From Candidatus Pseudothioglobus aerophilus (GTDB taxonomy: Bacteria > Pseudomonadota > Gammaproteobacteria > PS1 > Pseudothioglobaceae): 64,000 nucleotides of DNA. Under the pieces are notes generated by a model. The model made no database searches. It was not told the DNA's origin and saw only the letters and a program-made list of their open reading frames with translations. Location of the stretch: contig JACNFO010000039.1 of assembly GCA_014384565.1 (NCBI GenBank), positions 623 to 64,622 on the forward strand. The letters are read 5' to 3'. A program made the translations under genes and the position numbers. Positions 1 through 64,000 of this stretch are shown piece by piece (positions within the stretch are counted from its first letter, which is position 1; each line of letters starts with the position of its first letter).

Positions 1-1
1 T

Positions 2-805
<804 letters not shown>

Positions 806-826
806 ACTAATTATTGATATACTGAA

Positions 827-1444
827 ATGTTAACGATCGCACTTTCTAAAGGTCGAATATTAGACCAAACACTCCCTCTTTTAGAGAAAGCAGGCCTATC
901 TGTATCTAAAAAAGAACTTGAAAGTAGAAAACTCATTTTAGATACCAACCTTCAAGATGTTAAAGTTATAGTTATAAGGGCAAGCGACGTTCCTGTATTT
1001 GTCCAGCATGGTGCTGCAGATCTTGGAATTGCAGGTAAAGATGTCCTGATAGAGCATGGAGCTAATGGTATTTTTGAATTACTTGACCTTGGAATCTCTA
1101 AATGCCGCCTTATGGTTGCTTCAAAGGAAAACCAAAACTTAAATAAAAGTACCTTGAAAGTAGCAACAAAATATGTCAAGTCAGCCAAAGAACATTTCTT
1201 TAGAAAAGGTCAGCAAGTAGAAGTCATCAAACTTTCTGGGGCTATGGAGCTTGCACCAATAGTTGGTCTTTCAGATTGCATTGTGGATCTAGTTGATACG
1301 GGCAATACTTTGAAAGCTAACAACTTAATCCCTCTAGAATTAATTTGTGATATTAGCTCAAGGCTTATTGTAAACTCAGCAGCCTTCAACACCAAACATA
1401 GTCAAATTAATGACTGGATTCAAAGCATAGAAAAAAACTTATGA
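827..1444 (+). CDS. hisG: ATP phosphoribosyltransferase, short form (needs HisZ, not seen in window)
   Basis: [37 protein letters not shown]; 205 aa, no C-terminal regulatory domain. Confidence 0.95.
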
Positions 1445-2739
1445 TCAGCTTATTGTCTTCAAAAAATGAGGATTTTGATGCCCAACTTTCCTCACTAATC
1501 GCTTGGGAAGCCAATTCTGATGAAGAGATTAACAACACTGTCAGAAAAATTATTAAGGAAGTTAAAAATAAAGGCGATAGCTCTGTATTAAGGTTTACTT
1601 CAGAGTTTGATTCACTAGATGCAAAATCAATATCAGAGCTAACAATCACAAAAGAAAGCCTTAAAAAATCCTTCGATAACTTAAGCCTAAAACAAAAGGA
1701 TGCACTTACTGTTGCCGCTCAAAGAATTGAGTCTTACCACCTAAAACAGAAACAAGAGTCATGGAATTACACTGAAGATGATGGCACAGTATTAGGGCAA
1801 AAAGTTAGCCCTTTAGATCGCGTCGGTTTGTACGTCCCGGGAGGCAAGGCAGCCTACCCATCCTCTGTACTTATGAATAGCATTCCTGCAAAAGTAGCGG
1901 GTGTGAATGAGTTAATTATGGTTGTCCCCACACCAAAAGGAGTTGTCAATGAACTGGTATTAGCAGCAGCCCATATTGCGGATGTCGACATGGTTATTAC
2001 TATTGGCGGAGCTCAAGCAATTGCAGCACTTGCCTATGGAACTGAAACCATTCCAAAAGTTGACAAGATAGTTGGGCCTGGTAATGTTTATGTTGCTACT
2101 GCAAAAAAACAAGTATTTGGGCAGGTTGGTATCGATATGATAGCTGGGCCCTCTGAGATACTTATCATTTGTGATGGCTCGACAAACCCTGACTGGATTG
2201 CAATGGACTTATTTTCTCAGGCAGAGCACGATGAAGAAGCTCAATCCATTCTACTTTGCCCTGATGAAGGCTTTATTGAGAAGGTTAGAAGTAGTATTCA
2301 AAGGCTTCTTCCTTCGATGGAAAGAGAGCATATTATTCGAACAGCGCTTAAAAACAGAGGCGCACTAATTCTGACAAAAGACATAGATGAAGCAATTAAA
2401 ATATCCAATAAAATTGCCCCGGAACATCTTGAGCTTTCCGTTGAAAATCCAGAATCTATTCTTGGTGATATTAACAATGCTGGAGCAATTTTTATGGGTA
2501 AATACTCTTCTGAAGCTTTGGGTGATTATTGCGCTGGGCCGAACCATGTCCTGCCAACCTCCAGCACCGCAAGATTCTCATCACCTCTAGGTGTTTATGA
2601 TTTTCAAAAACGCTCTAGTATAATAATGGCATCAAAAGAAGGCGCTATAAATTTAGGTGAAACTGCAGCTACACTGGCCTATGGTGAAGGCCTTCAGGCT
2701 CATGCCATGTCCGCGCTTTATCGCACAGATAAGAAATAA
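1441..2739 (+). CDS. hisD: Histidinol dehydrogenase
   Basis: [54 protein letters not shown]; overlaps the hisG stop. Confidence 0.96.
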
Positions 2740-3519
2740 TTATCCAGGTAGCGCCTGATAATAGCCATTTTCTTTTACAACTTTAATTGGCCAATCAAAA
2801 AGATTAGTAAGGTTACTATTCGTTAAAATTTCATCTTTATTGCCATCCATTACTACCCTTCCACCCTTTAATAAAATAACTCTTGATATTTCTGGCGGAA
2901 TCTCATGCACGTGATGCGTTACTAATATTACCTTCTTGCCCATACTCATAAGCTCTCTCATAATTTCAAGGTACTGAAAACAAGTACTTATATCAAGCCC
3001 ACTCGTTGGCTCATCAAAAACCAATACTGCTGGGTCATTAACGAGAGACCTTGCAAGAAGAAATTTTCGCTGCTCGCCAGTCGACATGGATGAGTATTCT
3101 CGATCTTTCAAGCCTGATATTGAGAGAAGCTCCATGACTTCATTTGCACGCTCTAACTTCTCAGTATCAAACTTTTGATGCCTCCATATTCCATCACTAG
3201 AATAAAAACCAGATAGGGCAACGTGAAACCCAACAGCACTATCAGAGTAATTGTTTTGAAGGTGCGGAGAAACAACGCCAAGATTTGACCTTAGCTCCTG
3301 AACATTCCACCTCTCTTTATCAAATATTTTAATACTGCTACCCTCACTCTCAACAATATAGAGCTCACGATTTAGTAACTTTAGAAGAGTGGTTTTACCA
3401 GAGCCGTTTGGCCCCAAGATGACTGTACTTTGACTCTCATCAATGGTTAAAGAGAAGTCATCAAATACTTTGTTGCTTTCTTGAAATACTGTGATATTTT
3501 GAAGCTCAATAATATTCAT
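2740..3519 (-). CDS. ABC transporter ATP-binding protein (ModF-like, no adjacent permease)
   Basis: Walker A GPNGSGKTT, signature variant MSTGEQRK, Walker B VFDEP, H-loop VTHH. Confidence 0.85.
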   Translation of the reverse strand: MNIIELQNITVFQESNKVFDDFSLTIDESQSTVILGPNGSGKTTLLKLLNRELYIVESEGSSIKIFDKERWNVQELRSNLGVVSPHLQNNYSDSAVGFHVALSGFYSSDGIWRHQKFDTEKLERANEVMELLSISGLKDREYSSMSTGEQRKFLLARSLVNDPAVLVFDEPTSGLDISTCFQYLEIMRELMSMGKKVILVTHHVHEIPPEISRVILLKGGRVVMDGNKDEILTNSNLTNLFDWPIKVVKENGYYQALPG

Positions 3520-3581
3520 TATATTTAAGTTAAGCCTATATTATTACTGTAAACAATCATACCAGTAGAATTGAAAAGTGC

Positions 3582-4496
3582 TCAACTTGCTTTTTTTAAA
3601 CTTAGACTTGGGAGTAGTTGCGATAAAAGCATTCCTATTAACATCAACACGCAACCAATAAAACCTCTTGTTGTAAGAGTTTCATCAAGAATAAGCCATC
3701 CGCCAAGGACAGCAAATGCACCCTCTAGGCCCAAAATTATTGCTGCATGGGAAGATTTAGCGTGTTGCTGGGCAACGACTTGAAGCGTATATCCAATGCC
3801 TATTGACATAACGCCGGCATAGAGAAGTGGAATCGCTGTAATAATAATAGCGTCCCATTCAATGTTTTCCTTTATAGCAATTGCAATAATAAGACTTAAA
3901 AATCCAGAAACAATATATTGAATAAGTGATAGCTTTAAAGGATCCATTCTTTTAGCAACATAGCCTAATACCAAAATATGAGCTGCAAAAAATACGGCAC
4001 AAACAAGTTGATACAAATCACCCTTCTCAATACTAAAGTCTTCATTGATACTCAAAAGGTATAGCCCAATAACTGCAAGAAACCCTCCAAGCCAAGTTCC
4101 AGAGTTAGTTTTTTGGCCTAAGAAAATTCCAATTAATGGGACAAAAAAGATATACAAGCCAGTTATAAAGCCCGCTTTTCCAGCCGTTGTGAATTCAATA
4201 CCAACTTGCTGAAAACTTGAAGCAGTAAATAAAAATAATCCAGCGACAGTTCCAGCAAAGAGTAATTTTTTAGTTGAAACCTCTGTTTTAATTGACGTTG
4301 TGTTTCTTTTAGATAGATACCAGACTAATGGAGTTAATACTGTGGCCCCAATAAAAAACCTTGCTGCATTAAAGAAAAATGGATCCATTGTCTCTGCTGC
4401 ATCTTTCTGCGCGACAAATGCAAAACCCCAAATGGCTGCAGCTATGAGCATAAGAATGTCAGCCCTCAATGCTTTATTTGTGCCTAATATTATCAT
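3582..4496 (-). CDS. DMT/EamA family transporter
   Basis: About 10 hydrophobic segments; IWGFAFVAQK, TTAGKAGFITGLY, AAIILGLEGAFA motifs. Confidence 0.85.
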   Translation of the reverse strand: MIILGTNKALRADILMLIAAAIWGFAFVAQKDAAETMDPFFFNAARFFIGATVLTPLVWYLSKRNTTSIKTEVSTKKLLFAGTVAGLFLFTASSFQQVGIEFTTAGKAGFITGLYIFFVPLIGIFLGQKTNSGTWLGGFLAVIGLYLLSINEDFSIEKGDLYQLVCAVFFAAHILVLGYVAKRMDPLKLSLIQYIVSGFLSLIIAIAIKENIEWDAIIITAIPLLYAGVMSIGIGYTLQVVAQQHAKSSHAAIILGLEGAFAVLGGWLILDETLTTRGFIGCVLMLIGMLLSQLLPSLSLKKAS

Positions 4497-5347
4497 TTTG
4501 TTTGCAGCTTAGAGCTATACCATGCATGAAAAAATAAAGTAATAACAACTATAGACCCACCTAAAATTGAACTACTGGAAGGCTGCTCATTAATCACTAG
4601 CCACGCACTTATTATTCCAAAAATCGTTCCTAAAGGCATAAACATAGCCACCTCTGATGCAGGTATGAATCTTGGCGCAATTGTAATTAGGCTAAAGGCA
4701 ATCGCAAGCAGTATTCCGCCTGCAATGACATAAATTAGTGAATCAAGTGGCAAATAAAAGGAACTTGAAAAGGCTAGTCCAACACAAGAAACAACGAGCG
4801 CATTAACTATCATAGCTGGAACCATATTCACGTTACTGTATTTTCGCGTTAGTGCAAATGAATAACCGCCAGCAATTATTGATATAACTGCCAACGAACT
4901 CCCCATAACGTTGAGAGTCCCTGTATCTCCTTTCATTACTATGTAAATACCAGTAACAATAATTAGCATTGAAATCCACGTATAAAGCTTAGGCTTTTCG
5001 TTTATTATGGCCCATGAAATAATTGCAACAACCATTGGTGCTGTACTAATAATAACTAATACTTTAGCAATTGAAGTGTATTGAATTGCAGCAATGAATG
5101 TAACGCCACCAATCCCTGAAAGGATGCCAATCCAGATTCCAGGCCTACCTATATTTTTTAGCTCCTTAAATGTGTTTTTACGATAAGTAGCAAACAAAAT
5201 GGCCAATACGCCAAGTGCATAGAATATCCCACGCCAAAAAAGAATGGTAAAGGTGTCCGCATCTGCAAGCCTTACTAATACTGGATCTGGAGTCAGCATC
5301 AAAACTCCAAAAAAAGCAATTAGTAGTCCTTTTAAATGATTATTCAT
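4493..5347 (-). CDS. DMT/EamA family transporter (paralog of the next gene)
   Basis: About 10 hydrophobic segments with EamA repeat pattern; HLKGLL start and ITIAPR..PA.EV motif shared with 5391-6269. Confidence 0.8.
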   Translation of the reverse strand: MNNHLKGLLIAFFGVLMLTPDPVLVRLADADTFTILFWRGIFYALGVLAILFATYRKNTFKELKNIGRPGIWIGILSGIGGVTFIAAIQYTSIAKVLVIISTAPMVVAIISWAIINEKPKLYTWISMLIIVTGIYIVMKGDTGTLNVMGSSLAVISIIAGGYSFALTRKYSNVNMVPAMIVNALVVSCVGLAFSSSFYLPLDSLIYVIAGGILLAIAFSLITIAPRFIPASEVAMFMPLGTIFGIISAWLVINEQPSSSSILGGSIVVITLFFHAWYSSKLQTK

Positions 5348-5390
5348 ATTTAAAGCTTGCGAAAGTTTTTGTTAGTAAGATTATTGGAGA

Positions 5391-6269
5391 TCAGGTTAGC
5401 TGGCCTCTTGCCAGCTTAGTGCTATACCAAGAGTGGCAGAATAAGGTCACAATAACAATCGTTCCACCAATTAAAGCATTTGTTGATGGCTCTTCATGGA
5501 TAACATACCAAGCTATTAAAGTTCCCAACACTGTCTCTAGAGGCATAATCATTCCAACTTCAGCTGCAGGCATATATCTTGGTGCAATTGTTATTAAACT
5601 AAATGAAATTGAAAGTATTGCCCCCATAGCAATTATGTATTTTATCACCTCGGGTGGAACTGAAATTTTACTGGCCATTACATAGGCTATAAGGGCAGCA
5701 ATTACCCCTCCAATTGCATTTACAGGAACCATATTGACATCTTTATATTTACGAGTCAAAGTAAAAGTAAACCCCATCATTACTGCTGTAATCAAGGCAA
5801 AAAAGTCACCAACAAGATTTTCTCCCCCAAGACTTCCACTCATAACAATGTAGATTCCAATAAAAACAATTATCATAGAAGCCCAGGTCACCAGACTGGA
5901 TTTTTCTTTAAGTAGAAACCAAGAGACAATTGCTATCATTATTGGGCCAGTACTTATAATGACAAGAGCATTTGCAATTGATGTATAAACAATTGCGAAT
6001 ACGAACGTTCCTGTACTGATTCCGGAAAAAAAGCCTATTAATAAGCCCCCTCTTCCAATTTTTTTGAATTCTTCAAGAGTCTTTAAGCGGTACTTTAGAA
6101 AGACTAATAAAGAAACCCCTAGGGCATATAAGAGCCCTCGCCAAAAAAGCACTGTCCAGCTGTCCACCTCTGGAGAGGCCTCCTCAACTAATCGAATAAG
6201 AACAGAATCTGGACTTAACAGAATCACCGCAAAAACGGTCATTAAAAGTCCTTTTAGATGCCTAGACAT
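5391..6269 (-). CDS. DMT/EamA family transporter
   Basis: About 10 hydrophobic segments; YTSIANALVIIST, ITIAPRYMPAAEVG. Confidence 0.8.
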   Translation of the reverse strand: MSRHLKGLLMTVFAVILLSPDSVLIRLVEEASPEVDSWTVLFWRGLLYALGVSLLVFLKYRLKTLEEFKKIGRGGLLIGFFSGISTGTFVFAIVYTSIANALVIISTGPIMIAIVSWFLLKEKSSLVTWASMIIVFIGIYIVMSGSLGGENLVGDFFALITAVMMGFTFTLTRKYKDVNMVPVNAIGGVIAALIAYVMASKISVPPEVIKYIIAMGAILSISFSLITIAPRYMPAAEVGMIMPLETVLGTLIAWYVIHEEPSTNALIGGTIVIVTLFCHSWYSTKLARGQLT

Positions 6270-6329
6270 AAACTATAAATTCACTTTTATTGATTGCCAT
6301 TAGATAGGCTTTAAGGCAAAAAATATAAT

Positions 6330-6920
6330 CTAGCTAAAGATTGACGTGTCTTTTTGATTCAAAATTCTTAAGTTTGAGAAGTTACGTAAGGCAAAGTAGG
6401 CACCAAATATAACACCTGACCATACTAAATTACCCGCAACCGTATTTTGAAAAAATGGGATTGCCATCGTAAAACACAGCATTAGACCTTCAAGAGTTTT
6501 TGCATACATTGGTGAAAATGCCCAAACTGCAAAATTAGTTGCTAAGAAAAAAACAATAGAGCTTACTAAAGCAGCTCCTGCAATTTTTAATACACTAAGT
6601 TTCTTTTGTAGGAAGTTTTTAAAGACAATTGGAAATAGCAGGGCTAGATAAACAACAAACATGGACTTAGAGCCAAACCAACTTGCAGAAAGTGAACCAA
6701 ATGCAAAATAGTCACAAAGCAGCATAGTAGCAATAACAGCAACGATAGCCATGTACCTTTTTATAAAAATAAATCCTGCAAATAATGCTATTGCAGCCAT
6801 AGGAGTAAAGTTAGGTGGATGAGGTAGCAATCTTCCTGCAACTCCTAATGAAATTAACACTGCTAGAATAACTAAATAACTGAAACTTGAGTTAAGTTTG
6901 TGATCTTGATTGCTCATCAT
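6330..6920 (-). CDS. DUF6580-like membrane protein, putative solitary ECF S-component-like vitamin transporter
   Basis: LLPHPPNFTPMAAIALFAG, FFLATNFAVW and MAIPFFQNT motifs; about 6 TM segments. Start moved to the ATG at 6920, which follows AGGAG. Confidence 0.65.
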   Translation of the reverse strand: MMSNQDHKLNSSFSYLVILAVLISLGVAGRLLPHPPNFTPMAAIALFAGFIFIKRYMAIVAVIATMLLCDYFAFGSLSASWFGSKSMFVVYLALLFPIVFKNFLQKKLSVLKIAGAALVSSIVFFLATNFAVWAFSPMYAKTLEGLMLCFTMAIPFFQNTVAGNLVWSGVIFGAYFALRNFSNLRILNQKDTSIFS

Positions 6921-6951
6921 TTCTCTCCTAAATTTTTCAAACAATAATATA

Positions 6952-7326
6952 TTAAAATGCTTCCATATTCAAGCGAATAAATGTATTCTCTAAAAGTATA
7001 ACATCTTGCGCTCCAACCATTGACATTAAGCCATTAACGTACAATGCCCAATAAGTATTTCCAACTGCTTCAACCCCAGCTAAAGACATGATTTGAGGAC
7101 CAAAACTTGTATCTTTTACGCCAACAGTAACTAAATCACTTATAGCTTCATACGCATTAATCCCTTTATCAACTTGCTTTACTGACGTTAAACTTAACTC
7201 ATCTGCAGAAGTAATTGCTAATGAAAGCTGAATAGTTTCAACGGAATCATCGCCAAAAGATAATGAAGGCTGAAGAAAGATATAGCCAAACAAAACTATG
7301 GCTAGAAGTTTCAGATTAAATTTCAT
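6952..7326 (-). CDS. Secreted DUF4430 / transcobalamin-like beta-domain protein
   Basis: Sec-type signal peptide, then IMSLAGV...YWALYVNG..SMVGAQDVIL, the pattern typical of DUF4430. Confidence 0.6.
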   Translation of the reverse strand: MKFNLKLLAIVLFGYIFLQPSLSFGDDSVETIQLSLAITSADELSLTSVKQVDKGINAYEAISDLVTVGVKDTSFGPQIMSLAGVEAVGNTYWALYVNGLMSMVGAQDVILLENTFIRLNMEAF

Positions 7327-7414
7327 TTCAATTAAATTGGTAATAATAAAAGCTCGGATTTTATATCAAAAACAATAAACTGCAATAGTCATCAAGCAAA
7401 AACAAGTAATTTAC

Positions 7415-8818
7415 TTAGAATGGAAATTTTTTATTGCCGAGTCCAGACATCTTTGAAAAATCAGGCATTCCACCTTCGCCTTGCATGTCACCCATTTGCT
7501 GCATCATTTTTTTCATTTTACCGCCCTTCATCTTCTTCATTGTTTTTTGCATCTTTTCAAATTGCTTTAACAATTTATTTACTTGCTGAACATCTGTACC
7601 AGACCCATCAGCAATCCTTTTTTTACGAGAGCCCTTGATTAAATTAACATGGTTTCTTTCTTTTGGAGTCATTGAGTTAATAATTGCAACCATTCGGCTG
7701 CTTTCAGTATCCCCAATAACTTGATTTTTAACACTTTGAGGTATCTGCCCCATTCCAGGCATTTTGTCCATTAAAGCGGCCATTCCGCCCATTTGTTGCA
7801 TTTGCATTAACTGATCTCTCATATCGTCAAGATCGAATCTGCCTTTCGCCATTTTTTGGACATTCTTCTGAGCTTTTTTATGATCAACTTTTTTTGAAAT
7901 CTCTTCAACTAGCGAAAGAACATCACCCATACCAAGAATACGAGAAACAAGTCTGTCTGGATAGAATGGCTCTAATGCGTCAGTCTTTTCACCAACACCC
8001 ATAAATTTAATCGGCTTTCCAGTTATATGTTTTACAGATAGAGCAGCACCACCTCTAGCATCACCATCGGTCTTTGTTAGTATGATTCCTGTAAGTGGAA
8101 GCATATCTGAGAATGTTTTTGCAGTATGCGCAGCGTCTTGCCCTGTCATTGAGTCAACAACAAACAACGTTTCTATTGGATTAACTTGCTTTTGAAGAAT
8201 TTGGATTTCAGACATCATTTGCTCATCAACGTGAAGCCTTCCAGCAGTATCAACCAGAAGAACATCATGAAACTGAGATTGAGCTTGTTTTTTTGCATCT
8301 GAAACTATTTTTTCTGGCTTCTCATCGACAGTTGAAGGAAAAAAATCAACACCTATCTGCTCGGCAAGAATTTTAAGCTGCTCGATAGCAGCAGGCCTAT
8401 AAACATCTGCACTGACCACAAGAACTTTCTTTTTTTGCTCTTCTTTTAAATAACGAGCTAACTTGGCAATCGAGGTAGTCTTTCCTGAGCCCTGAAGGCC
8501 TGCTACCATTACAACTGCTGGTGGCTGAGTTGATAGGTTTAGAGATTCGTTCTGACCACCTATTACCTCTGTTAACTCAGCTTCAACTAGCTTAATAAAG
8601 GCTTGTGATGGATTCAGCCCCTCACCTACTTTAAGTCCAATTGCTTTAGTTTGAACTCGCTCTATAAAAAACTTTATTACATCAAGTGCAACGTCAGCTT
8701 CCAGGAGAGATCTTCTGACTTCTCTTATGGCCTCTTTAATGTTTTCATCGGACAGCTTATTTTTACCTTGAATGGCTTTAAAGCTATTGGACAGTCGTTC
8801 CGTTAAATTATCAAACAT
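7415..8818 (-). CDS. ffh: Signal recognition particle protein
   Basis: MFDNLTERL, GLQGSGKTT, DTAGR, TKTDGDARGG, Met-rich M domain, RKKRIADGSG. Confidence 0.98.
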   Translation of the reverse strand: MFDNLTERLSNSFKAIQGKNKLSDENIKEAIREVRRSLLEADVALDVIKFFIERVQTKAIGLKVGEGLNPSQAFIKLVEAELTEVIGGQNESLNLSTQPPAVVMVAGLQGSGKTTSIAKLARYLKEEQKKKVLVVSADVYRPAAIEQLKILAEQIGVDFFPSTVDEKPEKIVSDAKKQAQSQFHDVLLVDTAGRLHVDEQMMSEIQILQKQVNPIETLFVVDSMTGQDAAHTAKTFSDMLPLTGIILTKTDGDARGGAALSVKHITGKPIKFMGVGEKTDALEPFYPDRLVSRILGMGDVLSLVEEISKKVDHKKAQKNVQKMAKGRFDLDDMRDQLMQMQQMGGMAALMDKMPGMGQIPQSVKNQVIGDTESSRMVAIINSMTPKERNHVNLIKGSRKKRIADGSGTDVQQVNKLLKQFEKMQKTMKKMKGGKMKKMMQQMGDMQGEGGMPDFSKMSGLGNKKFPF

Positions 8819-8877
8819 TATGTTCTACTTGGGTGAAATATCGTATTATATAATCTTTTGCAAAGACAAAGCTAGAG

Positions 8878-9660
8878 ATGCCTTTACTTCACACTCTACC
8901 ATTTATCACTTATCTACTTTCTGGGCTTTTACTAACCAGATACTTTGTTCTAGATTCAGTAACAAATCAACATAGAACAATTGTTAATTTAATGCTTCTA
9001 ATAGCTTGCTCTTCGCATGGCTTTATTCTTTTTGAGTTGTGGCAGCATGATGGTGTATTTTTTGGATTAACTGTGAGCATTTCATTTGTAGCATGGGTTG
9101 TAGCTACGCTTTTATTTCTAACCTCTTTCAGTAAGCCTATTCACTCTTTAGGAATCCTTGTATACCCTCTAAGTGCAATTGCAGTCATTACTGCTTTTTT
9201 ATTTCCAGGAACCCAAGGTAAGCTTATTTCTATGTCAATAGCAGCTCATGCTTTTCTGTCAATTGGTGCATATGCTCTTCTTACCATTGCGGTTGCTCAA
9301 TCTGTCCTGCTAAGCATCCAAGAGCGTTTTTTACATGAACACAACTTTAATACTTTTGTCGATAAGCTTCCAGCACTTCAAACTATGGAAGCGTTCCTTT
9401 ATCAAACGCTAAAGATGGGGCTGTTGCTTCTTACATTGTCATTGATCTCTGGTTACTACTATATCGATGATTTTTTTACACAAAAACTTACCTTTAAAAC
9501 CATCCTTTCAGTCATTGCCTGGATTGGTTTTGCTGGGATTTTGTTTGGGCATAAGGTTTTTGGCTGGAGAGGAAAGCTTGTAACCGTGTCAACTCAAACT
9601 GCTTTTGCCATATTGGTTTTATCTTATTATGGTACCAAATTTTTTTTAGAGATCGCTTAA
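8878..9660 (+). CDS. Cytochrome c assembly (CcsA/YpjD-like) inner membrane protein
   Basis: About 8 TM segments; LPALQTME, LTLSLISG, KTILSVIAW, FGWRG, LSYYGTKF. Divergent from ffh, as ypjD is in gammaproteobacteria. Confidence 0.75.
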   Translation: MPLLHTLPFITYLLSGLLLTRYFVLDSVTNQHRTIVNLMLLIACSSHGFILFELWQHDGVFFGLTVSISFVAWVVATLLFLTSFSKPIHSLGILVYPLSAIAVITAFLFPGTQGKLISMSIAAHAFLSIGAYALLTIAVAQSVLLSIQERFLHEHNFNTFVDKLPALQTMEAFLYQTLKMGLLLLTLSLISGYYYIDDFFTQKLTFKTILSVIAWIGFAGILFGHKVFGWRGKLVTVSTQTAFAILVLSYYGTKFFLEIA

Positions 9661-9675
9661 ATATAAAATAGAATT

Positions 9676-10071
9676 ATGAAAATTTATAATAAATTAAATG
9701 GGAAATGCTTATGCGGGAAGGTAGCCTGGGAAATGACTGGGCCATATGAATTTTTTGGAATGTGTCAATGTTCCCGCTGCCGAAAAGTAACTGGAACGGC
9801 CTTTGCTTCGAATCTATTTGTACGCTCTGAAAACTTCTTTTGGGCCTCTGGCGAAGATAATGTAAATGAATATCTAATGGACCCACCCAATACTTTTGGA
9901 AATTCATTTTGTAAAAATTGTGGCTCTCGAGTTCCAAGATTTTCATCTGGAAGAGGCGCAATGATGGTGCCAATTGGAAGCACAATGGATTCACCTGAAA
10001 TAGAGCCTACCTTAGTTTGTTTAGGGGATCACACTGATTGGTTTACTGATCTTGAAAAACTCTTAAGATAA
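9676..10071 (+). CDS. GFA/CENP-V family zinc protein
   Basis: GKCLCG, CQCSRCRK, FCKNCGS zinc motifs. Confidence 0.8.
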   Translation: MKIYNKLNGKCLCGKVAWEMTGPYEFFGMCQCSRCRKVTGTAFASNLFVRSENFFWASGEDNVNEYLMDPPNTFGNSFCKNCGSRVPRFSSGRGAMMVPIGSTMDSPEIEPTLVCLGDHTDWFTDLEKLLR

Positions 10072-10078
10072 AAAATCT

Positions 10079-11866
10079 TTAATCAATGTGAAGCACAGCT
10101 AGAAAGGCCTCTTGAGGAATGTCTACTCTCCCAATTGAACGCATCCTCTTTTTACCTTTCTTCTGCTTTTCAAGTAATTTCTTTTTCCGAGTAATATCAC
10201 CACCATAACACTTTGCCGTAACGTTCTTTCTAAGTGCCTTAACATTTGTTCTTGAGATAATCTTAACACCAATGCATGCCTGGATTGCAACGTCAAACAT
10301 CTGTCTAGGTATGAGTTCCTTCATTTTTTCAGCAATTTCTCGGCCTTTATAAGTAGAGTTATCACGATGGATAATCAAAGCCAAAGCGTCAACACTCTCA
10401 TTATTGATTAATATATCTAAGCGTATTAAATCAGCAGTCTGATAACGCTCAAAATGATAGTCCATAGAGGCAAAACCTCTTGACGCAGATTTAAGTTTAT
10501 CAAAGAAATCTAAAACCACTTCATTTAATGGGAGTTCATAAACAATAGAGACTTGCCTGCCCATATAGTTTATATTTTTTTGAACACCTCTCTTTTCAAC
10601 ACAAAGGCTTATTACTGGCCCAACATACTCACTAGTTACTAAAATATTTGCAGTAATAATTGGCTCTCTAAATTCAGCTATAGTCTGAACTGGAGGAAGT
10701 TTTGAAGGGCTATCAATTTTTGTTACGTTGCCTTTAGTATCAAGAATTTCATAGATTACCGTTGGTGCAGTCGTTATTAAGTCTAAATCATATTCACGCT
10801 CAAGACGCTCCTGAACAATCTCCATATGAAGAAGACCTAAAAAGCCAATCCTAAAGCCAAACCCAAGAGCATCAGAGTTTTCGGGCTCATATTGTAAAGC
10901 CGCATCATTTAAGCGGAGCTTAGCTAGTGCATCTCTAAATTTCTCGTAGTCTTCACCGGATGTAGGGAAAAGCCCTGCAAAAACTCTTGGCTGAACAGGC
11001 TTAAAACCATCCAAAGGCTGATCAACTGGATTTTTACTACTAGTTATGGTGTCACCAACTGGAGCTCCATCAATATTTTTGATACTGGCAATTAAGTAAC
11101 CAACCTCTCCAGCCTTTAAGCTATCGGTCTTAGTTCTTTTAGGCGTAAAAATTCCAACTTCATCAACTAAGTGTTCGTTTTTATTGGAGAATATTTTAAT
11201 CTTTGTTTTAGCTTTAATTTCTCCATCAATGACTCTGATTAAAGAAACAACGCCTAAATAATTGTCAAACCATGAATCAATTATGAGCGCTTTAATTGGC
11301 GCATCTATATTGCCTTCTGGGGCAGGAATTTTTTCAACAATCTGCTCAAGAATTTCCTCAATTCCAATGCCCGATTTAGCGCTTGCATGGACCGCATCAT
11401 GAGCCTCAACACCAATCACATCTTCTATCTCATCCACAACTCTTTCTGGCTCAGCAGCAGGCAGATCAATTTTGTTAAGAACCGCAACTACCTCAAGACC
11501 TTGATCTAAAGCAGTATAACAATTAGCGACTGTTTGAGCTTCAACACCTTGAGAAGCGTCAACAATTAACAGTGCTCCCTCACAAGCAGAAAGAGATCTA
11601 GAAACTTCATATGAAAAATCAACGTGTCCTGGCGTGTCAATTAAATTAAATTGATATGTTTGGCCATCTTTTGCATTGTATTGCAAAGAAACACTTTGTG
11701 ATTTGATCGTAATTCCTCTCTCTTTCTCAATATCCATAGAGTCAAGAACTTGTGACGACATCTCACGATCACTTAGGCCACCGCAATGCTGGATAAAACG
11801 ATCAGCAATTGTTGACTTTCCATGATCTATATGCGCAATGATAGAAAAATTTCGGATGTTTTGCAT
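10079..11866 (-). CDS. lepA: Elongation factor 4
   Basis: [47 protein letters not shown]. Confidence 0.98.
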
Positions 11867-11918
11867 ATCAATGATAAAATGACTGCTTTAAAATTAAAGC
11901 CATGAGATTATATCGTAT

Positions 11919-12368
11919 ATGAATAAAATAAACCCCACTACATGTGTCGCCACAAGTAATCTAAAAATTGACATTCCTGACAACCAGGGAAGAAACATTG
12001 TTCTCTACTTTTATCCAAAAGATGACACCCCTGGATGCACCATTGAAGGCAACGACTTTTCTAGGCTTAATGGTGACTTTGCTGCAAATAATTCAGTGAT
12101 CTATGGCGTCTCTAGAGACTCCATTGCATCGCACGAAAAATTCATCAACAAGTTCAACTACACAATCGACCTAATCTCAGACGAGGACGAGTCTTTGTGT
12201 AAGCAGTTTGATGTTTTAAAGCTTAAAAAAATGTATGGTAAAGAGCACATCGGTATCGTCAGATCGACTTTCGTTATTAGCCCGGACGGAGACATTCTCA
12301 AGCAGTGGGATAAAGTCAAGGTAGATGGTCATGCTGAAGAAGTACTCGACTTTATAAAGACACTATGA
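11919..12368 (+). CDS. bcp: Peroxiredoxin Bcp/PrxQ
   Basis: LYFYPKDDTPGCT, GVSRD, RSTFVI. Confidence 0.9.
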   Translation: MNKINPTTCVATSNLKIDIPDNQGRNIVLYFYPKDDTPGCTIEGNDFSRLNGDFAANNSVIYGVSRDSIASHEKFINKFNYTIDLISDEDESLCKQFDVLKLKKMYGKEHIGIVRSTFVISPDGDILKQWDKVKVDGHAEEVLDFIKTL

Positions 12369-13069
12369 ACTCAAACGTTGACCACGAAGAGGTAAATAAA
12401 TTTGCAGTCCTAGCAGCGCGCTGGTGGGACAGAAATTCAGAGTTTAAACCGCTTCATGATATTAATCCGCTTCGCCTTAACTATATCAAAGAGCAGTGCG
12501 GAGGTACTCTCGAAGGCAAACGCATTCTTGATGTGGGGTGTGGCGGCGGAATACTGAGTGAGTCTCTAGCGCTTGAAGGTGCAACTGTGGTTGGTATTGA
12601 TCTAGCTGAAGCGGGACTTGAAGTGGCTAAACTTCACCTCCTCGAGTCTGGCCTGGATGTTGATTACCAATCCATATCAGCTGAAGATTTAGCTGAAAAA
12701 GAGACCGAATCTTTTGATGTCATCGCCTGCCTTGAAATGTTAGAGCACGTTCCTGAACCTTCACTGGTGATCAAGGCCTGCTCAAAGTTAGTCAAGCCTC
12801 AAGGAAAAGTTTTCTTTTCAACGATCAATAGGAATCCAAAGTCATACTTTTTTGCCATTGTTGGCGCTGAATATGTATTGAATCTTCTGCCGAAAGGGAC
12901 CCACAACTATGAGAAGTTTATTCGCCCAAGCGAGATAGATGGATGGGCTAGAAATTTTAATTTATCGATTAACTCGATTATTGGTATGACTTACAACCCA
13001 CTCACTAAGAAATACAAACTAGGTGATGATGTTAGCGTTAATTACATGACTCACTACGAGAAAGGCTAG
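12365..13069 (+). CDS. ubiG: 3-demethylubiquinone/2-polyprenyl-6-hydroxyphenol O-methyltransferase
   Basis: WWD..SEFKPLHDINPLRL, LDVGCGGGILSESLA, EMLEHVP, STINRN. Confidence 0.94.
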   Translation: MNSNVDHEEVNKFAVLAARWWDRNSEFKPLHDINPLRLNYIKEQCGGTLEGKRILDVGCGGGILSESLALEGATVVGIDLAEAGLEVAKLHLLESGLDVDYQSISAEDLAEKETESFDVIACLEMLEHVPEPSLVIKACSKLVKPQGKVFFSTINRNPKSYFFAIVGAEYVLNLLPKGTHNYEKFIRPSEIDGWARNFNLSINSIIGMTYNPLTKKYKLGDDVSVNYMTHYEKG

Positions 13070-13095
13070 AAATTAAACAATATAACTAAATTTAA

Positions 13096-13665
13096 TTACA
13101 AAACATTCTTCGCTGATACTTCAATAGCATGCAGCATTGAGACTCCGAAAGATCGCATTGTTAGAAGGACATAAGAATCGTCATCATCTCTATAAATTAT
13201 GGTCCCTATATGCTCCATAATAGTCCTAGAGACATTGCCAACAGAAAATACGTTTTTACTTAGATCGATTGGACAAATTCTCTCCAAAACATCTCTGCTT
13301 CTTGGGCCATTAACCCTAATCATCGCCCATGTATCAGATTGATCAGTATAGTAGGCAGGAGCATTTAATCTGTTTGCAATATTTACTTCCGCATCATTCC
13401 CTTCATAAGAAAAATAGGCTAGAACTTGATTTTTTTGTAAACGCCAAAGCGTTATAGACGAGTCTTTAGATTGAGTTGATCGCTCCATACCAGGAAGCGA
13501 TAAGCCACAAGATTTTGTCATTGATGACTCAATCTCTGTAAATTTGGACCTTGGTAATGCAACCATAACTAATGACTTGCCAACCACTTCTGAGACAGTT
13601 ACTCCTTCAAACTCATGCTCAGCACCATCAAGTGCAGATTCTACTACTAATTCATAATCAGACAC
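13096..13665 (-). CDS. soxG: Heterotetrameric sarcosine oxidase / N-methylglutamate dehydrogenase gamma subunit (SoxG/MgdD-like)
   Basis: DQSDTW, VNGPRSRDVLERICPIDL, MRSFG. True start is probably GTG at 13665, overlapping the alpha-subunit stop. Confidence 0.8.
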   Translation of the reverse strand: MSDYELVVESALDGAEHEFEGVTVSEVVGKSLVMVALPRSKFTEIESSMTKSCGLSLPGMERSTQSKDSSITLWRLQKNQVLAYFSYEGNDAEVNIANRLNAPAYYTDQSDTWAMIRVNGPRSRDVLERICPIDLSKNVFSVGNVSRTIMEHIGTIIYRDDDDSYVLLTMRSFGVSMLHAIEVSAKNVL

Positions 13666-16606
13666 GTAAACGCTCCCCTTCTGGATCAACAAAGTGAGGG
13701 CTGCATATTTCAACTTCAATATCATTGCCTCTCACTAAATCAACTGCTCGAACAAATTCGCCTTTGCGGCTGTGTCCGCTCTTAATAAAACCAATGCCAA
13801 TATAATGACCTAATATTGGTGAATAAATACAAGATGAAATCCAGCCCTGATCTGTTTCAGTCGATGGCTTATCTCTTAAGTTAAGGAGGTGTGAGCCAGC
13901 CTGAAGAAGGTCTTGAGTATTAACTGGTTTAAAGCCGACCATCTGCATGCGATCGTCACGAAGAAGATCTTCACGCAATCCAAGCTTATAACCTATAAAG
14001 TCTTTCTTGCCAGAAATCATTCCACCCATTCCTAAATCGTAGGCGCTAGTTTGACCATTAAGCTCTGGACCAGCAGCGTGACCTTTTTCAATTCGCATTA
14101 CGCCTAAGGCTTCAGTACCATAAGGCACAACATTAAACTCTTCACCCGCCTCCATTAGAGTTCTCATAAGTGAATCACCATAGCGAGTTTGAACAGCAAT
14201 TTCATAAGCCAACTCACCTGAAAATGATATTCTAAAGAGTCTTGCAGGTATTCCTCCGCAAACTGTAATCTCACCTGCAGCCATATAAGGGAATGCTTCA
14301 TTTGAAATATCACAATTTGAATCTACAACTTTTTGAAGTAACTTTCTAGAGTTTGGACCAGCAACTGCATACTGTGCAAACTGCTCCGTAACTGAAATCA
14401 TGTGTACATCAAGATCAGGCCATAAGCATTGATGACAAAACTGTAAATGGCGATAAACGTTAACAGCATTTGCAGTGGTTGTGGTCATTACAAAATGATT
14501 TTCAGAAAGTCTTGCGGTTGTTCCATCATCCATTACCATTCCATCTTCACGCAGCATTAGGCCATAACGAGTTTTACCCACTGGCACTTTTGCAAAAGCA
14601 TTTACATAGACTTTGTTAAGGAACTCTGAAACGTCAGCGCCTTTAATATCGATCTTACCGAGAGTTGTTACATCACAAATACCAACCGATGCTCTTGTTT
14701 GTTTTACCTCACGGTCAACAGATTCACGCCAATGAGTTTCTCCTGGTAATGGGAACCATTGAGAGCGATACCACATTCCAACCTCTACAAAAATAGCACC
14801 TTGCTCAACAGACCATTTATGGCTTGGAGTATATCGTGTTGGATAAAATTCCATTCCACGCCTTCTTCCAGCAAATGCCCCAATTGCTACTGGAGAATAC
14901 GGAGGCCTAAATATCGTAGTTCCAGTCTGTTCCATGGTTTGTCCCATATTATCGGCCATAATACCAATTCCAAGAACGTTAGCAGTTTTACCTTGGTCAG
15001 TAGCCATACCTAAGGTTGTATAGCGCTTAACATGCTCAACTGATTTAAATCCCTCTTGGTTTGCAAGCTTTATATCTTTTGCAGTAACGTCGTTTTGAAG
15101 ATCGACCCAAGCACGATTTTTTCCACTTGGAACCCCCCAGTTTGCAGTTACGCTATATGAAACTGTTTGAGTTTCAGCAGGATCTAATTCTTCAACTTTA
15201 TAGCCAAGATCGGAAGCGACAGCCAAACCCTCATTGTGCCCTTCAATAATTGCATCAGCCAAAACCATTGTTCCTTTAGCTCTTCCCGCAACTGACATTC
15301 CAGGTGGATTTGATTCATCTGGAATAAAAGAAGCAATCTTTTCGCTCCACTTTGGTATTCCGCGGTGATGACAAGTTAAATGAAGGTTTGGATTCCATCC
15401 ACCTGAAACAGCTAGGCAATCCGTGACTATTGACTTTCCATTAGTTAGTTTTATCGATTTTAGGGCTCTTCTACCTGAGGTATCTTCAACATCAGTACCC
15501 ATAAAAATTTCAGCACCCGGCACTCTTAGTACGGGACTAATTGAGCGAGAATCAATTACAGCAACGACTTTTATATTATTTAAAACCAAGTCTCTTGCTG
15601 TATTCCAACCATCATCATTATTTGTATAGACTGAAACTTTATCACCTGTAGCAACTGCAAATCTATTTGCATATGATCTAACGGCGCTTGCAAGCATAAC
15701 ACCTGGACGATCATTATTTCCAAATGCTATCGATCTTTCAATTGCGCCCGCACAAAGAATTGAGCGTTTGGCATAAATTCTCCAATTGACCTGACGAGGC
15801 TTATCTTTATATTCTCTAGCCTCTGACGCCCTATTTTCGATTGCACCATAAATGCCATGATCGTATACCCCAAAAATAGTTGTATCTGACATCAAGGTAA
15901 CGTTTTCCATTGCGCTCAAAGCAGCAACTGTATCTTTTGCCCATTTGCTTCCAGAAACGCCATTAATTTTTATGGACTCAGTGTTTAATCTTCCGCCCAT
16001 TAAAAAGTCTTCATCAGCAAGAATCACTTTTGCGCCGGAACTCGCAGCCGTTATGGCAGCAGATAATCCTGTTGCACCAGCACCAATAATTAAAATATCA
16101 CAATAGCGAAAACCTTTATCGTAAGTGTCAGGATCAGCCTCAGTTGAAAGAGTTCCTAGTCCGGCTGCATTTCGAATTGCAGGCTCATAAAACTTTTCCC
16201 AAAAAGCTTTAGGCCACATAAATGTTTTGTAATAAAAACCGGCACCAAGAAGTGGGGATAAAAAATCTGTAATAGCCATAAGATCAAATCCTAATGGACC
16301 TCTATGGTTTTGACTGTTTGCCTCTAATCCATTATATAACTCGGTAATAGTTGCCTTAGTGTTTGGCTCTTTATAGGCACCATTTCCAATCTCCATGATT
16401 GCATTTGGCTCCTCAGAGCCGGCAGTAACTATTCCGCGAGGACGATGGTATTTAAAAGAGCGACCAACCAATTTTTTGTTATTTGCGAGTAAGGCTGATG
16501 CAAGCGTATCACCTTCAAAACCAGTCAATATTTGACCATTAAAAGTAAAGCTTATAGATTTTTTTTGATTTACTAAACCGCCTTTGATTCTATTAATTTG
16601 ACTCAT
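13658..16606 (-). CDS. soxA: Heterotetrameric sarcosine oxidase / N-methylglutamate dehydrogenase alpha subunit (SoxA/MgdC-like)
   Basis: GDTLASALLAN, GRSFKYHRPRG, GAGATG, KRYTTLGMATDQGK, TFRPP-like IFRPPY; C-terminal GcvT-like THF-binding domain. Confidence 0.9.
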   Translation of the reverse strand: MSQINRIKGGLVNQKKSISFTFNGQILTGFEGDTLASALLANNKKLVGRSFKYHRPRGIVTAGSEEPNAIMEIGNGAYKEPNTKATITELYNGLEANSQNHRGPLGFDLMAITDFLSPLLGAGFYYKTFMWPKAFWEKFYEPAIRNAAGLGTLSTEADPDTYDKGFRYCDILIIGAGATGLSAAITAASSGAKVILADEDFLMGGRLNTESIKINGVSGSKWAKDTVAALSAMENVTLMSDTTIFGVYDHGIYGAIENRASEAREYKDKPRQVNWRIYAKRSILCAGAIERSIAFGNNDRPGVMLASAVRSYANRFAVATGDKVSVYTNNDDGWNTARDLVLNNIKVVAVIDSRSISPVLRVPGAEIFMGTDVEDTSGRRALKSIKLTNGKSIVTDCLAVSGGWNPNLHLTCHHRGIPKWSEKIASFIPDESNPPGMSVAGRAKGTMVLADAIIEGHNEGLAVASDLGYKVEELDPAETQTVSYSVTANWGVPSGKNRAWVDLQNDVTAKDIKLANQEGFKSVEHVKRYTTLGMATDQGKTANVLGIGIMADNMGQTMEQTGTTIFRPPYSPVAIGAFAGRRRGMEFYPTRYTPSHKWSVEQGAIFVEVGMWYRSQWFPLPGETHWRESVDREVKQTRASVGICDVTTLGKIDIKGADVSEFLNKVYVNAFAKVPVGKTRYGLMLREDGMVMDDGTTARLSENHFVMTTTTANAVNVYRHLQFCHQCLWPDLDVHMISVTEQFAQYAVAGPNSRKLLQKVVDSNCDISNEAFPYMAAGEITVCGGIPARLFRISFSGELAYEIAVQTRYGDSLMRTLMEAGEEFNVVPYGTEALGVMRIEKGHAAGPELNGQTSAYDLGMGGMISGKKDFIGYKLGLREDLLRDDRMQMVGFKPVNTQDLLQAGSHLLNLRDKPSTETDQGWISSCIYSPILGHYIGIGFIKSGHSRKGEFVRAVDLVRGNDIEVEICSPHFVDPEGERLRV

Positions 16607-16893
16607 TTGCCTCTACCTATTCCTCTTGAGACGTCTTGAGCTAACTCAACATTAATAATCTCATGTGATAAAGTGTTTCTAGTGACAACTAGCCAAGACT
16701 GATCGCCCTGCTCGTGGTACCAGAGCTCACGATGATCACCAGCAACATTTTCTCTAATGTACTGGTATTGATAAAAATCTTCAGCGGATGCATCATGCTC
16801 CCAATTACTGGGGCGATTTATAAGGTCAGCTGCACCTAAGTAAACAAATTCTTCAGAATCACGAGGACCAAGTAACGGGTGATTAATTATCAT
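16603..16893 (-). CDS. soxD: Sarcosine oxidase / MGD delta subunit (SoxD/MgdB-like), cysteine-free
   Basis: Sits between the beta and alpha genes; GPR..EF.Y.G, RP, RENVAG..RELWYH, VTRNTLSHEI. Confidence 0.8.
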   Translation of the reverse strand: MIINHPLLGPRDSEEFVYLGAADLINRPSNWEHDASAEDFYQYQYIRENVAGDHRELWYHEQGDQSWLVVTRNTLSHEIINVELAQDVSRGIGRGK

Positions 16894-16904
16894 ATTATGT
16901 CCTC

Positions 16905-18167
16905 CTAATGCAGATTTGGTTGAGCGCCAACACCTTTCTCATCAATCATTGCGCCACGCCTAAAGCGATCAAGTTTGTACGCTGTTGCTACTTCATGTGA
17001 GGAATTCGTTGCCAGCAAATGTGCGTAGCAGTATCCACTAGCAGGTGTCGCCTTAAAACCACCATAACACCATCCACCATTAAAAAATAATTCATCAATT
17101 TCAGTACTATCTATAAATGGAGAGCCGTCCATTGACATGTCCATAACCCCTCCCCACATTCTAAGTAATCTAGCACGCCCTATCATCGGCATAATAGCCA
17201 TACCGCCTGAACATACATCTTCAACAACAGGCAAGTTTCCACGTTGAGCATAGGTGTTATACCCATCAATATCGCCACCAAAAACAAGACCTCCTTTGTC
17301 AGACTGTGAGCAATAAAAGTGTCCAGCACCAAAAGTTATCACATTGTCCATTACTGGCTTAAGGCCTTCAGTTACAAAAGCTTGAAGAACATGACTTTCA
17401 ATAGGAAGTTTAATTCCAGCTTTCGCCATAACTCTTCCAGATGAACCTGCAACACAGACACCAACCCTTCCAGCCTTAATTTCACCTTTAGTTGTTTGAA
17501 CGCCCAAACATTTGCCATTTTCAATATTAAAGCCTGTAACCTCACAGTTTTGAATAATATCCACTCCAAGGTCACTAGCGCCTCTCGCGTACCCCCAAGC
17601 GACAGCATCATGACGAACCGTACCTCCACGAGGCTGCGATAAAGCAGCTTTAATTGGGAATCTTGGGTTGTCCATATCTAAAAATGGGTATCTTTCTTTT
17701 ACTTCTTTTGCCTCTATGAACTCACAACCCGCATCAGCAAATAACATACCGTTACCTCTTCTGATAAATGCATCACGTTGTGCGTCCGAATGAATTAGAT
17801 TCATAATACCGCGCTGTGAGACCATAGCGTTATAGTTTAAATCTTGCTCAAGATTTTCCCAAAGCTTGAGAGAAAATTCGTAAAAAGGCTCGTTACCAGG
17901 TAGTAAATAATTTGACCTGATAATGGTCGTATTTCTTCCCACATTACCACCACCTATCCAGCCTTTTTCAACAACAGCAACATTAGTAATACCATGATTT
18001 TTTGCTAAATAATAAGCAGTCGCTAAACCGTGTCCACCGCCACCAACGATGACAACATCATAACCGTCAGCTTTCGGCTCAGCATCACGCCAAGTTGGCT
18101 CCCAGCCTTTATGACCAGTCAGCGCTTCTTTGAGTACCTTAAAGCCAGAGTAGCGTGTTTTGCTCAC
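16905..18167 (-). CDS. soxB: Sarcosine oxidase / MGD beta subunit (SoxB/MgdA-like)
   Basis: GGGGHGLATAYYLAK, GRNTTIIRSNY, RHDAVAWGYA, NGGWCYGGFKATP. Confidence 0.9.
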   Translation of the reverse strand: MSKTRYSGFKVLKEALTGHKGWEPTWRDAEPKADGYDVVIVGGGGHGLATAYYLAKNHGITNVAVVEKGWIGGGNVGRNTTIIRSNYLLPGNEPFYEFSLKLWENLEQDLNYNAMVSQRGIMNLIHSDAQRDAFIRRGNGMLFADAGCEFIEAKEVKERYPFLDMDNPRFPIKAALSQPRGGTVRHDAVAWGYARGASDLGVDIIQNCEVTGFNIENGKCLGVQTTKGEIKAGRVGVCVAGSSGRVMAKAGIKLPIESHVLQAFVTEGLKPVMDNVITFGAGHFYCSQSDKGGLVFGGDIDGYNTYAQRGNLPVVEDVCSGGMAIMPMIGRARLLRMWGGVMDMSMDGSPFIDSTEIDELFFNGGWCYGGFKATPASGYCYAHLLATNSSHEVATAYKLDRFRRGAMIDEKGVGAQPNLH

Positions 18168-18171
18168 TTTT

Positions 18172-19518
18172 TTAGCTCCAAGGATACGGACTATTAGAAA
18201 CTGGATGAAGCTTGCCCGCTTTAAAGCGGCTAAACCTAAATGGCTCTAGGAGATCTTGTTTTTCACCTAGCAACTCTTCCGCTACCAAGCAGCCGACTCC
18301 TAACATTTTATATCCATGATTACTGTCTGCAATTATTGTTACATTTTCGTTATAAGTATCAATAACAGGAAAGCTGTCAGGAGTAAAGCAACCAATACCT
18401 CCAGATGGCTCTTTATGGTAATGAGGCATCATACCTTCGAACCTTTTATGGCAATGCGCAAGAGCAGATACCCACATTTCAGGGAAATCTTTACTTGCAG
18501 TAAATTCTTTACTTTCAGGGCCATATGGATCAATAGCAACATCATCTACAGGAGTATCTACTGTATATGGAGAAGCGCCGCCCTGTATTCCACCAAAACC
18601 CCAATCAGGTTTGTAATAAATACCCCATAATTGATCCGTAATTAATGATCCGTCAACAGTCGAATACAACGGAGCATCTGTGTCTACATGAAGTACTGGT
18701 GGAATTTTACCATCATTGGTTACTAAAGTTTCGGGTGGGATTTCTAAAACACCCTCCTCAAGCTGCCAAAAACGCCACATATCAATATCTTTATGAACTT
18801 CACCCTCAAGATCCTTTAATTCAATTTTAGACGGGAGTCCAAGCATATGCCAAAAATCACGAACCCAGGGGCCCGCTCCTATAATTAGGTTATCACATGC
18901 AATTGTTCCTTTATCTGTCTCAACCGCAGTAACTCTCTGGCCATCGCCTTCAGAAACAAAACCTGTAATCTCAGTTTCAAGAACAACAGTAACGCCTAAA
19001 TCCAATACCTTTTTAGAAAGACCTTCCATTGCTTTAACGTTGTTGGCATAGCCACCTGGTTTTTCATGAAGAACCGAAGTGATTCCTTCTGCTTGCCAAT
19101 CATCAAACATATTTAACATGTAATCACGCGACTCTTGCTCACCTTCAATAAAAACACTTTCATACCCAATTGCAGCTTGCTCAGTGTGAATTTGCTTAAC
19201 ATCTTCGCGCATTTTTTCACATGAAATTTGCATATAACCGTTTGCATGATAACTAAAAGCCTCTGGATCACTTTCCCAAATACTAACTGAATGCGCCATT
19301 AATTTTCGCATTGCAGGTTGAAAATAGTTATTACGGACAACACCACAAGCAATTCCAGTTGCTCCAGCTGCCACTCTATCTGATTTATCAATAATGACTA
19401 TTCGACCGTTAACGCTTTCACCATTTTCAGTTAATCGCTCAGCCAATCTCCATGCGGTTGACAATCCATGAATTCCTGCTCCGGCTATAACGTATTCCGC
19501 TTGACTCGGTAAAGACAT
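18172..19518 (-). CDS. FAD-dependent oxidoreductase, DAO/amine-demethylase superfamily, substrate unknown
   Basis: GAGIHGLSTAW Rossmann motif, GATGIACGVVRNNY, GAGPW, TPDSFP..D, DSNHGYK; ends 4 nt upstream of the soxB start. Confidence 0.8.
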   Translation of the reverse strand: MSLPSQAEYVIAGAGIHGLSTAWRLAERLTENGESVNGRIVIIDKSDRVAAGATGIACGVVRNNYFQPAMRKLMAHSVSIWESDPEAFSYHANGYMQISCEKMREDVKQIHTEQAAIGYESVFIEGEQESRDYMLNMFDDWQAEGITSVLHEKPGGYANNVKAMEGLSKKVLDLGVTVVLETEITGFVSEGDGQRVTAVETDKGTIACDNLIIGAGPWVRDFWHMLGLPSKIELKDLEGEVHKDIDMWRFWQLEEGVLEIPPETLVTNDGKIPPVLHVDTDAPLYSTVDGSLITDQLWGIYYKPDWGFGGIQGGASPYTVDTPVDDVAIDPYGPESKEFTASKDFPEMWVSALAHCHKRFEGMMPHYHKEPSGGIGCFTPDSFPVIDTYNENVTIIADSNHGYKMLGVGCLVAEELLGEKQDLLEPFRFSRFKAGKLHPVSNSPYPWS

Positions 19519-19907
19519 ACTAATCTCCTTGTGGTATTTAATTGTAAAAATAAATGTTTAAATTTGAATAAAATCTGGTTTTTAATTAGCATTATTATCT
19601 TTAAATTGGAAGCAATGAGTAGTTAAAAAATTCAAACCAAAGTGAAAATAATTCTGAGGTTGCCTAAAAATAAAATTTATACTTCCTTAAAATTATATTA
19701 TTGTATTTTAAATTCATAATATTTTAGATATTTATTGCTAATTATCTACCACAAAGGCTTAAATAGAAAATAAAAAAGCATGAATTGAGTCACCTTTTAT
19801 TTTATTAAATTGTAAATATTAACTTTAATATAGTCAAAAATGGTTCACTTTAATCACAACTTATACTAAAAGTAAGTATACTTTGATTCAACATTTAGGA
19901 AACAATT

Positions 19908-20798
19908 ATGTCTCGTAGATACTATAAATTACCACCTTTAACCTCTCTCGCAACCTTTGAGACTGCTGCTCGTCATAGAAGCTTTAAGGGTGCAGCTGAA
20001 GAGCTTGGCGTTACTCCAGGCGCAGTAAGTCATCAGATTAAGTTTTTAGAAACCGAGCTTGGTCTTTCACTATTCGATAGGAAGCATCACGGAAACAATT
20101 TAACCGATCATGGAGAATCTTTATTTGCTGTTCTTCAAAGCAGCTTTACTGCCATCTCTTCAACTCTTGCAAATCTTAGACGCTCTGCAACAGACAAAGA
20201 GGTAATTATAAGTGCTACCACTGCTATTTCTTTTATGTGGCTCCCTCCTCGATTAGCTGAATTTTGGAAGCAGCATCCCGAAATTCCTGTCAATCAACAC
20301 GTAACTGACAACCCTGACTCTCAAGGAGTAGCAGTTGACTTAAAAATTTGTTACGGTTTTGTTGAAAATGAATCTAATCAAAAACACACTCTTTTTCAAG
20401 ATGAACTTGTCCCATTATGTAGCCCTAGCTTTGCCAAAGAGTTTTTAAGCGCTTCTATTGAAGATTTAGCACAGGCACCTCTTATTCACCTTAGAGCTAA
20501 GGATAAAAATTGGTCTAACTGGTTTTCTTGGTTTAATGCTCTTGGATACAAAGGAAAAATCTCACCAGGAACTCATGTTAATAATTATATGATTGCCCTT
20601 CAAGCTGCTTCTGATGGAATGGGAATAGTCTTAGGGTGGAAGCGTCTGTGTAAACCTAAAATTGATAGTGGAGAGCTTGTTGTTCTGGGCGACACATCAA
20701 TACCAGCTCCATCTGCGATATACATTATGAGCGAAAAAGAAGATTTACTTCCGGAGAACGTCAAAATACTTAGGGATTTCCTTATTTCTAAGTCTTAA
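19908..20798 (+). CDS. LysR-family transcriptional regulator, GcvA-like
   Basis: LPPLTSLATFETAARHRSF..AAEELGVTPGAVSHQIKFLE HTH; WLPPRLAEFWKQHPEI. Confidence 0.9.
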   Translation: MSRRYYKLPPLTSLATFETAARHRSFKGAAEELGVTPGAVSHQIKFLETELGLSLFDRKHHGNNLTDHGESLFAVLQSSFTAISSTLANLRRSATDKEVIISATTAISFMWLPPRLAEFWKQHPEIPVNQHVTDNPDSQGVAVDLKICYGFVENESNQKHTLFQDELVPLCSPSFAKEFLSASIEDLAQAPLIHLRAKDKNWSNWFSWFNALGYKGKISPGTHVNNYMIALQAASDGMGIVLGWKRLCKPKIDSGELVVLGDTSIPAPSAIYIMSEKEDLLPENVKILRDFLISKS

Positions 20799-20813
20799 CT
20801 TTAAACTCTTTAG

Positions 20814-20826
20814 TGAAATCTATTCA
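20814..20826. promoter_or_regulatory. Possible LysR recognition box (T-N11-A palindrome)
   Basis: TGAA-ATCTA-TTCA about 80 bp upstream of the Rieske gene start. Confidence 0.3.
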
Positions 20827-20905
20827 ATTTTTTTAAGTAATTTTATTAAGAATAATTACTTTATGCAGATAGTATCATAGCGTTTTTTACTTCGACTTTC
20901 TCCTC

Positions 20906-22066
20906 ATGTCAATTCCTCTTAGTAACTTAGACTCTGTTCTAACATCAACTGATAAAGCAAAAGGACTACCTAACGAGCACTACGTGAGCGAGGCTGTCTT
21001 TGACGAAGAAAAAAAAGCAATTTTGTTTGATAATTGGTCAGCAATTGGGACTGGCAGCGATATACCGAATCCGGGCGATATTAAGCCACTAAATTTTGTT
21101 GGAATGCCTTTAATGTTGGTTCGTAACTCCAATGGAGCTATTAATGTATTTCAAAATACTTGTCGACATAGAGGAATGATTTTAATTAATGAACCAACAA
21201 ACATAAAAGGAGTTATAAGCTGTCCATATCATAGCTGGTGTTACAGTCTTGATGGTGATTTATTTGCAACACCTATGGTTGGAGGCACGGATATAAATAC
21301 TCATGAGTCTATTAAAAATGAAGAGCTCAGTCTCTTTAAAATTCGATCTGCAGTCTGGCAAGACGTTATCTTTGTAAACATTTCTAACTCTGCAAAGGAG
21401 TTTACTGATTACGCTTCAAAAGCCATTGCGAGATGGTCTGAGTTTGAAAAACCCCTTTATCATGGAGGTGAAAGTTCTTCATTCAAACTCAATTTAGATA
21501 CTAACTGGAAGCTAGCAGTTGAAAACTACTGTGAAAGCTACCATCTACCTTGGGTCCACCCAGAACTTAATGTTACTTCCAGTATAGAAGATCACTATCA
21601 TATTGAGGAGAAGGGTCATTTCTCTGGGCAAGGCTCTCATGTCTATAATCAAATGAAAAGTTCTGGTGGCAACGTATTTCCAGATTTTGAAGATTTATCA
21701 GATGAATGGGACACTAAAAGTGAGTATATCGCCTTGTATCCAAATGTACTTTTAGGAGTACATAGAGATCACTTTTATTCAATAATTATAGAGCCAATCT
21801 CTACAAATAAAACAATTGAGCATGTCTCACTATACTATGCAAAAGAGCCTTCTGAAATGCCAGAACTGAAAACACTTTTAAACTCTAACGCTTCTTTTTG
21901 GAAAACTGTCTTTAGTGAAGATATTGGCGTTGTAGAGGGAATGCAGCGCGGGAGGAGCGGCTTAATGTTTGATGGCGGAAAATTCTCACCAGTAATGGAC
22001 AGCGCTACTCACTGCTTTCATCAGTGGGTTGCCAAACTTTTAAAAGACTTTAGGGCAAAGCAGTAA
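20906..22066 (+). CDS. Rieske non-heme iron oxygenase alpha subunit, choline monooxygenase/GbcA/CntA-like group
   Basis: Rieske motif CRHRG...CPYHSW; iron site ENYCESYHLPWVHP with bridging Glu; EDIGVVEGMQRG. Confidence 0.85.
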   Translation: MSIPLSNLDSVLTSTDKAKGLPNEHYVSEAVFDEEKKAILFDNWSAIGTGSDIPNPGDIKPLNFVGMPLMLVRNSNGAINVFQNTCRHRGMILINEPTNIKGVISCPYHSWCYSLDGDLFATPMVGGTDINTHESIKNEELSLFKIRSAVWQDVIFVNISNSAKEFTDYASKAIARWSEFEKPLYHGGESSSFKLNLDTNWKLAVENYCESYHLPWVHPELNVTSSIEDHYHIEEKGHFSGQGSHVYNQMKSSGGNVFPDFEDLSDEWDTKSEYIALYPNVLLGVHRDHFYSIIIEPISTNKTIEHVSLYYAKEPSEMPELKTLLNSNASFWKTVFSEDIGVVEGMQRGRSGLMFDGGKFSPVMDSATHCFHQWVAKLLKDFRAKQ

Positions 22067-22072
22067 GCGAAT

Positions 22073-22906
22073 TTATAACCTTGCCTTGTAGGCTGTTAAA
22101 GTATTCTCAAGTAACACTGCAATAGTCATTGGCCCAACACCTCCAGGAACAGGAGAGATAGCAGAGACCATGCCTTTAACAGCTTCATAATCCACATCAC
22201 CCGTCAATGCCCCATTATCAAGCCTATTAATACCAACATCAATTACAACGGCGCCTTCTTTTATCCAGTCAGCGTTAACTAAGTTGGCAACTCCAGCAGC
22301 AGCAATAATAACATCTGCAGACTTAGTTTTAACCTTTATATCTTTTGTCTCCTTGTGGCAAACTTGAACTGTAGCGCCTGCATTGAGAAGTTCCATTGCC
22401 ATTGGCCTTCCCACAATATTTGAGGCGCCAATGATTACGCAATCCTTACCCCTAAGTTCACACTTGATAGAGGCTAACATTTTCATAACGCCTCTTGGAG
22501 TACAAGGACTAATGAATGGTTTTTTTAAGCTTAACTTGCCAATATTTTCACTACTAAAACCATCAACATCTTTTTCGGGAATAATCGACTCAATTATTAC
22601 ATTTGCATCAATGTGAGCAGGCAAAGGAAGTTGAACTAAGATGCCATCGATATTATTATTTACATTAAGCCTTTGAACTTCCGAGAGGAGCTCTTCTTGA
22701 GTAATATTTGCGGATTTATGAATCTGATCAGAATAAAAGCCAACCTGGACGCAAGCTTTAGACTTGTTTCTTACATAGACCTTAGAAGCTTCATCATCAC
22801 CAACTAAAATGACTGCAAGTCCGGGAGGTCTAGAATATTGCTTAACCTCATTAGCAATATTTTTTCTAAGATTTTCAGCAAGAACTCTGCCATCTATAAT
22901 CTTCAT
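22073..22906 (-). CDS. folD: Methylene-THF dehydrogenase/cyclohydrolase
   Basis: PGLAVILVG, GILVQLPLP, EKDVDG, PCTPRG, GASNIVGRP, PVPGGVGPMT. Confidence 0.96.
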   Translation of the reverse strand: MKIIDGRVLAENLRKNIANEVKQYSRPPGLAVILVGDDEASKVYVRNKSKACVQVGFYSDQIHKSANITQEELLSEVQRLNVNNNIDGILVQLPLPAHIDANVIIESIIPEKDVDGFSSENIGKLSLKKPFISPCTPRGVMKMLASIKCELRGKDCVIIGASNIVGRPMAMELLNAGATVQVCHKETKDIKVKTKSADVIIAAAGVANLVNADWIKEGAVVIDVGINRLDNGALTGDVDYEAVKGMVSAISPVPGGVGPMTIAVLLENTLTAYKARL

Positions 22907-23028
22907 TTGTGTAGCTCTCCAGATTTATAAATACGAAAGTGATATTATCGTAGTAAAAAAAAAGAAAATTATTAATTAATTTCACTTAGATTTGAATTTA
23001 AAAGGGCTCTACTAGAAATGGATAGAAT

Positions 23029-25473
23029 CTAGTCAATTCCTAGTAACTTTCTTCTCTTCGTTGCCCAGGTCTGGATTAAATGATCCACTGCAAGACCGAT
23101 AAACGCCACGCATAAACCAAGCATTAGACCAGTTCCAATATTGCCTCCAGAAAAAAGTTGTTGCATTATTTCTTGGCCTAAATCTGTAGTACCAATAAAC
23201 GCACCTATAATAACCATAAACAATGCAAAAATAACGCACTGATTGACGCCCAGCATAATATGTGGGAAAGCTAATGGGAACTCGATTTTAACCATACGCT
23301 GAAGTTTTGTTGCGCCCGACATATCTCCCGCTTCAAGCAAAGATTCTGGTACATTTCTCAGGCCTTCTACGGTGTAGCGAGTAGGCGGAATAACAGCGTA
23401 GACAATGACCGCAATTAACACTGAAGTGTCAGTCACACCAAAGAGCATAATCACCGGAATAAGATAAATGAACGACGGAAAAGTTTGAAAAGTGTCACAA
23501 ACCAAAAGAATGAATTTGGTTGCCCTCTTATTTTGCACACAGATTGCACCAACAATCGTACCAATAATAACAGAAACAATGACTGCAAACGTCAGCATAT
23601 ACATAGTTATCAAGGCTCTTTCCCACCAGGGTGTTAGAGCAATAAACAACATAAACAAACCAATTACAATCGCAGAACGAATGCCACCGATAATGTAACC
23701 AACACCCATTGTTAGAACAAAAGTTGCTATTGCTGGCATGGCCAGATAAGACGCTTTCATTGGCATCAACACTTCCACCAGTAACCACTTGTTAAATATT
23801 TTAATATCCGCTCTCCAATTTGAAACCATGTAGTCAACGCCTGCCTGCCAAAATGGCTCAGTGGTAATACCTTTGTTGTGGGGTATCGTGTGAAAATAGT
23901 TAATACCTTTTGCAGTATCAGCAAACATCCAGTTACCAAACCAAGCAAACAAAAGAGCGGCAAAGAAAACTGCAACAAACAAAAGAGCTGTTTTATTTCT
24001 ATCAACAAAAGAAAGGTCAGCAAAGTAGTCGGTTTGCTTATTGGCCCAAGCTAAAGATAATTTATCTAACACTACAGCAATCAGGACAATACATACTCCT
24101 AATTCTAGCGCTTGACCTACCCTTAGTTGGTTTAGAGCGAGTAATAAGTTAAAACCCAGGCCCTTAGCTCCAATAAAAGAAGCAATCACTACCATAGCCA
24201 AGCACTGCATAATTACCTGGTTGACGCCAATTAAAATGTCGCGCCTTGCAGTAGGTATCAAAACTTTAAACATCAGTTGATAATTATGGCAACCACTCAT
24301 CATGCCTGCATCTAAAACCTCTGGAGAGACTCTTTTGAGACCTAGCAAGGTGAGTCGAATCATCGGAGGTGTTGCAAAAATTATTGTTGCAATCGCACCC
24401 GCATGGTCACCAATACCAAAGAACACAATTACTGGTACCAAATACGCGAAATGTGGAAACGTTTGTGCAACGAGGAGCAATGGCGTTATTACTCTCTCAA
24501 CCGTTCTACTCTTGTAGGCAAGCACAGCCCAGATAACACCTAATAAAACAGAGACTGGTGCAGCAACCAACACCAAAGAGAGTGTCTGCATTGCGGGTTC
24601 CCATTGGCCGAATACAGCCAAGTAAATACAACTGAAACCAGCCAATATAGAAAGACCCACACCTTTAAGTTTATAACCCAAAATAAAAGCACCGGCAGTT
24701 AATACTGTCCAAGGAATAGCAGGGACACTGGAGTACCACTTATCCTTATTTTCAGCGAGCCAATCCCAGCCGGATTGATCACTAAAAACATTGGCAAGTG
24801 AAACGACTGTCTCAAAACCACCAATCAATAATTCCCGAATTAAAGTAATTAAAAACAATAAAGTGGCGCCAATAGCTCGGGTAAATAATCGAACTCGACC
24901 ATAGTCTTCATAGTCTTCAATTTCTGGGTCGTAAACTGGTGTCACCCAAAATTCGAATATGAGGTACTGAGAAAAATCTTGCAACATTGATGGTAATTCC
25001 CAAAACGTACTTCTTGTCACCTCACCAAAAAACCAGTTATACAAAGTAGGTATAAACAGAAGTCCCACAATAATACCAACAAAGCCCTTGCTAATAATTT
25101 GAAACCAATTGAAACTTAACCACTGTGATTTATTGACGCTCTCTGCAAAGCTTTTGTATAAGAGCCCAGCAGTTACCAATAAAGCTATTAGAACATAGGT
25201 GGCGGAAGTGTTAATGACAGGGTGATAAAAAGTCAGCTCAGGAATTCTAACGAGTTGAGGAGGAAGTTGCCAATTCAGAATCATTGACATGGATTCAGCA
25301 AAACCAGCCGAAGATTGTATTTCTCCCTTAACAACAGACTTGGCAAATAAATGACGCTCTACTATCAAATCATGGTATTGCCCTGTCATTGACATGAGAA
25401 TAAAAAACACAATGAGGACAATGCCCAATTGCGTCAGTTTAGGGCGTTCAGATAAATAATTGATAAAGTTCAT
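23029..25473 (-). CDS. tmoV: ABC transporter permease with two fused ProW-type modules (TmoV-like)
   Basis: Two copies of QTFP.F.YL.P / EAA-like loop / GAKGLG-GTTDLG; downstream of tmoW and tmoX. Confidence 0.75.
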   Translation of the reverse strand: MNFINYLSERPKLTQLGIVLIVFFILMSMTGQYHDLIVERHLFAKSVVKGEIQSSAGFAESMSMILNWQLPPQLVRIPELTFYHPVINTSATYVLIALLVTAGLLYKSFAESVNKSQWLSFNWFQIISKGFVGIIVGLLFIPTLYNWFFGEVTRSTFWELPSMLQDFSQYLIFEFWVTPVYDPEIEDYEDYGRVRLFTRAIGATLLFLITLIRELLIGGFETVVSLANVFSDQSGWDWLAENKDKWYSSVPAIPWTVLTAGAFILGYKLKGVGLSILAGFSCIYLAVFGQWEPAMQTLSLVLVAAPVSVLLGVIWAVLAYKSRTVERVITPLLLVAQTFPHFAYLVPVIVFFGIGDHAGAIATIIFATPPMIRLTLLGLKRVSPEVLDAGMMSGCHNYQLMFKVLIPTARRDILIGVNQVIMQCLAMVVIASFIGAKGLGFNLLLALNQLRVGQALELGVCIVLIAVVLDKLSLAWANKQTDYFADLSFVDRNKTALLFVAVFFAALLFAWFGNWMFADTAKGINYFHTIPHNKGITTEPFWQAGVDYMVSNWRADIKIFNKWLLVEVLMPMKASYLAMPAIATFVLTMGVGYIIGGIRSAIVIGLFMLFIALTPWWERALITMYMLTFAVIVSVIIGTIVGAICVQNKRATKFILLVCDTFQTFPSFIYLIPVIMLFGVTDTSVLIAVIVYAVIPPTRYTVEGLRNVPESLLEAGDMSGATKLQRMVKIEFPLAFPHIMLGVNQCVIFALFMVIIGAFIGTTDLGQEIMQQLFSGGNIGTGLMLGLCVAFIGLAVDHLIQTWATKRRKLLGID

Positions 25474-25483
25474 GGTGCTAGCC

Positions 25484-26533
25484 TTAAGCGTTGCTTTCTA
25501 GTGTTGAATTTTCACCAAATAACACATGAATTACTTTAGATGAATGAACAACACCAACAATATCATCATTTGCATTGAGTACGGGAACTGATTTAGGGTC
25601 GCCGAGCACAGCTTCGGCAACAGTTTCAATAATGGCATCTTCGGAGACCCTTAAATCACTAAAGTCTGTTTCATCGCCAACAGGCTCCATCACTGATTTA
25701 ATTTTAAGAACCTTCTCCCTTGGAACATCCTCTGTAAACTTGCGAACGTATTCTGTTGCTGGATTAAGAACTATATTTGCAGGTGTATCCAATTGCTCGA
25801 TAATGCCATCTTTCATGATTGCAATCCGATCGGCAAGCCTTAGTGCTTCATCAAAGTCATGAGTAACGAAAAGAATCGTCTTATTTAGGACACCCTGAAG
25901 CCTTAGAAACTCATCTTGCATCTCTTTACGAATTAACGGATCTAATGCTGAGAAGGGCTCATCCAAGAACCAAATATCGGGTTCAACAGCTAGAGAGCGT
26001 GCGATTCCAACTCGTTGCTGCTGACCACCAGAGAGTTGTCTTGGGAAATAATTCTCACGACCAGTTAAGCCAACAAGGTCAACCATGTCTTTGGCTCTTT
26101 GCATGCTGTCTTTTGTGCTATTGCCTTTCACTTGCAATGGAAACGCTATATTCTCTAATACGGTTTTATGGGGTAATAATGCAAAACTCTGAAACACCAT
26201 GCCCATCTTGTTGCGACGAAGTTCTATCAACTCCTTATCACTCATTGAGGTTAAATCTTCACCCTCAATATAAATATTCCCTGCAGTGGCATCGGTTAGT
26301 CTTGAAATACAACGAAGCAAGGTCGACTTGCCCGAGCCTGAAAGACCCATAACCACAAGCATCTCACCCTTATTAACCTCGAAAGAGGCATTATTAACTC
26401 CGACTACACAGCCAGCTTTTTGAAATTCTTCAGCAACAACCTTGCCATTTGCATTTTTAAGCATTTTTTCGGCATTTTTGCCAAATATTTTATAAACGGA
26501 ATCGCATTTAATTACAGGTTGCTGATCAGACAT
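25484..26533 (-). CDS. tmoW: ProV-type ABC ATPase (TmoW-like)
   Basis: GLSGSGKSTL, LSGGQQQRVG, DEPFSALDPLIR, VTHD. Confidence 0.8.
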   Translation of the reverse strand: MSDQQPVIKCDSVYKIFGKNAEKMLKNANGKVVAEEFQKAGCVVGVNNASFEVNKGEMLVVMGLSGSGKSTLLRCISRLTDATAGNIYIEGEDLTSMSDKELIELRRNKMGMVFQSFALLPHKTVLENIAFPLQVKGNSTKDSMQRAKDMVDLVGLTGRENYFPRQLSGGQQQRVGIARSLAVEPDIWFLDEPFSALDPLIRKEMQDEFLRLQGVLNKTILFVTHDFDEALRLADRIAIMKDGIIEQLDTPANIVLNPATEYVRKFTEDVPREKVLKIKSVMEPVGDETDFSDLRVSEDAIIETVAEAVLGDPKSVPVLNANDDIVGVVHSSKVIHVLFGENSTLESNA

Positions 26534-26581
26534 AATATCTTCCTAAATTCTTTGAAACAAATAACACACTACCAGTATATA

Positions 26582-26626
26582 TAAAAATACCCCTACCCCC
26601 TCATAATAAATTTGAGGGCAAGGGTA
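26582..26626 (-). terminator. Intrinsic terminator-like hairpin between tmoX and tmoW
   Basis: Minus strand TACCCTTGCCCTCA...TGAGGGGGTAGGGGTA followed by TTTTT. Confidence 0.6.
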
Positions 26627-26679
26627 CTTAACAAACACCCCTTATTCTATTTGAATGAAGAGTGCTCTAGATTAAAGGG

Positions 26680-27636
26680 TTATTTGGTGAAAGCCATCCA
26701 AACATCCTCGTTATCCGCAAGCCACTTAGCTGCAGCATCCTCATGAGACATCTTATCAATATCAACTAGAGCAGCCATCTGACCGATCATGCCAGTCGTG
26801 AAGTCTATCTTAGTGTATGCCTTATACGCCATTGGATGAGTCTTAGGGAACTTATAGTTCGCCGCTTTCTTCAACCAACCTCTAGGAGATCCACAAGCCC
26901 CGTCACCACCTTCTGTTTCACGGCAACCAAAGAAGTATGGAGGAAACTCTATGAAGTAAAAACCATCACTATCCGTAAAGTTAGGTGTCCAGTTAAATAT
27001 AATTATGCCTTCTCCAGCAGCTTCTGCAGAATCAATAGCGGCCCAAAGGGCGTCTGCACTACCAGTTTGTTTATAAGTATATTCATCATCTAAACCAAGA
27101 GCTCCAATACGATCTTCAAATAGATTCTTTCCGGTTTCAGCATCAACATGCCAAGGACCGTCTAAGAAAACACCTTTACCACCAGAATCGGCAGTGGCAA
27201 AAACTGATCCACAACCTTTAAGAGCCTCCCAATTTGGAAGTCCAGGACATAGATTTTTCTCTATTACGAAGTTAGGAACGCCCATATCTTCAATAGTCAA
27301 GGCAGAATGGGTACCAGCTTCTATTAGACCGCCCTTCTCCATGGCTGTATAGTAAGCGTTGCCAAAGGCTCCTTCCCAAACTTCGTGAGATATAGTAACG
27401 TCTCCAAGACGAATCGATTCATATACACCTGACGAGTCAGCAGGAACGTAAGATACGTTGTTACCCATAGACTCAAAAATACCACCAATAACGTAGGACA
27501 TAACCACTTGGCTTGACCAGTTGTGAATTGGTATAACGATTGGCTTTGAAGAGTCAGCTGCAAGAGCTTGACCCGATACAGAAGCTAAAGTCATCGTTAA
27601 AGCAGCAGCAGCTACTTTACTTGTAAACTTATTCAT
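26680..27636 (-). CDS. tmoX: TMAO-binding periplasmic protein (TmoX-like)
   Basis: Signal peptide; DSSKPIVIPIHNWSSQ, VYESIRLGDV, HEVWE, LCPGLP, ADALWA, FNWTPNF. These match TmoX proteins as I recall them; lies next to tdm. Confidence 0.8.
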   Translation of the reverse strand: MNKFTSKVAAAALTMTLASVSGQALAADSSKPIVIPIHNWSSQVVMSYVIGGIFESMGNNVSYVPADSSGVYESIRLGDVTISHEVWEGAFGNAYYTAMEKGGLIEAGTHSALTIEDMGVPNFVIEKNLCPGLPNWEALKGCGSVFATADSGGKGVFLDGPWHVDAETGKNLFEDRIGALGLDDEYTYKQTGSADALWAAIDSAEAAGEGIIIFNWTPNFTDSDGFYFIEFPPYFFGCRETEGGDGACGSPRGWLKKAANYKFPKTHPMAYKAYTKIDFTTGMIGQMAALVDIDKMSHEDAAAKWLADNEDVWMAFTK

Positions 27637-27800
27637 TTATTTCTCCTTTTATTGTTTAATCAAATATATTTAAGATAATTAAAAAAAATCTCAAAAAATT
27701 CAACCTTAAAATGATTTTTTTAACAAATACTGTCTTAAAAACCATACTTACAGCTTTAGACTTAATTACTAATCTAAAACATTCTTTTGCCTGAAAATAA

Positions 27801-30101
27801 CTACATTCTTACTCGAGTTTTTTCAGGATCATAAAATGGAAAGCGGACCACCTTTGCAGATAAACGCTTATGGTGTCCATCGAGCTTTCCTACTTCAACT
27901 TCATTATCAATCTCTGACGCTGAAACTGAAATTCGACATAATGCAATGTTCTTTTTAAGTATCGGCGAACGTGTTGCACTTGTAATAATTCCAACTTGTT
28001 GTTTTCCAATATACACCCCATCACCATGGAGCGCAACTTCATTAGAATCTAATTCTAACCCAACTAGAACTCTTTGTGGAGAATTCTTCCGAAGAATTAA
28101 TGATTCCTTACCAGAAAAATCTTCCTCTTTTGTTTTCAATGGAACCGTAAACGCAATGCCTGCTTCAAATGGGTCCGTTTGATCACAGAACTCATAACCG
28201 GCAAAAATTAAACCTGCCTCAATTCTTAGCATATCAAGAGCATTCAATCCTAATGGACATATACCAAACTCTTCTCCAGCCTCTGCAATAGCATCCCAAA
28301 CGGCTTCACAATCATTAGGGTGTGCAAACACTTCATAACCTAGCTCACCAGAATATCCAGTCCTAGAAACCATCACAGGTATTCCAAACTCGCCGCCAAT
28401 TCTACCAATGGTAAAACGGAACCACTTAAGATCCTCAAGACTCGTTTGGAGTTTTGGCGTCCAGATAATTTTCTCTAAAGTTTCGCGGCTCTTTGGACCC
28501 TGAACAGCAACGTTGTGAAGCTGGTCTGTTGAAGACTTAACACGGACATCAAACCCTTTTTCATTTGCAATTTTTCGAAGCAGTTTCCCGCCATCATCCG
28601 AGCCACCAATCCATCTAAAATTATTTTCATCAAGACGGAAAAGCGTTCCATCATCAACCATACATCCATTGTCATAGCACATTGCAGAATAGACAACCTG
28701 GCCAATCGCAAGCTTTCTAACATCTTTGGTAATAGCATATTGCATTAATGCTTCAGCATCTTGACCGTAAACTTCAAACTTTCTAAGAGGTGCAAGGTCA
28801 ATCATTGCTACCCCTTCACGGCACTGCCAATATTCTTTAATTGCACCTAAATTATCGTATTCAAGTGGAAGCCAATAGCCATTATAGTTATCAAAGTTTT
28901 TAGTTAGCTTAGAGGTATTTTTATGAAAACCAGTTTCTTTAGTCATAGTTGGTATTGATTGTGGATCAGGCCTAAAAGCCGTAGCCGATGAGAAATTATT
29001 GGATTTATTATAAATTCTAACGTGAATGTCTGTTGGATTCCAGCCATTAGAAGAGGTCGTATCATCTGGACAAGCTGATGAAACGCATACCAGGTCATCA
29101 ACAGCTCTAAATAATACATAGTCACCAGGTCTAGACCAAGAAACATCTGAGCTTAATGAATGACACTCTTCAATAGCAGTATTAAAAAAGAGATTAACAG
29201 CTGCCCAATTTTGTCTTGGAGTAACCCCGTATTTAGAAAGAGATTTATTGAAATTATCAGTACAACTAATATGTCCAGGGAATCCCCTATCATCATAATA
29301 TTTGGCGTTGCATGCAAGGCCAAAGGTGTCATGTCTACACACAGTGTCTTGTATTACTTCTACTAGTGGCACTGAATTTTGGTTGTAGAACTTATCGTGA
29401 GTCCCTGGCGCTGGGTAACTTGCCAGCATCTGCGACCTTGTCACTGTTGGATCAAGGCAAAGCTCTAGATTATTTTTTAAATCTTCTTCTAAAAATGCTT
29501 GAAAATCTGAGCATTGCTGGCCCTCAACATCAATAATTTGAATATATTCACCGGCCTTTACTTTATAGGCAACCGCAGAGCTATTATTTATCCGAATCTC
29601 TTTAGATGTTTTGGCAAGGGGCTCAGGAAGTCTCTCAGAGGGGTTTGATGGATTTGAGCGAGATACATTAATTAAAATCTCTGTAGGAGAATTTTGTTTA
29701 TCTACTATCATTGGCCCACCTTTTGCATCAAATACACATAAGGCATCATTTTTAATATTAAAAGATTGACGAGAATCAGCAGGGTTTGATGCTGAAAAAA
29801 GCTCCGTACCATTTAGTTCTTTTGAATCAATTTGGTTGTGTTTTATAATTGCCTTAAACATATCCGAACAATCATCTACACTTATTTCAGATGCATTACT
29901 TTTAGGTTTTGAATTCCAGCTTAAAGTTGATAATACTGATAATTTTTCAGCATTAAAAGCAAGAACACTGCACTGTTGATCTCCCTCTACATCGACTATC
30001 TCTACTGAATCGCCACTCTTTAAGTCAATTGAAATTGCCTCACCACCAAGAAGTTGGTAGGTTTCACAATCGCCATCATATTTAATATTAGAAACTCTCA
30101 T
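27801..30101 (-). CDS. tdm: Trimethylamine N-oxide demethylase (DUF1989 + GcvT-like domain)
   Basis: QQCSDF, RHDTFGLAC..YY...GFPGHISC.DNF, WSRPGDYVL, SSACPDD metal motifs; C-terminal aminomethyltransferase domain (DDGT, RTGYSGELGYE). Confidence 0.87.
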   Translation of the reverse strand: MRVSNIKYDGDCETYQLLGGEAISIDLKSGDSVEIVDVEGDQQCSVLAFNAEKLSVLSTLSWNSKPKSNASEISVDDCSDMFKAIIKHNQIDSKELNGTELFSASNPADSRQSFNIKNDALCVFDAKGGPMIVDKQNSPTEILINVSRSNPSNPSERLPEPLAKTSKEIRINNSSAVAYKVKAGEYIQIIDVEGQQCSDFQAFLEEDLKNNLELCLDPTVTRSQMLASYPAPGTHDKFYNQNSVPLVEVIQDTVCRHDTFGLACNAKYYDDRGFPGHISCTDNFNKSLSKYGVTPRQNWAAVNLFFNTAIEECHSLSSDVSWSRPGDYVLFRAVDDLVCVSSACPDDTTSSNGWNPTDIHVRIYNKSNNFSSATAFRPDPQSIPTMTKETGFHKNTSKLTKNFDNYNGYWLPLEYDNLGAIKEYWQCREGVAMIDLAPLRKFEVYGQDAEALMQYAITKDVRKLAIGQVVYSAMCYDNGCMVDDGTLFRLDENNFRWIGGSDDGGKLLRKIANEKGFDVRVKSSTDQLHNVAVQGPKSRETLEKIIWTPKLQTSLEDLKWFRFTIGRIGGEFGIPVMVSRTGYSGELGYEVFAHPNDCEAVWDAIAEAGEEFGICPLGLNALDMLRIEAGLIFAGYEFCDQTDPFEAGIAFTVPLKTKEEDFSGKESLILRKNSPQRVLVGLELDSNEVALHGDGVYIGKQQVGIITSATRSPILKKNIALCRISVSASEIDNEVEVGKLDGHHKRLSAKVVRFPFYDPEKTRVRM

Positions 30102-30129
30102 TTAGTAGAATAATTTAACAGATAATTTG

Positions 30130-30157
30130 AGTATACATAGAATAATTTATAGGTCAA
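30130..30157 (-). promoter_or_regulatory. Sigma70-type promoter for tdm
   Basis: Minus strand TTGACC-N16-TATACT(CAAA). Confidence 0.55.
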
Positions 30158-30204
30158 TTTGAAAATATTCATGCTTCGATGAAATGAATTGCAAGCTAAA
30201 AAAA

Positions 30205-30246
30205 TAGTTTATACGGCACTCCAGGGGGTGGAATGCCGAAAAACTA
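30205..30246 (-). terminator. GC-rich hairpin downstream of the GS-like/mgsABC/orf operon
   Basis: Minus strand CGGCATTCCA-CCCCC-TGGAGTGCCG with AT-rich flanking arms, then TATTTTTT. Confidence 0.5.
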
Positions 30247-30305
30247 AGGAGTTAAGATTCAGAGCCTTGCTCTAAACTAACCCCTTTAGAAACCACTTAC
30301 AGTAG

Positions 30306-30692
30306 TTAGAATTTACGGTAAGCGTTATTAAGGTCAACCATTGGGTGGTTTTCTGACATTTGAAACTTAACTAATAATTCACGAGCAATCATATCTCGCT
30401 CTTGCTGGTTATTTGGAAGTTTTATATTGTCCGGAATAGTGACCCAACCATTAATATTTCTATCAAAAACAGCAGCTTGATCGCCCTCATAACCCATATG
30501 AATATCTTCTAACCAGTTAAGATCTTTCCAGCCCATTTTTTCAATATATTTTTGTAAAAAAGGCGTTATAAACTTAAGATCAGGAACAAGGTTTACATCA
30601 TATCTATAACCGATATGTTGTCCAATCATTTGCTCGCGATCGGTATCTAAGCCATCAGCACCAACTACAAATGTTTCTTCATTTTTACTCAT
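30306..30692 (-). CDS. Hypothetical 128-aa protein, last gene of the GS-like/mgs operon
   Basis: GGAG RBS; starts 14 nt after the mgsC stop; protein-like composition; no motif I recognise. Confidence 0.75.
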   Translation of the reverse strand: MSKNEETFVVGADGLDTDREQMIGQHIGYRYDVNLVPDLKFITPFLQKYIEKMGWKDLNWLEDIHMGYEGDQAAVFDRNINGWVTIPDNIKLPNNQQERDMIARELLVKFQMSENHPMVDLNNAYRKF

Positions 30693-30706
30693 AATAACTC
30701 CTTATC

Positions 30707-32041
30707 TTAAAAACGTGTCATATCAGGACGACCAACCGTGTGCTGTGAACCTGCAATAGGAACTTGTGCACAAGCTGAAGCCTCCATAGTAAGAGCAGCT
30801 AGATCTTCTGGCTCTAATGAGTGTATATTTGTCTTACCACAGGCACGAGCCATCATTTGAGTCTCGATTGCTAGTGTATGTAAGAAGTTGTATACACGCT
30901 CTGATGCTTCATCCGGATCCAGACGCTTTCTAAGTTCAGGATCTTGAGTTGCAACACCAACCGGGCAGCGCCCAGTATGACAGTGGTAACATTCACCGGC
31001 TTTAACGCCCATTTCAGCTTCATAATTAGCTTCAGGAATATCTCTATTACAGTTAAGCGCCATAAGCGATGAGTGGCCAATCGCAACTGCGTCAGCACCA
31101 AGTGCAACGGCTTTAGCTACGTCACCACCATTTCGAATACCACCCGCATAAACTAAAGAAATTCTGCCGCTCATCCCAACATCATCAATCGCCCTTCGAG
31201 CTTGACGAATTGCTGCAATTCCTGGTACTCCAGTTTCTTCTGTCGCAATATGTGGTCCAGCAGCAGTGCCGCCTTCCATTCCATCAATATAAATACTATC
31301 ACAACCAGTCTTAGCGGCCATACGTACATCATCGTATACACGCGCTGCACCAAGTTTAAGCTGAATTGGAATCTGACCATCTGTCGCTTCACGAATCTCT
31401 TCAATCTTTAGCGCCAAGTCATCTGGTCCAAGCCAGTCTGGATGTCTCGCAGGAGATCGCTGATCAATACCGGCAGGTAAAGAACGCATTTCAGCAACCT
31501 GGTCTGTAACTTTTTGGCCCATTAGGTGTCCACCTAAACCAACCTTACAGCCTTGACCAATAAAAAATTCAACACTATCCGCTAAACGTAAATGTTGTGG
31601 GTTAAAGCCATAACGCGACTGAATACACTGGTAGAACCACTTACTTGAGTAGCGTCTCTCATCTGGAATCATTCCGCCCTCACCTGAACAGGTGGCAGTT
31701 CCGGCCATCGTAGCACCGCGAGCTAGAGCTGTTTTAGCCTCATAACTCAATGCACCAAAGCTCATTCCAGTAATGTAAATTGGAATGTCCAGCTCTAATG
31801 GTCTTGGAGCCTCTGGCCCAATAATTGTCTTAGTTAAGCATTTTTCTCTATAACCCTCAATAACAAAACGAGTTAACGTTCCAGGCATGAAAGTCAAGTC
31901 ATCCCATGTTGGAATTTTTTTAAATAGAGAGAAACCTCTCATTCTGTATCTACCCAAATCAGACTTGATGTGAATATCATCCATCACCGCTTTAGGGAAG
32001 ATAAAACTTTTTCCTAGTCTATGGTTTTCTGAATCACTCAT
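30707..32041 (-). CDS. mgsC: N-methylglutamate synthase FMN/Fe-S subunit (MgsC/GlxD-like)
   Basis: GMSFGALS, GEGGM, IGQG.K.G.GG.L.GQKV, RHPDW.GPDDL, GGIRNGGDVAKA, CYHCHTGRCPVG Fe-S motif. Confidence 0.8.
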   Translation of the reverse strand: MSDSENHRLGKSFIFPKAVMDDIHIKSDLGRYRMRGFSLFKKIPTWDDLTFMPGTLTRFVIEGYREKCLTKTIIGPEAPRPLELDIPIYITGMSFGALSYEAKTALARGATMAGTATCSGEGGMIPDERRYSSKWFYQCIQSRYGFNPQHLRLADSVEFFIGQGCKVGLGGHLMGQKVTDQVAEMRSLPAGIDQRSPARHPDWLGPDDLALKIEEIREATDGQIPIQLKLGAARVYDDVRMAAKTGCDSIYIDGMEGGTAAGPHIATEETGVPGIAAIRQARRAIDDVGMSGRISLVYAGGIRNGGDVAKAVALGADAVAIGHSSLMALNCNRDIPEANYEAEMGVKAGECYHCHTGRCPVGVATQDPELRKRLDPDEASERVYNFLHTLAIETQMMARACGKTNIHSLEPEDLAALTMEASACAQVPIAGSQHTVGRPDMTRF

Positions 32042-32076
32042 AATATTTCCTTTTGTTTAATTTGTTAAAAATGCTA

Positions 32077-32919
32077 TTAAAGAATTAGTTTCTTTTCATT
32101 AGGCTCTAAGTTAGCGTAGTTCCATAACATTTTTCCAGAAACATGCTTTTGCATTTTCTCAACGCCTCTAGGAGTCTTCATACCATAAAGGGCCAATTTC
32201 TCTGTTAGGTAACGAACATCAAGCTCTGTCATATCAGCCTGCACGCAGTCAACACCAAGCTCTTCAACCTCACCGCCAACATAAATAGTGCCGTCATACA
32301 TAGAGTCACCTAAGTTCATTCCAGCATCACCTAAAACAATCATACGACCACGCTGCATCATGAATCCAGAAAATGCACCTGTCTTACCGCCGACAATAAT
32401 TGTGCCGCCCTTCTGATCAATACCAGTACGAGCGCCAACACTGCCTTTACAGACAAGATCACCGCCACGAATAGCAGCGCCAAAAGTAGAACCAGCATTT
32501 TTGTCAATGACAACAGTACCCGCCATCATGTTTTCTGCACACGACCAACCGACACGACCTTTAATATGGACATTAGGTCCATCAATTAAGCCGCAACCAA
32601 AGTAACCTAAACTATCTGAGAAAGTTAAGTTAAGTCTGTTTAAGATGCCAACGCCAACTCCATGCCTAGACATAGGGTTATCAACAGTAATATCACCAAT
32701 ACCTTTTTCCATTAGCTCTCTGATTTCACGATTAATCTCTCTTGGCGTCATGTCAAGTGCGTCAATCGTTGCACTCTTAGAAGTGTCAACATCAAATGAG
32801 TGGAAATATGTTAAATTTTCACTTTCGTCAATAGAGAAGAATTTTTTCTGCGTTCTTCCTTTTAACTGCTCGTCGTGAAGTCCCATCTCCTGGGACGTTT
32901 CCTTCCTTAGTTCTGCCAT
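32077..32919 (-). CDS. mgsB: N-methylglutamate synthase GXGXG subunit (MgsB/GlxC-like), with about 50 aa N-terminal extension
   Basis: GltB-C/FwdC beta-helix repeats (AENMMAG, GARTGI..KGG, GDAG..LGDSMY). Confidence 0.8.
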   Translation of the reverse strand: MAELRKETSQEMGLHDEQLKGRTQKKFFSIDESENLTYFHSFDVDTSKSATIDALDMTPREINREIRELMEKGIGDITVDNPMSRHGVGVGILNRLNLTFSDSLGYFGCGLIDGPNVHIKGRVGWSCAENMMAGTVVIDKNAGSTFGAAIRGGDLVCKGSVGARTGIDQKGGTIIVGGKTGAFSGFMMQRGRMIVLGDAGMNLGDSMYDGTIYVGGEVEELGVDCVQADMTELDVRYLTEKLALYGMKTPRGVEKMQKHVSGKMLWNYANLEPNEKKLIL

Positions 32920-33845
32920 ACTTTTACCTCTCCGTGATAGGGGTCAAATGTCTCAATACGATGGTCAAATAAAGTTCTAATTGCAACCTCTTCAGAAGCT
33001 AGTGCAATCATATCTTCACCTTCGTATACAACCATTGGTTTTGCAGCCATAACATCCTTGGCCATACCAAGTTGATCTTTAGTTGCAACCAAATATGTGA
33101 AAACGCCATCAAGGTAATCTATTGAACCTTTCATAGCAGTTTCTAAATCGTCACCTTGGCTCATTCTATCGGCAAGATAAACGGCAATAAGTTCTGAGTC
33201 GCAGTTCGATGAAAAACGGTGGCCAGAGCGCTCAAGTGATCGTCTATTTGTCCAATAGTTTGTAAGCTGCCCGTTATGAACTACTGCAACGTCACTAAAG
33301 GGATATGCCCAGTAAGGGTGTGCCGAGCGAATATCTACGTCAGACTCGGTCGCCATCCTGGTATGTCCAATTCCGTGAGTGCCATTAAAGTCATTTAAGC
33401 CGTACTGATCAGAAACTACCGATGCATCTCCTAAGTCTTTAACTAACTCAAGTGAGTTACCGATAGATAAAATTTCAACGCCTTCAACATCTTCAACAAA
33501 GTCGGCAACTTTTTTCATGTCACCTGAAAACTCTACCTCATAACGATGGGCATACTCAGTTGGGCTCTCTTTCTTTACAACCTTAACACCTAACTCAGTA
33601 AGTCTTGAGTTGACTGTCTCCAAGCGATCTTTGATAGTCGCATGGATATCATAGCTTCCTTCTAGATCAGCAGCCTCAGCAACCTTAAATCTTAATATTT
33701 GATTTCCATTGTCTTTGCCGTACATTGCATATCCAGTTGAGTCTGGACCTCTATGCTTTAAAGCCTGTAGCATTGAAGTCATCTGCTGACCAATGTTTAC
33801 GCCTTTTCCAGCTTTTTTATGAATAATTCCTGCTATTCCGCACAT
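32907..33845 (-). CDS. mgsA: N-methylglutamate synthase class II amidotransferase subunit (MgsA/GlxB-like)
   Basis: N-terminal MCGIAG nucleophile, HRGPDS, GHTRMAT, HNGQLTN, DSE. Confidence 0.8.
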   Translation of the reverse strand: MCGIAGIIHKKAGKGVNIGQQMTSMLQALKHRGPDSTGYAMYGKDNGNQILRFKVAEAADLEGSYDIHATIKDRLETVNSRLTELGVKVVKKESPTEYAHRYEVEFSGDMKKVADFVEDVEGVEILSIGNSLELVKDLGDASVVSDQYGLNDFNGTHGIGHTRMATESDVDIRSAHPYWAYPFSDVAVVHNGQLTNYWTNRRSLERSGHRFSSNCDSELIAVYLADRMSQGDDLETAMKGSIDYLDGVFTYLVATKDQLGMAKDVMAAKPMVVYEGEDMIALASEEVAIRTLFDHRIETFDPYHGEVKVWQN

Positions 33846-33866
33846 AAAATAATCTCCCTTTTCCCG

Positions 33867-33892
33867 AAAAATTGCCCACCGTTAAGTGGGCA
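33867..33892 (-). terminator. Intra-operon hairpin between the GS-like gene and mgsA
   Basis: TGCCCAC-N6-GTGGGCA perfect stem, followed on the minus strand by ATTTTT. Confidence 0.5.
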
Positions 33893-33919
33893 CTCTAAAA
33901 ACCTTAAAAAAACTTAGCC

Positions 33920-35395
33920 CTATGGCAAGCAATCTATGTAAGTCTCTAAATCCCAATCTGTAACTGTGGCATTAAATTTTTCCCATTCATCCGTCTTATA
34001 ATGATGAAAAACTTTGTACATCTCATTTGGCATCGATGATTTAATTACGTCATCATTTTCTAGCTCATTTAATGCCTCACCTAAGGACATAGGAAGCTTC
34101 TTGACTTGCTTTCCTGCCTCCATCGCTGCATAGATATTACGCTCTTCAGGCTCACCGGCATCAAGGTTATTATCAATACCGTCACCCATCGCCTTTAACA
34201 GCGCTGATCCCATTAAGTAAGGGTTAACCATTGAGTCCACAGAGCGGTATTCAAAACGGCCTGGCGCAGAAACGCGAAGTGCACAAGTACGGTTTTGATA
34301 ACCCCAGTCTGCAAAAATTGGCGCCCAAAAGCCAGTATCCCAAAGACGGCGATACGAGTTCACAGTAGAAGAGCCGATTGAAGTTAGTGCGGGTAGATGC
34401 TTAATAACGCCGCCAATTGACTGAAGTCCAATTGGACCAGGCATCTTTTCATCGATTGAAGGGTCCGGCATAAATGTGTTCTTGCCGCCCTCTTTATACA
34501 TAAAGTTACCAGGCATTCCTGGAAGCTCTCCATCACCAGCAATTTCTGGATGGAATACGTCTTTGCCGCCTTCCCATAATGACATATTATGGTGACAACC
34601 TGATGCAGATACTCCCATAAAAGGCTTACTCATAAAGCATGCAATTAAACCAAACTCACGAGCAACTTGCGCACAAATTTGTCGATAAGTCGTCAATCGG
34701 TCTGCATTTCTTAATACATCGTCAAACTGAGTATTAAGCTCTAATTGACCCGGGGCATCTTCGTGGTCACCTTGAATAATATCAAGACCCATCTGCTCTG
34801 AATACTCTATAACTTTCATAAAGACAGGACGCAACTCTTCAAACTGGTCAATGTGATAGCAGTTTGGCTTTGTTACTCCGCCGTTTGGCTGACCATCTTC
34901 ACCGCGCTTTAGCCACATCATTTCTGGCTCCGTGCCGCATCTCATATCTAACCCATACTGGTCTTGGAATTCTTTGTGTTGTCTGTATAAGTTGCCACGA
35001 CAATCTGACGTTAACGCTTCGCCTGGATTTTCACGTTCTTCACGGTTCCTGTAAAGTCTACAAAAAACGCGCGCTACTCTCTTATCCCATGGAAGCTGAC
35101 AAAAAGTCTCAGGATCTGGAATACCTACAAGCTCTGAAGATTCAGGGCCGTAACCAATATAGTCACCGTGACGGTCTACAAATAAGTTGGCTGTTGAGCC
35201 GTATACTAGTTGAAATCCTTTTTCAGCTAATCTCTCCCAGTGGCGGGCAGGAATACCTTTACCTACAATGCGCCCTGTAACTGAAACAAATTGATAATAT
35301 ACATATGTAACGCCCAATGCTTCGATTTTAGCCTTGACTTCTTTTACAAGTTTGTCGCGTCCGGGCTCGTTAACGTGTTGTTCTAAATCTGTCAT
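33920..35395 (-). CDS. gmaS: Glutamine synthetase-family protein, probable gamma-glutamyl-(methyl)amide synthetase (GmaS-like, divergent)
   Basis: GTEPE, HEDAPGQLE, FMSKPF, GCHHNMS, NSYRRL, NRTCALR, FEYR, NPYL. Function inferred from position before mgsABC. Confidence 0.7.
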   Translation of the reverse strand: MTDLEQHVNEPGRDKLVKEVKAKIEALGVTYVYYQFVSVTGRIVGKGIPARHWERLAEKGFQLVYGSTANLFVDRHGDYIGYGPESSELVGIPDPETFCQLPWDKRVARVFCRLYRNREERENPGEALTSDCRGNLYRQHKEFQDQYGLDMRCGTEPEMMWLKRGEDGQPNGGVTKPNCYHIDQFEELRPVFMKVIEYSEQMGLDIIQGDHEDAPGQLELNTQFDDVLRNADRLTTYRQICAQVAREFGLIACFMSKPFMGVSASGCHHNMSLWEGGKDVFHPEIAGDGELPGMPGNFMYKEGGKNTFMPDPSIDEKMPGPIGLQSIGGVIKHLPALTSIGSSTVNSYRRLWDTGFWAPIFADWGYQNRTCALRVSAPGRFEYRSVDSMVNPYLMGSALLKAMGDGIDNNLDAGEPEERNIYAAMEAGKQVKKLPMSLGEALNELENDDVIKSSMPNEMYKVFHHYKTDEWEKFNATVTDWDLETYIDCLP

Positions 35396-35499
35396 TTAAT
35401 CTCTCCGAAAAAATAAAAAAAATCTCTATTAAAGATTTACCCCCTAAGCATGCTTTTATTTTGATTCGTAAGATATAAACCAAAACAGAAACACTAATG

Positions 35500-35588
35500 A
35501 ATTTGCTGCCGTTTTAGAAATAGAGGTCAAATAAATTACTATATAAATGACTCTTTTTGACTCCAAATAGATGGAGTAACAGCAAATT
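35500..35588 (-). ncRNA. Candidate structured 5' leader (three-stem junction) of the GS-like/mgs operon
   Basis: AATTTGCTG/CAGCAAATT 9-bp closing stem encloses two hairpins (ACTCCA/TGGAGT and AGAGTCA/TGACCTCT); it starts right after the predicted promoter. Confidence 0.35.
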
Positions 35589-35596
35589 AAAGTTTG

Positions 35597-35626
35597 AGTA
35601 TACGCCTAATGATATTCCATTGTCAA
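35597..35626 (-). promoter_or_regulatory. Near-consensus sigma70 promoter for the GS-like/mgsABC operon
   Basis: Minus strand TTGACA-N18-TATACT(CAAA). Confidence 0.7.
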
Positions 35627-35776
35627 GAAATTTTATTGATTATAAAGAAATATAATAAAGTGTTGATTTTCTTCTAATTAATTGCAGTAAAACAAGAAAA
35701 AAGTTTGAATTTAGAGTGGGTTTAGGGAAAGATAATTTTGAAAAAAAAGTCAAAATTATTAGGACTTAAAAGTAAA

Positions 35777-36427
35777 CTAATCCGAATTATTTGAGCAGAT
35801 AACGGTTAGAAACTGGCACTCATCACTGATGATTTTTTTAGGGCCATGTGGCTTATCAGAATCAAAGTATATCGAGTCACCCTTCTGGAAGTGATATATC
35901 TTGGTACCGTAGTAATAATCCATTTCACCTTTGAGCATATAAATAAACTCAACCCCTTTATGCTGAAAGTCAGGAAAATCATAATCTCTTGAAGTTACCG
36001 TAATAAGGCAGGGCTCTACTTTAAGAGAGCCGCTCACGTTGTGACCGAGTAATTGGTAGTGCCTACTTTCATCGGAGCCCGCCCTCTCTATTGTCAAACC
36101 ATTACCTGATTTAATAAAGGTTGGCTCTACGTCTTTATCATGCTGTTTAAATAGTGACGTAATTGAAATATTAAGGGCGTGACAAATCAACTGAATTGTT
36201 TTTAAGGAGGCGCTAATTTGACCATTCTCAATTTTTGAGAGCATGCTTGCAGATAATAGTGATTGCTTTGAGAGTTGCTGCAAAGTAACGCCAGCACTTT
36301 TTCGAGAAATTCTGACTTGCTTTCCAATCGAGGCCTCTAGCTGTTTATCCGTGCCAAAACTGGGAAGATTTTTGTTAACTATGGATACGCTTTGTTCTAT
36401 TTGCGCAGTATTTATAATTGAAGACAT
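35777..36427 (-). CDS. XRE-family HTH + cupin transcriptional regulator
   Basis: TLQQLSKQSLLSASMLSKIENGQISASL HTH; cupin FQHKGVEFIYMLKGE...GDSIYFDSDKPH. Confidence 0.87.
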   Translation of the reverse strand: MSSIINTAQIEQSVSIVNKNLPSFGTDKQLEASIGKQVRISRKSAGVTLQQLSKQSLLSASMLSKIENGQISASLKTIQLICHALNISITSLFKQHDKDVEPTFIKSGNGLTIERAGSDESRHYQLLGHNVSGSLKVEPCLITVTSRDYDFPDFQHKGVEFIYMLKGEMDYYYGTKIYHFQKGDSIYFDSDKPHGPKKIISDECQFLTVICSNNSD

Positions 36428-36520
36428 GAATTAATAATTTACTTAGAATAAATAAAATTACACTATAAAGAAAATTATATTATCACAAAAATAACTACTT
36501 AATTAAATGAATTGTTGCTT

Positions 36521-37537
36521 TTAGGACCTTGAGCGTCTACTTCTGCGCTCTTTAGTAGGCTTTGAGTCATCACCTTCAAAGATGGCTCTGGAGCCATCCG
36601 ACATCACTCCAACACGCCTTTCAATTTCAGCTAAAGTTGGCGCCGCGGTTACTTGATGCTGATCCATTGCTTTACGCATTGCCCTCACATGGGCGTAAGT
36701 TGTTCCGCAGCATCCACCAATAATTTTTGCGCCAGAGTTCATTGCAATTTGAACGTACTCAGCCATTAACTCCTCTGTTCCAGAATAAAGAATTTTTCCA
36801 TCATGAAACTCAGGAATGCCGCAGTTTGCTTTTGAAATTACAACCGTACCGGATTCAACATTTCGAGATATGTCATTAATTGTTGCTAATATATCGGGAG
36901 CACCAACACCGCAATTTGCCCCAAACCCCGAAAGGTTAAGCTCTTTTACTCTAAGGGCAAGATTTGCAGGAGTAATGCCCATCATGGTTTTACCTGCAGT
37001 ATCAAAACTCATAGTTGCGCAGACTGGCAAACCAATCCCTCTAACGGCATCAAGAGCGGCCTCTAACTCTTCCATTGAGTACATAGTTTCCAGCCACAAA
37101 ACGTCAACGCCTCCCTCAGCGAGACCTTCCGCTTGCGCTTTAAAAGCTTCCGTTGCTTCAGCTGAGGTCATTAAGCCGTGAGGCTCAATCATTTCACCTG
37201 TTGGCCCCATTGATCCTGCAACAATGACTAAGCGATCTGCATGATCTGCAACCTCTCTTGCAACACTACCAGCAGCTTTATTGAGTTCAAACACTCGGCT
37301 TTCAAGGTTGTGGAGTTTGAGCCTAAAAGATGTGCCACCGAAACTATTGGTTAAAAATAAGTCAGAGCCTGCATCAACAAAGCCTTGATGAAGAGAGCGG
37401 ATTCTGTCTCTATGATCTAAATTCCAAGGCTCAGGTGGGTCTCCTGTCTCTAGCCCCATTGCAAATAAGTTCGTGCCCGTTGCGCCATCTGCAAGGATAT
37501 GTTCTTTGTCTTGAAGGATTTTTAAAAAATTGTTCAT
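36521..37537 (-). CDS. Stand-alone homocysteine S-methyltransferase domain (Bmt / split-MetH N-terminal type)
   Basis: LADGATGT, TNSFGG, AGSMGPTG, W.ETM, GANCG and GGCCGT zinc ligands. Confidence 0.8.
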   Translation of the reverse strand: MNNFLKILQDKEHILADGATGTNLFAMGLETGDPPEPWNLDHRDRIRSLHQGFVDAGSDLFLTNSFGGTSFRLKLHNLESRVFELNKAAGSVAREVADHADRLVIVAGSMGPTGEMIEPHGLMTSAEATEAFKAQAEGLAEGGVDVLWLETMYSMEELEAALDAVRGIGLPVCATMSFDTAGKTMMGITPANLALRVKELNLSGFGANCGVGAPDILATINDISRNVESGTVVISKANCGIPEFHDGKILYSGTEELMAEYVQIAMNSGAKIIGGCCGTTYAHVRAMRKAMDQHQVTAAPTLAEIERRVGVMSDGSRAIFEGDDSKPTKERRSRRSRS

Positions 37538-37949
37538 TAAACTAATTAGAAGAGATATTAGATAGTTTTTTTGTGTATTCTAGATCGTATTATACAAGAC
37601 CTTAAATAATTTCAATTTTAAGAAATTAAATCTAGAATTAGTATAATTCATATAACAATATTCTATTAGAAATTTATTAAATAGAAAATTTTTTACAATT
37701 GTAATTTGAATTCATTTTGAATTGTAAGATTTATTGCAAGAATAGTAATTATTTATTTTAATAATTAACTACTGACAGGTCCCATTCTCTATATAATTTC
37801 AAGTTAAATATTTAAGTCACAAAGTGTGAATATTTTGATGTCAAAGCAAGTACCAAATTGCAGGCTATTAATTAGCAATATAACTGACTTTGTTCAGTCA
37901 AAAATAATTTTAACATCCCTCCTCCCTCTCCCCTTAATTCTGCAGAATA

Positions 37950-40646
37950 ATGAGTAAAAATTCTAGCTCACACGATGATGTGATAAATCGCTTTATTGAT
38001 TATGGTGAAAACAATTTTGAATCAAACACCATCACTAAAGTAGTCAGTCAAAGCGCGGCTCAGCTTGGTGTTCTTCGGTTAATTTATGCCTTTCGGTTTT
38101 CAGGTCACCTAAGAGCAAGGCTAGACCCTTTAGGAAGACCTAGGCACCACTCAACACCTCCATTCACTCTTGAAGAGTTCGGCTTAAGTGATGCGGACTT
38201 GGATAAGACTTTTGATATGGGATCTTATCAAGGACCAAACTGCAACACTTTAAGAGATCTTTTTACTTCTCTTAATAAAATATATTGCAGCAGTCTTGGT
38301 GTTGAGTATATGCATATTTCGAATATTGAAGAGCGAAAGTGGGTTCAAACTAAAGTTGAAACCATGTCCTTGAATATCCAACAAGACCCAGAGTATAAAA
38401 AATGGATACTCCAAAGGTTGACCGCAGCCGAAGTGTTCGAAAAATTTCTACACAATCAATATGTGGGTCAAAAACGTTTTTCTTTAGAGGGAAGTGATAC
38501 TCTTATCCCACTTCTAAATGTCCTTATTGCCCACTCAGGAAATCATTCAATCAAGAGAGTTTGTCTTGGTATGGCTCATAGAGGACGCCTTAATGTTCTA
38601 ATCAATATCCTTGGCAAACGTGCTGAGAATCTATTTAAAGAATTTGCTGGAGAGATTGGGCTTGGAAAGAATCAAACAGGTGACGTTAAATATCACCAAG
38701 GCTTTTCTTCAGACGTCAAAACAGACAAAGAGGATGTTCATCTCGCGCTCATGTTTAACCCTTCTCACCTTGAACTCGTGAACCCAGTGATTGAGGGTTA
38801 TGCTCGCTATCATCAGGATAAGAATGAAGACTCCGAGCGTCAACAAATTCTGCCGGTTCTTATCCATGGAGATGCCGCTTTTTCTGGCCAAGGAATCGTG
38901 ATGGAGACCTTAAACATGTCTCAGTCTGGAGGATACAGAACTCTAGGAACAGTTCATATTATTATTAATAATCAAATTGGATTCACAACCAGCAAACAAG
39001 ATGATGCTCGATCGACCAGCTACTGTACAGACGTTGTCAAGATGATCAATGCGCCGGTATTTCATGTCAACGCTGAAGATCCAGAAATGGTTAGCTTTAT
39101 TACTCGGTTAGCACTTGATTACCGAATGAGGTATAAAAAAGATGTGGTTATTGATCTAATGTGCTACAGACGTCATGGCCACAATGAAGCTGATGAGCCA
39201 GCAGTGACTCAGCCTTTGATGTATGAATTAATTCGTAAAATGCCCACGACAAGGACAAATTATGCAGCCACTCTTATGAAGGATGGTGTCTTGAATCAGT
39301 CGGAAGTTGACTCAATGATTAGTGATTATCGCAAAGAGCTAAAAGCGGGTGAGAGAGTAGCCTACAATATTATTGAACCAAAAAATAAACGAGCTTGGGA
39401 AATGCTATGGGAAGATTATTTTGACGCCTCATGGGAGGCTCCTTATGAATCTGCTATTACCCATAATAAAATTAAGAAACTGAATAAAAAGCTTCAACAA
39501 GTGCCCGATAACTTTGAAGTACACCCGCGCGTTAAAAAGATGATGTCGGATAGGCAAAAGATGGCTGATGGAAAAATTAATGCCGATTGGGGGTTTGCTG
39601 AAACTCTAGCCTACGCTAGTCTTACTGACTTTGGAACGCCTATTAGACTTTCAGGTCAAGACTCAGGAAGAGGGACATTCTTCCACCGTAACGCAGTACT
39701 TCACAATCAGCTAGTAAATGAAGACTACACGCCGCTGCAAAACATTAGTAAAAAACAAGGGAAAGTGCAAATTATTGACTCAATTCTATCAGAGGAGGCG
39801 GCTCTCGGCTTTGAATATGGCTATGCTACCGCAAACCCTGAATCACTGGTTATTTGGGAAGCTCAGTTTGGCGATTTTGTCAATGGCGCTCAAGCCATTA
39901 TTGATCAATTTATTGCCTCAGGCGAAGCTAAATGGGGACGCCTATCAAACCTAGTTATGCTTCTCCCTCACGGACTTGAAGGCCAAGGGCCAGAGCACTC
40001 ATCTGCACGGCTTGAGCGCTTCCTTCAGCTTTGTGCCAGTCACAATATGCAGGTCTGCGTGCCGTCAACTGCGTCGCAAATATTTCATTTGATGAGGCGT
40101 CAAATATTAAGAAAATTTAGAGCACCTCTAATCATCATGTCGCCAAAAAGTCTCTTAAGAAACCCGCTAGCAGCTTCACCTTTACACAAGTTTACTGAAG
40201 GCAGATTTAGAGATGTTTACGAAGAGCAATATGACAACATCAAGCCCAAGAAAGTTGACCGCATTATTATGTGTAGTGGCAAAATATTTTATGAATTATT
40301 AACGCGACGTCAAGATGAGCAGCTTAATAATGTTGCAATTCTTAGGCTTGAGCAGCTCTACCCATTCCCAGAAGAGCAGCTCATGAAAGAGCTCTTAAAA
40401 TTTCCAAAAGTAAAGGATATAGTATGGTGTCAGGAAGAGCCAATTAACCAAGGCGCGTGGTACACTTCCAGGCATAATTTTATGGAAAGTATAGCCAAAG
40501 GTCAAACCCTTCATGTTGTTGCGAGAGACCTTTATGCAGCGCCTGCAGAAGGAAGCATTAGGCAGCACAACATTAACCAAAGCTACATCATTGAAAAAGC
40601 GTTAGGTATTCAAACTATGAGTACTTCCAGGAGCATTAAAAAATGA
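37950..40646 (+). CDS. sucA: 2-oxoglutarate dehydrogenase E1, N-terminally shortened
   Basis: [61 protein letters not shown]. Confidence 0.96.
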
Positions 40647-41758
40647 AAGAAGTAAAAGTACCTGTTCTTCCAGAGTCTATAAACGAAGCGACTGTCGCCC
40701 TATGGCATAAAAAACCGGGAGACTATGTTGAGGTTGATGACGTCATCGTTGAAATTGAAACAGACAAAGTTGTTTTAGAGGTTCCTGCTGAAGAGGCAGG
40801 CATTCTTACTGAAATCCTAGCGGAGGAAGGTGAAACGGTTAATGCTCAGCAAGTTCTTGCTCTTTTAGATGATGACGCTGAAATGCCGACTGAAAAGACT
40901 GAGGCACCTAAAGAAATTATTAAAGAAGCTCCAATAGAGGAAACAAAAGAATCTCCAGTTGCAGCTAGTGAAGAGCCTCCAGAAATAAACCTTCAGGAGA
41001 ATGTTCAAGAGGAGCCTATAAGTGCGCCTGAAATTAATTCATCTAAACCTTCGAGTAATCGAATGGAAGAAAGAGTTCCGATGAGCCGTATTCGCAAAAC
41101 AATAGCCAAAAGACTCCACTCTGCAACCCAAGATACAGCCATGCTGACAACCTTTAATGAGGTTGATATGACTGAGATACTGGCTATGAGAAAGAGCTAT
41201 AAAGAGGCATTTGAGAAGAAGTACTCCGTCAAGTTAGGCTTTATGTCGTTCTTTGTTAAAGCGGCAGTCGAGTCACTAAAAAAATTCCCAACAGTTAACG
41301 CATACCTTGATGGCGAAGATATTATCTATCACGCATACTGCGACGTTTCAGTAGCTGTCTCTTCGGACCGAGGGTTGGTTGTTCCTGTGCTTCGTGATGC
41401 TCACAAGATGGGAATGCACGACATCGAAAAAGGCATCGTTGATTACGCAGTTAGAGCGCAGGACGGAACCTTGGGAATTGAAGAGATGAGCGGCGGCACG
41501 TTCACTATATCCAATGGCGGCGTCTTTGGCTCGTTACTGTCAACACCAATCTTGAACTCACCTCAAAGCGCTATTCTAGGAATGCACAAAACCCAAGAGC
41601 GCGCAGTCGTTGTAAACGGCGAAATAGTCATCAGGCCGATGATGTATCTTGCGCTCTCCTATGATCACAGAATCATTGATGGCAAAGAGGCCGTTCAGTT
41701 TTTGATCTCAATCAAAGACGCTTTAGAGGATCCAGCTAGGCTTTTACTAAAAGTTTAA
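40643..41758 (+). CDS. sucB: Dihydrolipoyl succinyltransferase E2, lacking the peripheral-subunit-binding domain
   Basis: Lipoyl ETDKV; core [27 protein letters not shown]. Confidence 0.95.
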
Positions 41759-41780
41759 AAAGCTAGCTATTTAAGATAAA

Positions 41781-41812
41781 AAAAAGGGCGGTATTTTTAT
41801 ACCGCCCTTTTT
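41781..41812. terminator. Bidirectional intrinsic terminator
   Basis: AAAAAGGGCGGTAT-TTTT-ATACCGCCCTTTTT perfect 14-bp inverted repeat between convergent sucB and amt operon. Confidence 0.85.
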
Positions 41813-41835
41813 AGTTTATTACTTTTTACAGATTA

Positions 41836-42012
41836 CTATTTGTAGTGATCTTGCTCGTCATTGTTTCCTTTGACTAAAATCGCTACCAACATAACCGAGG
41901 CAATGACCGAATACCAGCCAGGCATTGAACTGCCCGCACCAATATACATACCCATATCAATCCAGCCATCGGCATTATAGAGTTCTGCAAAAGATTCAGC
42001 AAAATATCCCAT
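41836..42012 (-). CDS. Unannotated 58-aa small membrane protein downstream of amt
   Basis: MGYFAESFAELYNADGWIDMGMYIGAGSSMPGWYSVIASVMLVAILVKGNNDEQDHYK; AAGGAGG RBS; 11 nt after the amt stop; double stop TAG TAA. Confidence 0.7.
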   Translation of the reverse strand: MGYFAESFAELYNADGWIDMGMYIGAGSSMPGWYSVIASVMLVAILVKGNNDEQDHYK

Positions 42013-42023
42013 ATTATTCCTCC

Positions 42024-43433
42024 TTATTTAGAATCAGATGCAGAGCTAACCATTGACTCAGGATAAGCCTGAGCAGGAACCTTGACTGCGTCAAGACCTT
42101 TGATTTGAACGTCATCTGGGATACGTAGCATTCCAGCTTTGTGGACCAACCAAGATACAATGTACCCTGGAACGAAGCCAAGCAAGAACATTACTACAGC
42201 GCCAACAATTTGGCCATATAAGCTTATTGCAACTGTACCTTCTGGAGCGAATGCACCAAGCCCTGGAACGCCAGAACCGAATACACCAAGAACAACAACA
42301 CCAAACAGGCCAATTGTTCCGTGGACCGTAACAGCGCCAACAGCATCATCGATACCTAAACCTTCTACCCAGTCTGCACATGGTTTTAAAATCATGCCCG
42401 CAACAAGTGAAATAATGATTACGTGTGAGCCAAAGTAAACATCAAGTCCAGAGGCGACTGAGATAATACCTGCTAGACAGCCAGACATCATCCAGAAAGG
42501 GTCTTTAGTAAATACCCATGCACCGATAATACCACCAGCAGCAGCCAAAGTTACGTTAAACGCAAGCGCTGAAAGTGTTATTGGCGTTCCATAAATGGTT
42601 GTACCTTGATCCGCATACCAACTCCAACCTTCACCAGGCAGAATGATACATGCCATTAGGAAGCCGAAGAAACCAACAATAATTAGCATCAAGCCAGTTA
42701 CTGTAAGCGGTAAGTTGTGGCCCGGAATTTTATTCGCAGAACCGTCAGCGTTGAATTTTCCCACACGAGGACCTAGATTAACTAGAATACCTAGAGCGAA
42801 GAATCCAGCAACCGCGTGAACCAATCCAGCCGCACCAAAGTCATGAAAACCGAACTCTGTTACTAACCAACCATCGGCATGCCAGCCCCAAGCGGCAGCT
42901 ACAACCCAGGCAAAAGAGCCGAGGACAATCGCACAGATTACCCAACCTACGGTTTGTATTCTCTCGATTAGCGCGCCGGAAGCAATAGACGCAGTCGTTG
43001 CAGCAAACAGAGCGAAAGCTCCCCAGAATACACCTGACGCACGGTCAGCCATATTTGGACCCATGTACTGGGCTGAATCGCCCCATGGTAATGCAATCGC
43101 ATTGGCATACGCCAAACCTGAAATTTCCATGTACCCGGCACCTGCTGCCAGGGACGTAACTGGAAACGTTGGCAAGGCCCAATAGAACCACCAACCAAAC
43201 AGATAAAACGTTACGATTGTAAACGCAAACGCGAGTAAGTTTTTAATTCCTGACGACAGTACATTTGCCACACGAGTTTGGCCCATCTCATAGAGAAGGA
43301 AACCAGCATGAATAAGAACCATCAAAGGAATTGTTATGTAATAGTACGCTTCAGCAAACATGGTGTTTGTGACCTGAGCCGCACTTTTGACAGCAGCTAT
43401 CTCTGCCGTTAAAGCTAAGATTTGATCTTCCAA
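42024..43433 (-). CDS. amt: Amt/Mep-family ammonium or methylammonium channel
   Basis: HAGFLLYEMG, ASGALIER, HDFGAAGLVH, GPRVGKF, GIDDAVGAVTVHG (twin His). TTG start after AAGGAGA. Confidence 0.9.
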   Translation of the reverse strand: MEDQILALTAEIAAVKSAAQVTNTMFAEAYYYITIPLMVLIHAGFLLYEMGQTRVANVLSSGIKNLLAFAFTIVTFYLFGWWFYWALPTFPVTSLAAGAGYMEISGLAYANAIALPWGDSAQYMGPNMADRASGVFWGAFALFAATTASIASGALIERIQTVGWVICAIVLGSFAWVVAAAWGWHADGWLVTEFGFHDFGAAGLVHAVAGFFALGILVNLGPRVGKFNADGSANKIPGHNLPLTVTGLMLIIVGFFGFLMACIILPGEGWSWYADQGTTIYGTPITLSALAFNVTLAAAGGIIGAWVFTKDPFWMMSGCLAGIISVASGLDVYFGSHVIIISLVAGMILKPCADWVEGLGIDDAVGAVTVHGTIGLFGVVVLGVFGSGVPGLGAFAPEGTVAISLYGQIVGAVVMFLLGFVPGYIVSWLVHKAGMLRIPDDVQIKGLDAVKVPAQAYPESMVSSASDSK

Positions 43434-43668
43434 AACAATTTCTCCTTTTTTTGTTGTAAGTAAACTCTCTCCTTTTTACTTATAAGAACATTTCGCTCTT
43501 ACATTTTTGAGTATAAACAATTTAAAACAACAAATCTACAAAAATTATCTCTAAATTGGGACAATTGCAGAAAGATGTTAAGTTACTTATTAAATAACAA
43601 TTACTTAGTGCGGGTAAATAGTTTTTTGAGATTGACTAGTTATGTGTCAAGATGAACTACAACTAGTC

Positions 43669-44241
43669 TTAACTGCCATAATCTTTAACAATACTGATTA
43701 CCTGCTGCTTAAACTCTTCCTCATGATTTGCAGCAAACTCGTCAATAGTTGTAAGCGAGCTGGCATCGTTCATGCGATCGGTAAAGACAAGGCCGTCAAG
43801 ATGATCAAGCTCGTGCTGAAAGGTTCCAGCGCTTATACCCTTTGCAATAAAGCTGAGGCTTTGGCCGTGTCGATCAAGGCCTTCAATTAGAACTTCTGGG
43901 CACCGATCAACCCTTCCTCTTAAGTTTGGAACCGACAGACAGCCCTCATAAACATTGATTCTCTCTTCTGTTAAAAAGGTTACTTTAGGATTAATTAAAA
44001 CCGTCAAAGGAATGTCTGGCTTGTAGGGGTAGCGAGGATTTTTATTGACCTCTATAACACATATTCGATAAGGGACAGCAATTTGAGTTGACGCTAAGCC
44101 AGCGCCATTAGCGTGCCTCATTGTTTCAATAAGATCATCAACAAGACCTTGGATTTGCTTTGAAGCAATCTGGCTTTCTTCAACCACATTTGCAATCTCG
44201 CGTAGAGCTGGATTTCCAATTTGAACTATTTGTCTAATCAT
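43669..44241 (-). CDS. def: Peptide deformylase
   Basis: GAGLASTQI, EGCLSV, QHELDHLDG. Confidence 0.9.
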   Translation of the reverse strand: MIRQIVQIGNPALREIANVVEESQIASKQIQGLVDDLIETMRHANGAGLASTQIAVPYRICVIEVNKNPRYPYKPDIPLTVLINPKVTFLTEERINVYEGCLSVPNLRGRVDRCPEVLIEGLDRHGQSLSFIAKGISAGTFQHELDHLDGLVFTDRMNDASSLTTIDEFAANHEEEFKQQVISIVKDYGS

Positions 44242-44245
44242 TTAT

Positions 44246-44383
44246 TTATATAAAATCCACAACTAGAATTAATAAAAGCAATATGCTTGCGCCCCAAAAT
44301 AATTGATAGGCCTTATTCATAACGCCGCGAATATCTCGGAGTTCTTTTAGTATTTTTTCTACTTGGTCATCATTCAATTTCAT
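44246..44383 (-). CDS. Unannotated 45-aa small protein with C-terminal TM helix
   Basis: MKLNDDQVEKILKELRDIRGVMNKAYQLFWGASILLLLILVVDFI; AAGGAG upstream (best spaced to the in-frame TTG at codon 3); stop lies 4 nt before the def ATG. Confidence 0.55.
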   Translation of the reverse strand: MKLNDDQVEKILKELRDIRGVMNKAYQLFWGASILLLLILVVDFI

Positions 44384-44542
44384 ACTCCTTATAAATAAAG
44401 ATTTAAAAAATGTATTAGTATAAAGTCCAAATCTGCTTAATTTTTATTTAAATCTCTGATCGTATTTTGTTTGAATTTCACTTGGCCATAAACTATAAAT
44501 ATAATCTATGTGGAGTTTTAATGTAGTTATTAAGCTTTTAAA

Positions 44543-45469
44543 TTAGCTTGCTTTATTAAGGTCAACTAGCGTCTTCAGGCCAATTTTAATGGTGTTGCCT
44601 ATAGCAGCGTCATAGTCTACGACATCATCGCTCGATGTAGAGGCGCTAATCACTGTACAAATTGTCCCGGCTCGATACCCCATCTGGCCACATAAGTGAA
44701 AAAATAGACTGGACTCCATCTCCATATTGAGCACCCGAAGACCATCAACTTCAAGCCTTGAGAGGCTGCCCTTAATGTCAGGAAAGGTATATTTTAGGCC
44801 CTCAATAAAGCGCGAGGACGGGCCATAAAAGCCTGGAGAGGAAACCGTTATCCCAACTTCAAATTTAACGTTATGCTTCGCCGCTTGTTTTGCCAATGCC
44901 TCGGTAATTTCGATAGATGCTTTTGATGCATAGGGAATAATTTTTCCTCTAAATCTTGAGTCTTTAAGCGCTGCATCCGTCAAAATTTGTTTGGCTTTAA
45001 TCTCAATTCTTTCAACTATTTCATCTACCGGAGCCTCATCATAGTAGAGCCCAGTATTATCTAAACCAAGCGCATAGGATGAGATTGCAAGTGTATCAGG
45101 AGCTATATCTGGGTGAACGCCACCAGACGTTCCAAGCCTTATAAATGTCATCGGCGGGCAGTCACTTTTACGGGTGTTATCAGTAAGGTCAAACTCATGG
45201 GCAATGAAGGCTTCAACCAAGGCAATTTCGACGTTGTCTGTGCCAATCCCAGTGCCAATTACAGAAACTGGAATGCCCCTATATGTCCCTGTAAACGTTA
45301 GATATTCTCTATTTGAAATCTCTCGCTCAATCGTATCAAACTCTTTAGAAACCCGAATAGCGCGCGCCGGATCTCCAACGATAAAGACATTCTGCGCAAG
45401 GTCTCCTTTTTTTATTCCCAAGTGGTAGAGACGCTCATTAACAATAACGATCTCAGACCTATCTTTCAT
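44543..45469 (-). CDS. Nucleoside (uridine-type) phosphorylase
   Basis: VGDPARA, NREY.TFTG, GTGIG, RLGTSG, GFYGP, NMEMESS. Confidence 0.82.
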   Translation of the reverse strand: MKDRSEIVIVNERLYHLGIKKGDLAQNVFIVGDPARAIRVSKEFDTIEREISNREYLTFTGTYRGIPVSVIGTGIGTDNVEIALVEAFIAHEFDLTDNTRKSDCPPMTFIRLGTSGGVHPDIAPDTLAISSYALGLDNTGLYYDEAPVDEIVERIEIKAKQILTDAALKDSRFRGKIIPYASKASIEITEALAKQAAKHNVKFEVGITVSSPGFYGPSSRFIEGLKYTFPDIKGSLSRLEVDGLRVLNMEMESSLFFHLCGQMGYRAGTICTVISASTSSDDVVDYDAAIGNTIKIGLKTLVDLNKAS

Positions 45470-45570
45470 ATGTATTAGGATTGTTTTTTGTCATACTAGT
45501 ATTATATTAATAAGGCTCTGAAGATGCAATCAAAAATACTGTAAGATTATTGCCACTAAAGGGAGGAAAC

Positions 45571-45636
45571 ATGGCTAAGGGAAAAGACTCTAGAAAAGAA
45601 AAGAAAAAACCAAAAAAAGATAAACCAATAAAGTAA
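45571..45636 (+). CDS. Putative 21-aa lysine-rich micropeptide
   Basis: MAKGKDSRKEKKKPKKDKPIK, preceded by AAGGGAGG; sits alone on + between two minus-strand genes. Confidence 0.45.
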   Translation: MAKGKDSRKEKKKPKKDKPIK

Positions 45637-45652
45637 ATATTATTGCGAAGGT

Positions 45653-47017
45653 TTACTTTAGGCTTAATAAGATCTCATCTACGATTGCCTCTGTGGTTCC
45701 CGGGTTTACAAAAGCAAACCTCAAAATTGGTTTACCTCTCACGGAAGATGGGACAACAAAACAGATTTGTTTTTTAAGTTGCTTTTTTGACCAGCTCTTA
45801 TAATCTGCCCAGTCCCAACCTATTCTCTCAAAAGCAACGATTGAAAGGGTAGGCTCAATCAACAAGGATAAATGTGACGACTCCTTTATTACGCCTGACG
45901 TGTAGCTGGCAATATTAAGTGAACTCTCTACAGCATTTCGATATGCCTCTACTCCATATACCGATAAAGAAAACCATAGCGGCAAACCTCTCGCTCTCCT
46001 TGACAAATGAAAGGCGTAATCTGAAGGGTTGTCGCCCTCCTCATCGTCATGAAGAATATCCAAATAACTCGCCTTTTGAGCGTGCACTTCTGCTGCTAAA
46101 GTTTTGTCTCTATAAATAACCGCCGCGCAGTCAAGTGGAGCAAAAAGCCATTTATGGGGATCAACGATAAAGGAATCTGCATTTTCAACTCCATTAAACA
46201 AATCTTTGATGTTATCTGAAAGCAAGCCTGCACCACCATAAGCGCCATCGACATGAAGCCATATTTTGTTCTTTTTGGCGAAATCAGATATACCATTAAT
46301 ATCATCTATCACCCCTAAATTTGTCGTACCTGCTGTTGCAACAACCGCAAATATATCAAGACTGTTATACGTTTTTGAATGTTCTCTAAGTTCATTTTCG
46401 ATAAGCTCACGTGTTAATTGAAATGAATCAGTTGTGGCAACAACTATGACCTCACAGTCCATTACTAGGGCGGTACTTTTTACTGAAGAGTGGGCTTGAT
46501 CAGAGCACAAAATAGCCAAGCGTTTTAACTTGCCTGGATTCTTTTTACGAAACTCCTCTCTTGCAACGACCAATGACGATAAGTTTCCGTTAGTTCCTCC
46601 AGCAACAAAGCAGCCTCCAGCGCTCTCAGGCAGCCCAACAAGATCAGCGATCCATCGTATGACCTGGTTTTCAGCCCAGACCGCCCCACTAGCCTCTTGC
46701 CAAGAAACCCCGCACAGGGATCCAGCAGAAACCACTAAATCAAAAATCATTGACGCTTTGGTTGGCGCAGAAGGTATGAAAGCCAGATTCCTTGGCGAGT
46801 CTACCGAAATAATGCTTTGCTCTATAGTATTTTTATATTGATCAAAAACAGTGTCAATAGAATTTCCCATTTCAGAGATAAGGCTTTTGGCATTTTTTTC
46901 AAAAAAATTAACCGACTTTGGGTAATCTAAAGTTGGCGGATCCATACTTAAGCGCTCAATGGTATGAGACAAAACGTTTAATAATATCTTGGAGGCTTTA
47001 TCATCAAATTTATGCAT
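45653..47017 (-). CDS. Group II PLP-dependent amino acid decarboxylase
   Basis: GGTNGN, AHSSV, TAGTT..G.ID, WLHVDGAYG, DPHKWL (PLP lysine). Confidence 0.85.
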   Translation of the reverse strand: MHKFDDKASKILLNVLSHTIERLSMDPPTLDYPKSVNFFEKNAKSLISEMGNSIDTVFDQYKNTIEQSIISVDSPRNLAFIPSAPTKASMIFDLVVSAGSLCGVSWQEASGAVWAENQVIRWIADLVGLPESAGGCFVAGGTNGNLSSLVVAREEFRKKNPGKLKRLAILCSDQAHSSVKSTALVMDCEVIVVATTDSFQLTRELIENELREHSKTYNSLDIFAVVATAGTTNLGVIDDINGISDFAKKNKIWLHVDGAYGGAGLLSDNIKDLFNGVENADSFIVDPHKWLFAPLDCAAVIYRDKTLAAEVHAQKASYLDILHDDEEGDNPSDYAFHLSRRARGLPLWFSLSVYGVEAYRNAVESSLNIASYTSGVIKESSHLSLLIEPTLSIVAFERIGWDWADYKSWSKKQLKKQICFVVPSSVRGKPILRFAFVNPGTTEAIVDEILLSLK

Positions 47018-47028
47018 AGTTCAAGTTT

Positions 47029-47379
47029 TTAATAAGGACAGTTCTTACAGCCATTTTTACAGCAACTCCCCTGCTTTATTAGATACCATTTACTAAATAC
47101 ATACAATTCGTCTTCAATAGTGAAGTCAACATTCTTTATTAGCTTAGGTTGAGCGCGATAGGGCTCAGCAAGTTTTTGAAAACTCTCCATACCATTCTCA
47201 TCTATAAGTGACTCAATTCTGTTGTTAATTGCATCTCCCAGGCAAGACGGGCAAAAACAGTCTTGCTCTGAGGTTGGAGACATAATTGCAGGAAAACTCA
47301 TACACCAGCAGTTGCCTGTCCCAGCGCCACAACCAAATGATTGATTGCACTTAGAGCAATGTTTAGAAGTCATAGACAT
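47029..47379 (-). CDS. Cysteine-rich CWC-domain / DUF5522-like fusion protein
   Basis: CSKC..FGC.....CWC...CFCPSC in the N-half, GSCCKNGCKNCPY at the C-terminus; 12 Cys. Confidence 0.7.
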   Translation of the reverse strand: MSMTSKHCSKCNQSFGCGAGTGNCWCMSFPAIMSPTSEQDCFCPSCLGDAINNRIESLIDENGMESFQKLAEPYRAQPKLIKNVDFTIEDELYVFSKWYLIKQGSCCKNGCKNCPY

Positions 47380-47464
47380 ACTAAATAAAATTGATTCTAG
47401 ATTTTGACATTGATTCTATTGCAATACAACAATAATATATTTATCGCATTAAATAATAAGTTTT

Positions 47465-48184
47465 TTAGTCAAATACTAAATCACACCAATTTTTAAACAG
47501 GGTAAATGAAGCTTTATTATTAACCTCTAAATTATTGGTAATACTGCTCGTTAAATCTTCAAGACCATTAACACTTAACTCTTCAAAAAAGTCAGGTACG
47601 CCAGGAATTTTCATCCAACCATCCAAAGTGTGGCTGCAGACCTCTGGATGAAACTGGCATGAATAGGCTTTATCTCCAACCTGCATAATGTGATTTTGAC
47701 AAGCATTAGAGATTGCTAATATAATAGAGCTCTTCGGCGGCTTTATTATCTCTACTAAGTGCGCATTAACCCATTTTTCAGAATCTTTAAGGTTATTAAG
47801 GAGTGGGTGATTAAGGCCTGCTTGAGTGGGCTCAATTTCAAATAGACCTACCTCATACCGCCCAGTATTGACTGCCTTACCGCCCATTGCTACCGCTAGG
47901 AGCTGATGACCAAGGCAGATGCCTAAAAACGGCATATTTAAATCTTCAACCGCATGGCGAATAGCTTCTTTCTCTTCAATCAGCCAAGGAAACTCTTCTT
48001 CCTCCCATACGTTCATGGAGCCCCCCATCACCCAGAGACCATCAAACTTTTCTAAATTAGGAATTTTGTCACCGGCATGAAGATCAATCTCATGAAAACG
48101 AACATTCTGAATATCGGCAAAATCTCGAAAGATCCCAGGATTCTGAGAGGTCATATGTTTAAAGACTAGGATATTCTTCTTCAT
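47465..48184 (-). CDS. Type 1 glutamine amidotransferase domain protein
   Basis: GICLGHQLL nucleophile elbow; QFHPE. Confidence 0.85.
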   Translation of the reverse strand: MKKNILVFKHMTSQNPGIFRDFADIQNVRFHEIDLHAGDKIPNLEKFDGLWVMGGSMNVWEEEEFPWLIEEKEAIRHAVEDLNMPFLGICLGHQLLAVAMGGKAVNTGRYEVGLFEIEPTQAGLNHPLLNNLKDSEKWVNAHLVEIIKPPKSSIILAISNACQNHIMQVGDKAYSCQFHPEVCSHTLDGWMKIPGVPDFFEELSVNGLEDLTSSITNNLEVNNKASFTLFKNWCDLVFD

Positions 48185-48315
48185 CCTGAATATTAAATAC
48201 TGATAAATTTGTTGAATATATTGTAATTAATAAAATATAAAGCTATCAGCAATTATTTTATTTATACGATTGATTAAAATTCAATCTTAAAATGAGATTT
48301 TAATATTTAGCCTAA

Positions 48316-51210
48316 TTAAAAAATATGCTTGTATGATAATTCAGCATTTCTTGAGGAGTCTTGAGAGTTTGTGTTGAAGCCAAGCTTAAGATCCTTATAC
48401 TTTAGACCAATATAACTGGACCTGGCAACTTTAGAGCTTTGATTGTGATTTAAGTTACTTGTTAGAAGATGTTTCACTGAAAAACCAATAGTCTTATCTA
48501 AATCTTTACGATATGACAAACCATAAATAATTTGTCTGCCAGTAGGCTCTAAATTAATATCATTATCTCTATAAGAAATACTCCCATTAGACTCTGCTAA
48601 GTTAGATAGTCGAATTGACATGGCTCCGCCATTTACTCTATTAGGCTGACTGATAGAAAATGAAAAACTGTCGTCGCCTGTTAGATTCTTCTGGGTAGCG
48701 ACTAAACTCACACTAGATGATTTAACATTATTCGCTGAATTTATAAAGCTCTCAGCCGGTCGAGACATATCAGTTTTCGCTGCAGTCGCAACTCCAGTTA
48801 ACGTAAAGTCGTTAGTAAACTTATTCTGGGCTTTAACAGCAGCAAATGTGGTGTTTGACTTTGAGCCTGACATTGAGTACGCATCATTACCTGTTGAGCC
48901 CAACAAGCTATCTTCATCTTGAGTAATGCCAGTCATCAAAGTAAAGGCTGTCTCTGATGGATCGCCATACTCTAATGAAGCTATCAAAGATTTTCTTGAA
49001 CCAGCCACGCCTCCTGTCAAATTACTAATTAGGATCGGAGTTGTAGCGCCTAACAAAAGACGAGATTTACCCAGTTGATAATTTGCACTTAACCCAATAC
49101 CACCCTCTCCAGACTCAAGATATGGCGATTGGTAGTCCGACAGGTCAACTTCAGAATCTGAATTTGAACCAAAGAAACTTTGAACTGGAATTGAACTTGA
49201 GCCCAGAGTCACATTGGTTTCCAATGTGTCTGTTTTAGATAGTGTAGATAAAACCTGACTAAAGTTTTGTTTCCAGACTGAATTATTGCCAAATTCTAGT
49301 TGCTTATCCAGCTTAGATAGTTCGGAGGATAAACTAATAGTTGGTGCTTTATTATCTGTCATATTAACTCGTGTTGACATGTCATACTTAAAGCCACCAC
49401 TCAATGCATCGTATGCGTATCCAACTTCACCAATCAGGCCTTGAGAAATTGCATTACCAAATGAGGCAGATGGCGTTATGTATGATGAGCCAAGCGTAAC
49501 AGCTGCACTCGATTGAATTGAATTACTTGTATATAAAGACATTGAAGCAGGGTTTCCGTCAGAGGTTATTGGACTCAGTGCTGCATAAAAATCTGGCAAC
49601 CCATGGCCCCAGGTAGAGTGATAACCGTGTTTGACACTATTGCCGTGAGTTGAAAAGGTCGTGTTACCTTCAGGCGTAAACCATACATTATTAGCTGAAG
49701 CCAATATTCTATCTACTAACTGTTCAGGTGTATGATTTGGAAAAGCTTGAGCCATTAATGCCACTCCTCCAGAGACCATTGGCGCTGACCAAGATGACCC
49801 ATAAGATGTTCTCGAAGCATTGTATTGACTGGTCCCACTGTCTACATATGTTGCTGCGTAAACATCCCACCCATCTACTGATAAGCAATATTCTGCTGTC
49901 GAACCACATTTATTTCCTTTTAGCGTAAATTCTGATGAAGTGGCATTGGACAAATCTGAGTCACCAGTGTATTGAACAACATTTGCAACTAACCACGCCT
50001 CACCAAGATCAGGAAACAACTCTGGCAAGCCTGCCATAGCGCTTGCATCTGACTCACCAACATCATTAGCAGCGGCCCAAACTATCACTCCAGAGGATTC
50101 AAAGTTATTTAATGCTGTAACGTAAGTATTTGAATCTGTTAAAGCCTGGCCAGAGGATGAGCCGTGCATTAAAACTGCTAAACCCTGAGCATTCGTTAAA
50201 CTATTACTTGATATATATGATTCAAGTTCAGATATGTTATAACTCGTACCACCTGAATTATAACCCCAACTCTGGTTGGAAACTATTGCACCTGCAGCTC
50301 TTGCAGCATCTAGATCACTTGCATAATCATCCCCCTCGTTGGAGCCTTCAAAATTTGGAATGCTGGACAGAACTAGGTCAGCATCTGGAGCAACGCCGCT
50401 TCTAGCGCTAACATCTCCAGCAGCAAACATGGCTACGCCTTGACAATGATTATCACTAGATGTAGCTGAGTCGAAGGTACTCTCTCCTGAACCGCCATCA
50501 TCAAGATTTGTTATTGTTTTATTATCATAAATATCATGATTAACATCACAGTTGAAATCAGCTATATGAATTATTTCACCAACTCCAGTTAAAGAAACTC
50601 CACCGGATGAAAATGATTGTACTTTATGAAGTCCCATTTGCTCATAAGCATGAGTCGCTCCAGCAGCCTCACTAGCAGTCCATGTAGCTCTATTTTTGAT
50701 AGTATTCTGTTCAGCAGTACTGCCCTCAGTAAAGGCAGTTCCAGTCCTTAAGGCATACTCAGTAATCGTTAATGTAACGCTTTGAGTTCCGCTCTCTGTT
50801 GCACTTGACCCTGAAACTGATGAAATAGCAATAATGACTGTCTCATCCCCTTCATAAGTTGAGTCATCAGTCGTTGTAAATGTTTTAGTTCCAGTGATTG
50901 ATCCTGAAGAAATAGTGATTATTTGTCCATCGAGTGAGGAGTAGTCTGTTCCGTTAGTTGCGGTTCCAGATGTTGAGAGAGTTACAGTAATATTTTCACA
51001 AGAAGTAGCAGATGCTGTTGCAGTTAGGGTAACACTATCATTTGAACTTTCAGCAATTGAAGAATCAGATACTGCAAGGGTAACCGTTTGTCCTGTAGAT
51101 CCTGAACAAGCTGATACTACTGCACTTGAGCTCCCACCTCCACGACCACAACCCGCTAGAAGTGATAACATTAGAATAATAATATAAAAGTTTTTATAAT
51201 TCACTCGCAA
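48316..51210 (-). CDS. Lipoprotein S8 (subtilisin-like) peptidase with Calx-beta domain and probable C-terminal beta-barrel
   Basis: Lipobox LLAGC; Calx-beta (ATNGTDY...DDSTYEGDETV); triad IAD / NHCQGVA / GSSWSAPMVSG; C-terminal YKHIF. Confidence 0.8.
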   Translation of the reverse strand: MRVNYKNFYIIILMLSLLAGCGRGGGSSSAVVSACSGSTGQTVTLAVSDSSIAESSNDSVTLTATASATSCENITVTLSTSGTATNGTDYSSLDGQIITISSGSITGTKTFTTTDDSTYEGDETVIIAISSVSGSSATESGTQSVTLTITEYALRTGTAFTEGSTAEQNTIKNRATWTASEAAGATHAYEQMGLHKVQSFSSGGVSLTGVGEIIHIADFNCDVNHDIYDNKTITNLDDGGSGESTFDSATSSDNHCQGVAMFAAGDVSARSGVAPDADLVLSSIPNFEGSNEGDDYASDLDAARAAGAIVSNQSWGYNSGGTSYNISELESYISSNSLTNAQGLAVLMHGSSSGQALTDSNTYVTALNNFESSGVIVWAAANDVGESDASAMAGLPELFPDLGEAWLVANVVQYTGDSDLSNATSSEFTLKGNKCGSTAEYCLSVDGWDVYAATYVDSGTSQYNASRTSYGSSWSAPMVSGGVALMAQAFPNHTPEQLVDRILASANNVWFTPEGNTTFSTHGNSVKHGYHSTWGHGLPDFYAALSPITSDGNPASMSLYTSNSIQSSAAVTLGSSYITPSASFGNAISQGLIGEVGYAYDALSGGFKYDMSTRVNMTDNKAPTISLSSELSKLDKQLEFGNNSVWKQNFSQVLSTLSKTDTLETNVTLGSSSIPVQSFFGSNSDSEVDLSDYQSPYLESGEGGIGLSANYQLGKSRLLLGATTPILISNLTGGVAGSRKSLIASLEYGDPSETAFTLMTGITQDEDSLLGSTGNDAYSMSGSKSNTTFAAVKAQNKFTNDFTLTGVATAAKTDMSRPAESFINSANNVKSSSVSLVATQKNLTGDDSFSFSISQPNRVNGGAMSIRLSNLAESNGSISYRDNDINLEPTGRQIIYGLSYRKDLDKTIGFSVKHLLTSNLNHNQSSKVARSSYIGLKYKDLKLGFNTNSQDSSRNAELSYKHIF

Positions 51211-51229
51211 GAATATACTCTTAATTAAA

Positions 51230-51270
51230 TTTAAAATTAAAATTTAAGATTTAAGATTTAAGATTAAAAA
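51230..51270. repeat. Short tandem heptamer repeat (TTTAAGA)x3 with degenerate flanking copies
   Basis: tttaaaa ttaaaa tttaaga tttaaga tttaaga ttaaaaa, just upstream of the S8 peptidase start. Confidence 0.5.
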
Positions 51271-51367
51271 ATTATTGTATTAATTAAAACATACTGTTTC
51301 AATAAATAAACAGAGCGATTGCTAAAATACATTTATAATTTTTATCTTTAAGATCACCACAACTATA

Positions 51368-52246
51368 ATGGCATTTAGATCAATAGAGGCAGTAATAGCT
51401 CCTGGCAACCTTCATTTTGTTGGGGACGGATTCAGGGTACATGGGATCCTTGGAAGAGAGGAGCCGCTTACTATGAAGCGTATGAGCCCATTTCTTTTAA
51501 TGGACTATGGTCCAACACATTACTTTCCGCCAAATAATGGCGCCCCACGAGGTGTCGGCTCGCATCCTCACAGAGGCATTGAAACGGTTACGATTGCTTA
51601 CAAAGGAAGGGTTGAGCACCATGACAGTAGCGGTGGTGGTGGGATCATTGCAGAGGGTGATGTGCAGTGGATGACCTCAGGCTCTGGCATTCTTCATAAA
51701 GAGTATCACGAGAAAAACTTTGGCAAAAAAGGCGGCGAGATGCAGATGGTTCAGCTCTGGGTTAACCTTCCAGCCAAAGACAAAATGACAACACCCAAAT
51801 ACCAAAACCTTAATAAAAAAAATATTACGACGGTTCAGTTAGAAAATAATGCGGGCTCTGTAGACATTATCGCCGGTGATTTTGAGGGCAGTAAAGGCCC
51901 AGCCTCGACGTTTACCCCTTTGAGTCTATACAACGTTCACCTAAATAAAGGCAAGGGAACTAGCTTTAGCTTTACCGCTAGTCACAACACAGGACTTCTA
52001 ATTACTAAAGGAAGTGCTACAATCAACAACATTGAAAAAGCCCCAGCAAACCACTTTGTCCTCTTTGAAAATGACGGCAAAGAGTTCACCATTAGGGCAG
52101 ATGAAGATGCAACCATTCTGATTCTTAGCGGCGAGCCTATCGATGAGCCTATTGCCTCATATGGCCCGTTCGTGATGAACACCAATGCAGAGATAAAACA
52201 AACAATTGATGACTTTAATAGCGGTAAGTTTGGATACTTAGACTAA
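51368..52246 (+). CDS. Pirin family protein
   Basis: PFLLMDY, HPHRGIETVT, QWMTSGSGILHKE, QLWVNLP, GPFVMNT. Confidence 0.92.
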   Translation: MAFRSIEAVIAPGNLHFVGDGFRVHGILGREEPLTMKRMSPFLLMDYGPTHYFPPNNGAPRGVGSHPHRGIETVTIAYKGRVEHHDSSGGGGIIAEGDVQWMTSGSGILHKEYHEKNFGKKGGEMQMVQLWVNLPAKDKMTTPKYQNLNKKNITTVQLENNAGSVDIIAGDFEGSKGPASTFTPLSLYNVHLNKGKGTSFSFTASHNTGLLITKGSATINNIEKAPANHFVLFENDGKEFTIRADEDATILILSGEPIDEPIASYGPFVMNTNAEIKQTIDDFNSGKFGYLD

Positions 52247-53562
52247 TGCTCCGAAGATTTTTCTAGAGCTGGGTATTTAAATCCCAAAGTAACGCCCCTA
52301 GCTATTGAAAAAATAATCAATGAAGCCCAAAGCCCATGATTGCCATAGCTAGGAAGAAGAAGCGCCAATGCAATCAAATAGATACAAAAAGAAATAAACA
52401 TCATATTGCGCATATCAGCTGTCCTTGTAGCACCGATAAAGATACCATCTAACATCCATGCGGCAACGCCTGCCAGAGGCGCAGCAACCATCCAAGGTAA
52501 ATATTCATAACTAACAACCCTTACATCCTCTGCTGTTGTCATAACATTAATGATGCTATTGCCAAAAACAAAAAATGCTAGCGCCATTAGAATCACTGAG
52601 CCAAGACCCCATTGACTTGTCATTATTACTGCTCTTCTAAAAAGAGGTCTATTTTTAGCGCCAAGAGCTTGCCCTACCAAAGCCTCTGCTGCAAAGGCGA
52701 ACCCATCAAGAGCATAAGCAGTAATATTTAAAAATTGAATCAACACCTGGTTAGCAGCTAGCGTTGCATCATCAAAACTTGAACCTAGAAATAAAAAGCT
52801 GACGAAACCAATTTCTAACAAAATTGAGCGAATCATTATGTCACTATTCACTTTGGCCATTTGAATTAGGCGCACTCTATCGAATATCTGAATCCAGTTT
52901 TTCCAGTAGCCATTATTAAAGCCTTCTCTTGCAAGCCAGAGTCCAAATATAAGGCCTGACCATTCTGCTATTAGAGTTGCAATAGCAACCCCTTCAACGC
53001 CCCATCCAAGGTTTAAAACAAACACTAAATCTAATGTAATGTTGATTCCATTAAGTGCCAGCTGAAGCAGCAAGACTTCACGGGTTTTTTCTTTAGCAAT
53101 AAGCCAGCCAGTAATACCAAAAAGAGCGATAGCAGCAGGCGCGCTATAGACCCTAATCTGTAAGTATTTTTGCGCTAAGCTTTCTACTTCCATAGAGGCT
53201 GGAGATAACTGGAGAGCCCCTAAAAATATAGGTACCTGGACAATGATTAACACCAAGCCAGCTACGAGGCCAATAATAATTCCTCGAACTAAAAGGGCAG
53301 ATGTTTCAGGTTTATCGCCAGAGCCGATGGCTTGCGCGGTAAGGCCTGTTGTCCCCATTCGTAAGAAACCAAACAGCCAATAAATTGCAGTAATGATGAT
53401 TGCGCCAATGCCAACAGCGCCAATTGGAGCAGCCAAACCCAATTGCCCGACAACTGCAGTATCGACAGCGCCTAAAATTGGGATCGTAGCGTTAGCCAAT
53501 ACTATTGGAATAGCCACACCTAAGACTCTCTTGTGCGAAAGACCTGTAGAATTATTTTGCAT
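52243..53562 (-). CDS. MATE family efflux transporter (DinF-like)
   Basis: PILGAVDTAVVG, FLRMGTTG, LDGFAFAAE, DGIFIG. Confidence 0.9.
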   Translation of the reverse strand: MQNNSTGLSHKRVLGVAIPIVLANATIPILGAVDTAVVGQLGLAAPIGAVGIGAIIITAIYWLFGFLRMGTTGLTAQAIGSGDKPETSALLVRGIIIGLVAGLVLIIVQVPIFLGALQLSPASMEVESLAQKYLQIRVYSAPAAIALFGITGWLIAKEKTREVLLLQLALNGINITLDLVFVLNLGWGVEGVAIATLIAEWSGLIFGLWLAREGFNNGYWKNWIQIFDRVRLIQMAKVNSDIMIRSILLEIGFVSFLFLGSSFDDATLAANQVLIQFLNITAYALDGFAFAAEALVGQALGAKNRPLFRRAVIMTSQWGLGSVILMALAFFVFGNSIINVMTTAEDVRVVSYEYLPWMVAAPLAGVAAWMLDGIFIGATRTADMRNMMFISFCIYLIALALLLPSYGNHGLWASLIIFSIARGVTLGFKYPALEKSSEH

Positions 53563-53584
53563 TTTTATGGCTTAATTGATACCC

Positions 53585-53947
53585 TTAAAGAGTGTTTCTT
53601 TTAAATTTTTGATTAAAGAGCTTAAATCGCCAGTACAGTATAAAAGCAAGGAAAGCATATACTAGCTTAGCAATACTAAAAACTCCTGGAGTGCTTACAA
53701 ATTTTGCGAGCCAGTTATAGCCCTTGGTATTACTCCACACATAGATAAAAGCTTCAACGCCTTTTATTTCTGAGCCGTCTGGAAATTCAACATAAAGTGC
53801 TTTTAAGTACTTATCACCCTTCTGACTGCAGTTTTCATATTCGAGCTGTGAGCGTTTTTTGTAGTGCTTAATTTCAAAGTTACAGATACTGCATTCTTCA
53901 TTAAACAAAACCTTTCCTTCGGATTCAGTTTTCATAATTCTATTCAT
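53585..53947 (-). CDS. DCC1/DUF393-like thiol-disulfide oxidoreductase family protein
   Basis: VLFNEECSIC CxxC near the N-terminus; G..AF..VW pattern. Confidence 0.7.
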   Translation of the reverse strand: MNRIMKTESEGKVLFNEECSICNFEIKHYKKRSQLEYENCSQKGDKYLKALYVEFPDGSEIKGVEAFIYVWSNTKGYNWLAKFVSTPGVFSIAKLVYAFLAFILYWRFKLFNQKFKRNTL

Positions 53948-53971
53948 TAATTATTGCCCTGGCGAAATTAA

Positions 53972-54241
53972 TTACGTACTAAATTTTCCATAAAGATAGC
54001 CAGCGATTGCTGCAAAAATAGCAAATGGAGCTGACATCATAAGCCAGTAAATTATATTATTAATACTCTGATCAACAACAAAAGGACGAATATAAAAGGA
54101 AGTCGAAGCGAAAAGGCTCCAAGCAAAAAAGGTTCGTGCGTAAAAAATAGATTTAGATCCAGACTCTACCTTTGGTCTTGCAATCTTAAAGAAAAGATAC
54201 CCAAAGCCAACTGACACAAGGATACTTATAAAGTTAATCAT
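53972..54241 (-). CDS. Hypothetical small membrane protein
   Basis: 89 aa with three hydrophobic segments; GGAG upstream; co-directional within the run. Confidence 0.55.
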   Translation of the reverse strand: MINFISILVSVGFGYLFFKIARPKVESGSKSIFYARTFFAWSLFASTSFYIRPFVVDQSINNIIYWLMMSAPFAIFAAIAGYLYGKFST

Positions 54242-54274
54242 CTTTTGGATCTCCGAAAATATAAAAAATTAGGC

Positions 54275-55021
54275 CTAACTTTTATTACATATAGGGCACT
54301 TTAAATCTTTACCAATTTTAACCTTTCTAAAACTTAAATCCAACCCGTCAACGAGTAGAAGAGTTCCGCATAGCTCATCCCCTAATCTTAATATAACCTT
54401 GATAGCCTGTAAAGCCTGAATAGTCCCAATGAGTCCAGCTACTGGGGCTAAAACACCATTTTGAACGCAACTCTCATTGTCATCTCCCTCTTCCGAGTAG
54501 AGGCACTGGTAGCAAGGTTGGTCCTTCTCATAACCTTTAAAAACAGAAACCTGACCTTCAAAACGAATCACCGCAGCTGAAACAAGAGGCTTTTCAAACT
54601 CAACGCAGGCCTTGTTAATTTCAAAGCGACTTTCAAAGTTGTCTGTTCCGTCAAGAACAAGGTCAACACCTTGAACCAATGAAGAAAGGTTACCCGTATG
54701 AACTAGCTCGTTTGCAATCGTTACTTTAATTTCTGGATTAAGCTCAATCAATTTATTTTTAGCAGAATTGACCTTGTCTTCACCGATGTCTTTAGTTTGG
54801 TGAATGATTTGACGTTGGAGATTTGAAAGCTCTACCTGGTCAAAATCAGCAATTATTATATGGCCAACTCCCGCAGCTGCTAAATAAAGAGCTGTCGGGG
54901 ATCCAAGACCACCCATACCAATAATTAGTACTGTAGAGTCCATAATTTTCTGTTGCCCCTCAATATCAATCTGAGGCAACATGATTTGCTTAGAGTATCT
55001 GAGTAGCTCCTGATCTTTCAT
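54275..55021 (-). CDS. MoeB/ThiF family sulfur-carrier adenylyltransferase
   Basis: RYSKQI, GMGGLGS, DFDQVELSNLQRQ, DGTDNF, CYQC...CPIC. Confidence 0.87.
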   Translation of the reverse strand: MKDQELLRYSKQIMLPQIDIEGQQKIMDSTVLIIGMGGLGSPTALYLAAAGVGHIIIADFDQVELSNLQRQIIHQTKDIGEDKVNSAKNKLIELNPEIKVTIANELVHTGNLSSLVQGVDLVLDGTDNFESRFEINKACVEFEKPLVSAAVIRFEGQVSVFKGYEKDQPCYQCLYSEEGDDNESCVQNGVLAPVAGLIGTIQALQAIKVILRLGDELCGTLLLVDGLDLSFRKVKIGKDLKCPICNKS

Positions 55022-55025
55022 TAAT

Positions 55026-55514
55026 TTATTGCTTAAAGTACTTATTAATTTTTGGCAAAATTACCATTTGACAGTAGGGCTGATTAGCGTTGTTGTTGAA
55101 GTAATCTTGGTGATAAGCCTCTGCAGGATAGAATACATCAAGCGCTGTAATTTCAGTTACTGCGCCCTTTATGTTTCCAATAACTGAAGTTGCAATTTGC
55201 TTCTGTGAATCATTGGTATGAAAGATTGCCGATCGGTACTGCGTTCCTTTGTCTGCGCCCTGCTGATTTAGGGTCATTGGATTGTGAGTCTCAACAAAAA
55301 CCTCTAATAAAGATTCATAGGTAACTTCGCTCTCATCGTAGTCAATTTTTAAGACTTCTGCGTGTCCAGTTTGGCCGGTACATATTGCCTCATAAGTTGG
55401 GTTTTGAGTCGACCCATTACAATAGCCATTTTTTACTTCTTTGACGCCGTTAACACGCTGGAAGATTGCTTCTACGCACCAAAAGCAACCACCGGCAAGA
55501 TAAGCTGTTTGCAT
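55026..55514 (-). CDS. msrA: Peptide methionine sulfoxide reductase A
   Basis: GGCFWCVE, GHAEV, GTQYRSAI, AEAYHQDY. Confidence 0.94.
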   Translation of the reverse strand: MQTAYLAGGCFWCVEAIFQRVNGVKEVKNGYCNGSTQNPTYEAICTGQTGHAEVLKIDYDESEVTYESLLEVFVETHNPMTLNQQGADKGTQYRSAIFHTNDSQKQIATSVIGNIKGAVTEITALDVFYPAEAYHQDYFNNNANQPYCQMVILPKINKYFKQ

Positions 55515-55719
55515 AATTAATTGTCGTTTATTAAAAGAATGTAGTATATCTTATGACGACAAAAGAATGAATAAATGAACTCTAAATCTTAGCTGCGATT
55601 GAATTGCAAATTCCATCACTAAGTCTTTTCAAACTAAATCTCCGCACAAAATCTTATAACTACTTTAAGATATGCATTTGAGTGTCTATAATTCTCAATA
55701 AGTAATATATCCTAAAGGA

Positions 55720-56811
55720 GTGGTTTTGGAAGGAAGCATCAATAGAAGTCATGGTAATGGCCTAGTATTAATTCTTTTAGCGCTTGCTATTCTTGCCTTA
55801 GTTTGGCTATTTACTCCCTTTATTGCCTACCTTTTCCTATCCCTATTGATCTGCATATCAACTTTCAGTAGCTTTGTAAATCTGTCTCAAAAATACTCAA
55901 AAAATCGTGCTGCAATTCTAATGACGCTGCTAGTGACTATGCTTCTAATACTGCCCCTTGGGTACATCCTACTGGTTAGTGGAATAGAGGTTACTGCTCT
56001 TATTAACAAACTGCAAAATGACTTTCAGATGAGTGAAATCAGCAGGATAACTGACGAAATAATTATGGGGCTACCTCTATCGGACTCGATACGTGAGTTT
56101 CTTGATAGCTCTCTTCGCAACAACCTTGAATCTATTGCAATTGCTATTAAAGACTTTTCGATTGTAATTTTGAAAAGCATTACTACGCTGTCTAGTCAGT
56201 TTATCTTTTTCGTTATTATTACAATCTTTTCTCTGTACTACTTTTATATTGATGGCCCATCATTCATTGACAAGATTAAAAAAGTATCTCCTCTAGATAA
56301 AAAAATTGATGATTTACTTCTTAACCAATTCTCTGGATTGTCTTTAACTTTAGTAGGCAGCGTCTTTTTAATCTCAATAACCCAAGGAGTTGCGTTTGCA
56401 ATAGGCGTAATGATTATTGGATTGCCAGCCTTATTTTTTGGAGTTGCAATGGCTCTAGCAAGCTTTATTCCGATACTAGGAGGAGTCCTAGTCTGGCTTC
56501 CTTTGTCGATCTACTTGTTTGCAACAGGGGAGTCGGTAAACGCATTAATCATTATCTTTTTTGGAGCAATTTTAGCGGGCACACTCATTGATAATTTTCT
56601 TAGGCCCATTATTATTATGAAATTATCGAGCTCTATGAATCATAAAAGTGCTTTAAATCATACGCTTATCACTGTACTTTCAACCCTAGCTGGGATAATT
56701 AAGTTTGGTATTCTAGGGCTCTTTATTGGGCCAATAATTGCCGCAATGTCGATTACTATATTTGAGATTTATCAAATTCAATTTGGTAGCTCTGACCAAG
56801 CCTCTAAATAA
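55720..56811 (+). CDS. AI-2E/PerM family transporter
   Basis: About 8 TM segments; SFIPILGG, IDNFLRP, FGILGLFIGP. Confidence 0.85.
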   Translation: MVLEGSINRSHGNGLVLILLALAILALVWLFTPFIAYLFLSLLICISTFSSFVNLSQKYSKNRAAILMTLLVTMLLILPLGYILLVSGIEVTALINKLQNDFQMSEISRITDEIIMGLPLSDSIREFLDSSLRNNLESIAIAIKDFSIVILKSITTLSSQFIFFVIITIFSLYYFYIDGPSFIDKIKKVSPLDKKIDDLLLNQFSGLSLTLVGSVFLISITQGVAFAIGVMIIGLPALFFGVAMALASFIPILGGVLVWLPLSIYLFATGESVNALIIIFFGAILAGTLIDNFLRPIIIMKLSSSMNHKSALNHTLITVLSTLAGIIKFGILGLFIGPIIAAMSITIFEIYQIQFGSSDQASK

Positions 56812-56824
56812 AAACCTCTTAACT

Positions 56825-57019
56825 ATGAATATAAATGGATTAATAGAAATGGCTTGGAGTGATGAGGCAACCTTTTCAGATATTGAAAGAGAATTTGGCA
56901 TTAAAGAGCCAGAGGTTAAACGCATCATGCAAAGTAATCTCAAGCCAGGATCTTACAGACTTTGGCGAAAACGAGTGCGCTGGATAAAAGAAAAGCAAAA
57001 AAAACACCTTAAAGTTTAA
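56825..57019 (+). CDS. TIGR03643-like small conserved protein
   Basis: IEMAWSDEATFSDI..EFG..E.EV..IM..NLKPGSYRLWRKRV; start at ATG 56825. Confidence 0.8.
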   Translation: MNINGLIEMAWSDEATFSDIEREFGIKEPEVKRIMQSNLKPGSYRLWRKRVRWIKEKQKKHLKV

Positions 57020-57098
57020 TATTAAAACCACACTCTAGCGCAGAGGTATTTTCTAAAACAGCCAACTAAAAATTTGACTATAACAGTAAAATAATCAC

Positions 57099-57356
57099 AT
57101 GGGATTAAATACAGACATTAGTGAAGTTATTACGCAGATAGATAAGATAATTACTTCGCAAGATGGCAGATGGCTCGATGTGTCTGACTACAATCTAAAG
57201 AGTAAAGATCGTAAAAATATGAAATCAGTGTATGGCTTAATCCATGACATTCTTCATCATGTTGATAATGATCAAAGGATTATTGATCGAATCCATAAAA
57301 AAAATCTAGATTATCTTTACAAGAAGACTAATGAGCACGTAAAAGGCCTGGGTTAG
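57099..57356 (+). CDS. Hypothetical protein
   Basis: 85-aa ORF filling the intergenic space; no motif recognised. Confidence 0.55.
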   Translation: MGLNTDISEVITQIDKIITSQDGRWLDVSDYNLKSKDRKNMKSVYGLIHDILHHVDNDQRIIDRIHKKNLDYLYKKTNEHVKGLG

Positions 57357-57385
57357 AAAAAATCGAAATTACTTTGCTTTTGACA

Positions 57386-57811
57386 TCATGAAGTTTCGAG
57401 ATTCTTTAATTTACTTAAAGCGCTCACAACATCCTCATCACTCTTTAAGGATTCATGAATGAAGTCAAAATAATTAAATTCTTGGTCCTGAAATTCTATA
57501 CTTGTCCTCGGGTAGTACCATCTTTCACTCATTGCGCCAAGAACAAACTCTTTATCACGCCATAAAAACTTACGGACATGGTTGAAAACTATCTCAATAT
57601 CATGCTCTGCCTTTAGGCATGACCATATAAGAGATTCATCCTTCCAAAACTCTATTGAAAAAGCGCCGTATTGCTCTTCGCTTAAGGAGCCATCAATAAC
57701 CCCCTCTTTAACCTCTTCTAGAGATTTCTGAGCCCATTCTTCATAGCGTTTTAATTTTTTTTCTTCTTGCTCTGAATAGCCATCTTGATAAAAGTATTTC
57801 TGGTCTGCCAT
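57386..57811 (-). CDS. Hypothetical acidic protein, possible DUF4116-like repeats
   Basis: WRDKEFVLGAM and IHESLKSDEDVV resemble DUF4116 units. Confidence 0.6.
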   Translation of the reverse strand: MADQKYFYQDGYSEQEEKKLKRYEEWAQKSLEEVKEGVIDGSLSEEQYGAFSIEFWKDESLIWSCLKAEHDIEIVFNHVRKFLWRDKEFVLGAMSERWYYPRTSIEFQDQEFNYFDFIHESLKSDEDVVSALSKLKNLETS

Positions 57812-57992
57812 TTTTTACTTTTCTATAATTAATCTAACGAGTAGGATACAGTATGACAAAAAATATACTAAAGCAATAATTAGAACGTATCTAATTTAAA
57901 TCAGTAAAAAACGTTCAATTAATATACTTTTGACTCAACTTTGCAGTGGTTTTTCGCTAAAATTCCAACTTACTTTTCTCATTTACCAATCT

Positions 57993-58439
57993 ATGCTTAA
58001 AGAGTTAATTCAATATATTAAAGAATACGAAGGCGACAACGATCTTGGTGATTACCTTGATACGAGGTACGTAAGATTGACCGAGCAGCACTATGACCAA
58101 ATAGCGGGAGCTATGTCAGAAGGCGAGTTAGAGCTTAAAAAATCTTCAAGCTGCCCTGCTGAAAGGTTTTTTCTGCACTTCAATGAGACCATTCTTTTTG
58201 TTAACAAGCTAACGCAAGAGCCAAATTCAGTTTATGACGTTGAGATGATTCAAAATGATGGTGCCTCAGAGGATGACAAGGAGCTAATATTTGTATCATT
58301 TTCTATAGATGATGACTACGCGCCTTCACTCAAGAAAAGAATTGCGAGCGGAAAGACAGCTGATGAAAATGCTCAGCAACTTGTGATGCTAAGCGTCATT
58401 CCTATATTAAAGGGCTTTATGATCGCAATAAGCGACTAG
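57993..58439 (+). CDS. Hypothetical protein
   Basis: The ATG at 57993 is a more plausible start than the TTG at 57930; protein-like acidic composition. Confidence 0.6.
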   Translation: MLKELIQYIKEYEGDNDLGDYLDTRYVRLTEQHYDQIAGAMSEGELELKKSSSCPAERFFLHFNETILFVNKLTQEPNSVYDVEMIQNDGASEDDKELIFVSFSIDDDYAPSLKKRIASGKTADENAQQLVMLSVIPILKGFMIAISD

Positions 58440-58441
58440 AC

Positions 58442-58732
58442 TTACTTTTTACCGAGCTGCGTTGCTAACTTTAGCTTAGGACCTGCCTTAAACGTTACAA
58501 CCTTACGAGCACTAATCATAACCTCTTCGCCAGTTTTTGGGTTTCTTCCAGGTCGCGCCGTTTTTTCTCGAACAACAAAATTACCAAAGCTTGACAATTT
58601 AATCTCTTCACCGGTTTTAAGAGTCTCAATAATTTGGTCAAAAAACTGATTGGTTAATGCCAATGCTTGAGTTTGAGTCAGTTCGGTTTTCTTAACGAGG
58701 GTGTTGGCAATATCTTGTTTTGTAAGAGACAT
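58442..58732 (-). CDS. ihfA: Integration host factor alpha subunit
   Basis: SLTKQDIA, IKLSSFGNF, RPGRNPKTGEEV.ISARKVVTFK; directly after pheT. Confidence 0.9.
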   Translation of the reverse strand: MSLTKQDIANTLVKKTELTQTQALALTNQFFDQIIETLKTGEEIKLSSFGNFVVREKTARPGRNPKTGEEVMISARKVVTFKAGPKLKLATQLGKK

Positions 58733-58737
58733 ATTTT

Positions 58738-61101
58738 TTATCTAAGTTTAGCAGAAAATTTTGATTCTAAATGAGCCACTATTTTACTAACTTTTTCGGC
58801 CAGTTGTTCATCAGTTAATGTAACTTCTATTGATTGATAGGTAAGGTTCAAAGCAACACTCTTACTGCCCTCATCAATATGCTCACCTTCGTAGACATCA
58901 AACAAGTTAACGTCAACAAGGTCATCCTGTTTCAAAGACCTGATTGAATTGATAAGTTGGTCTGCAGCAATATCTTTAGATACTACAATTGCAATATCCC
59001 TTTGCGATGCTTGAAAAGATGAAAAAGGCTCATAGCATGAAATTTCACCCTGCTCGATGTCCTTTTGATTAACCTCAAAAAGAAAGGAATTTGGCATTGA
59101 TAGCGACTTCTGAATTTTAGGGGATAGTGCGCCAACCCAGCCAATAATTTTATTACCTTTAATAATTTTAGCTGCCTGTCCAAGTTGAAGGGCAGGATGC
59201 TCAGCTGTTTCAAAGGTGTATATATTCTTGCTATGAAATAATAGCGCCTGGACATCAGATTTTGCATCAAAAAAATCAACCTCTCTTTCGCCTTCAGCCC
59301 ACTGCGAATCATGGCGGTTGCCGCAAATAATACCAGCAATTTTTTGAACTTGGTCTTCAACTAAAGTCCCTGTAAAGCATTGACCTAATTCAAAGAATCT
59401 AGCATTATGGTGACCTCTTCTAATGTTTGATTTAGCAGATTGGATTAATCCAGACCACAAGCTTGAGCGCATAACCGCCATATCATCGGAGATTGGATTC
59501 TTTAGCAATATTTTTGTTGAGTTAGGATCAACCAAATCATGCATCTCGTTTGAGATAAAGCTATAGGTAATGACTTCTTTATAGCCTCGATTAACTAAAG
59601 AGCTTGAAAAGTCACTTGAGCTTATCATTGCTTGAGATGACGGGGATATATTGGCATTAATCGAGAGCCTTTGAACTGGAATTTTGTCATACCCGTAAAG
59701 TCTCGCTAGCTCTTCAATTATGTCTGCAGGAATTCGAATATCAAAGCGAAAACTTGGCGGCTTAATCGTCCATGAATTAGCACTATTGGTTGTGAATTCA
59801 AATTCAAGAAATTTAAACTTAGACTCAATCCAAGATGGCTCTAAATCAAAACCCAAAACTCTTGAAATCTTATCATTAGAAATTTCAATTGGCTCTAGTG
59901 CTGGGAGTGACTTTGAGTCAACACATTCATTAATCTCTGAAGCGGTGCCGCCGCAAATCTCAAGCACTAACTCAGTTGCTCTTTCAATAGCCTGTCGAGT
60001 AATATTAAAGTCGACTCCTCTTTCAAAGCGCAGAGAAGCTTCGGTATGAAGCCCATATGACCTTGCTATACCTGCAATAGATATTGGATCAAAAAAGGCA
60101 CTCTCAAATAAAATATCAGTTGAATTTTCAAGAGTAGCGGTCTTCATTCCGCCCATAACTCCGGCAATTGCAATTGCTGATTTTTCATCCGCTATGACCA
60201 GGGTTTTTTCAGTTAATGAAACCGTTTGTCCATTTAAGAGTTCAAGTTTTTCATTTTTATGTGCAGATCTAACCTCAATGTCGCCGTTGATTGTTTTAAG
60301 GTCAAAGGCATGCATCGGCTGTCCAAGCTCTAGTAACACATAATTTGTTATGTCTACTATGGGCGAATGTAATTGCTGAGAAGCTCTTAATAATTTTTGA
60401 GCCATCCATTTTGGTGTTTGTGCGCTATTGTCAACACCCTCAATGACTCTTGTTAGGTATTTTGCACACTCACTAGGATTTGCTACTTTCGAAGTAAATG
60501 GCCTGGAGCCTTTTTGCTCTGCCTTATAAATTGTTGATGGCATTGATAGGTTGTAGTTCACACAAACCTCTCTTGCAACACCAAGCACACTGAAACAGTC
60601 GCCCCTATTTGGCGTAATGTCCAGCTCAATGATTTGATCATCAAGATCAAGAACAGATCGAATATTCTCGCCAAGAGTAGCAGTCATATCTAGCTCTATA
60701 ATCCCTTCGTGGCTTTCTGAAAGGCCAATTTCTGATTCTGAGCAAAGCATACCGTTGGATTCAACGCCTCTTAGTTTTGCTCGTTTAATTTTGAGCTTGC
60801 TAGGAAGCACCGAGCCAACGGTTGCAACAACGACCTTTAAATCTTTTCTTACATTAGGAGCGCCGCATATTATTTGCAGATTGCTGCCATCGCCAATATC
60901 AATTTCACATAGGCTCAGCTTGTCCGCGTTTGGATGCTTATCGCAACTAACAACATGGCCAACAACTAAACCTTCAAATGGAGGGGCAACGGGGGCAATC
61001 CTGTCGACTTCAAGACCTGCCATAGTTAATTTCTCAGAAAGTTCACTATCACTAACGTCCGGGTTAGCCCACTCTCTTATCCATCTAGTTGAAATATTCA
61101 T
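58738..61101 (-). CDS. pheT: Phenylalanine-tRNA ligase beta subunit
   Basis: HPNADKL, RGVESNGM, ITPNRGDC, RFERGVD, DIIEELARLYGY, RDIA. Confidence 0.97.
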   Translation of the reverse strand: MNISTRWIREWANPDVSDSELSEKLTMAGLEVDRIAPVAPPFEGLVVGHVVSCDKHPNADKLSLCEIDIGDGSNLQIICGAPNVRKDLKVVVATVGSVLPSKLKIKRAKLRGVESNGMLCSESEIGLSESHEGIIELDMTATLGENIRSVLDLDDQIIELDITPNRGDCFSVLGVAREVCVNYNLSMPSTIYKAEQKGSRPFTSKVANPSECAKYLTRVIEGVDNSAQTPKWMAQKLLRASQQLHSPIVDITNYVLLELGQPMHAFDLKTINGDIEVRSAHKNEKLELLNGQTVSLTEKTLVIADEKSAIAIAGVMGGMKTATLENSTDILFESAFFDPISIAGIARSYGLHTEASLRFERGVDFNITRQAIERATELVLEICGGTASEINECVDSKSLPALEPIEISNDKISRVLGFDLEPSWIESKFKFLEFEFTTNSANSWTIKPPSFRFDIRIPADIIEELARLYGYDKIPVQRLSINANISPSSQAMISSSDFSSSLVNRGYKEVITYSFISNEMHDLVDPNSTKILLKNPISDDMAVMRSSLWSGLIQSAKSNIRRGHHNARFFELGQCFTGTLVEDQVQKIAGIICGNRHDSQWAEGEREVDFFDAKSDVQALLFHSKNIYTFETAEHPALQLGQAAKIIKGNKIIGWVGALSPKIQKSLSMPNSFLFEVNQKDIEQGEISCYEPFSSFQASQRDIAIVVSKDIAADQLINSIRSLKQDDLVDVNLFDVYEGEHIDEGSKSVALNLTYQSIEVTLTDEQLAEKVSKIVAHLESKFSAKLR

Positions 61102-61117
61102 GCCTTATTCCTTTGCA

Positions 61118-62183
<1,066 letters not shown>

Positions 62184-62194
62184 GTAAGATTTTA

Positions 62195-62554
62195 CTACTC
62201 AGATAAACCAGTTTTTGCCTGATCTGCAATTTTTGCAAAGGCATCTTTATCAAAGATGGCAATATCAGAAAGAACTTTACGATCAATCTCAACACCAGCT
62301 TTATTAAGGCCATTGATAAATTGTGAGTAGCTTAAGCCATTATTCCTTGCCTCAGCGTTGATACGTACAATCCATAATCTACGGAACTGACGACGACGTT
62401 GACGACGGTCACGATAGGCATACTGTCCAGCTTTAATTACCGCCTGCTTAGCAACGCGATAGACTTTTGAACGAGCGCCATAGTAACCTTTGGCTTTCTT
62501 TAATATTTTTTTATGTTTGGCGTGCGCCTGCACACCTCTTGAAACTCTTGCCAT
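62195..62554 (-). CDS. rplT: 50S ribosomal protein L20
   Basis: [44 protein letters not shown]. Confidence 0.98.
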
Positions 62555-62569
62555 AGTAATACTCCTAGT

Positions 62570-62767
62570 TTAGCTGTACGGTAACATTCTTTTGACCATT
62601 GGAACATCAACCTTCTCAATGAAGTCTGGTGAACGCAATGAGCGTTTTCTAGAAGTACTCTTCTTGGTCAGAATATGCCTCAAGTGCGAGTGTTTACTTT
62701 TGTACTGACCGCTAGCGGTCTTTTTAAAGCGCTTTGCAGCACCTCTATTTGTCTTTAACTTCGGCAT
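62570..62767 (-). CDS. rpmI: 50S ribosomal protein L35
   Basis: [21 protein letters not shown]; second ATG is best spaced from AAGGAG. Confidence 0.96.
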
Positions 62768-63347
62768 CATTTACTCCTTCACCCTTTTCGGGTTCAATTT
62801 TTCGGGCGACAGGCGCCTTACTTTTCTTCGATATGGGTGCTAGCATCATGCCAAGCTGGCGACCCTCCATTTTTGCACGTTGCTCTACAACGGCAAATTC
62901 TTCAGTATCCTTTTCAATTCTATCTAACATCAGCGCACCAATCTCTCTATGCTGCACTTCTCGTCCACGAAACCAAATAACGACCTTTACTTTGTCTCCG
63001 TTTCCTAAAAATTTTGTCAAGTTCCTAAACTTGATCTGGTAATCTCCTTCCTCAGTTCCTGGACGATACTTAATCATCTTAACTTGAGTTTTTTTCTGTT
63101 TCTTCTTAGCGTCGTTCTTTTGCTTCTTTAATTCATATTGAAACTTACCAAAATCCATAACACGACAAACTGGTGGATCTGCACTTGGTGAAACTTCAAC
63201 TAAGTCTAAACCTACGCTTACTGCTAATTCAAGAGCTTCTACGTTACTAAGGACTCCCATTTGTTCACCCTTGTCATTAATGACTCTGAGTGTTGGTGAA
63301 ATAATTTTTTCGTTAATCCTTGTCGTTACCTTATTTGGTCTTTTAAT
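62745..63347 (-). CDS. infC: Translation initiation factor IF-3, non-AUG (ATT) start
   Basis: AGGAG-TAATT-ATT AAA AGA gives [15 protein letters not shown] in frame with [30 protein letters not shown]. Confidence 0.95.
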
Positions 63348-63349
63348 AA

Positions 63350-64000
63350 TTACTCCTGATTTATTAATTCAATCAACGCCTCTAAAGACATTGAACCAAG
63401 ATCCTCTCCACCCCTTCGGCGAACAGACACCTGGTTATTTTCTACTTCTCGATCACCAACCACTAAAATATAAGGATAGCGTTGCATCGAGTGCTCGCGT
63501 ATTTTAAAGCCTATCTTCTCATTGCGCAAGTCTGAAATGACTCTAAGTCCTTGTTTTTTTAGATTCTTCTCTACATTTTTACTAAATTCTTCTTGTTTTT
63601 CAGAAATATTAAGAATAACCGCTTGAATTGGCGAAAGCCATGATGGAAATGCGCCTTCGTAATGTTCGATTAAAATTCCTGTAAATCGCTCGATTGAGCC
63701 AACGATTACCCGGTGAAGCATTACGGGTGTTTGCTTAGAGCCATCTTCGGCAATATACTGCGCATCAAGTCTGCCCGGCATGGAGAAGTCAGCCTGTATT
63801 GTTCCGCATTGCCATTCACGATCTAAGCAGTCTTTCAAAACAAACTCTACTTTAGGCCCATAAAAGGCGCCTTCACCCTCTTGAAGTTCCCAATTTATTC
63901 CTTTTGCGTCTAATGCTTCAGACAAAGAGGCTTCTGCCTTGTCCCAGTCCTCGTCAGAGCCGACTCGCTTTTCAGGTCTGGTAGAGAGTTTAATGTCGAT
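63350..64000 (-). CDS. thrS: Threonine-tRNA ligase, C-terminal part (5' end outside window)
   Basis: [42 protein letters not shown]. Confidence 0.97.

Follow-up and report, generated by a model that had tools for sequence, protein, structure and literature searches.

Gene content of the island

The host is a marine gammaproteobacterium of the SUP05 clade (Candidatus Thioglobus/Pseudothioglobus), and the 64-kb stretch of DNA analysed here, hereafter the window, carries an island for demethylating TMAO, methylated amines and betaine. Using open reading frames, Pfam and NCBIfam, we found at positions 13096-37537 TmoXVW, Tdm, FolD, a Mgd-type SoxBDAG and a GS-like gene (GS491) with mgsABC-like genes (mgsA'B'C'), together with a 448-aa flavoprotein (DAO448), a 128-aa protein (orf128), a Rieske oxygenase and BHMT (Table 1). 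BHMT and the PuuR-like HTH-cupin regulator, which is 42% identical to an HTH gene within the canonical glnT-mgsABC cluster, are part of the island, a correction to the first-pass annotation; the Amt-family transporter possibly carries (methyl)ammonium. The gene order is not a product of chance, since two related species (L011 and L012) and 23 independent metagenome contigs repeat it.

Table 1. Features of the island and supporting matches
Feature	Position	Strand	Evidence
soxG	13096-13665/13725	-	weak NCBIfam score, 63 vs 144 bits
soxA	13658-16606	-	TIGR01372, 1297 bits, cutoff 1164
soxD	16603-16893	-	Pfam match
soxB	16905-18167	-	TIGR01373, 645 bits, cutoff 529
DAO448, DAO-family FAD amine oxidoreductase, 448 aa	18172-19518	-	Pfam DAO
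LysR (GcvA-like)	19908-20798	+	
CntA/GbcA-like Rieske oxygenase	20906-22066	+	Pfam Rieske + Ring_hydroxyl_A
folD	22073-22906	-	Pfam THF_DHG_CYH + THF_DHG_CYH_C
tmoW, fused double permease, 814 aa	23029-25473	-	Pfam BPD_transp_1 x2; NCBIfam choline/ProW-type
tmoV, ATPase	25484-26533	-	Pfam ABC_tran; NCBIfam choline/ProV-type
tmoX, substrate-binding protein, TMAO/betaine-type ABC importer	26680-27636	-	Pfam OpuAC
Tdm, TMAO demethylase	27801-30101	-	DUF1989 + GCV_T + GCV_T_C; NF053776 equivalog, 1107 bits, cutoff 1100
orf128, 128 aa	30306-30692	-	no Pfam or NCBIfam match
mgsC'	30707-32041	-	Glu_synthase/FMN domains
mgsB'	32077-32919	-	GXGXG domain
mgsA'	32907-33845	-	GATase_6/7
GS491, GS-like gene	33920-35395	-	Pfam Gln-synt_C
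HTH-cupin (PuuR-like) regulator, upstream of GS491	35777-36427	-	Pfam HTH_3 + Cupin_2; PuuR model, 42 bits
BHMT	36521-37537	-	NF005718, 462 bits, cutoff 338
Amt-family transporter	42024-43433	-	Pfam Ammonium_transp

The island's tmoX is 60-70% identical to the tmoX adjoining tdm in SAR11 and Rhodobacterales loci, and Tdm is 53% identical to that of R. leguminosarum. TmoXVW brings in TMAO and Tdm turns it into DMA and a one-carbon unit; FolD oxidises the methylene-THF made by Tdm and SoxA, and BHMT converts glycine betaine to dimethylglycine. Transcript depth is highest over tmoX, with the GS491 operon second in two runs of one sample and comparable to tdm in the other two runs.

Furthermore, soxB shares 66% identity with the MgdA encoded in the canonical R. 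leguminosarum glnT-mgsABC-glxA-mgd cluster, and sarcosine oxidase beta subunits with solved structures match it at 417-422 bits. Correcting the first-pass annotation, we assign soxB-soxD-soxA-soxG on sequence grounds to a Mgd-type heterotetrameric N-methyl amino acid dehydrogenase, that is, a putative THF-linked second-methyl demethylase. The DAO448 stop codon lies 4 nt ahead of the soxB start, as had been annotated and as the ORF coordinates in Table 1 agree, and RNA contigs cross this junction.

No known dimethylamine step within the window

We used Tmm, DmmA, DmmB, DmmC and DmmD from the canonical Rhizobium leguminosarum cluster as tblastn queries (E<1e-3). The first four had no match anywhere in the 64-kb window and DmmD matched nothing but the folate domains of Tdm and SoxA, which are paralogous to it, while Pfam found no TMA/DMA-dehydrogenase-type protein among the window's other long ORFs. 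By these searches the DMA-to-MMA step is not encoded within the 64-kb window, as the first-pass annotation had claimed. The gap is, however, no new observation: dmmDABC is missing from all SAR11 and abundant marine Gamma- and Deltaproteobacteria according to Lidbury et al. 2017 (PMC5520151), who also pointed to Ca. Thioglobus singularis-related sequences of tmm and tdm, and Smith et al. 2013 (PMC3870248) singled out SAR11_1304, which we find to be a member of the DAO448 family, alongside the missing DMA monooxygenase. The new finding is that the genes left "unexplained" form one set.

The Rieske oxygenase had been proposed as a direct DMA demethylase, a role we consider unlikely given its CntA/GbcA-like sequence, the lack of an adjoining reductase, the near absence of transcript and its betaine-type contexts elsewhere. 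It scores 111 bits against the GbcA equivalog (cutoff 670), and its top PDB match, CntA (6y8j), spans the whole protein with 111 bits, the query motif 'ycesyhlpwvhp' aligning with 'ymecyhcgpahp' of CntA. No reductase gene lies beside it within the window, and where the remainder of the island is transcribed its own transcript depth is about 0-4. Homologues of 51-61% identity are paired with DAO448 in six non-SUP05 loci (L024, L038, L052, L055, L057, L069); across eight Rieske loci, an aldehyde dehydrogenase is present in four (one being the SUP05 relative L011) and a PDR reductase in two. In other taxa the gene is accompanied by aldehyde dehydrogenase, PDR-type reductase, BHMT and BCCT transporter, which are betaine-type contexts, and its substrate is probably of betaine type and not DMA.

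A conserved module around DAO448 and GS491

DAO448, GS491, the mgsABC-like genes and orf128 are parts of one conserved module. The DAO448 family occurs in more than 586 species; in 33 of 80 loci from other species DAO448 directly precedes a gene 68-77% identical to GS491, and the full six-gene operon DAO448-GS491-MgsA'-MgsB'-MgsC'-orf128 is found in 29. Anchoring on orf128 instead of DAO448 recovers the same operon. This single-operon form occurs in Alphaproteobacteria, Gammaproteobacteria and a small number of further lineages, often with a CN-hydrolase and a 185-aa protein added, and a divergent GntR regulator lies beside DAO448 in 27/80 loci.

The module is preferentially linked to tdm, tmm, tmoX and mgd and, in the loci examined, never to dmm. 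Tdm, Tmm or TmoX lies within 10 kb in 18/34 loci with GS491 compared to 6/46 without (odds ratio 7.5, p = 1.7e-4), and a heterotetrameric sox/mgd set within 10 kb of DAO448 in 27/80, whereas DmmA and DmmC are found in none of the 80 species loci. Other orf128-anchored loci have the order GS491-mgsA'B'C'-orf128-(orf183)-Tdm. Copies of Amt (40-73% identity) adjoin the type-1 operon in 11/80 loci, SAR11 loci among them, with the order Tdm-DAO448-GS491-mgsA'B'C'-orf128-Amt. Within a plasmid collection, full-length Tdm is present in 135 records and DmmC (≥80% of length) in 147, but DAO448 in none.

With 27.7% identity to canonical GmaS/GlnT and 308 bits against the TIGR03105 cutoff of 470, GS491 is even more divergent than the first-pass annotation had stated. 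It scores 224 bits against true archaeal GS, and 183 and 165 against solved GmaS structures. Clade-specific insertions fall at two loops, the Asp50' loop and the Glu flap, that determine which amine GS and GmaS accept (PMC7948447); the HMMER and MAFFT alignments are ambiguous there. Its closest plasmid relatives (52-53% identity) neighbour cytochrome P450, 2Fe-2S ferredoxin and type-1 GATases in Ruegeria, and aldehyde dehydrogenases and a gamma-glutamyl-GABA hydrolase-family gene in Paracoccus; these gene sets look like Ipu/Puu-like alkylamine gamma-glutamylation clusters. We class GS491 as a GS-like gamma-glutamyl ligase of a third type, distinct from both GS and GmaS, and propose for it the role of gamma-glutamyl-(di)methylamide synthetase.

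The neighbouring genes are likewise non-canonical, MgsA', MgsB' and MgsC' being 33%, 40% and 51% identical to canonical MgsA, MgsB and MgsC, and 58-69%, 60-69% and 76-89% to type-1 copies in other phyla. They encode a paralogous N-methylglutamate-synthase-like complex with an intact amidotransferase, MgsA' starting with MCGIAG and retaining the catalytic Cys1. Since GS491 is 28% identical to canonical GmaS, the module is paralogous to the canonical GmaS-MgsABC set. Canonical GmaS stands beside the type-1 operon in L043, L049, L080, L081 and L087, with canonical MgsC too in L080. Strain HTCC1062 retains both sets, the module at SAR11_1304-1309 (1304 sox, 1305 glnT, 1308 gltB2, followed by 1310 amt) and the canonical one at SAR11_1313-1316 (1313-1315 glxBCD, 1316 glnT) (PMC3870248 Table 2; PMC3160333). 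Such retention in a streamlined SAR11 genome argues for different substrates.

Located 14 nt after mgsC', orf128 has no Pfam, NCBIfam or PDB sequence match, and its AF2 model (pLDDT 67) has no PDB fold match. We found 7705 homologues, with 68 of 128 positions invariant among 24 sequences, and the gene follows mgsC' in 29 of the 80 species loci. It is a conserved small cytoplasmic protein closing the GS491-mgsA'B'C' operon, possibly as an extra subunit.

A candidate glutamate-bound route for dimethylamine

Our best, if tentative, reading is a route on which DMA would be demethylated while bound to glutamate, from gamma-glutamyl-dimethylamide through N,N-dimethylglutamate and N-methylglutamate to glutamate. 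GS491 would use ATP to join DMA to the gamma-carboxyl of glutamate, after which MgsA', an Ntn-Cys amidotransferase, would free the amine into MgsB'C', where an FMN-dependent exchange would put it on the alpha-carbon to give N,N-dimethylglutamate and NH3. DAO448 would then take off the first methyl as formaldehyde, leaving N-methylglutamate, and SoxBDAG of the Mgd type, whose translation is coupled here to that of DAO448, would release the second as methylene-THF and regenerate glutamate; free MMA would not be required. We infer this option, in which the first-pass annotation had combined the divergent GS/MGS, the FAD enzyme and SoxBDAG, and we too place it first. The literature searched makes no mention of gamma-glutamyl-dimethylamide or N,N-dimethylglutamate in bacteria.

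In a strong rival explanation, DAO448 oxidises DMA directly. The Pfam DAO match covers only the N-terminal half of DAO448; its top PDB sequence match is the heterotetrameric sarcosine oxidase beta subunit (52 bits), its top Foldseek match is 3ad9_B (E=1e-13), and the substrate domain of the AF2 model (pLDDT <50) is unreliable. In the alignment with this beta subunit, its IIR and GGFK motifs are matched by R62 and K404 of DAO448; we take these motifs to correspond to Arg52 and Lys348, the residues that bind the carboxylate in monomeric sarcosine oxidase. This alignment, and the invariance of R62 and K404 in 48 family members, make an N-methyl amino acid a likelier substrate than free DMA, and we propose that DAO448 is a first-methyl demethylase converting an N,N-dimethyl to an N-methyl amino acid.

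That amino acid may instead be dimethylglycine, with DAO448 acting as a dimethylglycine oxidase in betaine catabolism, a rival as strong and serious. DAO448 has no GS491 within 10 kb in 46/80 loci, where it often occurs with Rieske, aldehyde dehydrogenase, GMC oxidoreductases, BHMT, BCCT or a GcvT-like protein standing alone. Such betaine contexts suggest dimethylglycine as substrate. In the tree, DAO448 sequences from the two contexts interleave, so a single substrate is likely. Two published observations also count against the glutamate-bound route: for the sole GmaS assayed with DMA the Km was 16 mM (PMC7948447), and under N limitation in HTCC1062 the SAR11_1304 protein goes up strongly while SAR11_1305 and SAR11_1308 go down slightly (PMC3870248), indicating that SAR11_1304 is not simply co-regulated with them.

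Of the candidates available for the step that is missing from methylamine breakdown in the ocean, this widely conserved, uncharacterised module, present in SAR11 too, is the best. The canonical Rhizobium cluster has dmm between tmm and gmaS, and in R. pomeroyi dmmDABC occupies the spot beside the GlxA/TmaR-like regulator and mgd (PMC13390433), which the module adjoins in Rhodobacterales loci. The DAO448-GS491 module of other taxa takes the place that dmmDABC holds in the Ruegeria, Rhizobium and Paracoccus clusters, and this position, with co-operonic GS/Mgs genes of the same type, upholds the earlier suggestion that the FAD and 128-aa genes belong functionally to the gap. The glutamate-bound route would be the glutamate analogue of the conversion of dimethylglycine to sarcosine and then glycine.

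The methylated-amine island and its missing steps

The genes of the island were called from open reading frames, Pfam and NCBIfam, and all those that the first-pass annotation had named were recovered where it had placed them, including the FAD gene beside soxB (Table). The same gene order is repeated on 23 independent contigs and, among the numbered loci fetched for comparison, in L011 and L012, which come from two related species. The G+C content of the window is about 39%. Its proteins match those named Candidatus Thioglobus or Pseudothioglobus sp. exactly or almost exactly and recur on marine metagenome contigs, those of Saanich Inlet included, which places its source among gammaproteobacteria of the SUP05/ARCTIC96BD-19 type. 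The soxB and soxA genes score 645 bits (cutoff 529) and 1297 bits (cutoff 1164) against their models and SoxD matches PF04267; soxG scores 63 bits (cutoff 144) but lies where it is expected in a sox set. We found that the window soxB is 66% identical to canonical MgdA, and solved sarcosine oxidase beta subunits match it at 417-422 bits.

Table. Genes of the methylated-amine island, with positions in the window
Gene	Position	Strand	Remarks
soxG, soxA, soxD, soxB	13096-18167	-	
DAO448 (448-aa DAO-family flavoprotein)	18172-19518	-	stop 4 nt before soxB
LysR	19908-20798	+	
Rieske oxygenase, 386 aa	20906-22066	+	Pfam Rieske and catalytic domain
folD	22073-22906	-	
tmoW, tmoV, tmoX	23029-27636	-	
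Tdm	27801-30101	-	DUF1989, GCV_T and GCV_T_C; NF053776 1107.4 bits, cutoff 1100
orf128, 128 aa, no family	30306-30692	-	
mgsC, mgsB, mgsA	30707-33845	-	
GS491, 491-aa GS-like	33920-35395	-	PF00120 (Gln-synt_C), 276 bits
HTH-cupin regulator, PuuR-like	35777-36427	-	
BHMT	36521-37537	-	

The canonical pathway was represented by a Rhizobium leguminosarum plasmid cluster, whose order is Tdm ... Tmm, DUF3445/DmmC, PDR reductase/DmmB, DmmA, DmmD, purU, glnT/GmaS, mgsCBA, HTH, glxA, mgdABCD. With this set, tblastn gave no match at E<1e-3 for Tmm, DmmA, DmmB or DmmC in the 64-kb window, and the remaining long ORFs of the window are housekeeping genes by Pfam, with nothing like a DMA or TMA dehydrogenase among them. 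The earlier claim that the window lacks both the TMA and the DMA monooxygenase is therefore confirmed by tblastn and Pfam over the whole 64 kb. Furthermore, DmmA and DmmC were absent from all 80 species loci of DAO448, the FAD flavoprotein 5′ of soxB (10-kb flanks, tblastn).

Such a gap has been described before. The genes dmmDABC are lacking in all SAR11 and in those abundant marine Gamma- and Deltaproteobacteria in which tmm, tdm and gmaS are present, an absence termed a metabolic bottleneck (Lidbury 2017, PMC5520151). According to the same study, metagenomic dmm sequences are mainly Roseobacter-related, dmm transcripts went undetected in ocean metatranscriptomes, and tmm and tdm sequences related to Ca. 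Thioglobus singularis occur in metagenomes; Thioglobus/SUP05 is not listed in its supplementary table (PMC5520151). A “monomeric sarcosine oxidase”, SAR11_1304, adjoins SAR11_1303, now known as Tdm (Sun 2011, PMC3160333). Under nitrogen limitation only one protein is induced more strongly, and an amine demethylase function was proposed for SAR11_1304 in a passage that also records the absence of a DMA monooxygenase from the genome (Smith 2013, PMC3870248). Of the first-pass annotation, the observation stands and the interpretation finds support in part. The DMA gap and one candidate gene, that of the SAR11_1304 family to which DAO448 belongs, are prior knowledge.

A conserved module and its proteins

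We analysed the 80 DAO448 species loci with 10-kb flanks, labelled by tblastn with window and canonical reference proteins. In 34 of the 80 loci the window's divergent GS-like gene, GS491, lies within 10 kb of DAO448, and in 33 it follows DAO448 immediately. The full order DAO448-GS491-MgsA'-MgsB'-MgsC'-orf128, in which MgsA'B'C' are the mgsABC-like paralogues of the window and orf128 is the 128-aa ORF that follows them, was found in 29 loci, and most of the rest are truncated where the contig stops. In the window this operon is split, with DAO448 before soxBDAG and GS491-MgsA'B'C'-orf128 beside Tdm. A search anchored on orf128 gave the same operon in other Gammaproteobacteria, together with a variant, GntR-GS491-MgsA'B'C'-orf128-orf183-Tdm, that like the window has no DAO448 nearby. 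All-against-all clustering of neighbouring ORFs gave, as further recurrent partners, a divergent GntR/FCD regulator (27 loci), a PuuD-like C26 protein (13), a CN-hydrolase (11) and an Amt transporter (11), and heterotetrameric Sox/Mgd genes lie within 10 kb of DAO448 in 27 of the 80 loci.

The orf128 protein is invariant at 68 of its 128 positions among 24 sequences, an extreme conservation that suggests a subunit or an obligate partner. It has no match in Pfam, NCBIfam or the PDB sequences, and its AF2 model (pLDDT 67) gave no Foldseek match better than E=0.96. A protein of about 185 aa, with the motif FLGWQCRxRQHAVR at its N-terminus and no Pfam match, accompanies orf128 in most operons of the GS491/Mgs' type, here called type-1 (L093 10579-11130, L095 10430-11011 and about 30 further loci by tblastn, for example L021 17360-17932); it is not in the window (tblastn, E<1e-5). 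One of the SAR11 single-cell genomes has, between DAO448 and mgdA, a 115-aa ORF that matches nothing in Pfam (L089 11408-11755); it was rejected as a counterpart of orf128 since the two are not homologous.

The first-pass annotation had described the ligase as divergent, and the comparisons bear this out. GS491 is 27.7% identical to R. leguminosarum GlnT/GmaS, falls below the type III GS model (TIGR03105, 308 bits against a cutoff of 469.6) and is nearer to true GS, with 224 bits to an archaeal true GS against 183 and 165 bits to the solved GmaS structures 9qur and 7cql. In an alignment of eight GS491-clade members with seven canonical GmaS and one true GS, the clade has private insertions of about 10 residues at the Asp50' loop and of about 18 or more at the Glu flap, where the gap between the two HMMER blocks of GS491 is about 40 residues; these two elements govern amine binding and deprotonation in GS/GmaS (PMC7948447). 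We also applied the GmaS loop criterion, in which Asp50' becomes Ala and the flap Glu becomes Trp as in RhGmaS. At the two sites of GS491, HMMER puts Asp and Glu and MAFFT puts Tyr and a non-conserved position, the alignment being ambiguous here.

MgsA', MgsB' and MgsC' are 33%, 40% and 51% identical to the canonical subunits and 58-89% identical within the type-1 group. They fit the three-subunit plan of an Ntn amidotransferase, a GXGXG protein and an FMN “glutamate synthase”, the order after the ligase is kept, and MgsA' has the Ntn-amidotransferase Cys at its N-terminus (MCGIAG). Canonical and type-1 mgsC occur together in L080, and Ca. Pelagibacter ubique HTCC1062 has gltB2 (SAR11_1308) plus glxB/glxD. 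Judged by model scores and identity, GS491 does not group with the characterised GmaS, and Mgs' is a separate paralogue of the canonical synthase.

The plasmid collection contained no true GS491 orthologue, and its best matches, 52-53% identical, lie in Ipu/Puu-like clusters. Relatives of GS491, each one of two adjoining GS-like genes, were observed on plasmid p2 of Paracoccus sp. TOH (L097) and on a plasmid of Ruegeria sp. SCSIO 43209 (L098). The Paracoccus cluster contains two aldehyde dehydrogenases, a type-1 GATase, a gamma-glutamyl-GABA hydrolase-family gene, an FAD-binding oxidoreductase and glyA, and the Ruegeria cluster a cytochrome P450, a 2Fe-2S ferredoxin, an ABC importer and a type-1 GATase. 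From their gene content, both look like uncharacterised Ipu/Puu-like gamma-glutamyl alkylamine pathways, and the occurrence of GS491 relatives in such sets agrees with a ligase that acts on some small alkylamine different from MMA.

For DAO448 itself, the Pfam DAO match is limited to residues 9-229, and the protein scores 61 bits against the curated soxB model (cutoff 529) and 37 bits against soxA_mon (cutoff 480), while its N-terminal half aligns to the heterotetrameric sarcosine oxidase beta subunit at 52 bits. Residues R62 (in “VVRNNY”) and K404 (in “HGYKM”) align by HMMER with “IIRSNY” and “GGFK” of 2gag_B, and both are invariant in 48 DAO448-family sequences. We take these two motifs to be the equivalents of those that hold the carboxylate-binding Arg52 and Lys348 of MSOX, and from the invariance of the pair we infer, at about 20-25% identity, that an N-methylated amino acid is favoured over free DMA as the substrate. 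The AF2 model of DAO448 (36-sequence alignment) has a mean pLDDT of 60, and of less than 50 in the substrate domain (residues 252-382), for which reason a pocket analysis was rejected; Foldseek with this mediocre model retrieved SoxB, proline dehydrogenase, DMGDH, DMGO and MSOX, which speaks to fold class only.

The DAO448 family is compact, with 199 members at E<1e-30 among 1.8 billion cluster representatives, and is found in at least 586 species genomes with 60-71% identity across classes. The plasmid collection contained no DAO448 homologue, full-length Tdm being present there on 135 replicons and DmmC (at least 80% of its length) on 147. In a neighbour-joining tree, DAO448 sequences from operon contexts and from Rieske contexts interleave, which makes a common or closely related substrate likely.

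Next, we compared the module with the genes of TMA and TMAO use. Tdm, Tmm or TmoX lies within 10 kb in 18 of the 34 loci with GS491 and in 6 of the 46 without it (odds ratio 7.5, Fisher p=1.7e-4). The SAR11 single-cell locus L043 contains Tmm, TmoWVX, Tdm, DAO448, GS491, MgsA'B'C', orf128, Amt and canonical GmaS, and L045, L049 and L087 are arranged much like it. By locus tags, HTCC1062 has the layout 1303 Tdm, 1304 sox, 1305 glnT, 1308 gltB2, 1310 amt, 1313-1315 glxBCD and 1316 glnT (PMC3160333, PMC3870248). As type-1 and canonical ligase/synthase sets thus stand side by side in a streamlined genome, we argue that they are not redundant. In the Rhodobacterales loci the module adjoins a GlxA/TmaR-like regulator and a divergent mgd operon, a position that dmmDABC holds in R. 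pomeroyi (PMC13390433).

Expression was read from contig depth, a crude measure, in four marine metatranscriptomes containing the island. The deepest gene is tmoX. In two runs of one sample it is followed by GS491-MgsA'B'C'-orf128 (about 70-420), by DAO448-soxB (about 20-40) and then by tdm, and in the other two runs the depth of the GS491 operon is comparable to that of tdm. RNA contigs bridge the soxB/DAO448 junction. Metatranscriptome contigs of two runs have a 3-nt insertion (TGA, + strand) at window 32027, a few codons into mgsC', which is population-level length variation of the MgsC' N-terminus.

Several further features of the window were observed. A G+C-rich hairpin with a T run at 33873-33892 (-) lies where 74 nt separate GS491 from mgsA' and may act as an attenuator or terminator inside the operon; promoter- and terminator-like sites in the region are no more numerous than in shuffled sequence. 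An Amt-family transporter with a TTG start (42024-43433, -) is 40-73% identical to the Amt proteins flanking type-1 operons elsewhere, which by position correspond to SAR11_1310, described as phylogenetically outlying and as having a riboswitch-like leader (Smith 2013, PMC3870248); an Rfam scan of the whole window returned no riboswitch or other RNA family. A PuuD-like class-I amidotransferase/Peptidase_C26 gene (47465-48184, -), adjoining a PLP decarboxylase (45653-47017), is 34-38% identical to the C26 gene which, in most of those Rhodobacterales and Rhizobiaceae loci that possess one, lies just upstream of GntR-DAO448, and its product may be a module-related enzyme that hydrolyses gamma-glutamyl amides. 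In TmoW (23029-25473, -; 814 aa) two permease domains are fused, and its homologues have 660 aa (L010) and 811 aa (L004). Three tandem EamA-family transporter genes lie at 3582-6269 (-), and a 964-aa subtilase with a Calx-beta domain and a TTG start lies amid housekeeping genes at 48316-51210 (-). Genes of the GFA family (PF04828, glutathione-dependent formaldehyde-activating) were observed at window 9676-10071 (+), about 3 kb from soxG, and, in a gammaproteobacterium, directly after DAO448-GS491-Mgs'-orf128-orf193 (L095 11028-11474, L096 4593-5039), and these placements would fit a step releasing free formaldehyde.

We found no paper describing the module operon, SAR11_1305-1309 as partners of SAR11_1304, or the intermediates proposed below. 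The module genes go unmentioned in a study of polyamine gamma-glutamylation in SAR11 (PMC8437039), and the literature on gamma-glutamyl-dimethylamide, N,N-dimethylglutamate and dimethylglutamine yielded only unrelated biomedical and natural-product papers. The homarine operon homABCDER, which also feeds Mgd (PMC13236597), was rejected as a match: homA (about 700 nt) and homB (about 1700 nt) encode different proteins. Neither the conserved module nor the way it relates to the canonical pathway seems to have been described before.

Candidate routes for dimethylamine

We tentatively propose a glutamate-bound DMA route via N,N-dimethylglutamate, one of two options that the first-pass annotation had raised and one that may well turn out to be wrong. 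Tdm would yield DMA, which GS491 would ligate to glutamate, and MgsA'B'C', perhaps with orf128, would transfer the amine to the alpha-nitrogen to give N,N-dimethylglutamate and NH3. DAO448 would then take one methyl off N,N-dimethylglutamate as formaldehyde, and Mgd-type SoxBDAG would convert the second to methylene-THF, to be oxidised by FolD. A simple unifying idea would be that DAO448 performs the dimethyl-to-monomethyl step on an N,N-dimethyl amino acid and passes the product to Sox/Mgd. In betaine loci it would act on dimethylglycine, and on N,N-dimethylglutamate wherever this is provided by the GS491 module. In a wider form, which we consider possible but doubtful, SAR11, SUP05 and many other bacteria without dmm would consume DMA by a glutamate-carrier pathway, with a third type of GS-like ligase forming gamma-glutamyl-dimethylamide, orf128 as an extra synthase subunit and no excretion of DMA.

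DAO448 could instead be an oxidase for dimethylglycine or another N,N-dimethyl amino acid, BHMT or the Rieske enzyme providing dimethylglycine, DAO448 converting it to sarcosine and SoxBDAG to glycine; the module would then serve MMA or another small alkylamine, the DMA from Tdm would be excreted without further metabolism, and the bottleneck would be real. We consider this rather improbable, yet it has much to recommend it. The putative carboxylate-binding pair is conserved in DAO448, and the island has both BHMT and a CntA/GbcA-like Rieske gene, which, together with DAO448 genes that stand without GS491 in betaine-type contexts, are evidence against the DMA route. Such contexts include Fodinicurvata (L024: PDR reductase, Rieske, Aldedh, DAO448), Cocleimonas (L055: Tdm, BHMT-like, Aldedh, Rieske, DAO448, LysR, reductase) and Hellea (L052: formate dehydrogenase, Rieske, GlxA, DAO448, with a stand-alone GcvT-like protein and a BCCT transporter), as well as loci in which GMC (choline-dehydrogenase-like) genes flank DAO448 (L041, L050, L051, L065), on both sides in several Gammaproteobacteria. 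Furthermore, Lidbury 2017 (PMC5520151) saw no sign of DMA oxidation by SAR11. However, a dimethylglycine oxidase leaves unexplained why DAO448 leads the GS491-Mgs'-orf128 operon in 33 species, with enrichment of tdm, tmm and tmoX; the soxB coupled to it in the window resembles MgdA (66% identity); SAR11 already has dedicated dmgdh and sardh (PMC3160333); and induction of SAR11_1304 under nitrogen limitation would be unexpected for a step that frees no nitrogen. It is unlikely, in our view, that DAO448 oxidises DMA directly to MMA and formaldehyde, with GS491-MgsA'B'C' as a second, isofunctional N-methylglutamate route for MMA ahead of SoxBDAG/Mgd, although this would fit the strong induction of SAR11_1304 and suggestions in the literature (PMC3870248, PMC5520151). 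Gene order would equal pathway order, both in the SAR11 loci (Tdm-DAO448-GS491-Mgs') and in L089 (Tdm-DAO448-Mgd), DAO448 genes near tdm or mgd without GS491 would be accounted for (L017, L029, L070, L074, L089), and free formaldehyde would suit the GFA genes after the L095/L096 operon and near the window island. Against this, GS491/Mgs' would be redundant with the canonical GmaS/MgsABC that SAR11 keeps as well, the loop insertions specific to GS491 would be left unexplained, and the family-invariant Arg and Lys presumably bind a carboxylate, as in sarcosine oxidases.

The gap may also be merely apparent, with canonical dmmDABC, a DMA dehydrogenase or canonical gmaS elsewhere in the genome and an unrelated role for the module. 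The 64 kb are a part of a genome of about 1.8 Mb (an estimate from a related Pseudothioglobus record of 1.79 Mb), and tmm, known from sequences related to Ca. Thioglobus singularis (PMC5520151), is not in the window, which indicates that the pathway genes can be dispersed. Nevertheless, we judge this very unlikely, given that abundant marine Gammaproteobacteria have no dmmDABC, that metagenomic dmm is mostly Roseobacter-related and its transcripts went undetected in ocean metatranscriptomes (PMC5520151), and that none of the 80 DAO448 loci has dmm. Highly improbable is the Rieske half of the other first-pass option, in which the Rieske oxygenase demethylates DMA. Rieske N-demethylases such as GbcA exist, 4qup (“Monoxygenase; demethylase”) is among the PDB matches, and the gene lies between the DAO448-sox operon and the tmo-tdm genes; yet its closest solved relative is the carnitine monooxygenase CntA (111 bits, full length), and with 111 bits against a cutoff of 670 for the GbcA model it is no GbcA orthologue. 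Its “ycesyhlpwvhp” aligns with “ymecyhcgpahp” of CntA, a stretch that we take to hold the bridging Glu and His iron ligands. The window has no FAD/NAD/Fer2 reductase ORF to partner it, whereas the homologues in L024 and L055 have one adjoining, and the depth of the gene was 0-4 in all four metatranscriptomes against 10-400 for its neighbours. It occurs in just 8 of the 80 DAO448 loci, and its pairing elsewhere with Aldedh, reductase, BHMT and BCCT genes points to a betaine or quaternary-amine substrate yielding an aldehyde.

DMA is a climate-relevant precursor of a marine gas, and it has been accepted since 2017 that the commonest TMAO and TMA users of the ocean cannot degrade it for want of dmmDABC. 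If the module is an alternative route, estimates of DMA flux would shift, surveys based on gmaS and dmm as markers would need revision and the nitrogen nutrition of SAR11 and SUP05 would be read differently. Should the glutamate-carrier route be true, little would be left of the “DMA bottleneck” proposed for the surface ocean, and the marine nitrogen cycle would gain N,N-dimethylglutamate as a new central metabolite. Even if the DMA reading is wrong, bacteria that rank among the most abundant on Earth carry a compact and very conserved module of 6-8 genes, and the “GmaS/Mgs” genes of such islands are shown to differ from the characterised ones. The module and its relation to the canonical pathway make a long-standing question about DMA directly testable.

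Comparison with known systems

The canonical GmaS/MgsABC/MgdABCD pathway of Methylocella silvestris, Methyloversatilis universalis, Ruegeria pomeroyi and Paracoccus aminophilus agrees with the island in its enzyme classes, a GS-like ligase, a GltS-like synthase of three subunits and a heterotetrameric Sox-like dehydrogenase, and in the kind of HTH-cupin regulator. It differs in that the window ligase is 28% identical to GmaS, with loop insertions of its own, and in that the Mgs' subunits, at 33-51%, form a separate and highly conserved group. DAO448 and orf128 are constant in the module and absent from the R. leguminosarum reference cluster, CN-hydrolase and the ~185-aa protein being frequent extras, and the canonical and module sets coexist in SAR11. 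The closest precedent for DAO448 is SAR11_1304 of HTCC1062, of the same family; SAR11 homologues by tdm are 61-63% identical to DAO448, whereas the window gene is detached from the GS491 operon and placed before soxBDAG.

Dimethylglycine oxidase or dehydrogenase, acting with sarcosine oxidase, likewise performs two flavin demethylations, of a tertiary and then of a secondary amine. The fold of DAO448 is predicted to be nearest to those of SoxB, DMGO, DMGDH and MSOX; it has no fused folate (GcvT) domain, although Hellea has a separate GcvT-like gene. The Puu (putrescine) and Ipu (isopropylamine) pathways share the GS-like activation to a gamma-glutamyl amide, and a PuuR-like regulator and a PuuD-like C26 gene are found near the module; however, in Puu and Ipu the alkyl part is altered before the amide is hydrolysed, with neither a GltS-like transfer to the alpha-nitrogen nor a Sox-type demethylase. 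CntAB and GbcAB have their Rieske and catalytic domains in common with the window gene, which is distant from CntA and no GbcA equivalog, has no adjacent reductase and is nearly unexpressed in the four metatranscriptomes.

DmmDABC (Lidbury 2017; Zhu 2014; Dziewit 2015) occupies the same place in its clusters, between tdm/tmm and gmaS/mgd and by a GlxA/TmaR-type regulator, and, as read here, would do the same physiological job as the module, with which it shares neither sequence nor cofactors. Dmm consists of a DUF3445 protein, a PDR/VanB reductase and the THF-binding DmmD, whereas the module consists of a ligase, amidotransferase/FMN and FAD enzymes. Dmm yields free MMA, while the proposed module route would yield intermediates bound to glutamate.

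Follow-up and report, generated by a model that had tools for sequence, protein, structure and literature searches.

Lidbury et al. (2017) found that Dmm, the only marine bacterial enzyme known to act on dimethylamine (DMA), is absent in SAR11 as well as in abundant Gammaproteobacteria of the ocean, and they proposed a metabolic bottleneck. SAR11_1304 of Candidatus Pelagibacter ubique HTCC1062, a 'monomeric sarcosine oxidase', is already suspected of amine demethylation, and a DMA-demethylating role has been raised for it (Smith, 2013; Lidbury et al., 2017); our search of the literature found no characterised DMA dehydrogenase of SAR11. Enzymes of the Sox family hold the carboxylate of the substrate with an Arg52/Tyr55/Lys348 triad (PMC12582975). 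Here we describe DAOx, a stand-alone FAD oxidoreductase of the Sox family encoded in a window of 64,000 nucleotides (the whole stretch of DNA that was analysed) from Candidatus Pseudothioglobus aerophilus. What is new at this locus is that DAOx is joined to mgdABCD and that the canonical methylamine set is missing.

The DAOx gene (18172..19518, minus strand) codes for 448 residues from an ATG start with an AAGGAG 6 nt upstream. We regard it as the orthologue of SAR11_1304 because of synteny seen in a relative, without recourse to the sequence of HTCC1062: in a Pelagibacteraceae genome the order tdm-DAOx-GS2-Mgs2ABC-small-amt, with a DAOx 63% identical to ours, matches SAR11_1303 to 1310. Pfam DAO (PF01266) covers residues 9-229 only (5.5e-29). 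In the AF2 model (pLDDT 91.7), the entire chain forms a single two-domain DAO fold, residues 3-447 of which align with structures of the DAO family at Z scores of 30-41. The sequence-only reading, which had described a DAO-superfamily flavoprotein without a GcvT/THF domain of its own, is thus borne out on both counts, since the Pfam search returned no GCV_T or THF domain and the flavoprotein fold uses the full 448 residues. The top fold match is the beta subunit of L-proline dehydrogenase (PDH-beta, 1y56_B; Z 40.9, rmsd 2.1 over 366 residues); SoxB is matched with Z 38.9 (2gag_B) and a Foldseek E of 5e-29. No NCBIfam model reached its cut-off, the top one being soxB TIGR01373 with 61.3 bits over residues 8-217 against a cut-off of 529, as compared to 645 bits for the neighbouring SoxB. 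DAOx is not a second SoxB, as the sequence-only reading had also held: identity amounts to 24% and is confined to the FAD half (residues 1-229), the FMN histidine is replaced by N160 (BLASTP: PRGGTVRH in SoxB, KPGGYANN in DAOx), and both motifs quoted in support are present, GATGIACGVVRNNY in DAOx and GRNTTIIRSNY in SoxB. Judged by sequence comparison, DAOx is a distinct family, conserved at 60-70% between classes. The family is found in at least 586 species; the identical DAOx sequence occurs on 117 contigs, and its 90%-identity cluster has 1339 members. Public annotation names the protein 'methylglutamate dehydrogenase subunit A' or 'monomeric sarcosine oxidase'.

DAOx is the first gene of a tightly coupled five-gene unit on the minus strand, in agreement with what had been proposed: 4 nt separate its stop from the GTG start of soxB and 11 nt separate soxB from soxD, while there is a 4-nt overlap between soxD and soxA, and soxA and soxG also overlap. 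The downstream genes are confirmed as soxBDAG. The beta subunit, soxB/mgdA (16905..18167), is of the heterotetrameric N-methylglutamate dehydrogenase type (TIGR01373, above cut-off) and shares 73-79% identity with the SoxB encoded in islands of the Roseobacter type, where Dmm and a GmaS of the canonical type are also present; soxD/mgdB (16603..16893; Pfam SoxD, 3.3e-26) codes for the delta subunit, soxA/mgdC (13658..16606; TIGR01372, 1297 bits; Pfam GCV_T, SO_alpha_A3 and Fer2_4) for the alpha subunit with its GcvT-type THF domain, and soxG/mgdD (13096..13725; TIGR01375, 3.6e-17) for the gamma subunit. Across 389 nt lies a divergent LysR gene (19908..20798, plus strand; Pfam HTH_1 and LysR_substrate), whose best match is GcvA (NF008352, 230 bits, below cut-off), so that the description of DAOx as divergent from a GcvA-like LysR also holds. 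The control region between the two (19519..19907) contains the palindrome AAGTATACTT and blocks kept in two Thioglobus-type relatives; scans of promoters and terminators gave sites in numbers not above those of shuffled sequence.

The window also contains a complete type-2 glutamate-linked amine module, a set recognised by its gene order and made up of six genes, namely DAOx, GS2, Mgs2ABC and a small protein; DAOx lies 14 kb from GS2 here and does not head the GS2 operon. GS2 (33920..35395, minus strand), a ligase of the GS family, scores 308 bits with TIGR03105, below the cut-off of 469.6, and is not a canonical GmaS; in the PDB it matches archaeal GS with 224 bits and GmaS with 183 bits (9QUR) and 165 bits (7CQL). 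By profile matches, Mgs2ABC (30707..33845, minus strand) comprises amidotransferase-like, GXGXG and FMN glutamate-synthase-like subunits, and no other MgsA/MgsB-like set was found in the genome. The last gene of the module (30306..30692, minus strand) codes for a protein of 128 residues with no Pfam match. Nearby are tdm (27801..30101, minus strand; NF053776, 1107 bits, above cut-off), the TMAO demethylase gene and source of dimethylamine, a tmoXVW-type ABC transporter (23029..27636, minus strand; profile matches), folD for methylene-THF oxidation (22073..22906, minus strand; NF008058, 392 bits) and a CntA-like Rieske oxygenase (20906..22066, plus strand; Pfam Rieske and Ring_hydroxyl_A), the closest solved chain to which is the carnitine monooxygenase CntA (6y8j, 111 bits, full length). 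A search of the 1.47-Mb genome, 91% complete, with PF11927, the Dmm/HODM marker, gave no match; Tritonibacter, among other genomes, did give matches in the same search and so served as a positive control. No ORF of the genome reaches the GmaS cut-off, and canonical GmaS and MgsAB were not found. With no canonical GmaS found and a single MgsA/MgsB-like set, Mgd, although itself of the canonical type, must be supplied with its substrate by the type-2 genes.

The neighbourhoods of the 80 best-matching DAOx loci of other species, 73 of which have a called DAOx, reveal a widespread family that is not confined to the mgd operon and whose usual place is the head of another operon, the module of GS-like, MgsABC-like and small-protein genes. 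GS2 is near DAOx at 34 of the 80 loci and follows it directly at 21 of 73; the small protein comes directly after Mgs2C at 29 of 80; and in a SAR11-type genome (L035) the order tdm-DAOx-GS2-Mgs2ABC-small is that of SAR11_1303 to 1308. The next gene downstream is soxB at 3 of 73 loci. The soxBDAG genes adjoin DAOx here and at loci L003, L004 and L014, most of the 73 loci having no such neighbours; in the Thioglobus lineage, DAOx is relocated to the front of canonical mgdABCD. Methylated-amine genes (the GS-like/Mgs-like module, Mgd-type sox, tdm or tmoX) occur in the flanks at 45 of 80 loci, and GS2 in 29 of the 31 DAOx-positive tdm genomes, which supports the earlier suggestion of an enzyme of methylamine catabolism; with such genes at 45 of 80 loci, the homologs are not mostly found away from methylamine genes, the finding that the sequence-only reading had named as speaking against it. 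In independent lineages, heterotetrameric Sox-type enzymes of two different clades are encoded beside DAOx or on its transcript (L003, L004, L014, L021 and L066; L036, L052 and L058), and in Hellea and Litorimonas the gene of a stand-alone GcvT-like THF protein is directly downstream. This recurrent coupling to C1-handling genes fits an N-demethylase whose C1 unit or mono-methyl product goes to a further enzyme. No DUF3445/Dmm gene was found within 10 kb of DAOx at any of the 80 loci.

Among 54 tdm-positive genomes, in which Dmm was scored by the marker PF11927, the type-2 module and the marker are almost mutually exclusive: GS2 and the marker coincide in one genome, 36 have GS2 only, 11 the marker only and six neither (Fisher p 1.4e-6). 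DAOx and GS2 occur together in 29 of these genomes, DAOx alone in two, GS2 alone in eight and neither in 15. For DAOx and the marker the counts are three with both, 28 with DAOx only, nine with the marker only and 14 with neither (p 0.018); the two never coincide in the gammaproteobacterial sample (0 of 6) but do so in three genomes of the alphaproteobacterial sample, which taken alone gives a Fisher p of 1.0. A strict complementarity of DAOx and Dmm was rejected because of these three genomes; the GS2 module does show complementarity with Dmm, as does DAOx in the gammaproteobacterial sample.

R62, Y65, K404, C58 and H151 are invariant in the DAOx family (64 sequences for R62-x-x-Y65 and K404). 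In the sequence alignment, R62-N-N-Y65 falls on the R-S-N-Y of the SoxB motif IIRSNY. K404 is part of an NHGYK motif resembling the GGFK of SoxB, and its equivalence to Lys348 of MSOX is judged from where the motifs lie (NHGYK, GGFK, GHGFK) instead of from a residue-level structural alignment; sequence methods left the C-terminal halves unaligned, with no match of residues 340-448 to the PDB by phmmer and an hhalign alignment to the SoxB profile that ended at residue 229. The Arg-x-x-Tyr and Lys that bind the carboxylate in Sox enzymes thus appear to be retained across the family. Because these residues are conserved, an N-methylated amino acid is favoured over free dimethylamine as the substrate, and N,N-dimethylglutamate is the most likely one; a full-text search of the literature returned nothing relevant on this compound as a metabolite of amine catabolism.

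From the fold, family, gene order, phyletic pattern and conserved residues observed, we infer the substrate and the order of steps as follows. Tentatively, we read DAOx as a stand-alone, cytoplasmic, FAD-dependent N-demethylating oxidoreductase of the Sox family, belonging to a type-2 module that replaces Dmm and acting on an N-methylated alpha-amino acid. Tdm would make DMA from TMAO, GS2 and Mgs2ABC would load it onto glutamate, DAOx would take off the first methyl group, converting N,N-dimethylglutamate to N-methylglutamate and a C1 unit, and MgdABCD, encoded directly downstream on the same transcript, would transfer the second methyl to THF and regenerate glutamate. In bacteria that obtain DMA from TMAO, the GS-like ligase, the MgsABC-like synthase, the small orphan protein and DAOx would together substitute for Dmm. 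It is possible, if somewhat doubtful, that DAOx is specifically an N,N-dimethylglutamate demethylase (an activity without an EC number) which completes, with GS2, Mgs2ABC and MgdABCD, a route from DMA to glutamate in which free methylamine is never released, and which is used by SAR11, SUP05/Thioglobus and many marine bacteria. A point against this reading is that, with no THF domain in DAOx itself, the methyl group would leave as free formaldehyde if no partner took up the C1 unit. The electron acceptor is likewise a matter of conjecture, ETF genes being present in the genome, so that an oxidase and a dehydrogenase mode are not separable. Several observations stand against the proposed route. 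A complete chromosome (genome G069, locus L101) has the module beside tdm and DAOx nowhere in the genome, and in two tdm-positive genomes without GS2 (G001 and G349), where the Dmm marker is present, DAOx stands in a LysR-Rieske-DAOx unit. Moreover, in nitrogen-limited SAR11 the SAR11_1304 protein is strongly increased and SAR11_1305 (GS2) and SAR11_1308 (Mgs2C) are decreased; this opposite response argues for a role of DAOx that is not strictly tied to the module.

DAOx could instead be a dehydrogenase or oxidase of free DMA, yielding methylamine and formaldehyde, with GS2 and Mgs2ABC then acting like GmaS and MgsABC. A pathway of this kind would also be complete here, where tdm is present and Dmm was not found, and the SAR11-type order tdm-DAOx-GS2 is colinear with the conversion of TMAO to DMA, MMA and a gamma-glutamyl amide; the negative association of DAOx with the Dmm marker, including its gammaproteobacterial part, points the same way. 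We nevertheless consider it unlikely, because an invariant triad, apparently the carboxylate-binding one of Sox enzymes, is at odds with a substrate that has no carboxylate, because the co-inheritance of a distinct ligase and synthase set with DAOx is left unexplained, as is the fact that streamlined SAR11 has retained a canonical GmaS (614 bits) alongside GS2 (288 bits), and because three tdm-positive genomes have both DAOx and the Dmm marker. The phenotype of the dmm mutant of R. pomeroyi proved unusable as an argument on this point, since the strain need not carry DAOx at its gmaS locus; the gene upstream of gmaS (SPO1573) is that of a serine hydroxymethyltransferase (SPO1572).

The response of SAR11_1304 to nitrogen limitation, independent of SAR11_1305 and SAR11_1308, would also suit a single-subunit oxidase of N-methylglutamate or a sarcosine-like N-methyl amino acid, an isoenzyme of MgdABCD with another acceptor or affinity that would scavenge nitrogen by freeing primary amino groups. 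The apparently conserved carboxylate triad, the many module loci where DAOx has no Mgd-type sox genes nearby, the public names of the protein and the aminotransferase gene upstream of DAOx at six gammaproteobacterial loci are all in keeping with such a function. It has, however, little probability in our view: DAOx is co-transcribed with a full MgdABCD here and at L003, L004 and L014, where it would be redundant, in this case in a 1.47-Mb genome, and it is found repeatedly, in several lineages, beside heterotetrameric Sox-type enzymes.

The third alternative turns on the Rieske gene. DAOx might serve a unit of LysR and CntA-like Rieske oxygenase (with an aldehyde dehydrogenase), oxidising a product of betaine or another quaternary amine, unrelated to DMA, its position before mgdABCD reflecting shared regulation only. 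LysR, Rieske and DAOx genes occur together in other lineages also, as LysR-Rieske-DAOx in Hellea, Litorimonas, Fodinicurvata, Cocleimonas, Halieaceae and G349, in some cases without GS2, and an aldehyde dehydrogenase gene is beside the Rieske gene at L003, L016, L047 and L049. In the DAOx tree, Rieske-linked and GS2-linked members are interleaved, so that one DAOx activity probably serves both contexts. The Rieske context is found at 12 of 80 loci, however, against 34 of 80 for GS2, and the Rieske gene described here has no reductase or aldehyde dehydrogenase orthologue close by; an N,N-dimethyl amino acid derived from betaine, moreover, would still suit the proposed demethylation. This alternative appears improbable to us.

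Finally, it is highly improbable that DAOx docks on the SoxA/D/G scaffold as a fifth subunit, or as an alternative one of the beta type, and shares its THF site, since, although its two closest folds are beta subunits of heteromeric enzymes, its conservation (60-70% between classes) is very high and it is co-transcribed with soxBDAG in this genome, the FMN-carrying histidine of SoxB is missing (RGGTVRH in SoxB, PGGYANN in DAOx), soxB is seldom its downstream neighbour, and descriptions of the characterised NMG pathway clusters list eight genes, none of them a DAOx-like partner. A second SoxB or alternative beta subunit as the main reading was rejected on the missing histidine, the 24% identity over half the chain and the usual lack of sox neighbours.

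Dimethylamine is a climate-relevant aerosol precursor, and DAOx, which is abundant, highly conserved and travels with the module that appears to replace Dmm in tdm-carrying genomes, can be named as a specific candidate for a share in the still unsolved dimethylamine step of the ocean. If the N,N-dimethylglutamate route is true, the supposed bottleneck of marine methylated-amine cycling would be closed. The Thioglobus arrangement narrows the hypotheses, since no canonical GmaS/MgsAB was found, MgdABCD is canonical and translation of DAOx is coupled to that of Mgd.

How does DAOx compare with the known systems? With SoxB/MgdA (TIGR01373; PDB 2GAG, 1VRQ and 3AD7) it shares the two-domain DAO fold (TMq 0.72), the dinucleotide motif GxGxHGL, (I/V)(I/V)R-x-N-Y, the lysine of a near-C-terminal G-(F/Y)-K, and residence in methylated-amine clusters, which house both proteins; in addition to the differences given above, DAOx is about 45 residues longer than the solved SoxB chains, has an invariant C-terminal tail of its own and is usually without alpha, gamma and delta partner genes. 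MSOX, MTOX and NikD (TIGR01377, NF008425; PDB 1EL5 and 2UZZ) are, like DAOx, single-subunit FAD enzymes, and demethylate N-methyl amino acids with the Arg-x-x-Tyr and Lys that DAOx apparently keeps, but DAOx scores below both cut-offs (37.2 bits against 479.65 and 46.3 against 257), is 15-18% identical to them in structural alignments and has Gly at the position of Cys315, to which FAD is covalently bound in MSOX (motif alignment). The best solved match by both structure and sequence, PDH-beta of Pyrococcus horikoshii (1Y56 chain B; 2.4e-27 with the family profile), is 23% identical, belongs to an alpha4beta4 complex and has Met in place of the invariant Lys404, and DAOx has no proline context. 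DMGO and DMGDH (PDB 1PJ5 and 4PAB) have the same flavoprotein-domain fold (Z 32.7-35.2) and offer a possible analogy, in that demethylation of a tertiary N,N-dimethyl amino acid precedes the removal of the second methyl by a sarcosine-type enzyme; they differ by a fused GcvT-type THF domain and a His-linked covalent FAD, neither of which DAOx has. DmmDABC of Methylocella and Ruegeria (HODM-type, PF11927) may share with DAOx a position in the pathway, the disposal of DMA made by Tdm, but differs in both protein and chemistry, being an unrelated haem/PAS oxygenase whose other parts are a reductase and a THF subunit, and DAOx alone is not strictly exclusive with it (three genomes with both). SAR11_1304 corresponds to DAOx in family and gene-order position; it heads the GS2 operon beside tdm in a genome with a canonical GmaS, whereas here, where canonical GmaS was not found, DAOx heads mgdABCD.

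DAOx, the FAD flavoprotein gene at 18172-19518 (448-aa product, P0001), is the first of five tightly packed genes on the minus strand (13096-19518), and is followed on the same strand by soxB (TIGR01373, 645 bits), soxD, soxA (TIGR01372, 1297 bits, with a GCV_T domain) and soxG. A strong ribosome-binding site, AAGGAG, precedes DAOx, and 4 nt separate its stop codon from the GTG start of soxB. The Pfam DAO match to P0001 is confined to residues 9-229, and the protein scores above no NCBIfam cut-off (soxB, 61 bits vs 529; MTOX, 46 vs 257; ThiO, 46 vs 251). It is 24% identical to the neighbouring SoxB, over the FAD half only, and its PGGYANN aligns with RGGTVRH of SoxB, the motif with the covalent-FMN histidine. 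Thus, gene order, profile scores and the comparison with SoxB bear out in every point the sequence-only reading, which had described a DAO-family protein, first of five packed genes, divergent from a LysR gene and not a second SoxB. The GcvA-like LysR gene (19908-20798, plus strand) lies 389 nt upstream of DAOx. The intervening control region (19519-19907) holds the perfect palindrome AAGTATACTT, within a block, ATGTTGAAT..AAGTATACTT.CTTTT, kept in two Thioglobus-type relatives (L003, L004), and, closer to DAOx, a second conserved block, GATAATAATGCTAAT; both blocks are candidate LysR operator sites.

DAOx represents a new family; its fold, the Sox/DAO fold, is already known. Below 1e-30, an exhaustive HMMER search returned no more than about 200 cluster representatives, of which the full-length ones are 39-62% identical to P0001, and with one genome scanned per species, relatives turned up in at least 586 species. 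The best 80 of these share 60-88% identity with P0001 and are spread over Paracoccaceae, Rhizobiaceae, Pelagibacteraceae, Kiloniellales, Dongiaceae, Hellea, Halieaceae, Woeseia, Rubrobacter and other Actinomycetota; conservation as strong as 60-70% identity across bacterial classes is unusual in DAO-family enzymes. The AlphaFold2 model (64-sequence alignment) is confident (pLDDT 91.7) and best matches the proline dehydrogenase beta subunit 1y56_B (Z 40.9, rmsd 2.1 over 366 residues), then the heterotetrameric sarcosine oxidase beta subunit 2gag_B (Z 38.9) and, more weakly, glycine oxidase, DMGDH, MTOX and MSOX. In a maximum-likelihood tree (alignment A3), the gammaproteobacterial Thioglobus clade is nested inside an alphaproteobacterial (Paracoccaceae/Rhizobiaceae-type) clade (SH-aLRT 96-98), which suggests acquisition from Alphaproteobacteria and thus a cross-class transfer involving at least this gene. 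Public names for family members disagree ('monomeric sarcosine oxidase', 'methylglutamate dehydrogenase subunit A', 'glycine/D-amino acid oxidase-like deaminating enzyme', 'FAD-binding oxidoreductase'), and we found in the literature no assay of any member, nor one behind these names.

The surroundings of DAOx were compared over 80 loci, searched by tblastn with the window's own proteins, all neighbouring ORFs being clustered. In the commonest layout a GntR regulator is divergent, and DAOx, a GS-like ligase (GS2), Mgs-like A, B and C (Mgs2ABC) and a small protein follow on one strand. GS2 is the gene immediately downstream of DAOx in 21 of 73 loci and is found in 34 of the 80, the small protein in 29 of the 80. 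A Pelagibacteraceae locus (L035) runs tdm, DAOx (0-nt gap), GS2, Mgs2ABC, small protein and amt, with a canonical GmaS (614 bits on TIGR03105, which exceeds its cut-off) after them; this layout reproduces the order listed for SAR11_1303 to SAR11_1317 in HTCC1062 (Sun 2011; Smith 2013). Therefore, DAOx is by synteny the orthologue of SAR11_1304, a 'monomeric sarcosine oxidase' that is the second most induced protein under nitrogen limitation and whose role as an amine demethylase was already suspected in print by the same SAR11 authors (Sun 2011; Smith 2013). Recurrent around DAOx-GS2 are also a CN_hydrolase gene (11 loci; for example, L006:16537-17388), a class-I glutamine amidotransferase-like gene (13 loci; L006:8399-9145) and a 198-aa protein without a Pfam family (18 loci; L007:17490-18086), the first two recalling omega-amidase and gamma-glutamyl-amide hydrolases. 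DAOx lies immediately before soxB only in L003, L004 and one Rhizobiaceae MAG (L014), and near Mgd-type sox genes in L009, L012, L013, L020, L021, L031, L054, L066, L081 and L102. It closes a different Sox-type operon in L036, L052 and L058 (SoxB about 42% and SoxA about 33% identical). The Sox-type genes of these three loci belong to a third clade (SoxB-like 40-46%, SoxA-like 32-34% identical to the window's), which also lies downstream of the type-2 module (GS2, Mgs2ABC and the small protein) in L040, L051, L053, L059 and L070; the clade recurs, beside either DAOx or the module, where an Mgd-type SoxB is lacking from the genome.

The window carries the same genes within a methylated-amine island that includes DAOx-soxBDAG, folD, tdm (1107 bits on NF053776), a tmoXVW-type transporter and, on the plus strand, the LysR gene and a Rieske oxygenase gene: GS2 at 33920-35395, MgsA-, MgsB- and MgsC-like genes at 30707-33845 and a 128-aa orphan at 30306-30692. 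Judged by their sequences, these GS-like and Mgs-like genes are not canonical methylamine genes. On TIGR03105, the GmaS model, the ligase reaches 308 bits (cut-off 469.6); among solved structures, GmaS (183 bits for 9QUR, 165 bits for 7CQL) is no nearer to it than an archaeal glutamine synthetase (224 bits). No ORF above the GmaS cut-off was found anywhere in this Candidatus Thioglobus-type assembly (1.47 Mb, 91% complete), and the window's MgsA/MgsB-like set is its only one. The SoxB encoded here shares 73-79% identity with the SoxB of Roseobacter-type islands in which the Dmm marker and a canonical-type GmaS also occur (G098 contig 39), a likeness that places the window's soxBDAG with the ordinary MgdABCD type. 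A second soxBDAG set lies outside the window (contig C25, ~18400-23000; SoxB 51%, SoxA 37% identical) with three DMGDH-like genes of ~820-850 aa, and probably represents the true branch for sarcosine and glycine betaine.

The alternative to Dmm is the type-2 module, not DAOx alone. Tdm was found in 33 of 401 Alphaproteobacteria and 21 of 401 Gammaproteobacteria, this genome included, and the 54 positive genomes were searched for DAOx, GS2 and the Dmm marker PF11927 (Dmm/HODM alpha-subunit family), which the method recovers where expected. GS2 and the marker occurred together in 1 genome, GS2 only in 36, the marker only in 11 and neither in 6 (Fisher p 1.4e-6); the corresponding counts were 29, 2, 8 and 15 for DAOx and GS2 (p 5e-6) and 3, 28, 9 and 14 for DAOx and the marker (p 0.018), all p-values that overstate the evidence because related genomes are not independent. 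The pattern is nevertheless clear. The gammaproteobacterial sample splits cleanly (GS2 14, marker 6, both 0, neither 1), and in both of its genomes with GS2 and without DAOx, GS2 starts <700 nt from a contig end. It is the module that keeps apart from Dmm, DAOx itself not strictly so; in G001 and G349 DAOx occurs with the marker and without GS2, in G349 within a LysR-Rieske-DAOx unit. Conversely, a complete alphaproteobacterial chromosome (L101, G069:C1:630000-650000) carries GntR, GS2-Mgs2ABC-small protein, amt and tdm, and DAOx was not found anywhere in that genome at E <= 1e-60; the module can therefore exist without the flavoprotein.

R62-x-x-Y65 is invariant in 64 family members and aligns with IIRSNY of SoxB; K404, equally invariant within NHGYK, resembles GGFK of SoxB. 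In sarcosine oxidases the substrate carboxylate is gripped by Arg52, Tyr55 and Lys348, residues kept throughout the Sox family (PMC12582975). If R62, Y65 and K404 are that triad, K404 being equated by motif position only, the substrate would be an N-substituted alpha-amino acid and not a free amine. C58, H151-E152, H277, R359 and a C-terminal S-x-x-P-W, invariant in the family and absent from SoxB, may, speculatively, make the pocket larger or doubly anionic. In the simplest and most likely scheme, each catalytic step of which we infer, GS2 and Mgs2ABC would load DMA onto glutamate, DAOx would take the first methyl group off N,N-dimethylglutamate, MgdABCD would move the second onto THF, and FolD would oxidise the resulting C1 unit. 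We favour it because DAOx is accompanied by a distinct ligase and synthase set that takes the place of Dmm, because the genome encodes canonical Mgd yet lacks a canonical N-methylglutamate supplier, and because DAOx is translationally coupled to Mgd.

Four main rivals have to be weighed. Oxidation of free DMA by DAOx agrees with the colinear gene order in SAR11 but is at odds with the carboxylate triad and leaves a dedicated ligase and synthase unexplained. As a nitrogen-scavenging, single-subunit oxidase of the N-methylglutamate or sarcosine type, DAOx would fit SAR11 proteomics, in which SAR11_1304 goes up while SAR11_1305 and SAR11_1308 go down, but would be redundant with Mgd in this genome. 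DAOx could also work in a Rieske pathway, since LysR, a CntA-like Rieske oxygenase and DAOx form a second recurrent unit, which often includes an aldehyde dehydrogenase (L016, L030, L044, L047, L049, L061, L074, L075, L103). The window's Rieske oxygenase (20906-22066, plus strand) is closest among solved structures to carnitine monooxygenase CntA (6y8j, 111 bits, full length), rather than to GbcA or Stc2, and may split a quaternary amine into an amine and an aldehyde. An aldehyde dehydrogenase gene lies beside the Rieske gene in L016, L047 and L049 and takes the place of folD in L003 (88% identical); no close orthologue of it or of a reductase was found in this genome. Rieske-linked and GS2-linked DAOx sequences are interleaved in the tree, which suggests a single activity in all contexts. 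That DAOx is an additional Mgd subunit is unlikely, because it lacks the FMN histidine.

What the window adds is a DAOx moved to the head of mgdABCD, a genome dependent on type-2 genes alone, a conserved putative carboxylate triad that argues for an amino-acid substrate, and an independent test in which Dmm is excluded by the module and not strictly by DAOx. In Litorimonas (L061:11372-12493) and Hellea (L044:11491-12597) the gene directly after DAOx encodes a stand-alone GcvT-like THF-binding protein of ~370 aa; formate dehydrogenase genes are also near, and the Rhizobiaceae MAG has a related GcvT-like gene on the opposite strand ~5 kb from DAOx (L014:16543-17727). The pairing in Hellea and Litorimonas resembles a split version of dimethylglycine oxidase, and the two-step demethylation proposed here would parallel the sequence from dimethylglycine through sarcosine to glycine.

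Follow-up and report, generated by a model that had tools for sequence, protein, structure and literature searches.

A glutamine synthetase-family ligase outside the GmaS clade heads a separate five-gene module that is a candidate for Dmm-less dimethylamine breakdown in marine bacteria

Methylated amines make up a large marine pool of nitrogen and C1 units and are precursors of aerosols. Several glutamine synthetase (GS)-like ligases are known to act on small amines, including those for putrescine (PuuA), isopropylamine (IpuC) and ethanolamine (GlnA4), and the PuuA/IpuC-type alkylamine synthetases form a gamma-glutamyl amide that is then passed to a DAO-family flavoprotein. The known methylamine enzyme is GmaS (EC 6.3.4.12; TIGR03105), which has been crystallised from Rhodovulum sp. 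12E13 (RhGmaS, 7cql) and Methylovorus mays (MmGmaS, 9qur). The monomethylamine (MMA) pocket of RhGmaS is made of seven residues, K30', Y147, Q175, D177, E179, E186 and N188 (PMC7948447). Dimethylamine (DMA) is removed after the TMAO demethylase Tdm by DmmDABC in Ruegeria pomeroyi and Methylocella silvestris, a monooxygenase with haem, FeS and flavin (PF11927, PF22289/90, Fer2). However, Tdm and gmaS occur without the dimethylamine monooxygenase in SAR11 and in Gamma- and Deltaproteobacteria that are abundant in the sea (PMC5520151), and HTCC1062, which does not have dmmDABC, grows with TMAO as sole nitrogen source, for which the authors of that study proposed an unknown isoenzyme (PMC8918994).

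The window studied here is a stretch of 64,000 nucleotides from Candidatus Pseudothioglobus aerophilus, a SUP05-type bacterium. It carries a gene for a GS-family glutamate–amine ligase (33920..35395, minus strand; ATG start, 491 aa), assigned from its open reading frame, family scores, tree position, pocket residues and AF2 model, and called the module ligase below because it is the first gene of a module. The C-terminal GS domain (Gln-synt_C, PF00120) matched at 276 bits, above the gathering score, and PF03951 at 24 bits, under its gathering score. The best NCBIfam match was the GmaS model TIGR03105 ('type III glutamate--ammonia ligase') at 308.1 bits, short of the equivalog cut-off of 469.6; canonical GmaS members scored 565-692 bits and all others <=459, and every sister-group representative was likewise under the cut-off. 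Scores for the GlnA model TIGR00653 (259.9 bits, cut-off 429) and the PuuA model NF045547 (217 bits, cut-off 650) were also too low. Identity to canonical GmaS was 26-31%, and the scores against the crystallised enzymes were 165 bits (7cql) and 183 bits (9qur), compared to 613 and 371 bits for a member of the canonical group. A PDB sequence search returned archaeal (methanogen) and Firmicute (Bacillus) GSI-alpha as top matches, ESM Atlas returned generic GS clusters only, and the NCBI label across the clade is just 'glutamine synthetase family protein'. The AF2 model (pLDDT 93.7) gave TM scores of 0.8-0.9 to GS and GmaS structures, and its top Foldseek match was the Methylovorus mays GmaS, 9qur. 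When the residues for ATP, glutamate, Mg and catalysis were mapped on RhGmaS, all were intact (E156, E158, E212, E219, H268, S272, R350, R369, R374, E382 and R384), as an initial annotation of this DNA had stated for the catalytic motifs. By its sequence, the protein is a catalytically complete, ATP-dependent glutamate–amine ligase with the GS fold and a GmaS-type amine pocket.

Trees were built with FastTree and then with IQ-TREE (LG+G4, quick and careful) from 67-75 rows. Fragmentary or compositionally odd rows were left out (P0132, P0152, P0166, P0179, P0180, P0187, P0227, P0229, P0234, P0245, P0260, P0267 and P0268), as were some redundant canonical and clade rows and a GS row from genome G200 that spanned two loci. 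In IQ-TREE the module ligase belonged to a clade with 100/99 support, nested in a superclade (100/100) separate from the canonical GmaS group (100/100) that holds both the Rhodovulum-type and the Methylovorus-type crystallised enzymes. In the quick tree the superclade adjoined the GmaS group (SH-aLRT 82), and E. coli PuuA and the PuuA-like protein of this genome formed a different clade. The initial annotation had expected a divergent clade that gmaS HMMs or primers could miss. This was confirmed by the tree, by the TIGR03105 score under the cut-off and, for the primer tested, by the gmaS forward primer in the sequence that we take to be correct from its exact matches on canonical loci (19 of 25 canonical gmaS loci), which matched 0 clade loci and did not match the window even when 3 mismatches were allowed. 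The module ligase is distinct from GmaS, the established methylamine enzyme, and heads a separate and so far unstudied sister gene set.

The amine pocket is of the GmaS type. With RhGmaS numbering transferred through the canonical homologue that scores 613 bits, K30', Y147, Q175, D177, E179, E186 and N188 correspond to K46, Y180, Q208, D210, E212, E219 and N221 of the module ligase, and R312 to R369, which is conserved in 80/80 clade members. The same 80 members keep the whole seven-residue pocket, the catalytic triad and the flap Trp, a Trp that was found in 26/26 canonical GmaS. At the seven sites GlnA reads V, F, A, H, E, E and A, with a Glu in the flap, and in PuuA the Q/D pair of GmaS is replaced by G and V. 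Type I GlnA shares the fold and the phosphoryl-transfer machinery with the module ligase, for which a dodecamer-type architecture is expected, but besides its low TIGR00653 score the module ligase lacks the ammonium-site residues of GlnA (Asp50' to Val, flap Glu327 to Trp, the H210 equivalent to Asp). Near the pocket it differs from GmaS only at the flanking positions Y174->I and W189->T and in the loop from the neighbouring subunit; the flap is also five residues shorter, and G231->A and H237->N are changed. Residue for residue, the first-shell pocket matches that of MMA-specific GmaS, and nothing there would require a bulkier secondary amine.

Two other regions set the clade apart. The N-domain loop at residues 60-83 (35147..35218, minus strand; GFQLVYGSTANL...DRHGDYIGYG) stands where GmaS has GAGFAGFA, to which it is unrelated, and where GlnA has its Asp50' loop, and it carries about 11 extra residues (DRHGDYIGYG). 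Canonical GmaS reads ...DLFGxQRAKLVP...GAGFAGFA across this domain and the module ligase ...VTGRIVGKGIP...GFQLVYGSTANL, so that the N-terminus is indeed unlike that of GlnT-type GmaS, as first noted from the sequence; the column of GlnA D50' holds Val in the clade and Ala in canonical GmaS. The insertion first noted near EGGKNTFMPDP is also real: about 25 residues (approximately 279-303; 34487..34561, minus strand) lie directly after the ATP-binding strand H268-S272 and immediately ahead of GGKNTFMPDP. It is conserved inside the clade and missing from canonical GmaS, GlnA, PuuA and the nearest sister groups, and in the alignment slice it was seen only in the tight clade and in P0121. The HMMER alignment skips residues 287-324, and AF2 predicts the insertion as short beta-hairpins (pLDDT about 79-95). 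The suggestion that the amine substrate may differ from MMA had been drawn from such differences. It is unproven, and the argument for it comes from genome context, neither the N-terminus nor the insertion lending it weight; the GmaS-like pocket residues and flap Trp give no hint of another substrate.

Downstream on the same strand are MgsA (32907..33845, 312 aa), a class II amidotransferase subunit with an intact N-terminal Cys; MgsB (32077..32919, 280 aa), the GXGXG subunit; MgsC (30707..32041, 444 aa), an FMN glutamate-synthase-type subunit; and a 128-aa protein (p128; 30306..30692) of unassigned family, which had zero matches in Pfam and NCBIfam and is the fifth gene of the module. MgsA shares 29-32% identity with its canonical counterpart, MgsB 34-36% and MgsC about 51%, so the three are as divergent as the initial annotation had supposed, and its N-terminal MgsB extension of about 50 aa measures 49 aa (32773-32919), with canonical MgsB at 226-227 aa. 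Among clade loci MgsC is 86-100% identical. A Cys-rich motif in MgsC was tried as a discriminator of the module and rejected, since most canonical MgsC carry it too. The order ligase–MgsA–MgsB–MgsC–p128 was found in each of the 59 loci that extended far enough to reveal it, which came from Gammaproteobacteria, SAR324, Alphaproteobacteria and Acidimicrobiia, whereas the canonical sets examined read mgsABC-gmaS. The ligase was always coupled to an MgsABC-like trio, paralogous to the canonical one, plus the fifth gene. By its gene content and order, it heads a rigid five-gene module paralogous to gmaS-mgsABC.

The module is very widespread, also in SAR11, SUP05 and SAR324; the 90%-identity cluster of the Pelagibacter ligase has 4125 members, and an even Pseudomonadota sample yielded just 2 additional carriers. 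It occurs together with canonical mgsABC-gmaS, frequently in adjacent positions, in G200, G012, Arenicellales nBUS_45, HIMB59 (1.41 Mb) and Candidatus Pelagibacter (1.3-Mb), and in one Candidatus Pelagibacter genome other than HTCC1062 it is placed exactly between Tdm on one side and the canonical pathway on the other. Of the culturable carriers, Arenicellales isolates have both modules, whereas Njordibacter and Ca. Thioglobus/Pseudothioglobus singularis have this one only. Because both sets coexist in the same genomes, the module is not redundant with GmaS. The gene had been described as a divergent GS-family enzyme in the gmaS position; the divergence stands, but it is no diverged gmaS in that position: it heads a paralogous module that in other genomes adjoins canonical mgsABC-gmaS.

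The surrounding island is one of methylated-amine genes, and those given here with coordinates are on the minus strand. Tdm (DUF1989 + GcvT; 27801..30101), which produces dimethylamine, scored 1107 bits with NF053776 against a cut-off of 1100. It is followed by a TmoX/V/W-type betaine-family ABC importer (binding protein, ATPase and fused permease; 23029..27636), whose synteny with Tdm holds in other carriers too. A 448-aa DAO-family flavoprotein (Pfam DAO; 18172..19518) lies further on; in many other lineages it is directly upstream of the ligase (adjacent in 19/80 loci), and it adjoins the ligase also in G200, G012, G402, HIMB59 and Pelagibacter. Next to it is a SoxBDAG-family heterotetrameric oxidase/dehydrogenase (13096..18167; TIGR01373 and TIGR01372 above cut-offs), a putative N-methylglutamate dehydrogenase (Mgd). 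BHMT, Rieske oxygenase and Sox-type genes are found in the same island, and FolD is nearby.

Across 401 sampled alphaproteobacterial genomes, Tdm was present in 23 of 38 module carriers and 9 of 363 others, a count uncorrected for shared ancestry or ecology. The 32 Tdm carriers, equally uncorrected, divided into 22 with the module only, 6 with DmmC only, 1 with both and 3 with neither, where the DmmC proxy PF11927 includes demethylases besides DmmC. PF22290 and PF11927 had been validated on a real dmmABC cluster adjoining canonical gmaS. Searches for DmmA found none in the window's genome or in 10 further module genomes; the positive control did match, beside a canonical gmaS. PF11982 (DUF3483), presumably a Dmm domain, had no match in any genome searched and was dropped. 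In the window's genome, which is 91% complete, Tdm is present and searches for DmmA, DmmC and canonical GmaS found none of them. Removing DMA after Tdm may be a job that DmmDABC and the module share, and the two have complementary distributions among Tdm carriers, though they are non-homologous and the module would depend on ATP and glutamate.

We infer that the module ligase works like GmaS. It would phosphorylate the gamma-carboxyl of glutamate, and Asp210 would deprotonate a small methylated amine, whose attack would yield a gamma-glutamyl amide. The Ntn-Cys amidotransferase MgsA would release the amine again within the complex with MgsB and MgsC, which would fix it onto a glutamate/2-oxoglutarate skeleton as an N-methylated glutamate, and the methyl groups could then be removed to methylene-tetrahydrofolate by two flavoproteins, the DAO enzyme of 448 aa and the one of SoxBDAG type. 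Our guess for the substrate is dimethylamine, the product of the neighbouring Tdm, although to our knowledge no GS-family ligase is known to use a secondary amine. The best explanation, which has about an even chance, is that this is a GmaS-like ligase of a paralogous pathway whose physiological amine is dimethylamine, possibly along with MMA, and that the module replaces the missing DmmABC. The wider proposal is more tentative and falls somewhat short of an even chance: that the DAO flavoprotein, the ligase, the MgsABC-like complex and p128 make up a Dmm-independent dimethylamine route in SAR11, SUP05, SAR324 and many other marine bacteria. There the ligase would form gamma-glutamyl-dimethylamide, the complex N,N-dimethylated glutamate, and the flavoproteins would move the methyl groups to the folate pool.

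These proposals must be weighed against a second GmaS that is isofunctional with the first and forms gamma-glutamylmethylamide from MMA only, in a parallel N-methylglutamate pathway whose affinity or regulation differs (high affinity might suit oligotrophs, or the two pathways might divide nitrogen and energy roles), with the DAO flavoprotein as a simple N-methylglutamate oxidase. The pocket residues, catalytic triad and flap Trp fit this reading, as do the TIGR03105 best match and the position of the superclade in the quick tree, and SAR11 does oxidise MMA (PMC3160333). In this genome and in Njordibacter, moreover, the module ligase is the only GmaS-like ligase. However, two full MMA modules adjoining each other in streamlined genomes of 1.3-1.4 Mb would be an unusual redundancy, and this reading accounts neither for the close tie to Tdm, nor for the way the module and DmmC almost exclude each other among Tdm carriers, nor for the Dmm gap and the growth of SAR11 on TMAO nitrogen. 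We consider it rather unlikely.

It is improbable that the ligase uses some other small amine, such as ethylamine, ethanolamine, hydroxylamine or one derived from choline or betaine, with the Tdm link reflecting a shared 'methylated osmolyte island'. PuuA, IpuC and GlnA4 are precedents for this, the BHMT, Rieske oxygenase and Sox-type genes would suit such an island, and the N-domain loop with which the neighbouring subunit faces the pocket differs and is longer. Like the PuuA/IpuC systems, the module has a DAO partner. Yet PuuA is in another clade, its Gly and Val replace the Gln and Asp that, with the flap Trp, are common to the module ligase and GmaS, and it is followed by PuuBCD, whereas the obligatory partner here is an Mgs-type amidotransferase/FMN complex and not a PuuB/PuuC-type set; this genome also holds a separate PuuA-like gene adjoining PotF. 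A glutamine synthetase that assimilates ammonium (a GlnT-like second GS), paired with a split glutamate synthase as a GS-GOGAT couple, would account for the GS fold, the GSI-alpha matches in the PDB and the homology of the MgsABC-like subunits to glutamate synthase domains. We regard it as highly improbable given the missing GlnA ammonium-site residues, the normal GlnA of this genome, which scores above the TIGR00653 cut-off, and the company of Tdm, the TMAO importer and C1-folate genes.

The module is thus a candidate for Dmm-less dimethylamine breakdown by ocean bacteria. Should it act on DMA, marine DMA turnover will have to be re-estimated and gene-marker surveys revised, and if the dimethylamine route is true, Tdm and the N-methylglutamate pathway would no longer be separated by a 'metabolic bottleneck' and the growth of Dmm-less SAR11 on TMAO nitrogen would be explained. 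Because the curated GmaS HMM and the forward primer tested both miss the ligase, the potential for methylamine use may be under-counted or mis-assigned in SUP05-type, SAR324 and similar bacteria even if the ligase is only a second GmaS.

Two further genes of the window recur around the module or its canonical counterpart. A divergent Amt-family channel (42024..43433, minus strand) accompanies the module in other genomes as well, being near it in 23/80 loci and also in Pelagibacter, HIMB59, G200 and G402. Upstream of the ligase, an XRE-HTH + cupin regulator assigned from its domain matches (35777..36427, minus strand) shares 44-47% identity with the regulators that adjoin canonical mgsABC-gmaS in G200, G012 and G402.

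GS*, the GS-like ligase of the window, heads a paralogous module and is not a diverged gmaS. The gene is a single ORF (33920-35395, minus strand) with an ATG start, and its product has the 491 aa given in the initial annotation. It opens a row of genes that all run in the same direction (minus): the MgsA-like amidotransferase MgsA* (32907-33845), the MgsB-like GXGXG protein MgsB* (32077-32919), the MgsC-like FMN subunit MgsC* (30707-32041), a 128-aa protein (30306-30692), the TMAO demethylase Tdm (27801-30101; 1107 bits to NF053776 against a cut-off of 1100), an importer of the TmoXVW type, and FolD. Upstream of GS* lie an XRE-cupin regulator (35777-36427, minus strand) and a betaine-homocysteine methyltransferase, and further along the island are a 448-aa DAO flavoprotein (18172-19518, minus strand) and a SoxBDAG-type enzyme. 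Genome size is 1.47 Mb at 91% completeness, the GC content of the window is about 39%, and GS* is 96-98% identical to its counterparts in SUP05 single-cell genomes and Candidatus Pseudothioglobus singularis.

The GS* family is very large and remarkably well conserved: a search gave 3623 matches, the best 120 of them all at least 82% identical, and more than 593 species genomes carry a member. Identities of 75-98% were found across Gammaproteobacteria, SAR324, Alphaproteobacteria and one Acidimicrobiia MAG. Among the best 80 loci, all 59 that were sufficiently long had the order GS–MgsA–MgsB–MgsC–128-aa protein. Genes within 8 kb of the module included Tdm (34 of the 80 loci), an atypical Amt channel (23) and the DAO flavoprotein (19). 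The 128-aa protein has no Pfam or NCBIfam match. It follows MgsC* in 59/59 informative loci, is 66-98% identical across phyla and acts as though it were a required fifth subunit or accessory factor of the module.

The initial annotation had GS* occupying the gmaS position, a description that fails because the module coexists with canonical mgsABC-gmaS elsewhere. Two genomes (G200 and G012) and HIMB59 carry the module alongside a complete canonical set, and an island of Arenicellales nBUS_45 combines canonical gmaS, Amt, Tdm, TmoXWV and FolD with the module. Both sets are also present in a 1.3-Mb genome (protein named Candidatus Pelagibacter sp. by NCBI), and the Pelagibacter gene order is TmoWVX / Tdm–DAO–GS*–MgsA*B*C*–p128–Amt–mgsABC–gmaS, where p128 is the 128-aa protein. 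A GmaS positive for the TIGR03105 model was found in 4 of 5 complete module genomes tested; in the window's genome (91% complete) and Njordibacter, the divergent set was the only one found. That streamlined genomes have kept the two sets next to each other speaks against redundancy between them.

GS* scored below the curated cut-off of every named GS subfamily, with 308 bits to TIGR03105 (cut-off 469.6), 260 bits to the GlnA model (429) and 217 bits to the PuuA model (650); its score to Gln-synt_C was 276 bits. When TIGR03105 was applied to 301 Pseudomonadota genomes, nothing besides canonical GmaS exceeded 459 bits. The canonical genes, taken from 34 of those genomes (565-692 bits), encode proteins only 26-31% identical to GS*. 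The canonical N-terminus reads …DLFGxQRAKLVP…GAGFAGFA, as the initial annotation gave it, whereas GS* has a different and longer N-domain loop (GFQLVYGSTANL…DRHGDYIGYG). The insertion reported near GGKNTFMPDP was also borne out: it comprises about 25 residues (about 279-303) immediately ahead of that motif and is kept across the window clade, and in the alignment canonical GmaS, GlnA, PuuA and the closest sister groups all lack it. The N-terminal extension of MgsB*, put at about 50 aa, measures 49 residues relative to canonical MgsB and is also found in the divergent MgsB of another genome.

Trees were built from GS*, named clade members, full-length 50%-cluster representatives, canonical GmaS, E. 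coli GlnA and PuuA, and the window genome's own GlnA and PuuA-like paralogues, and FastTree, quick IQ-TREE and careful IQ-TREE were concordant. The window clade (support 100/99) is nested in a 22-row superclade (100/100), the other members of which likewise lack an NCBIfam class. The canonical GmaS group is a distinct clade (100/100), one member of which scored 613 bits to the crystallised Rhodovulum GmaS (RhGmaS, 7cql) and 371 bits to Methylovorus mays GmaS (9qur). Because the tree separates two 100/100 groups, GS* lies outside the clade of characterised GmaS, in agreement with the divergent clade first proposed. The superclade is adjacent to the canonical group in the quick tree, with an SH-aLRT of only 82. 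The third GS paralogue of the window's genome (PuuA-like; contig G000:C6, positions 1486-2844 of locus L002, minus strand) adjoins a PotF-type putrescine-binding protein and is also under every curated cut-off.

RhGmaS numbering (PMC7948447) was carried over to GS* via a close canonical homologue. The catalytic motifs are intact, as had been noted: GS* has every ATP, glutamate and Mg ligand as well as catalytic Arg312, Asp177 and Glu186. The methylamine pocket of RhGmaS consists of seven residues (PMC7948447), and all seven (K46, Y180, Q208, D210, E212, E219, N221) are present in GS* and in 79/79 other clade members. The AlphaFold model of GS* is confident (pLDDT 93.7), and its top Foldseek match is the M. 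mays GmaS, in a virtual tie with an archaeal GSI-alpha. With its GmaS-type pocket, ligands and fold, GS* very probably works like a GmaS. At the seven pocket columns E. coli GlnA carries V, F, A, H, E, E and A, and PuuA has Gly and Val in place of the Gln/Asp pair. The flap residue is Glu327 in GlnA but Trp in canonical GmaS (26/26) and the window clade (80/80), and plain ammonium assimilation is very improbable. The window clade does differ from GmaS around the site, with Y174->I, G231->A and H237->N in 80/80 members, W189 replaced (T in GS* and 61/79 others, W retained in 14), a flap five residues shorter and an unlike N-domain loop from the neighbouring subunit. Some other small amine is nevertheless an unlikely substrate. 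Judged by the pocket alone, there is no reason to expect an amine other than that of GmaS, and the earlier suggestion of a substrate other than MMA, read from sequence divergence, is not upheld by a pocket and flap Trp that are all GmaS-like; the case for such a substrate comes from genome context. The main rival, a monomethylamine-only isoenzyme, fits this pocket and has to be weighed against the retention of both sets; it is possible but doubtful.

The amine we favour, at about even odds, is dimethylamine, perhaps plus monomethylamine. No DmmA-like or DmmC-like domains (PF22290, PF11927) of dimethylamine monooxygenase were found in the window's genome (91% complete), and PF22290 was not found over cut-off in ten other module genomes, although it was detected in a dmmABC cluster adjoining a canonical gmaS used as positive control. 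In a sample of 401 alphaproteobacterial genomes, 38 had the module, 43 a DmmC-family gene and 32 Tdm. Tdm was strongly associated with the module (23/38 carriers vs 9/363 non-carriers). Of the 32 Tdm carriers, 22 had the module only, 6 DmmC only, 1 both and 3 neither, and two of those three are incomplete genomes from genera where a different species carries the module. The Fisher p is 6e-4, a value that overstates the significance because the counts are uncorrected for shared ancestry. It has been reported that dmmDABC is missing in SAR11 and abundant marine Gamma- and Deltaproteobacteria (PMC5520151) and that HTCC1062 uses TMAO as sole nitrogen source, for which an unknown Dmm isoenzyme was proposed (PMC8918994). 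In the literature collection that was searched, no paper describing the module was found. The intact GS-type ligase with its GmaS-type pocket, the Ntn-Cys amidotransferase and FMN glutamate-synthase-type partners and the genome associations are consistent with a route in which GS* would join glutamate and a small methylated amine into a gamma-glutamyl amide. MgsA* would hydrolyse this within the Mgs* complex, the amine would be passed to the glutamate skeleton, and flavoproteins would demethylate the product, with the methyl groups entering the folate pool.

The concern that HMMs and gmaS primers could miss the gene proved justified. GS* falls short of TIGR03105, and NCBI labels its clade just 'glutamine synthetase family protein'. 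The gmaS forward primer, in what we take to be its sequence, matched 19/25 canonical loci exactly; it matched none of the clade loci, nor the window even at three mismatches. BLAST against canonical GmaS gave E-values of about 1e-57 to 1e-63 (small databases only), and therefore metagenome screens based on E-value may count GS* inconsistently.

Among loci L005-L084 (SUP05-type Gammaproteobacteria, SAR324, Arenicellales, an Acidimicrobiia MAG and a Parasphingorhabdus MAG), GS* is 83-84% and MgsC* 86-90% identical, far above expectation from vertical descent across phyla, a level that indicates horizontal transfer in recent times, very tight constraint or the mis-binning of some contigs. The DAO flavoprotein is directly upstream of GS* in many other lineages (L139, L140, L115, L118, L125), whereas in the SUP05-type island it is about 14 kb off, beside SoxBDAG genes, and the XRE-cupin regulator precedes GS* instead. 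This regulator is 44-47% identical to those beside canonical mgsABC-gmaS in G200, G012 and Arenicellales nBUS_45, and it may be that the canonical genes were lost in the SUP05 lineage while their regulator and bhmT stayed. In G200 (L115/L116, C1 about 2891900-2901400), MgsC* is broken into ORFs of 387 and 101 aa and all that is left of Tdm between the modules is a pair of fragments of 136 and 160 aa, which suggests that part of the island is decaying. A third Mgs-like set adjoins canonical gmaS in the Arenicellales island (L124, G402:C1:1691793-1697178), with an MgsA 45% identical to MgsA*, an apparent fusion of 652 aa (40% to MgsC*) and an 844-aa MgsC-like protein. Lastly, a Rieske/ring-hydroxylating oxygenase alpha subunit in the window (20906-22066, plus strand), which adjoins a LysR regulator and matches the glycine-betaine monooxygenase GbcA model weakly (111 bits, cut-off 670), is a further candidate N-demethylase of the island.
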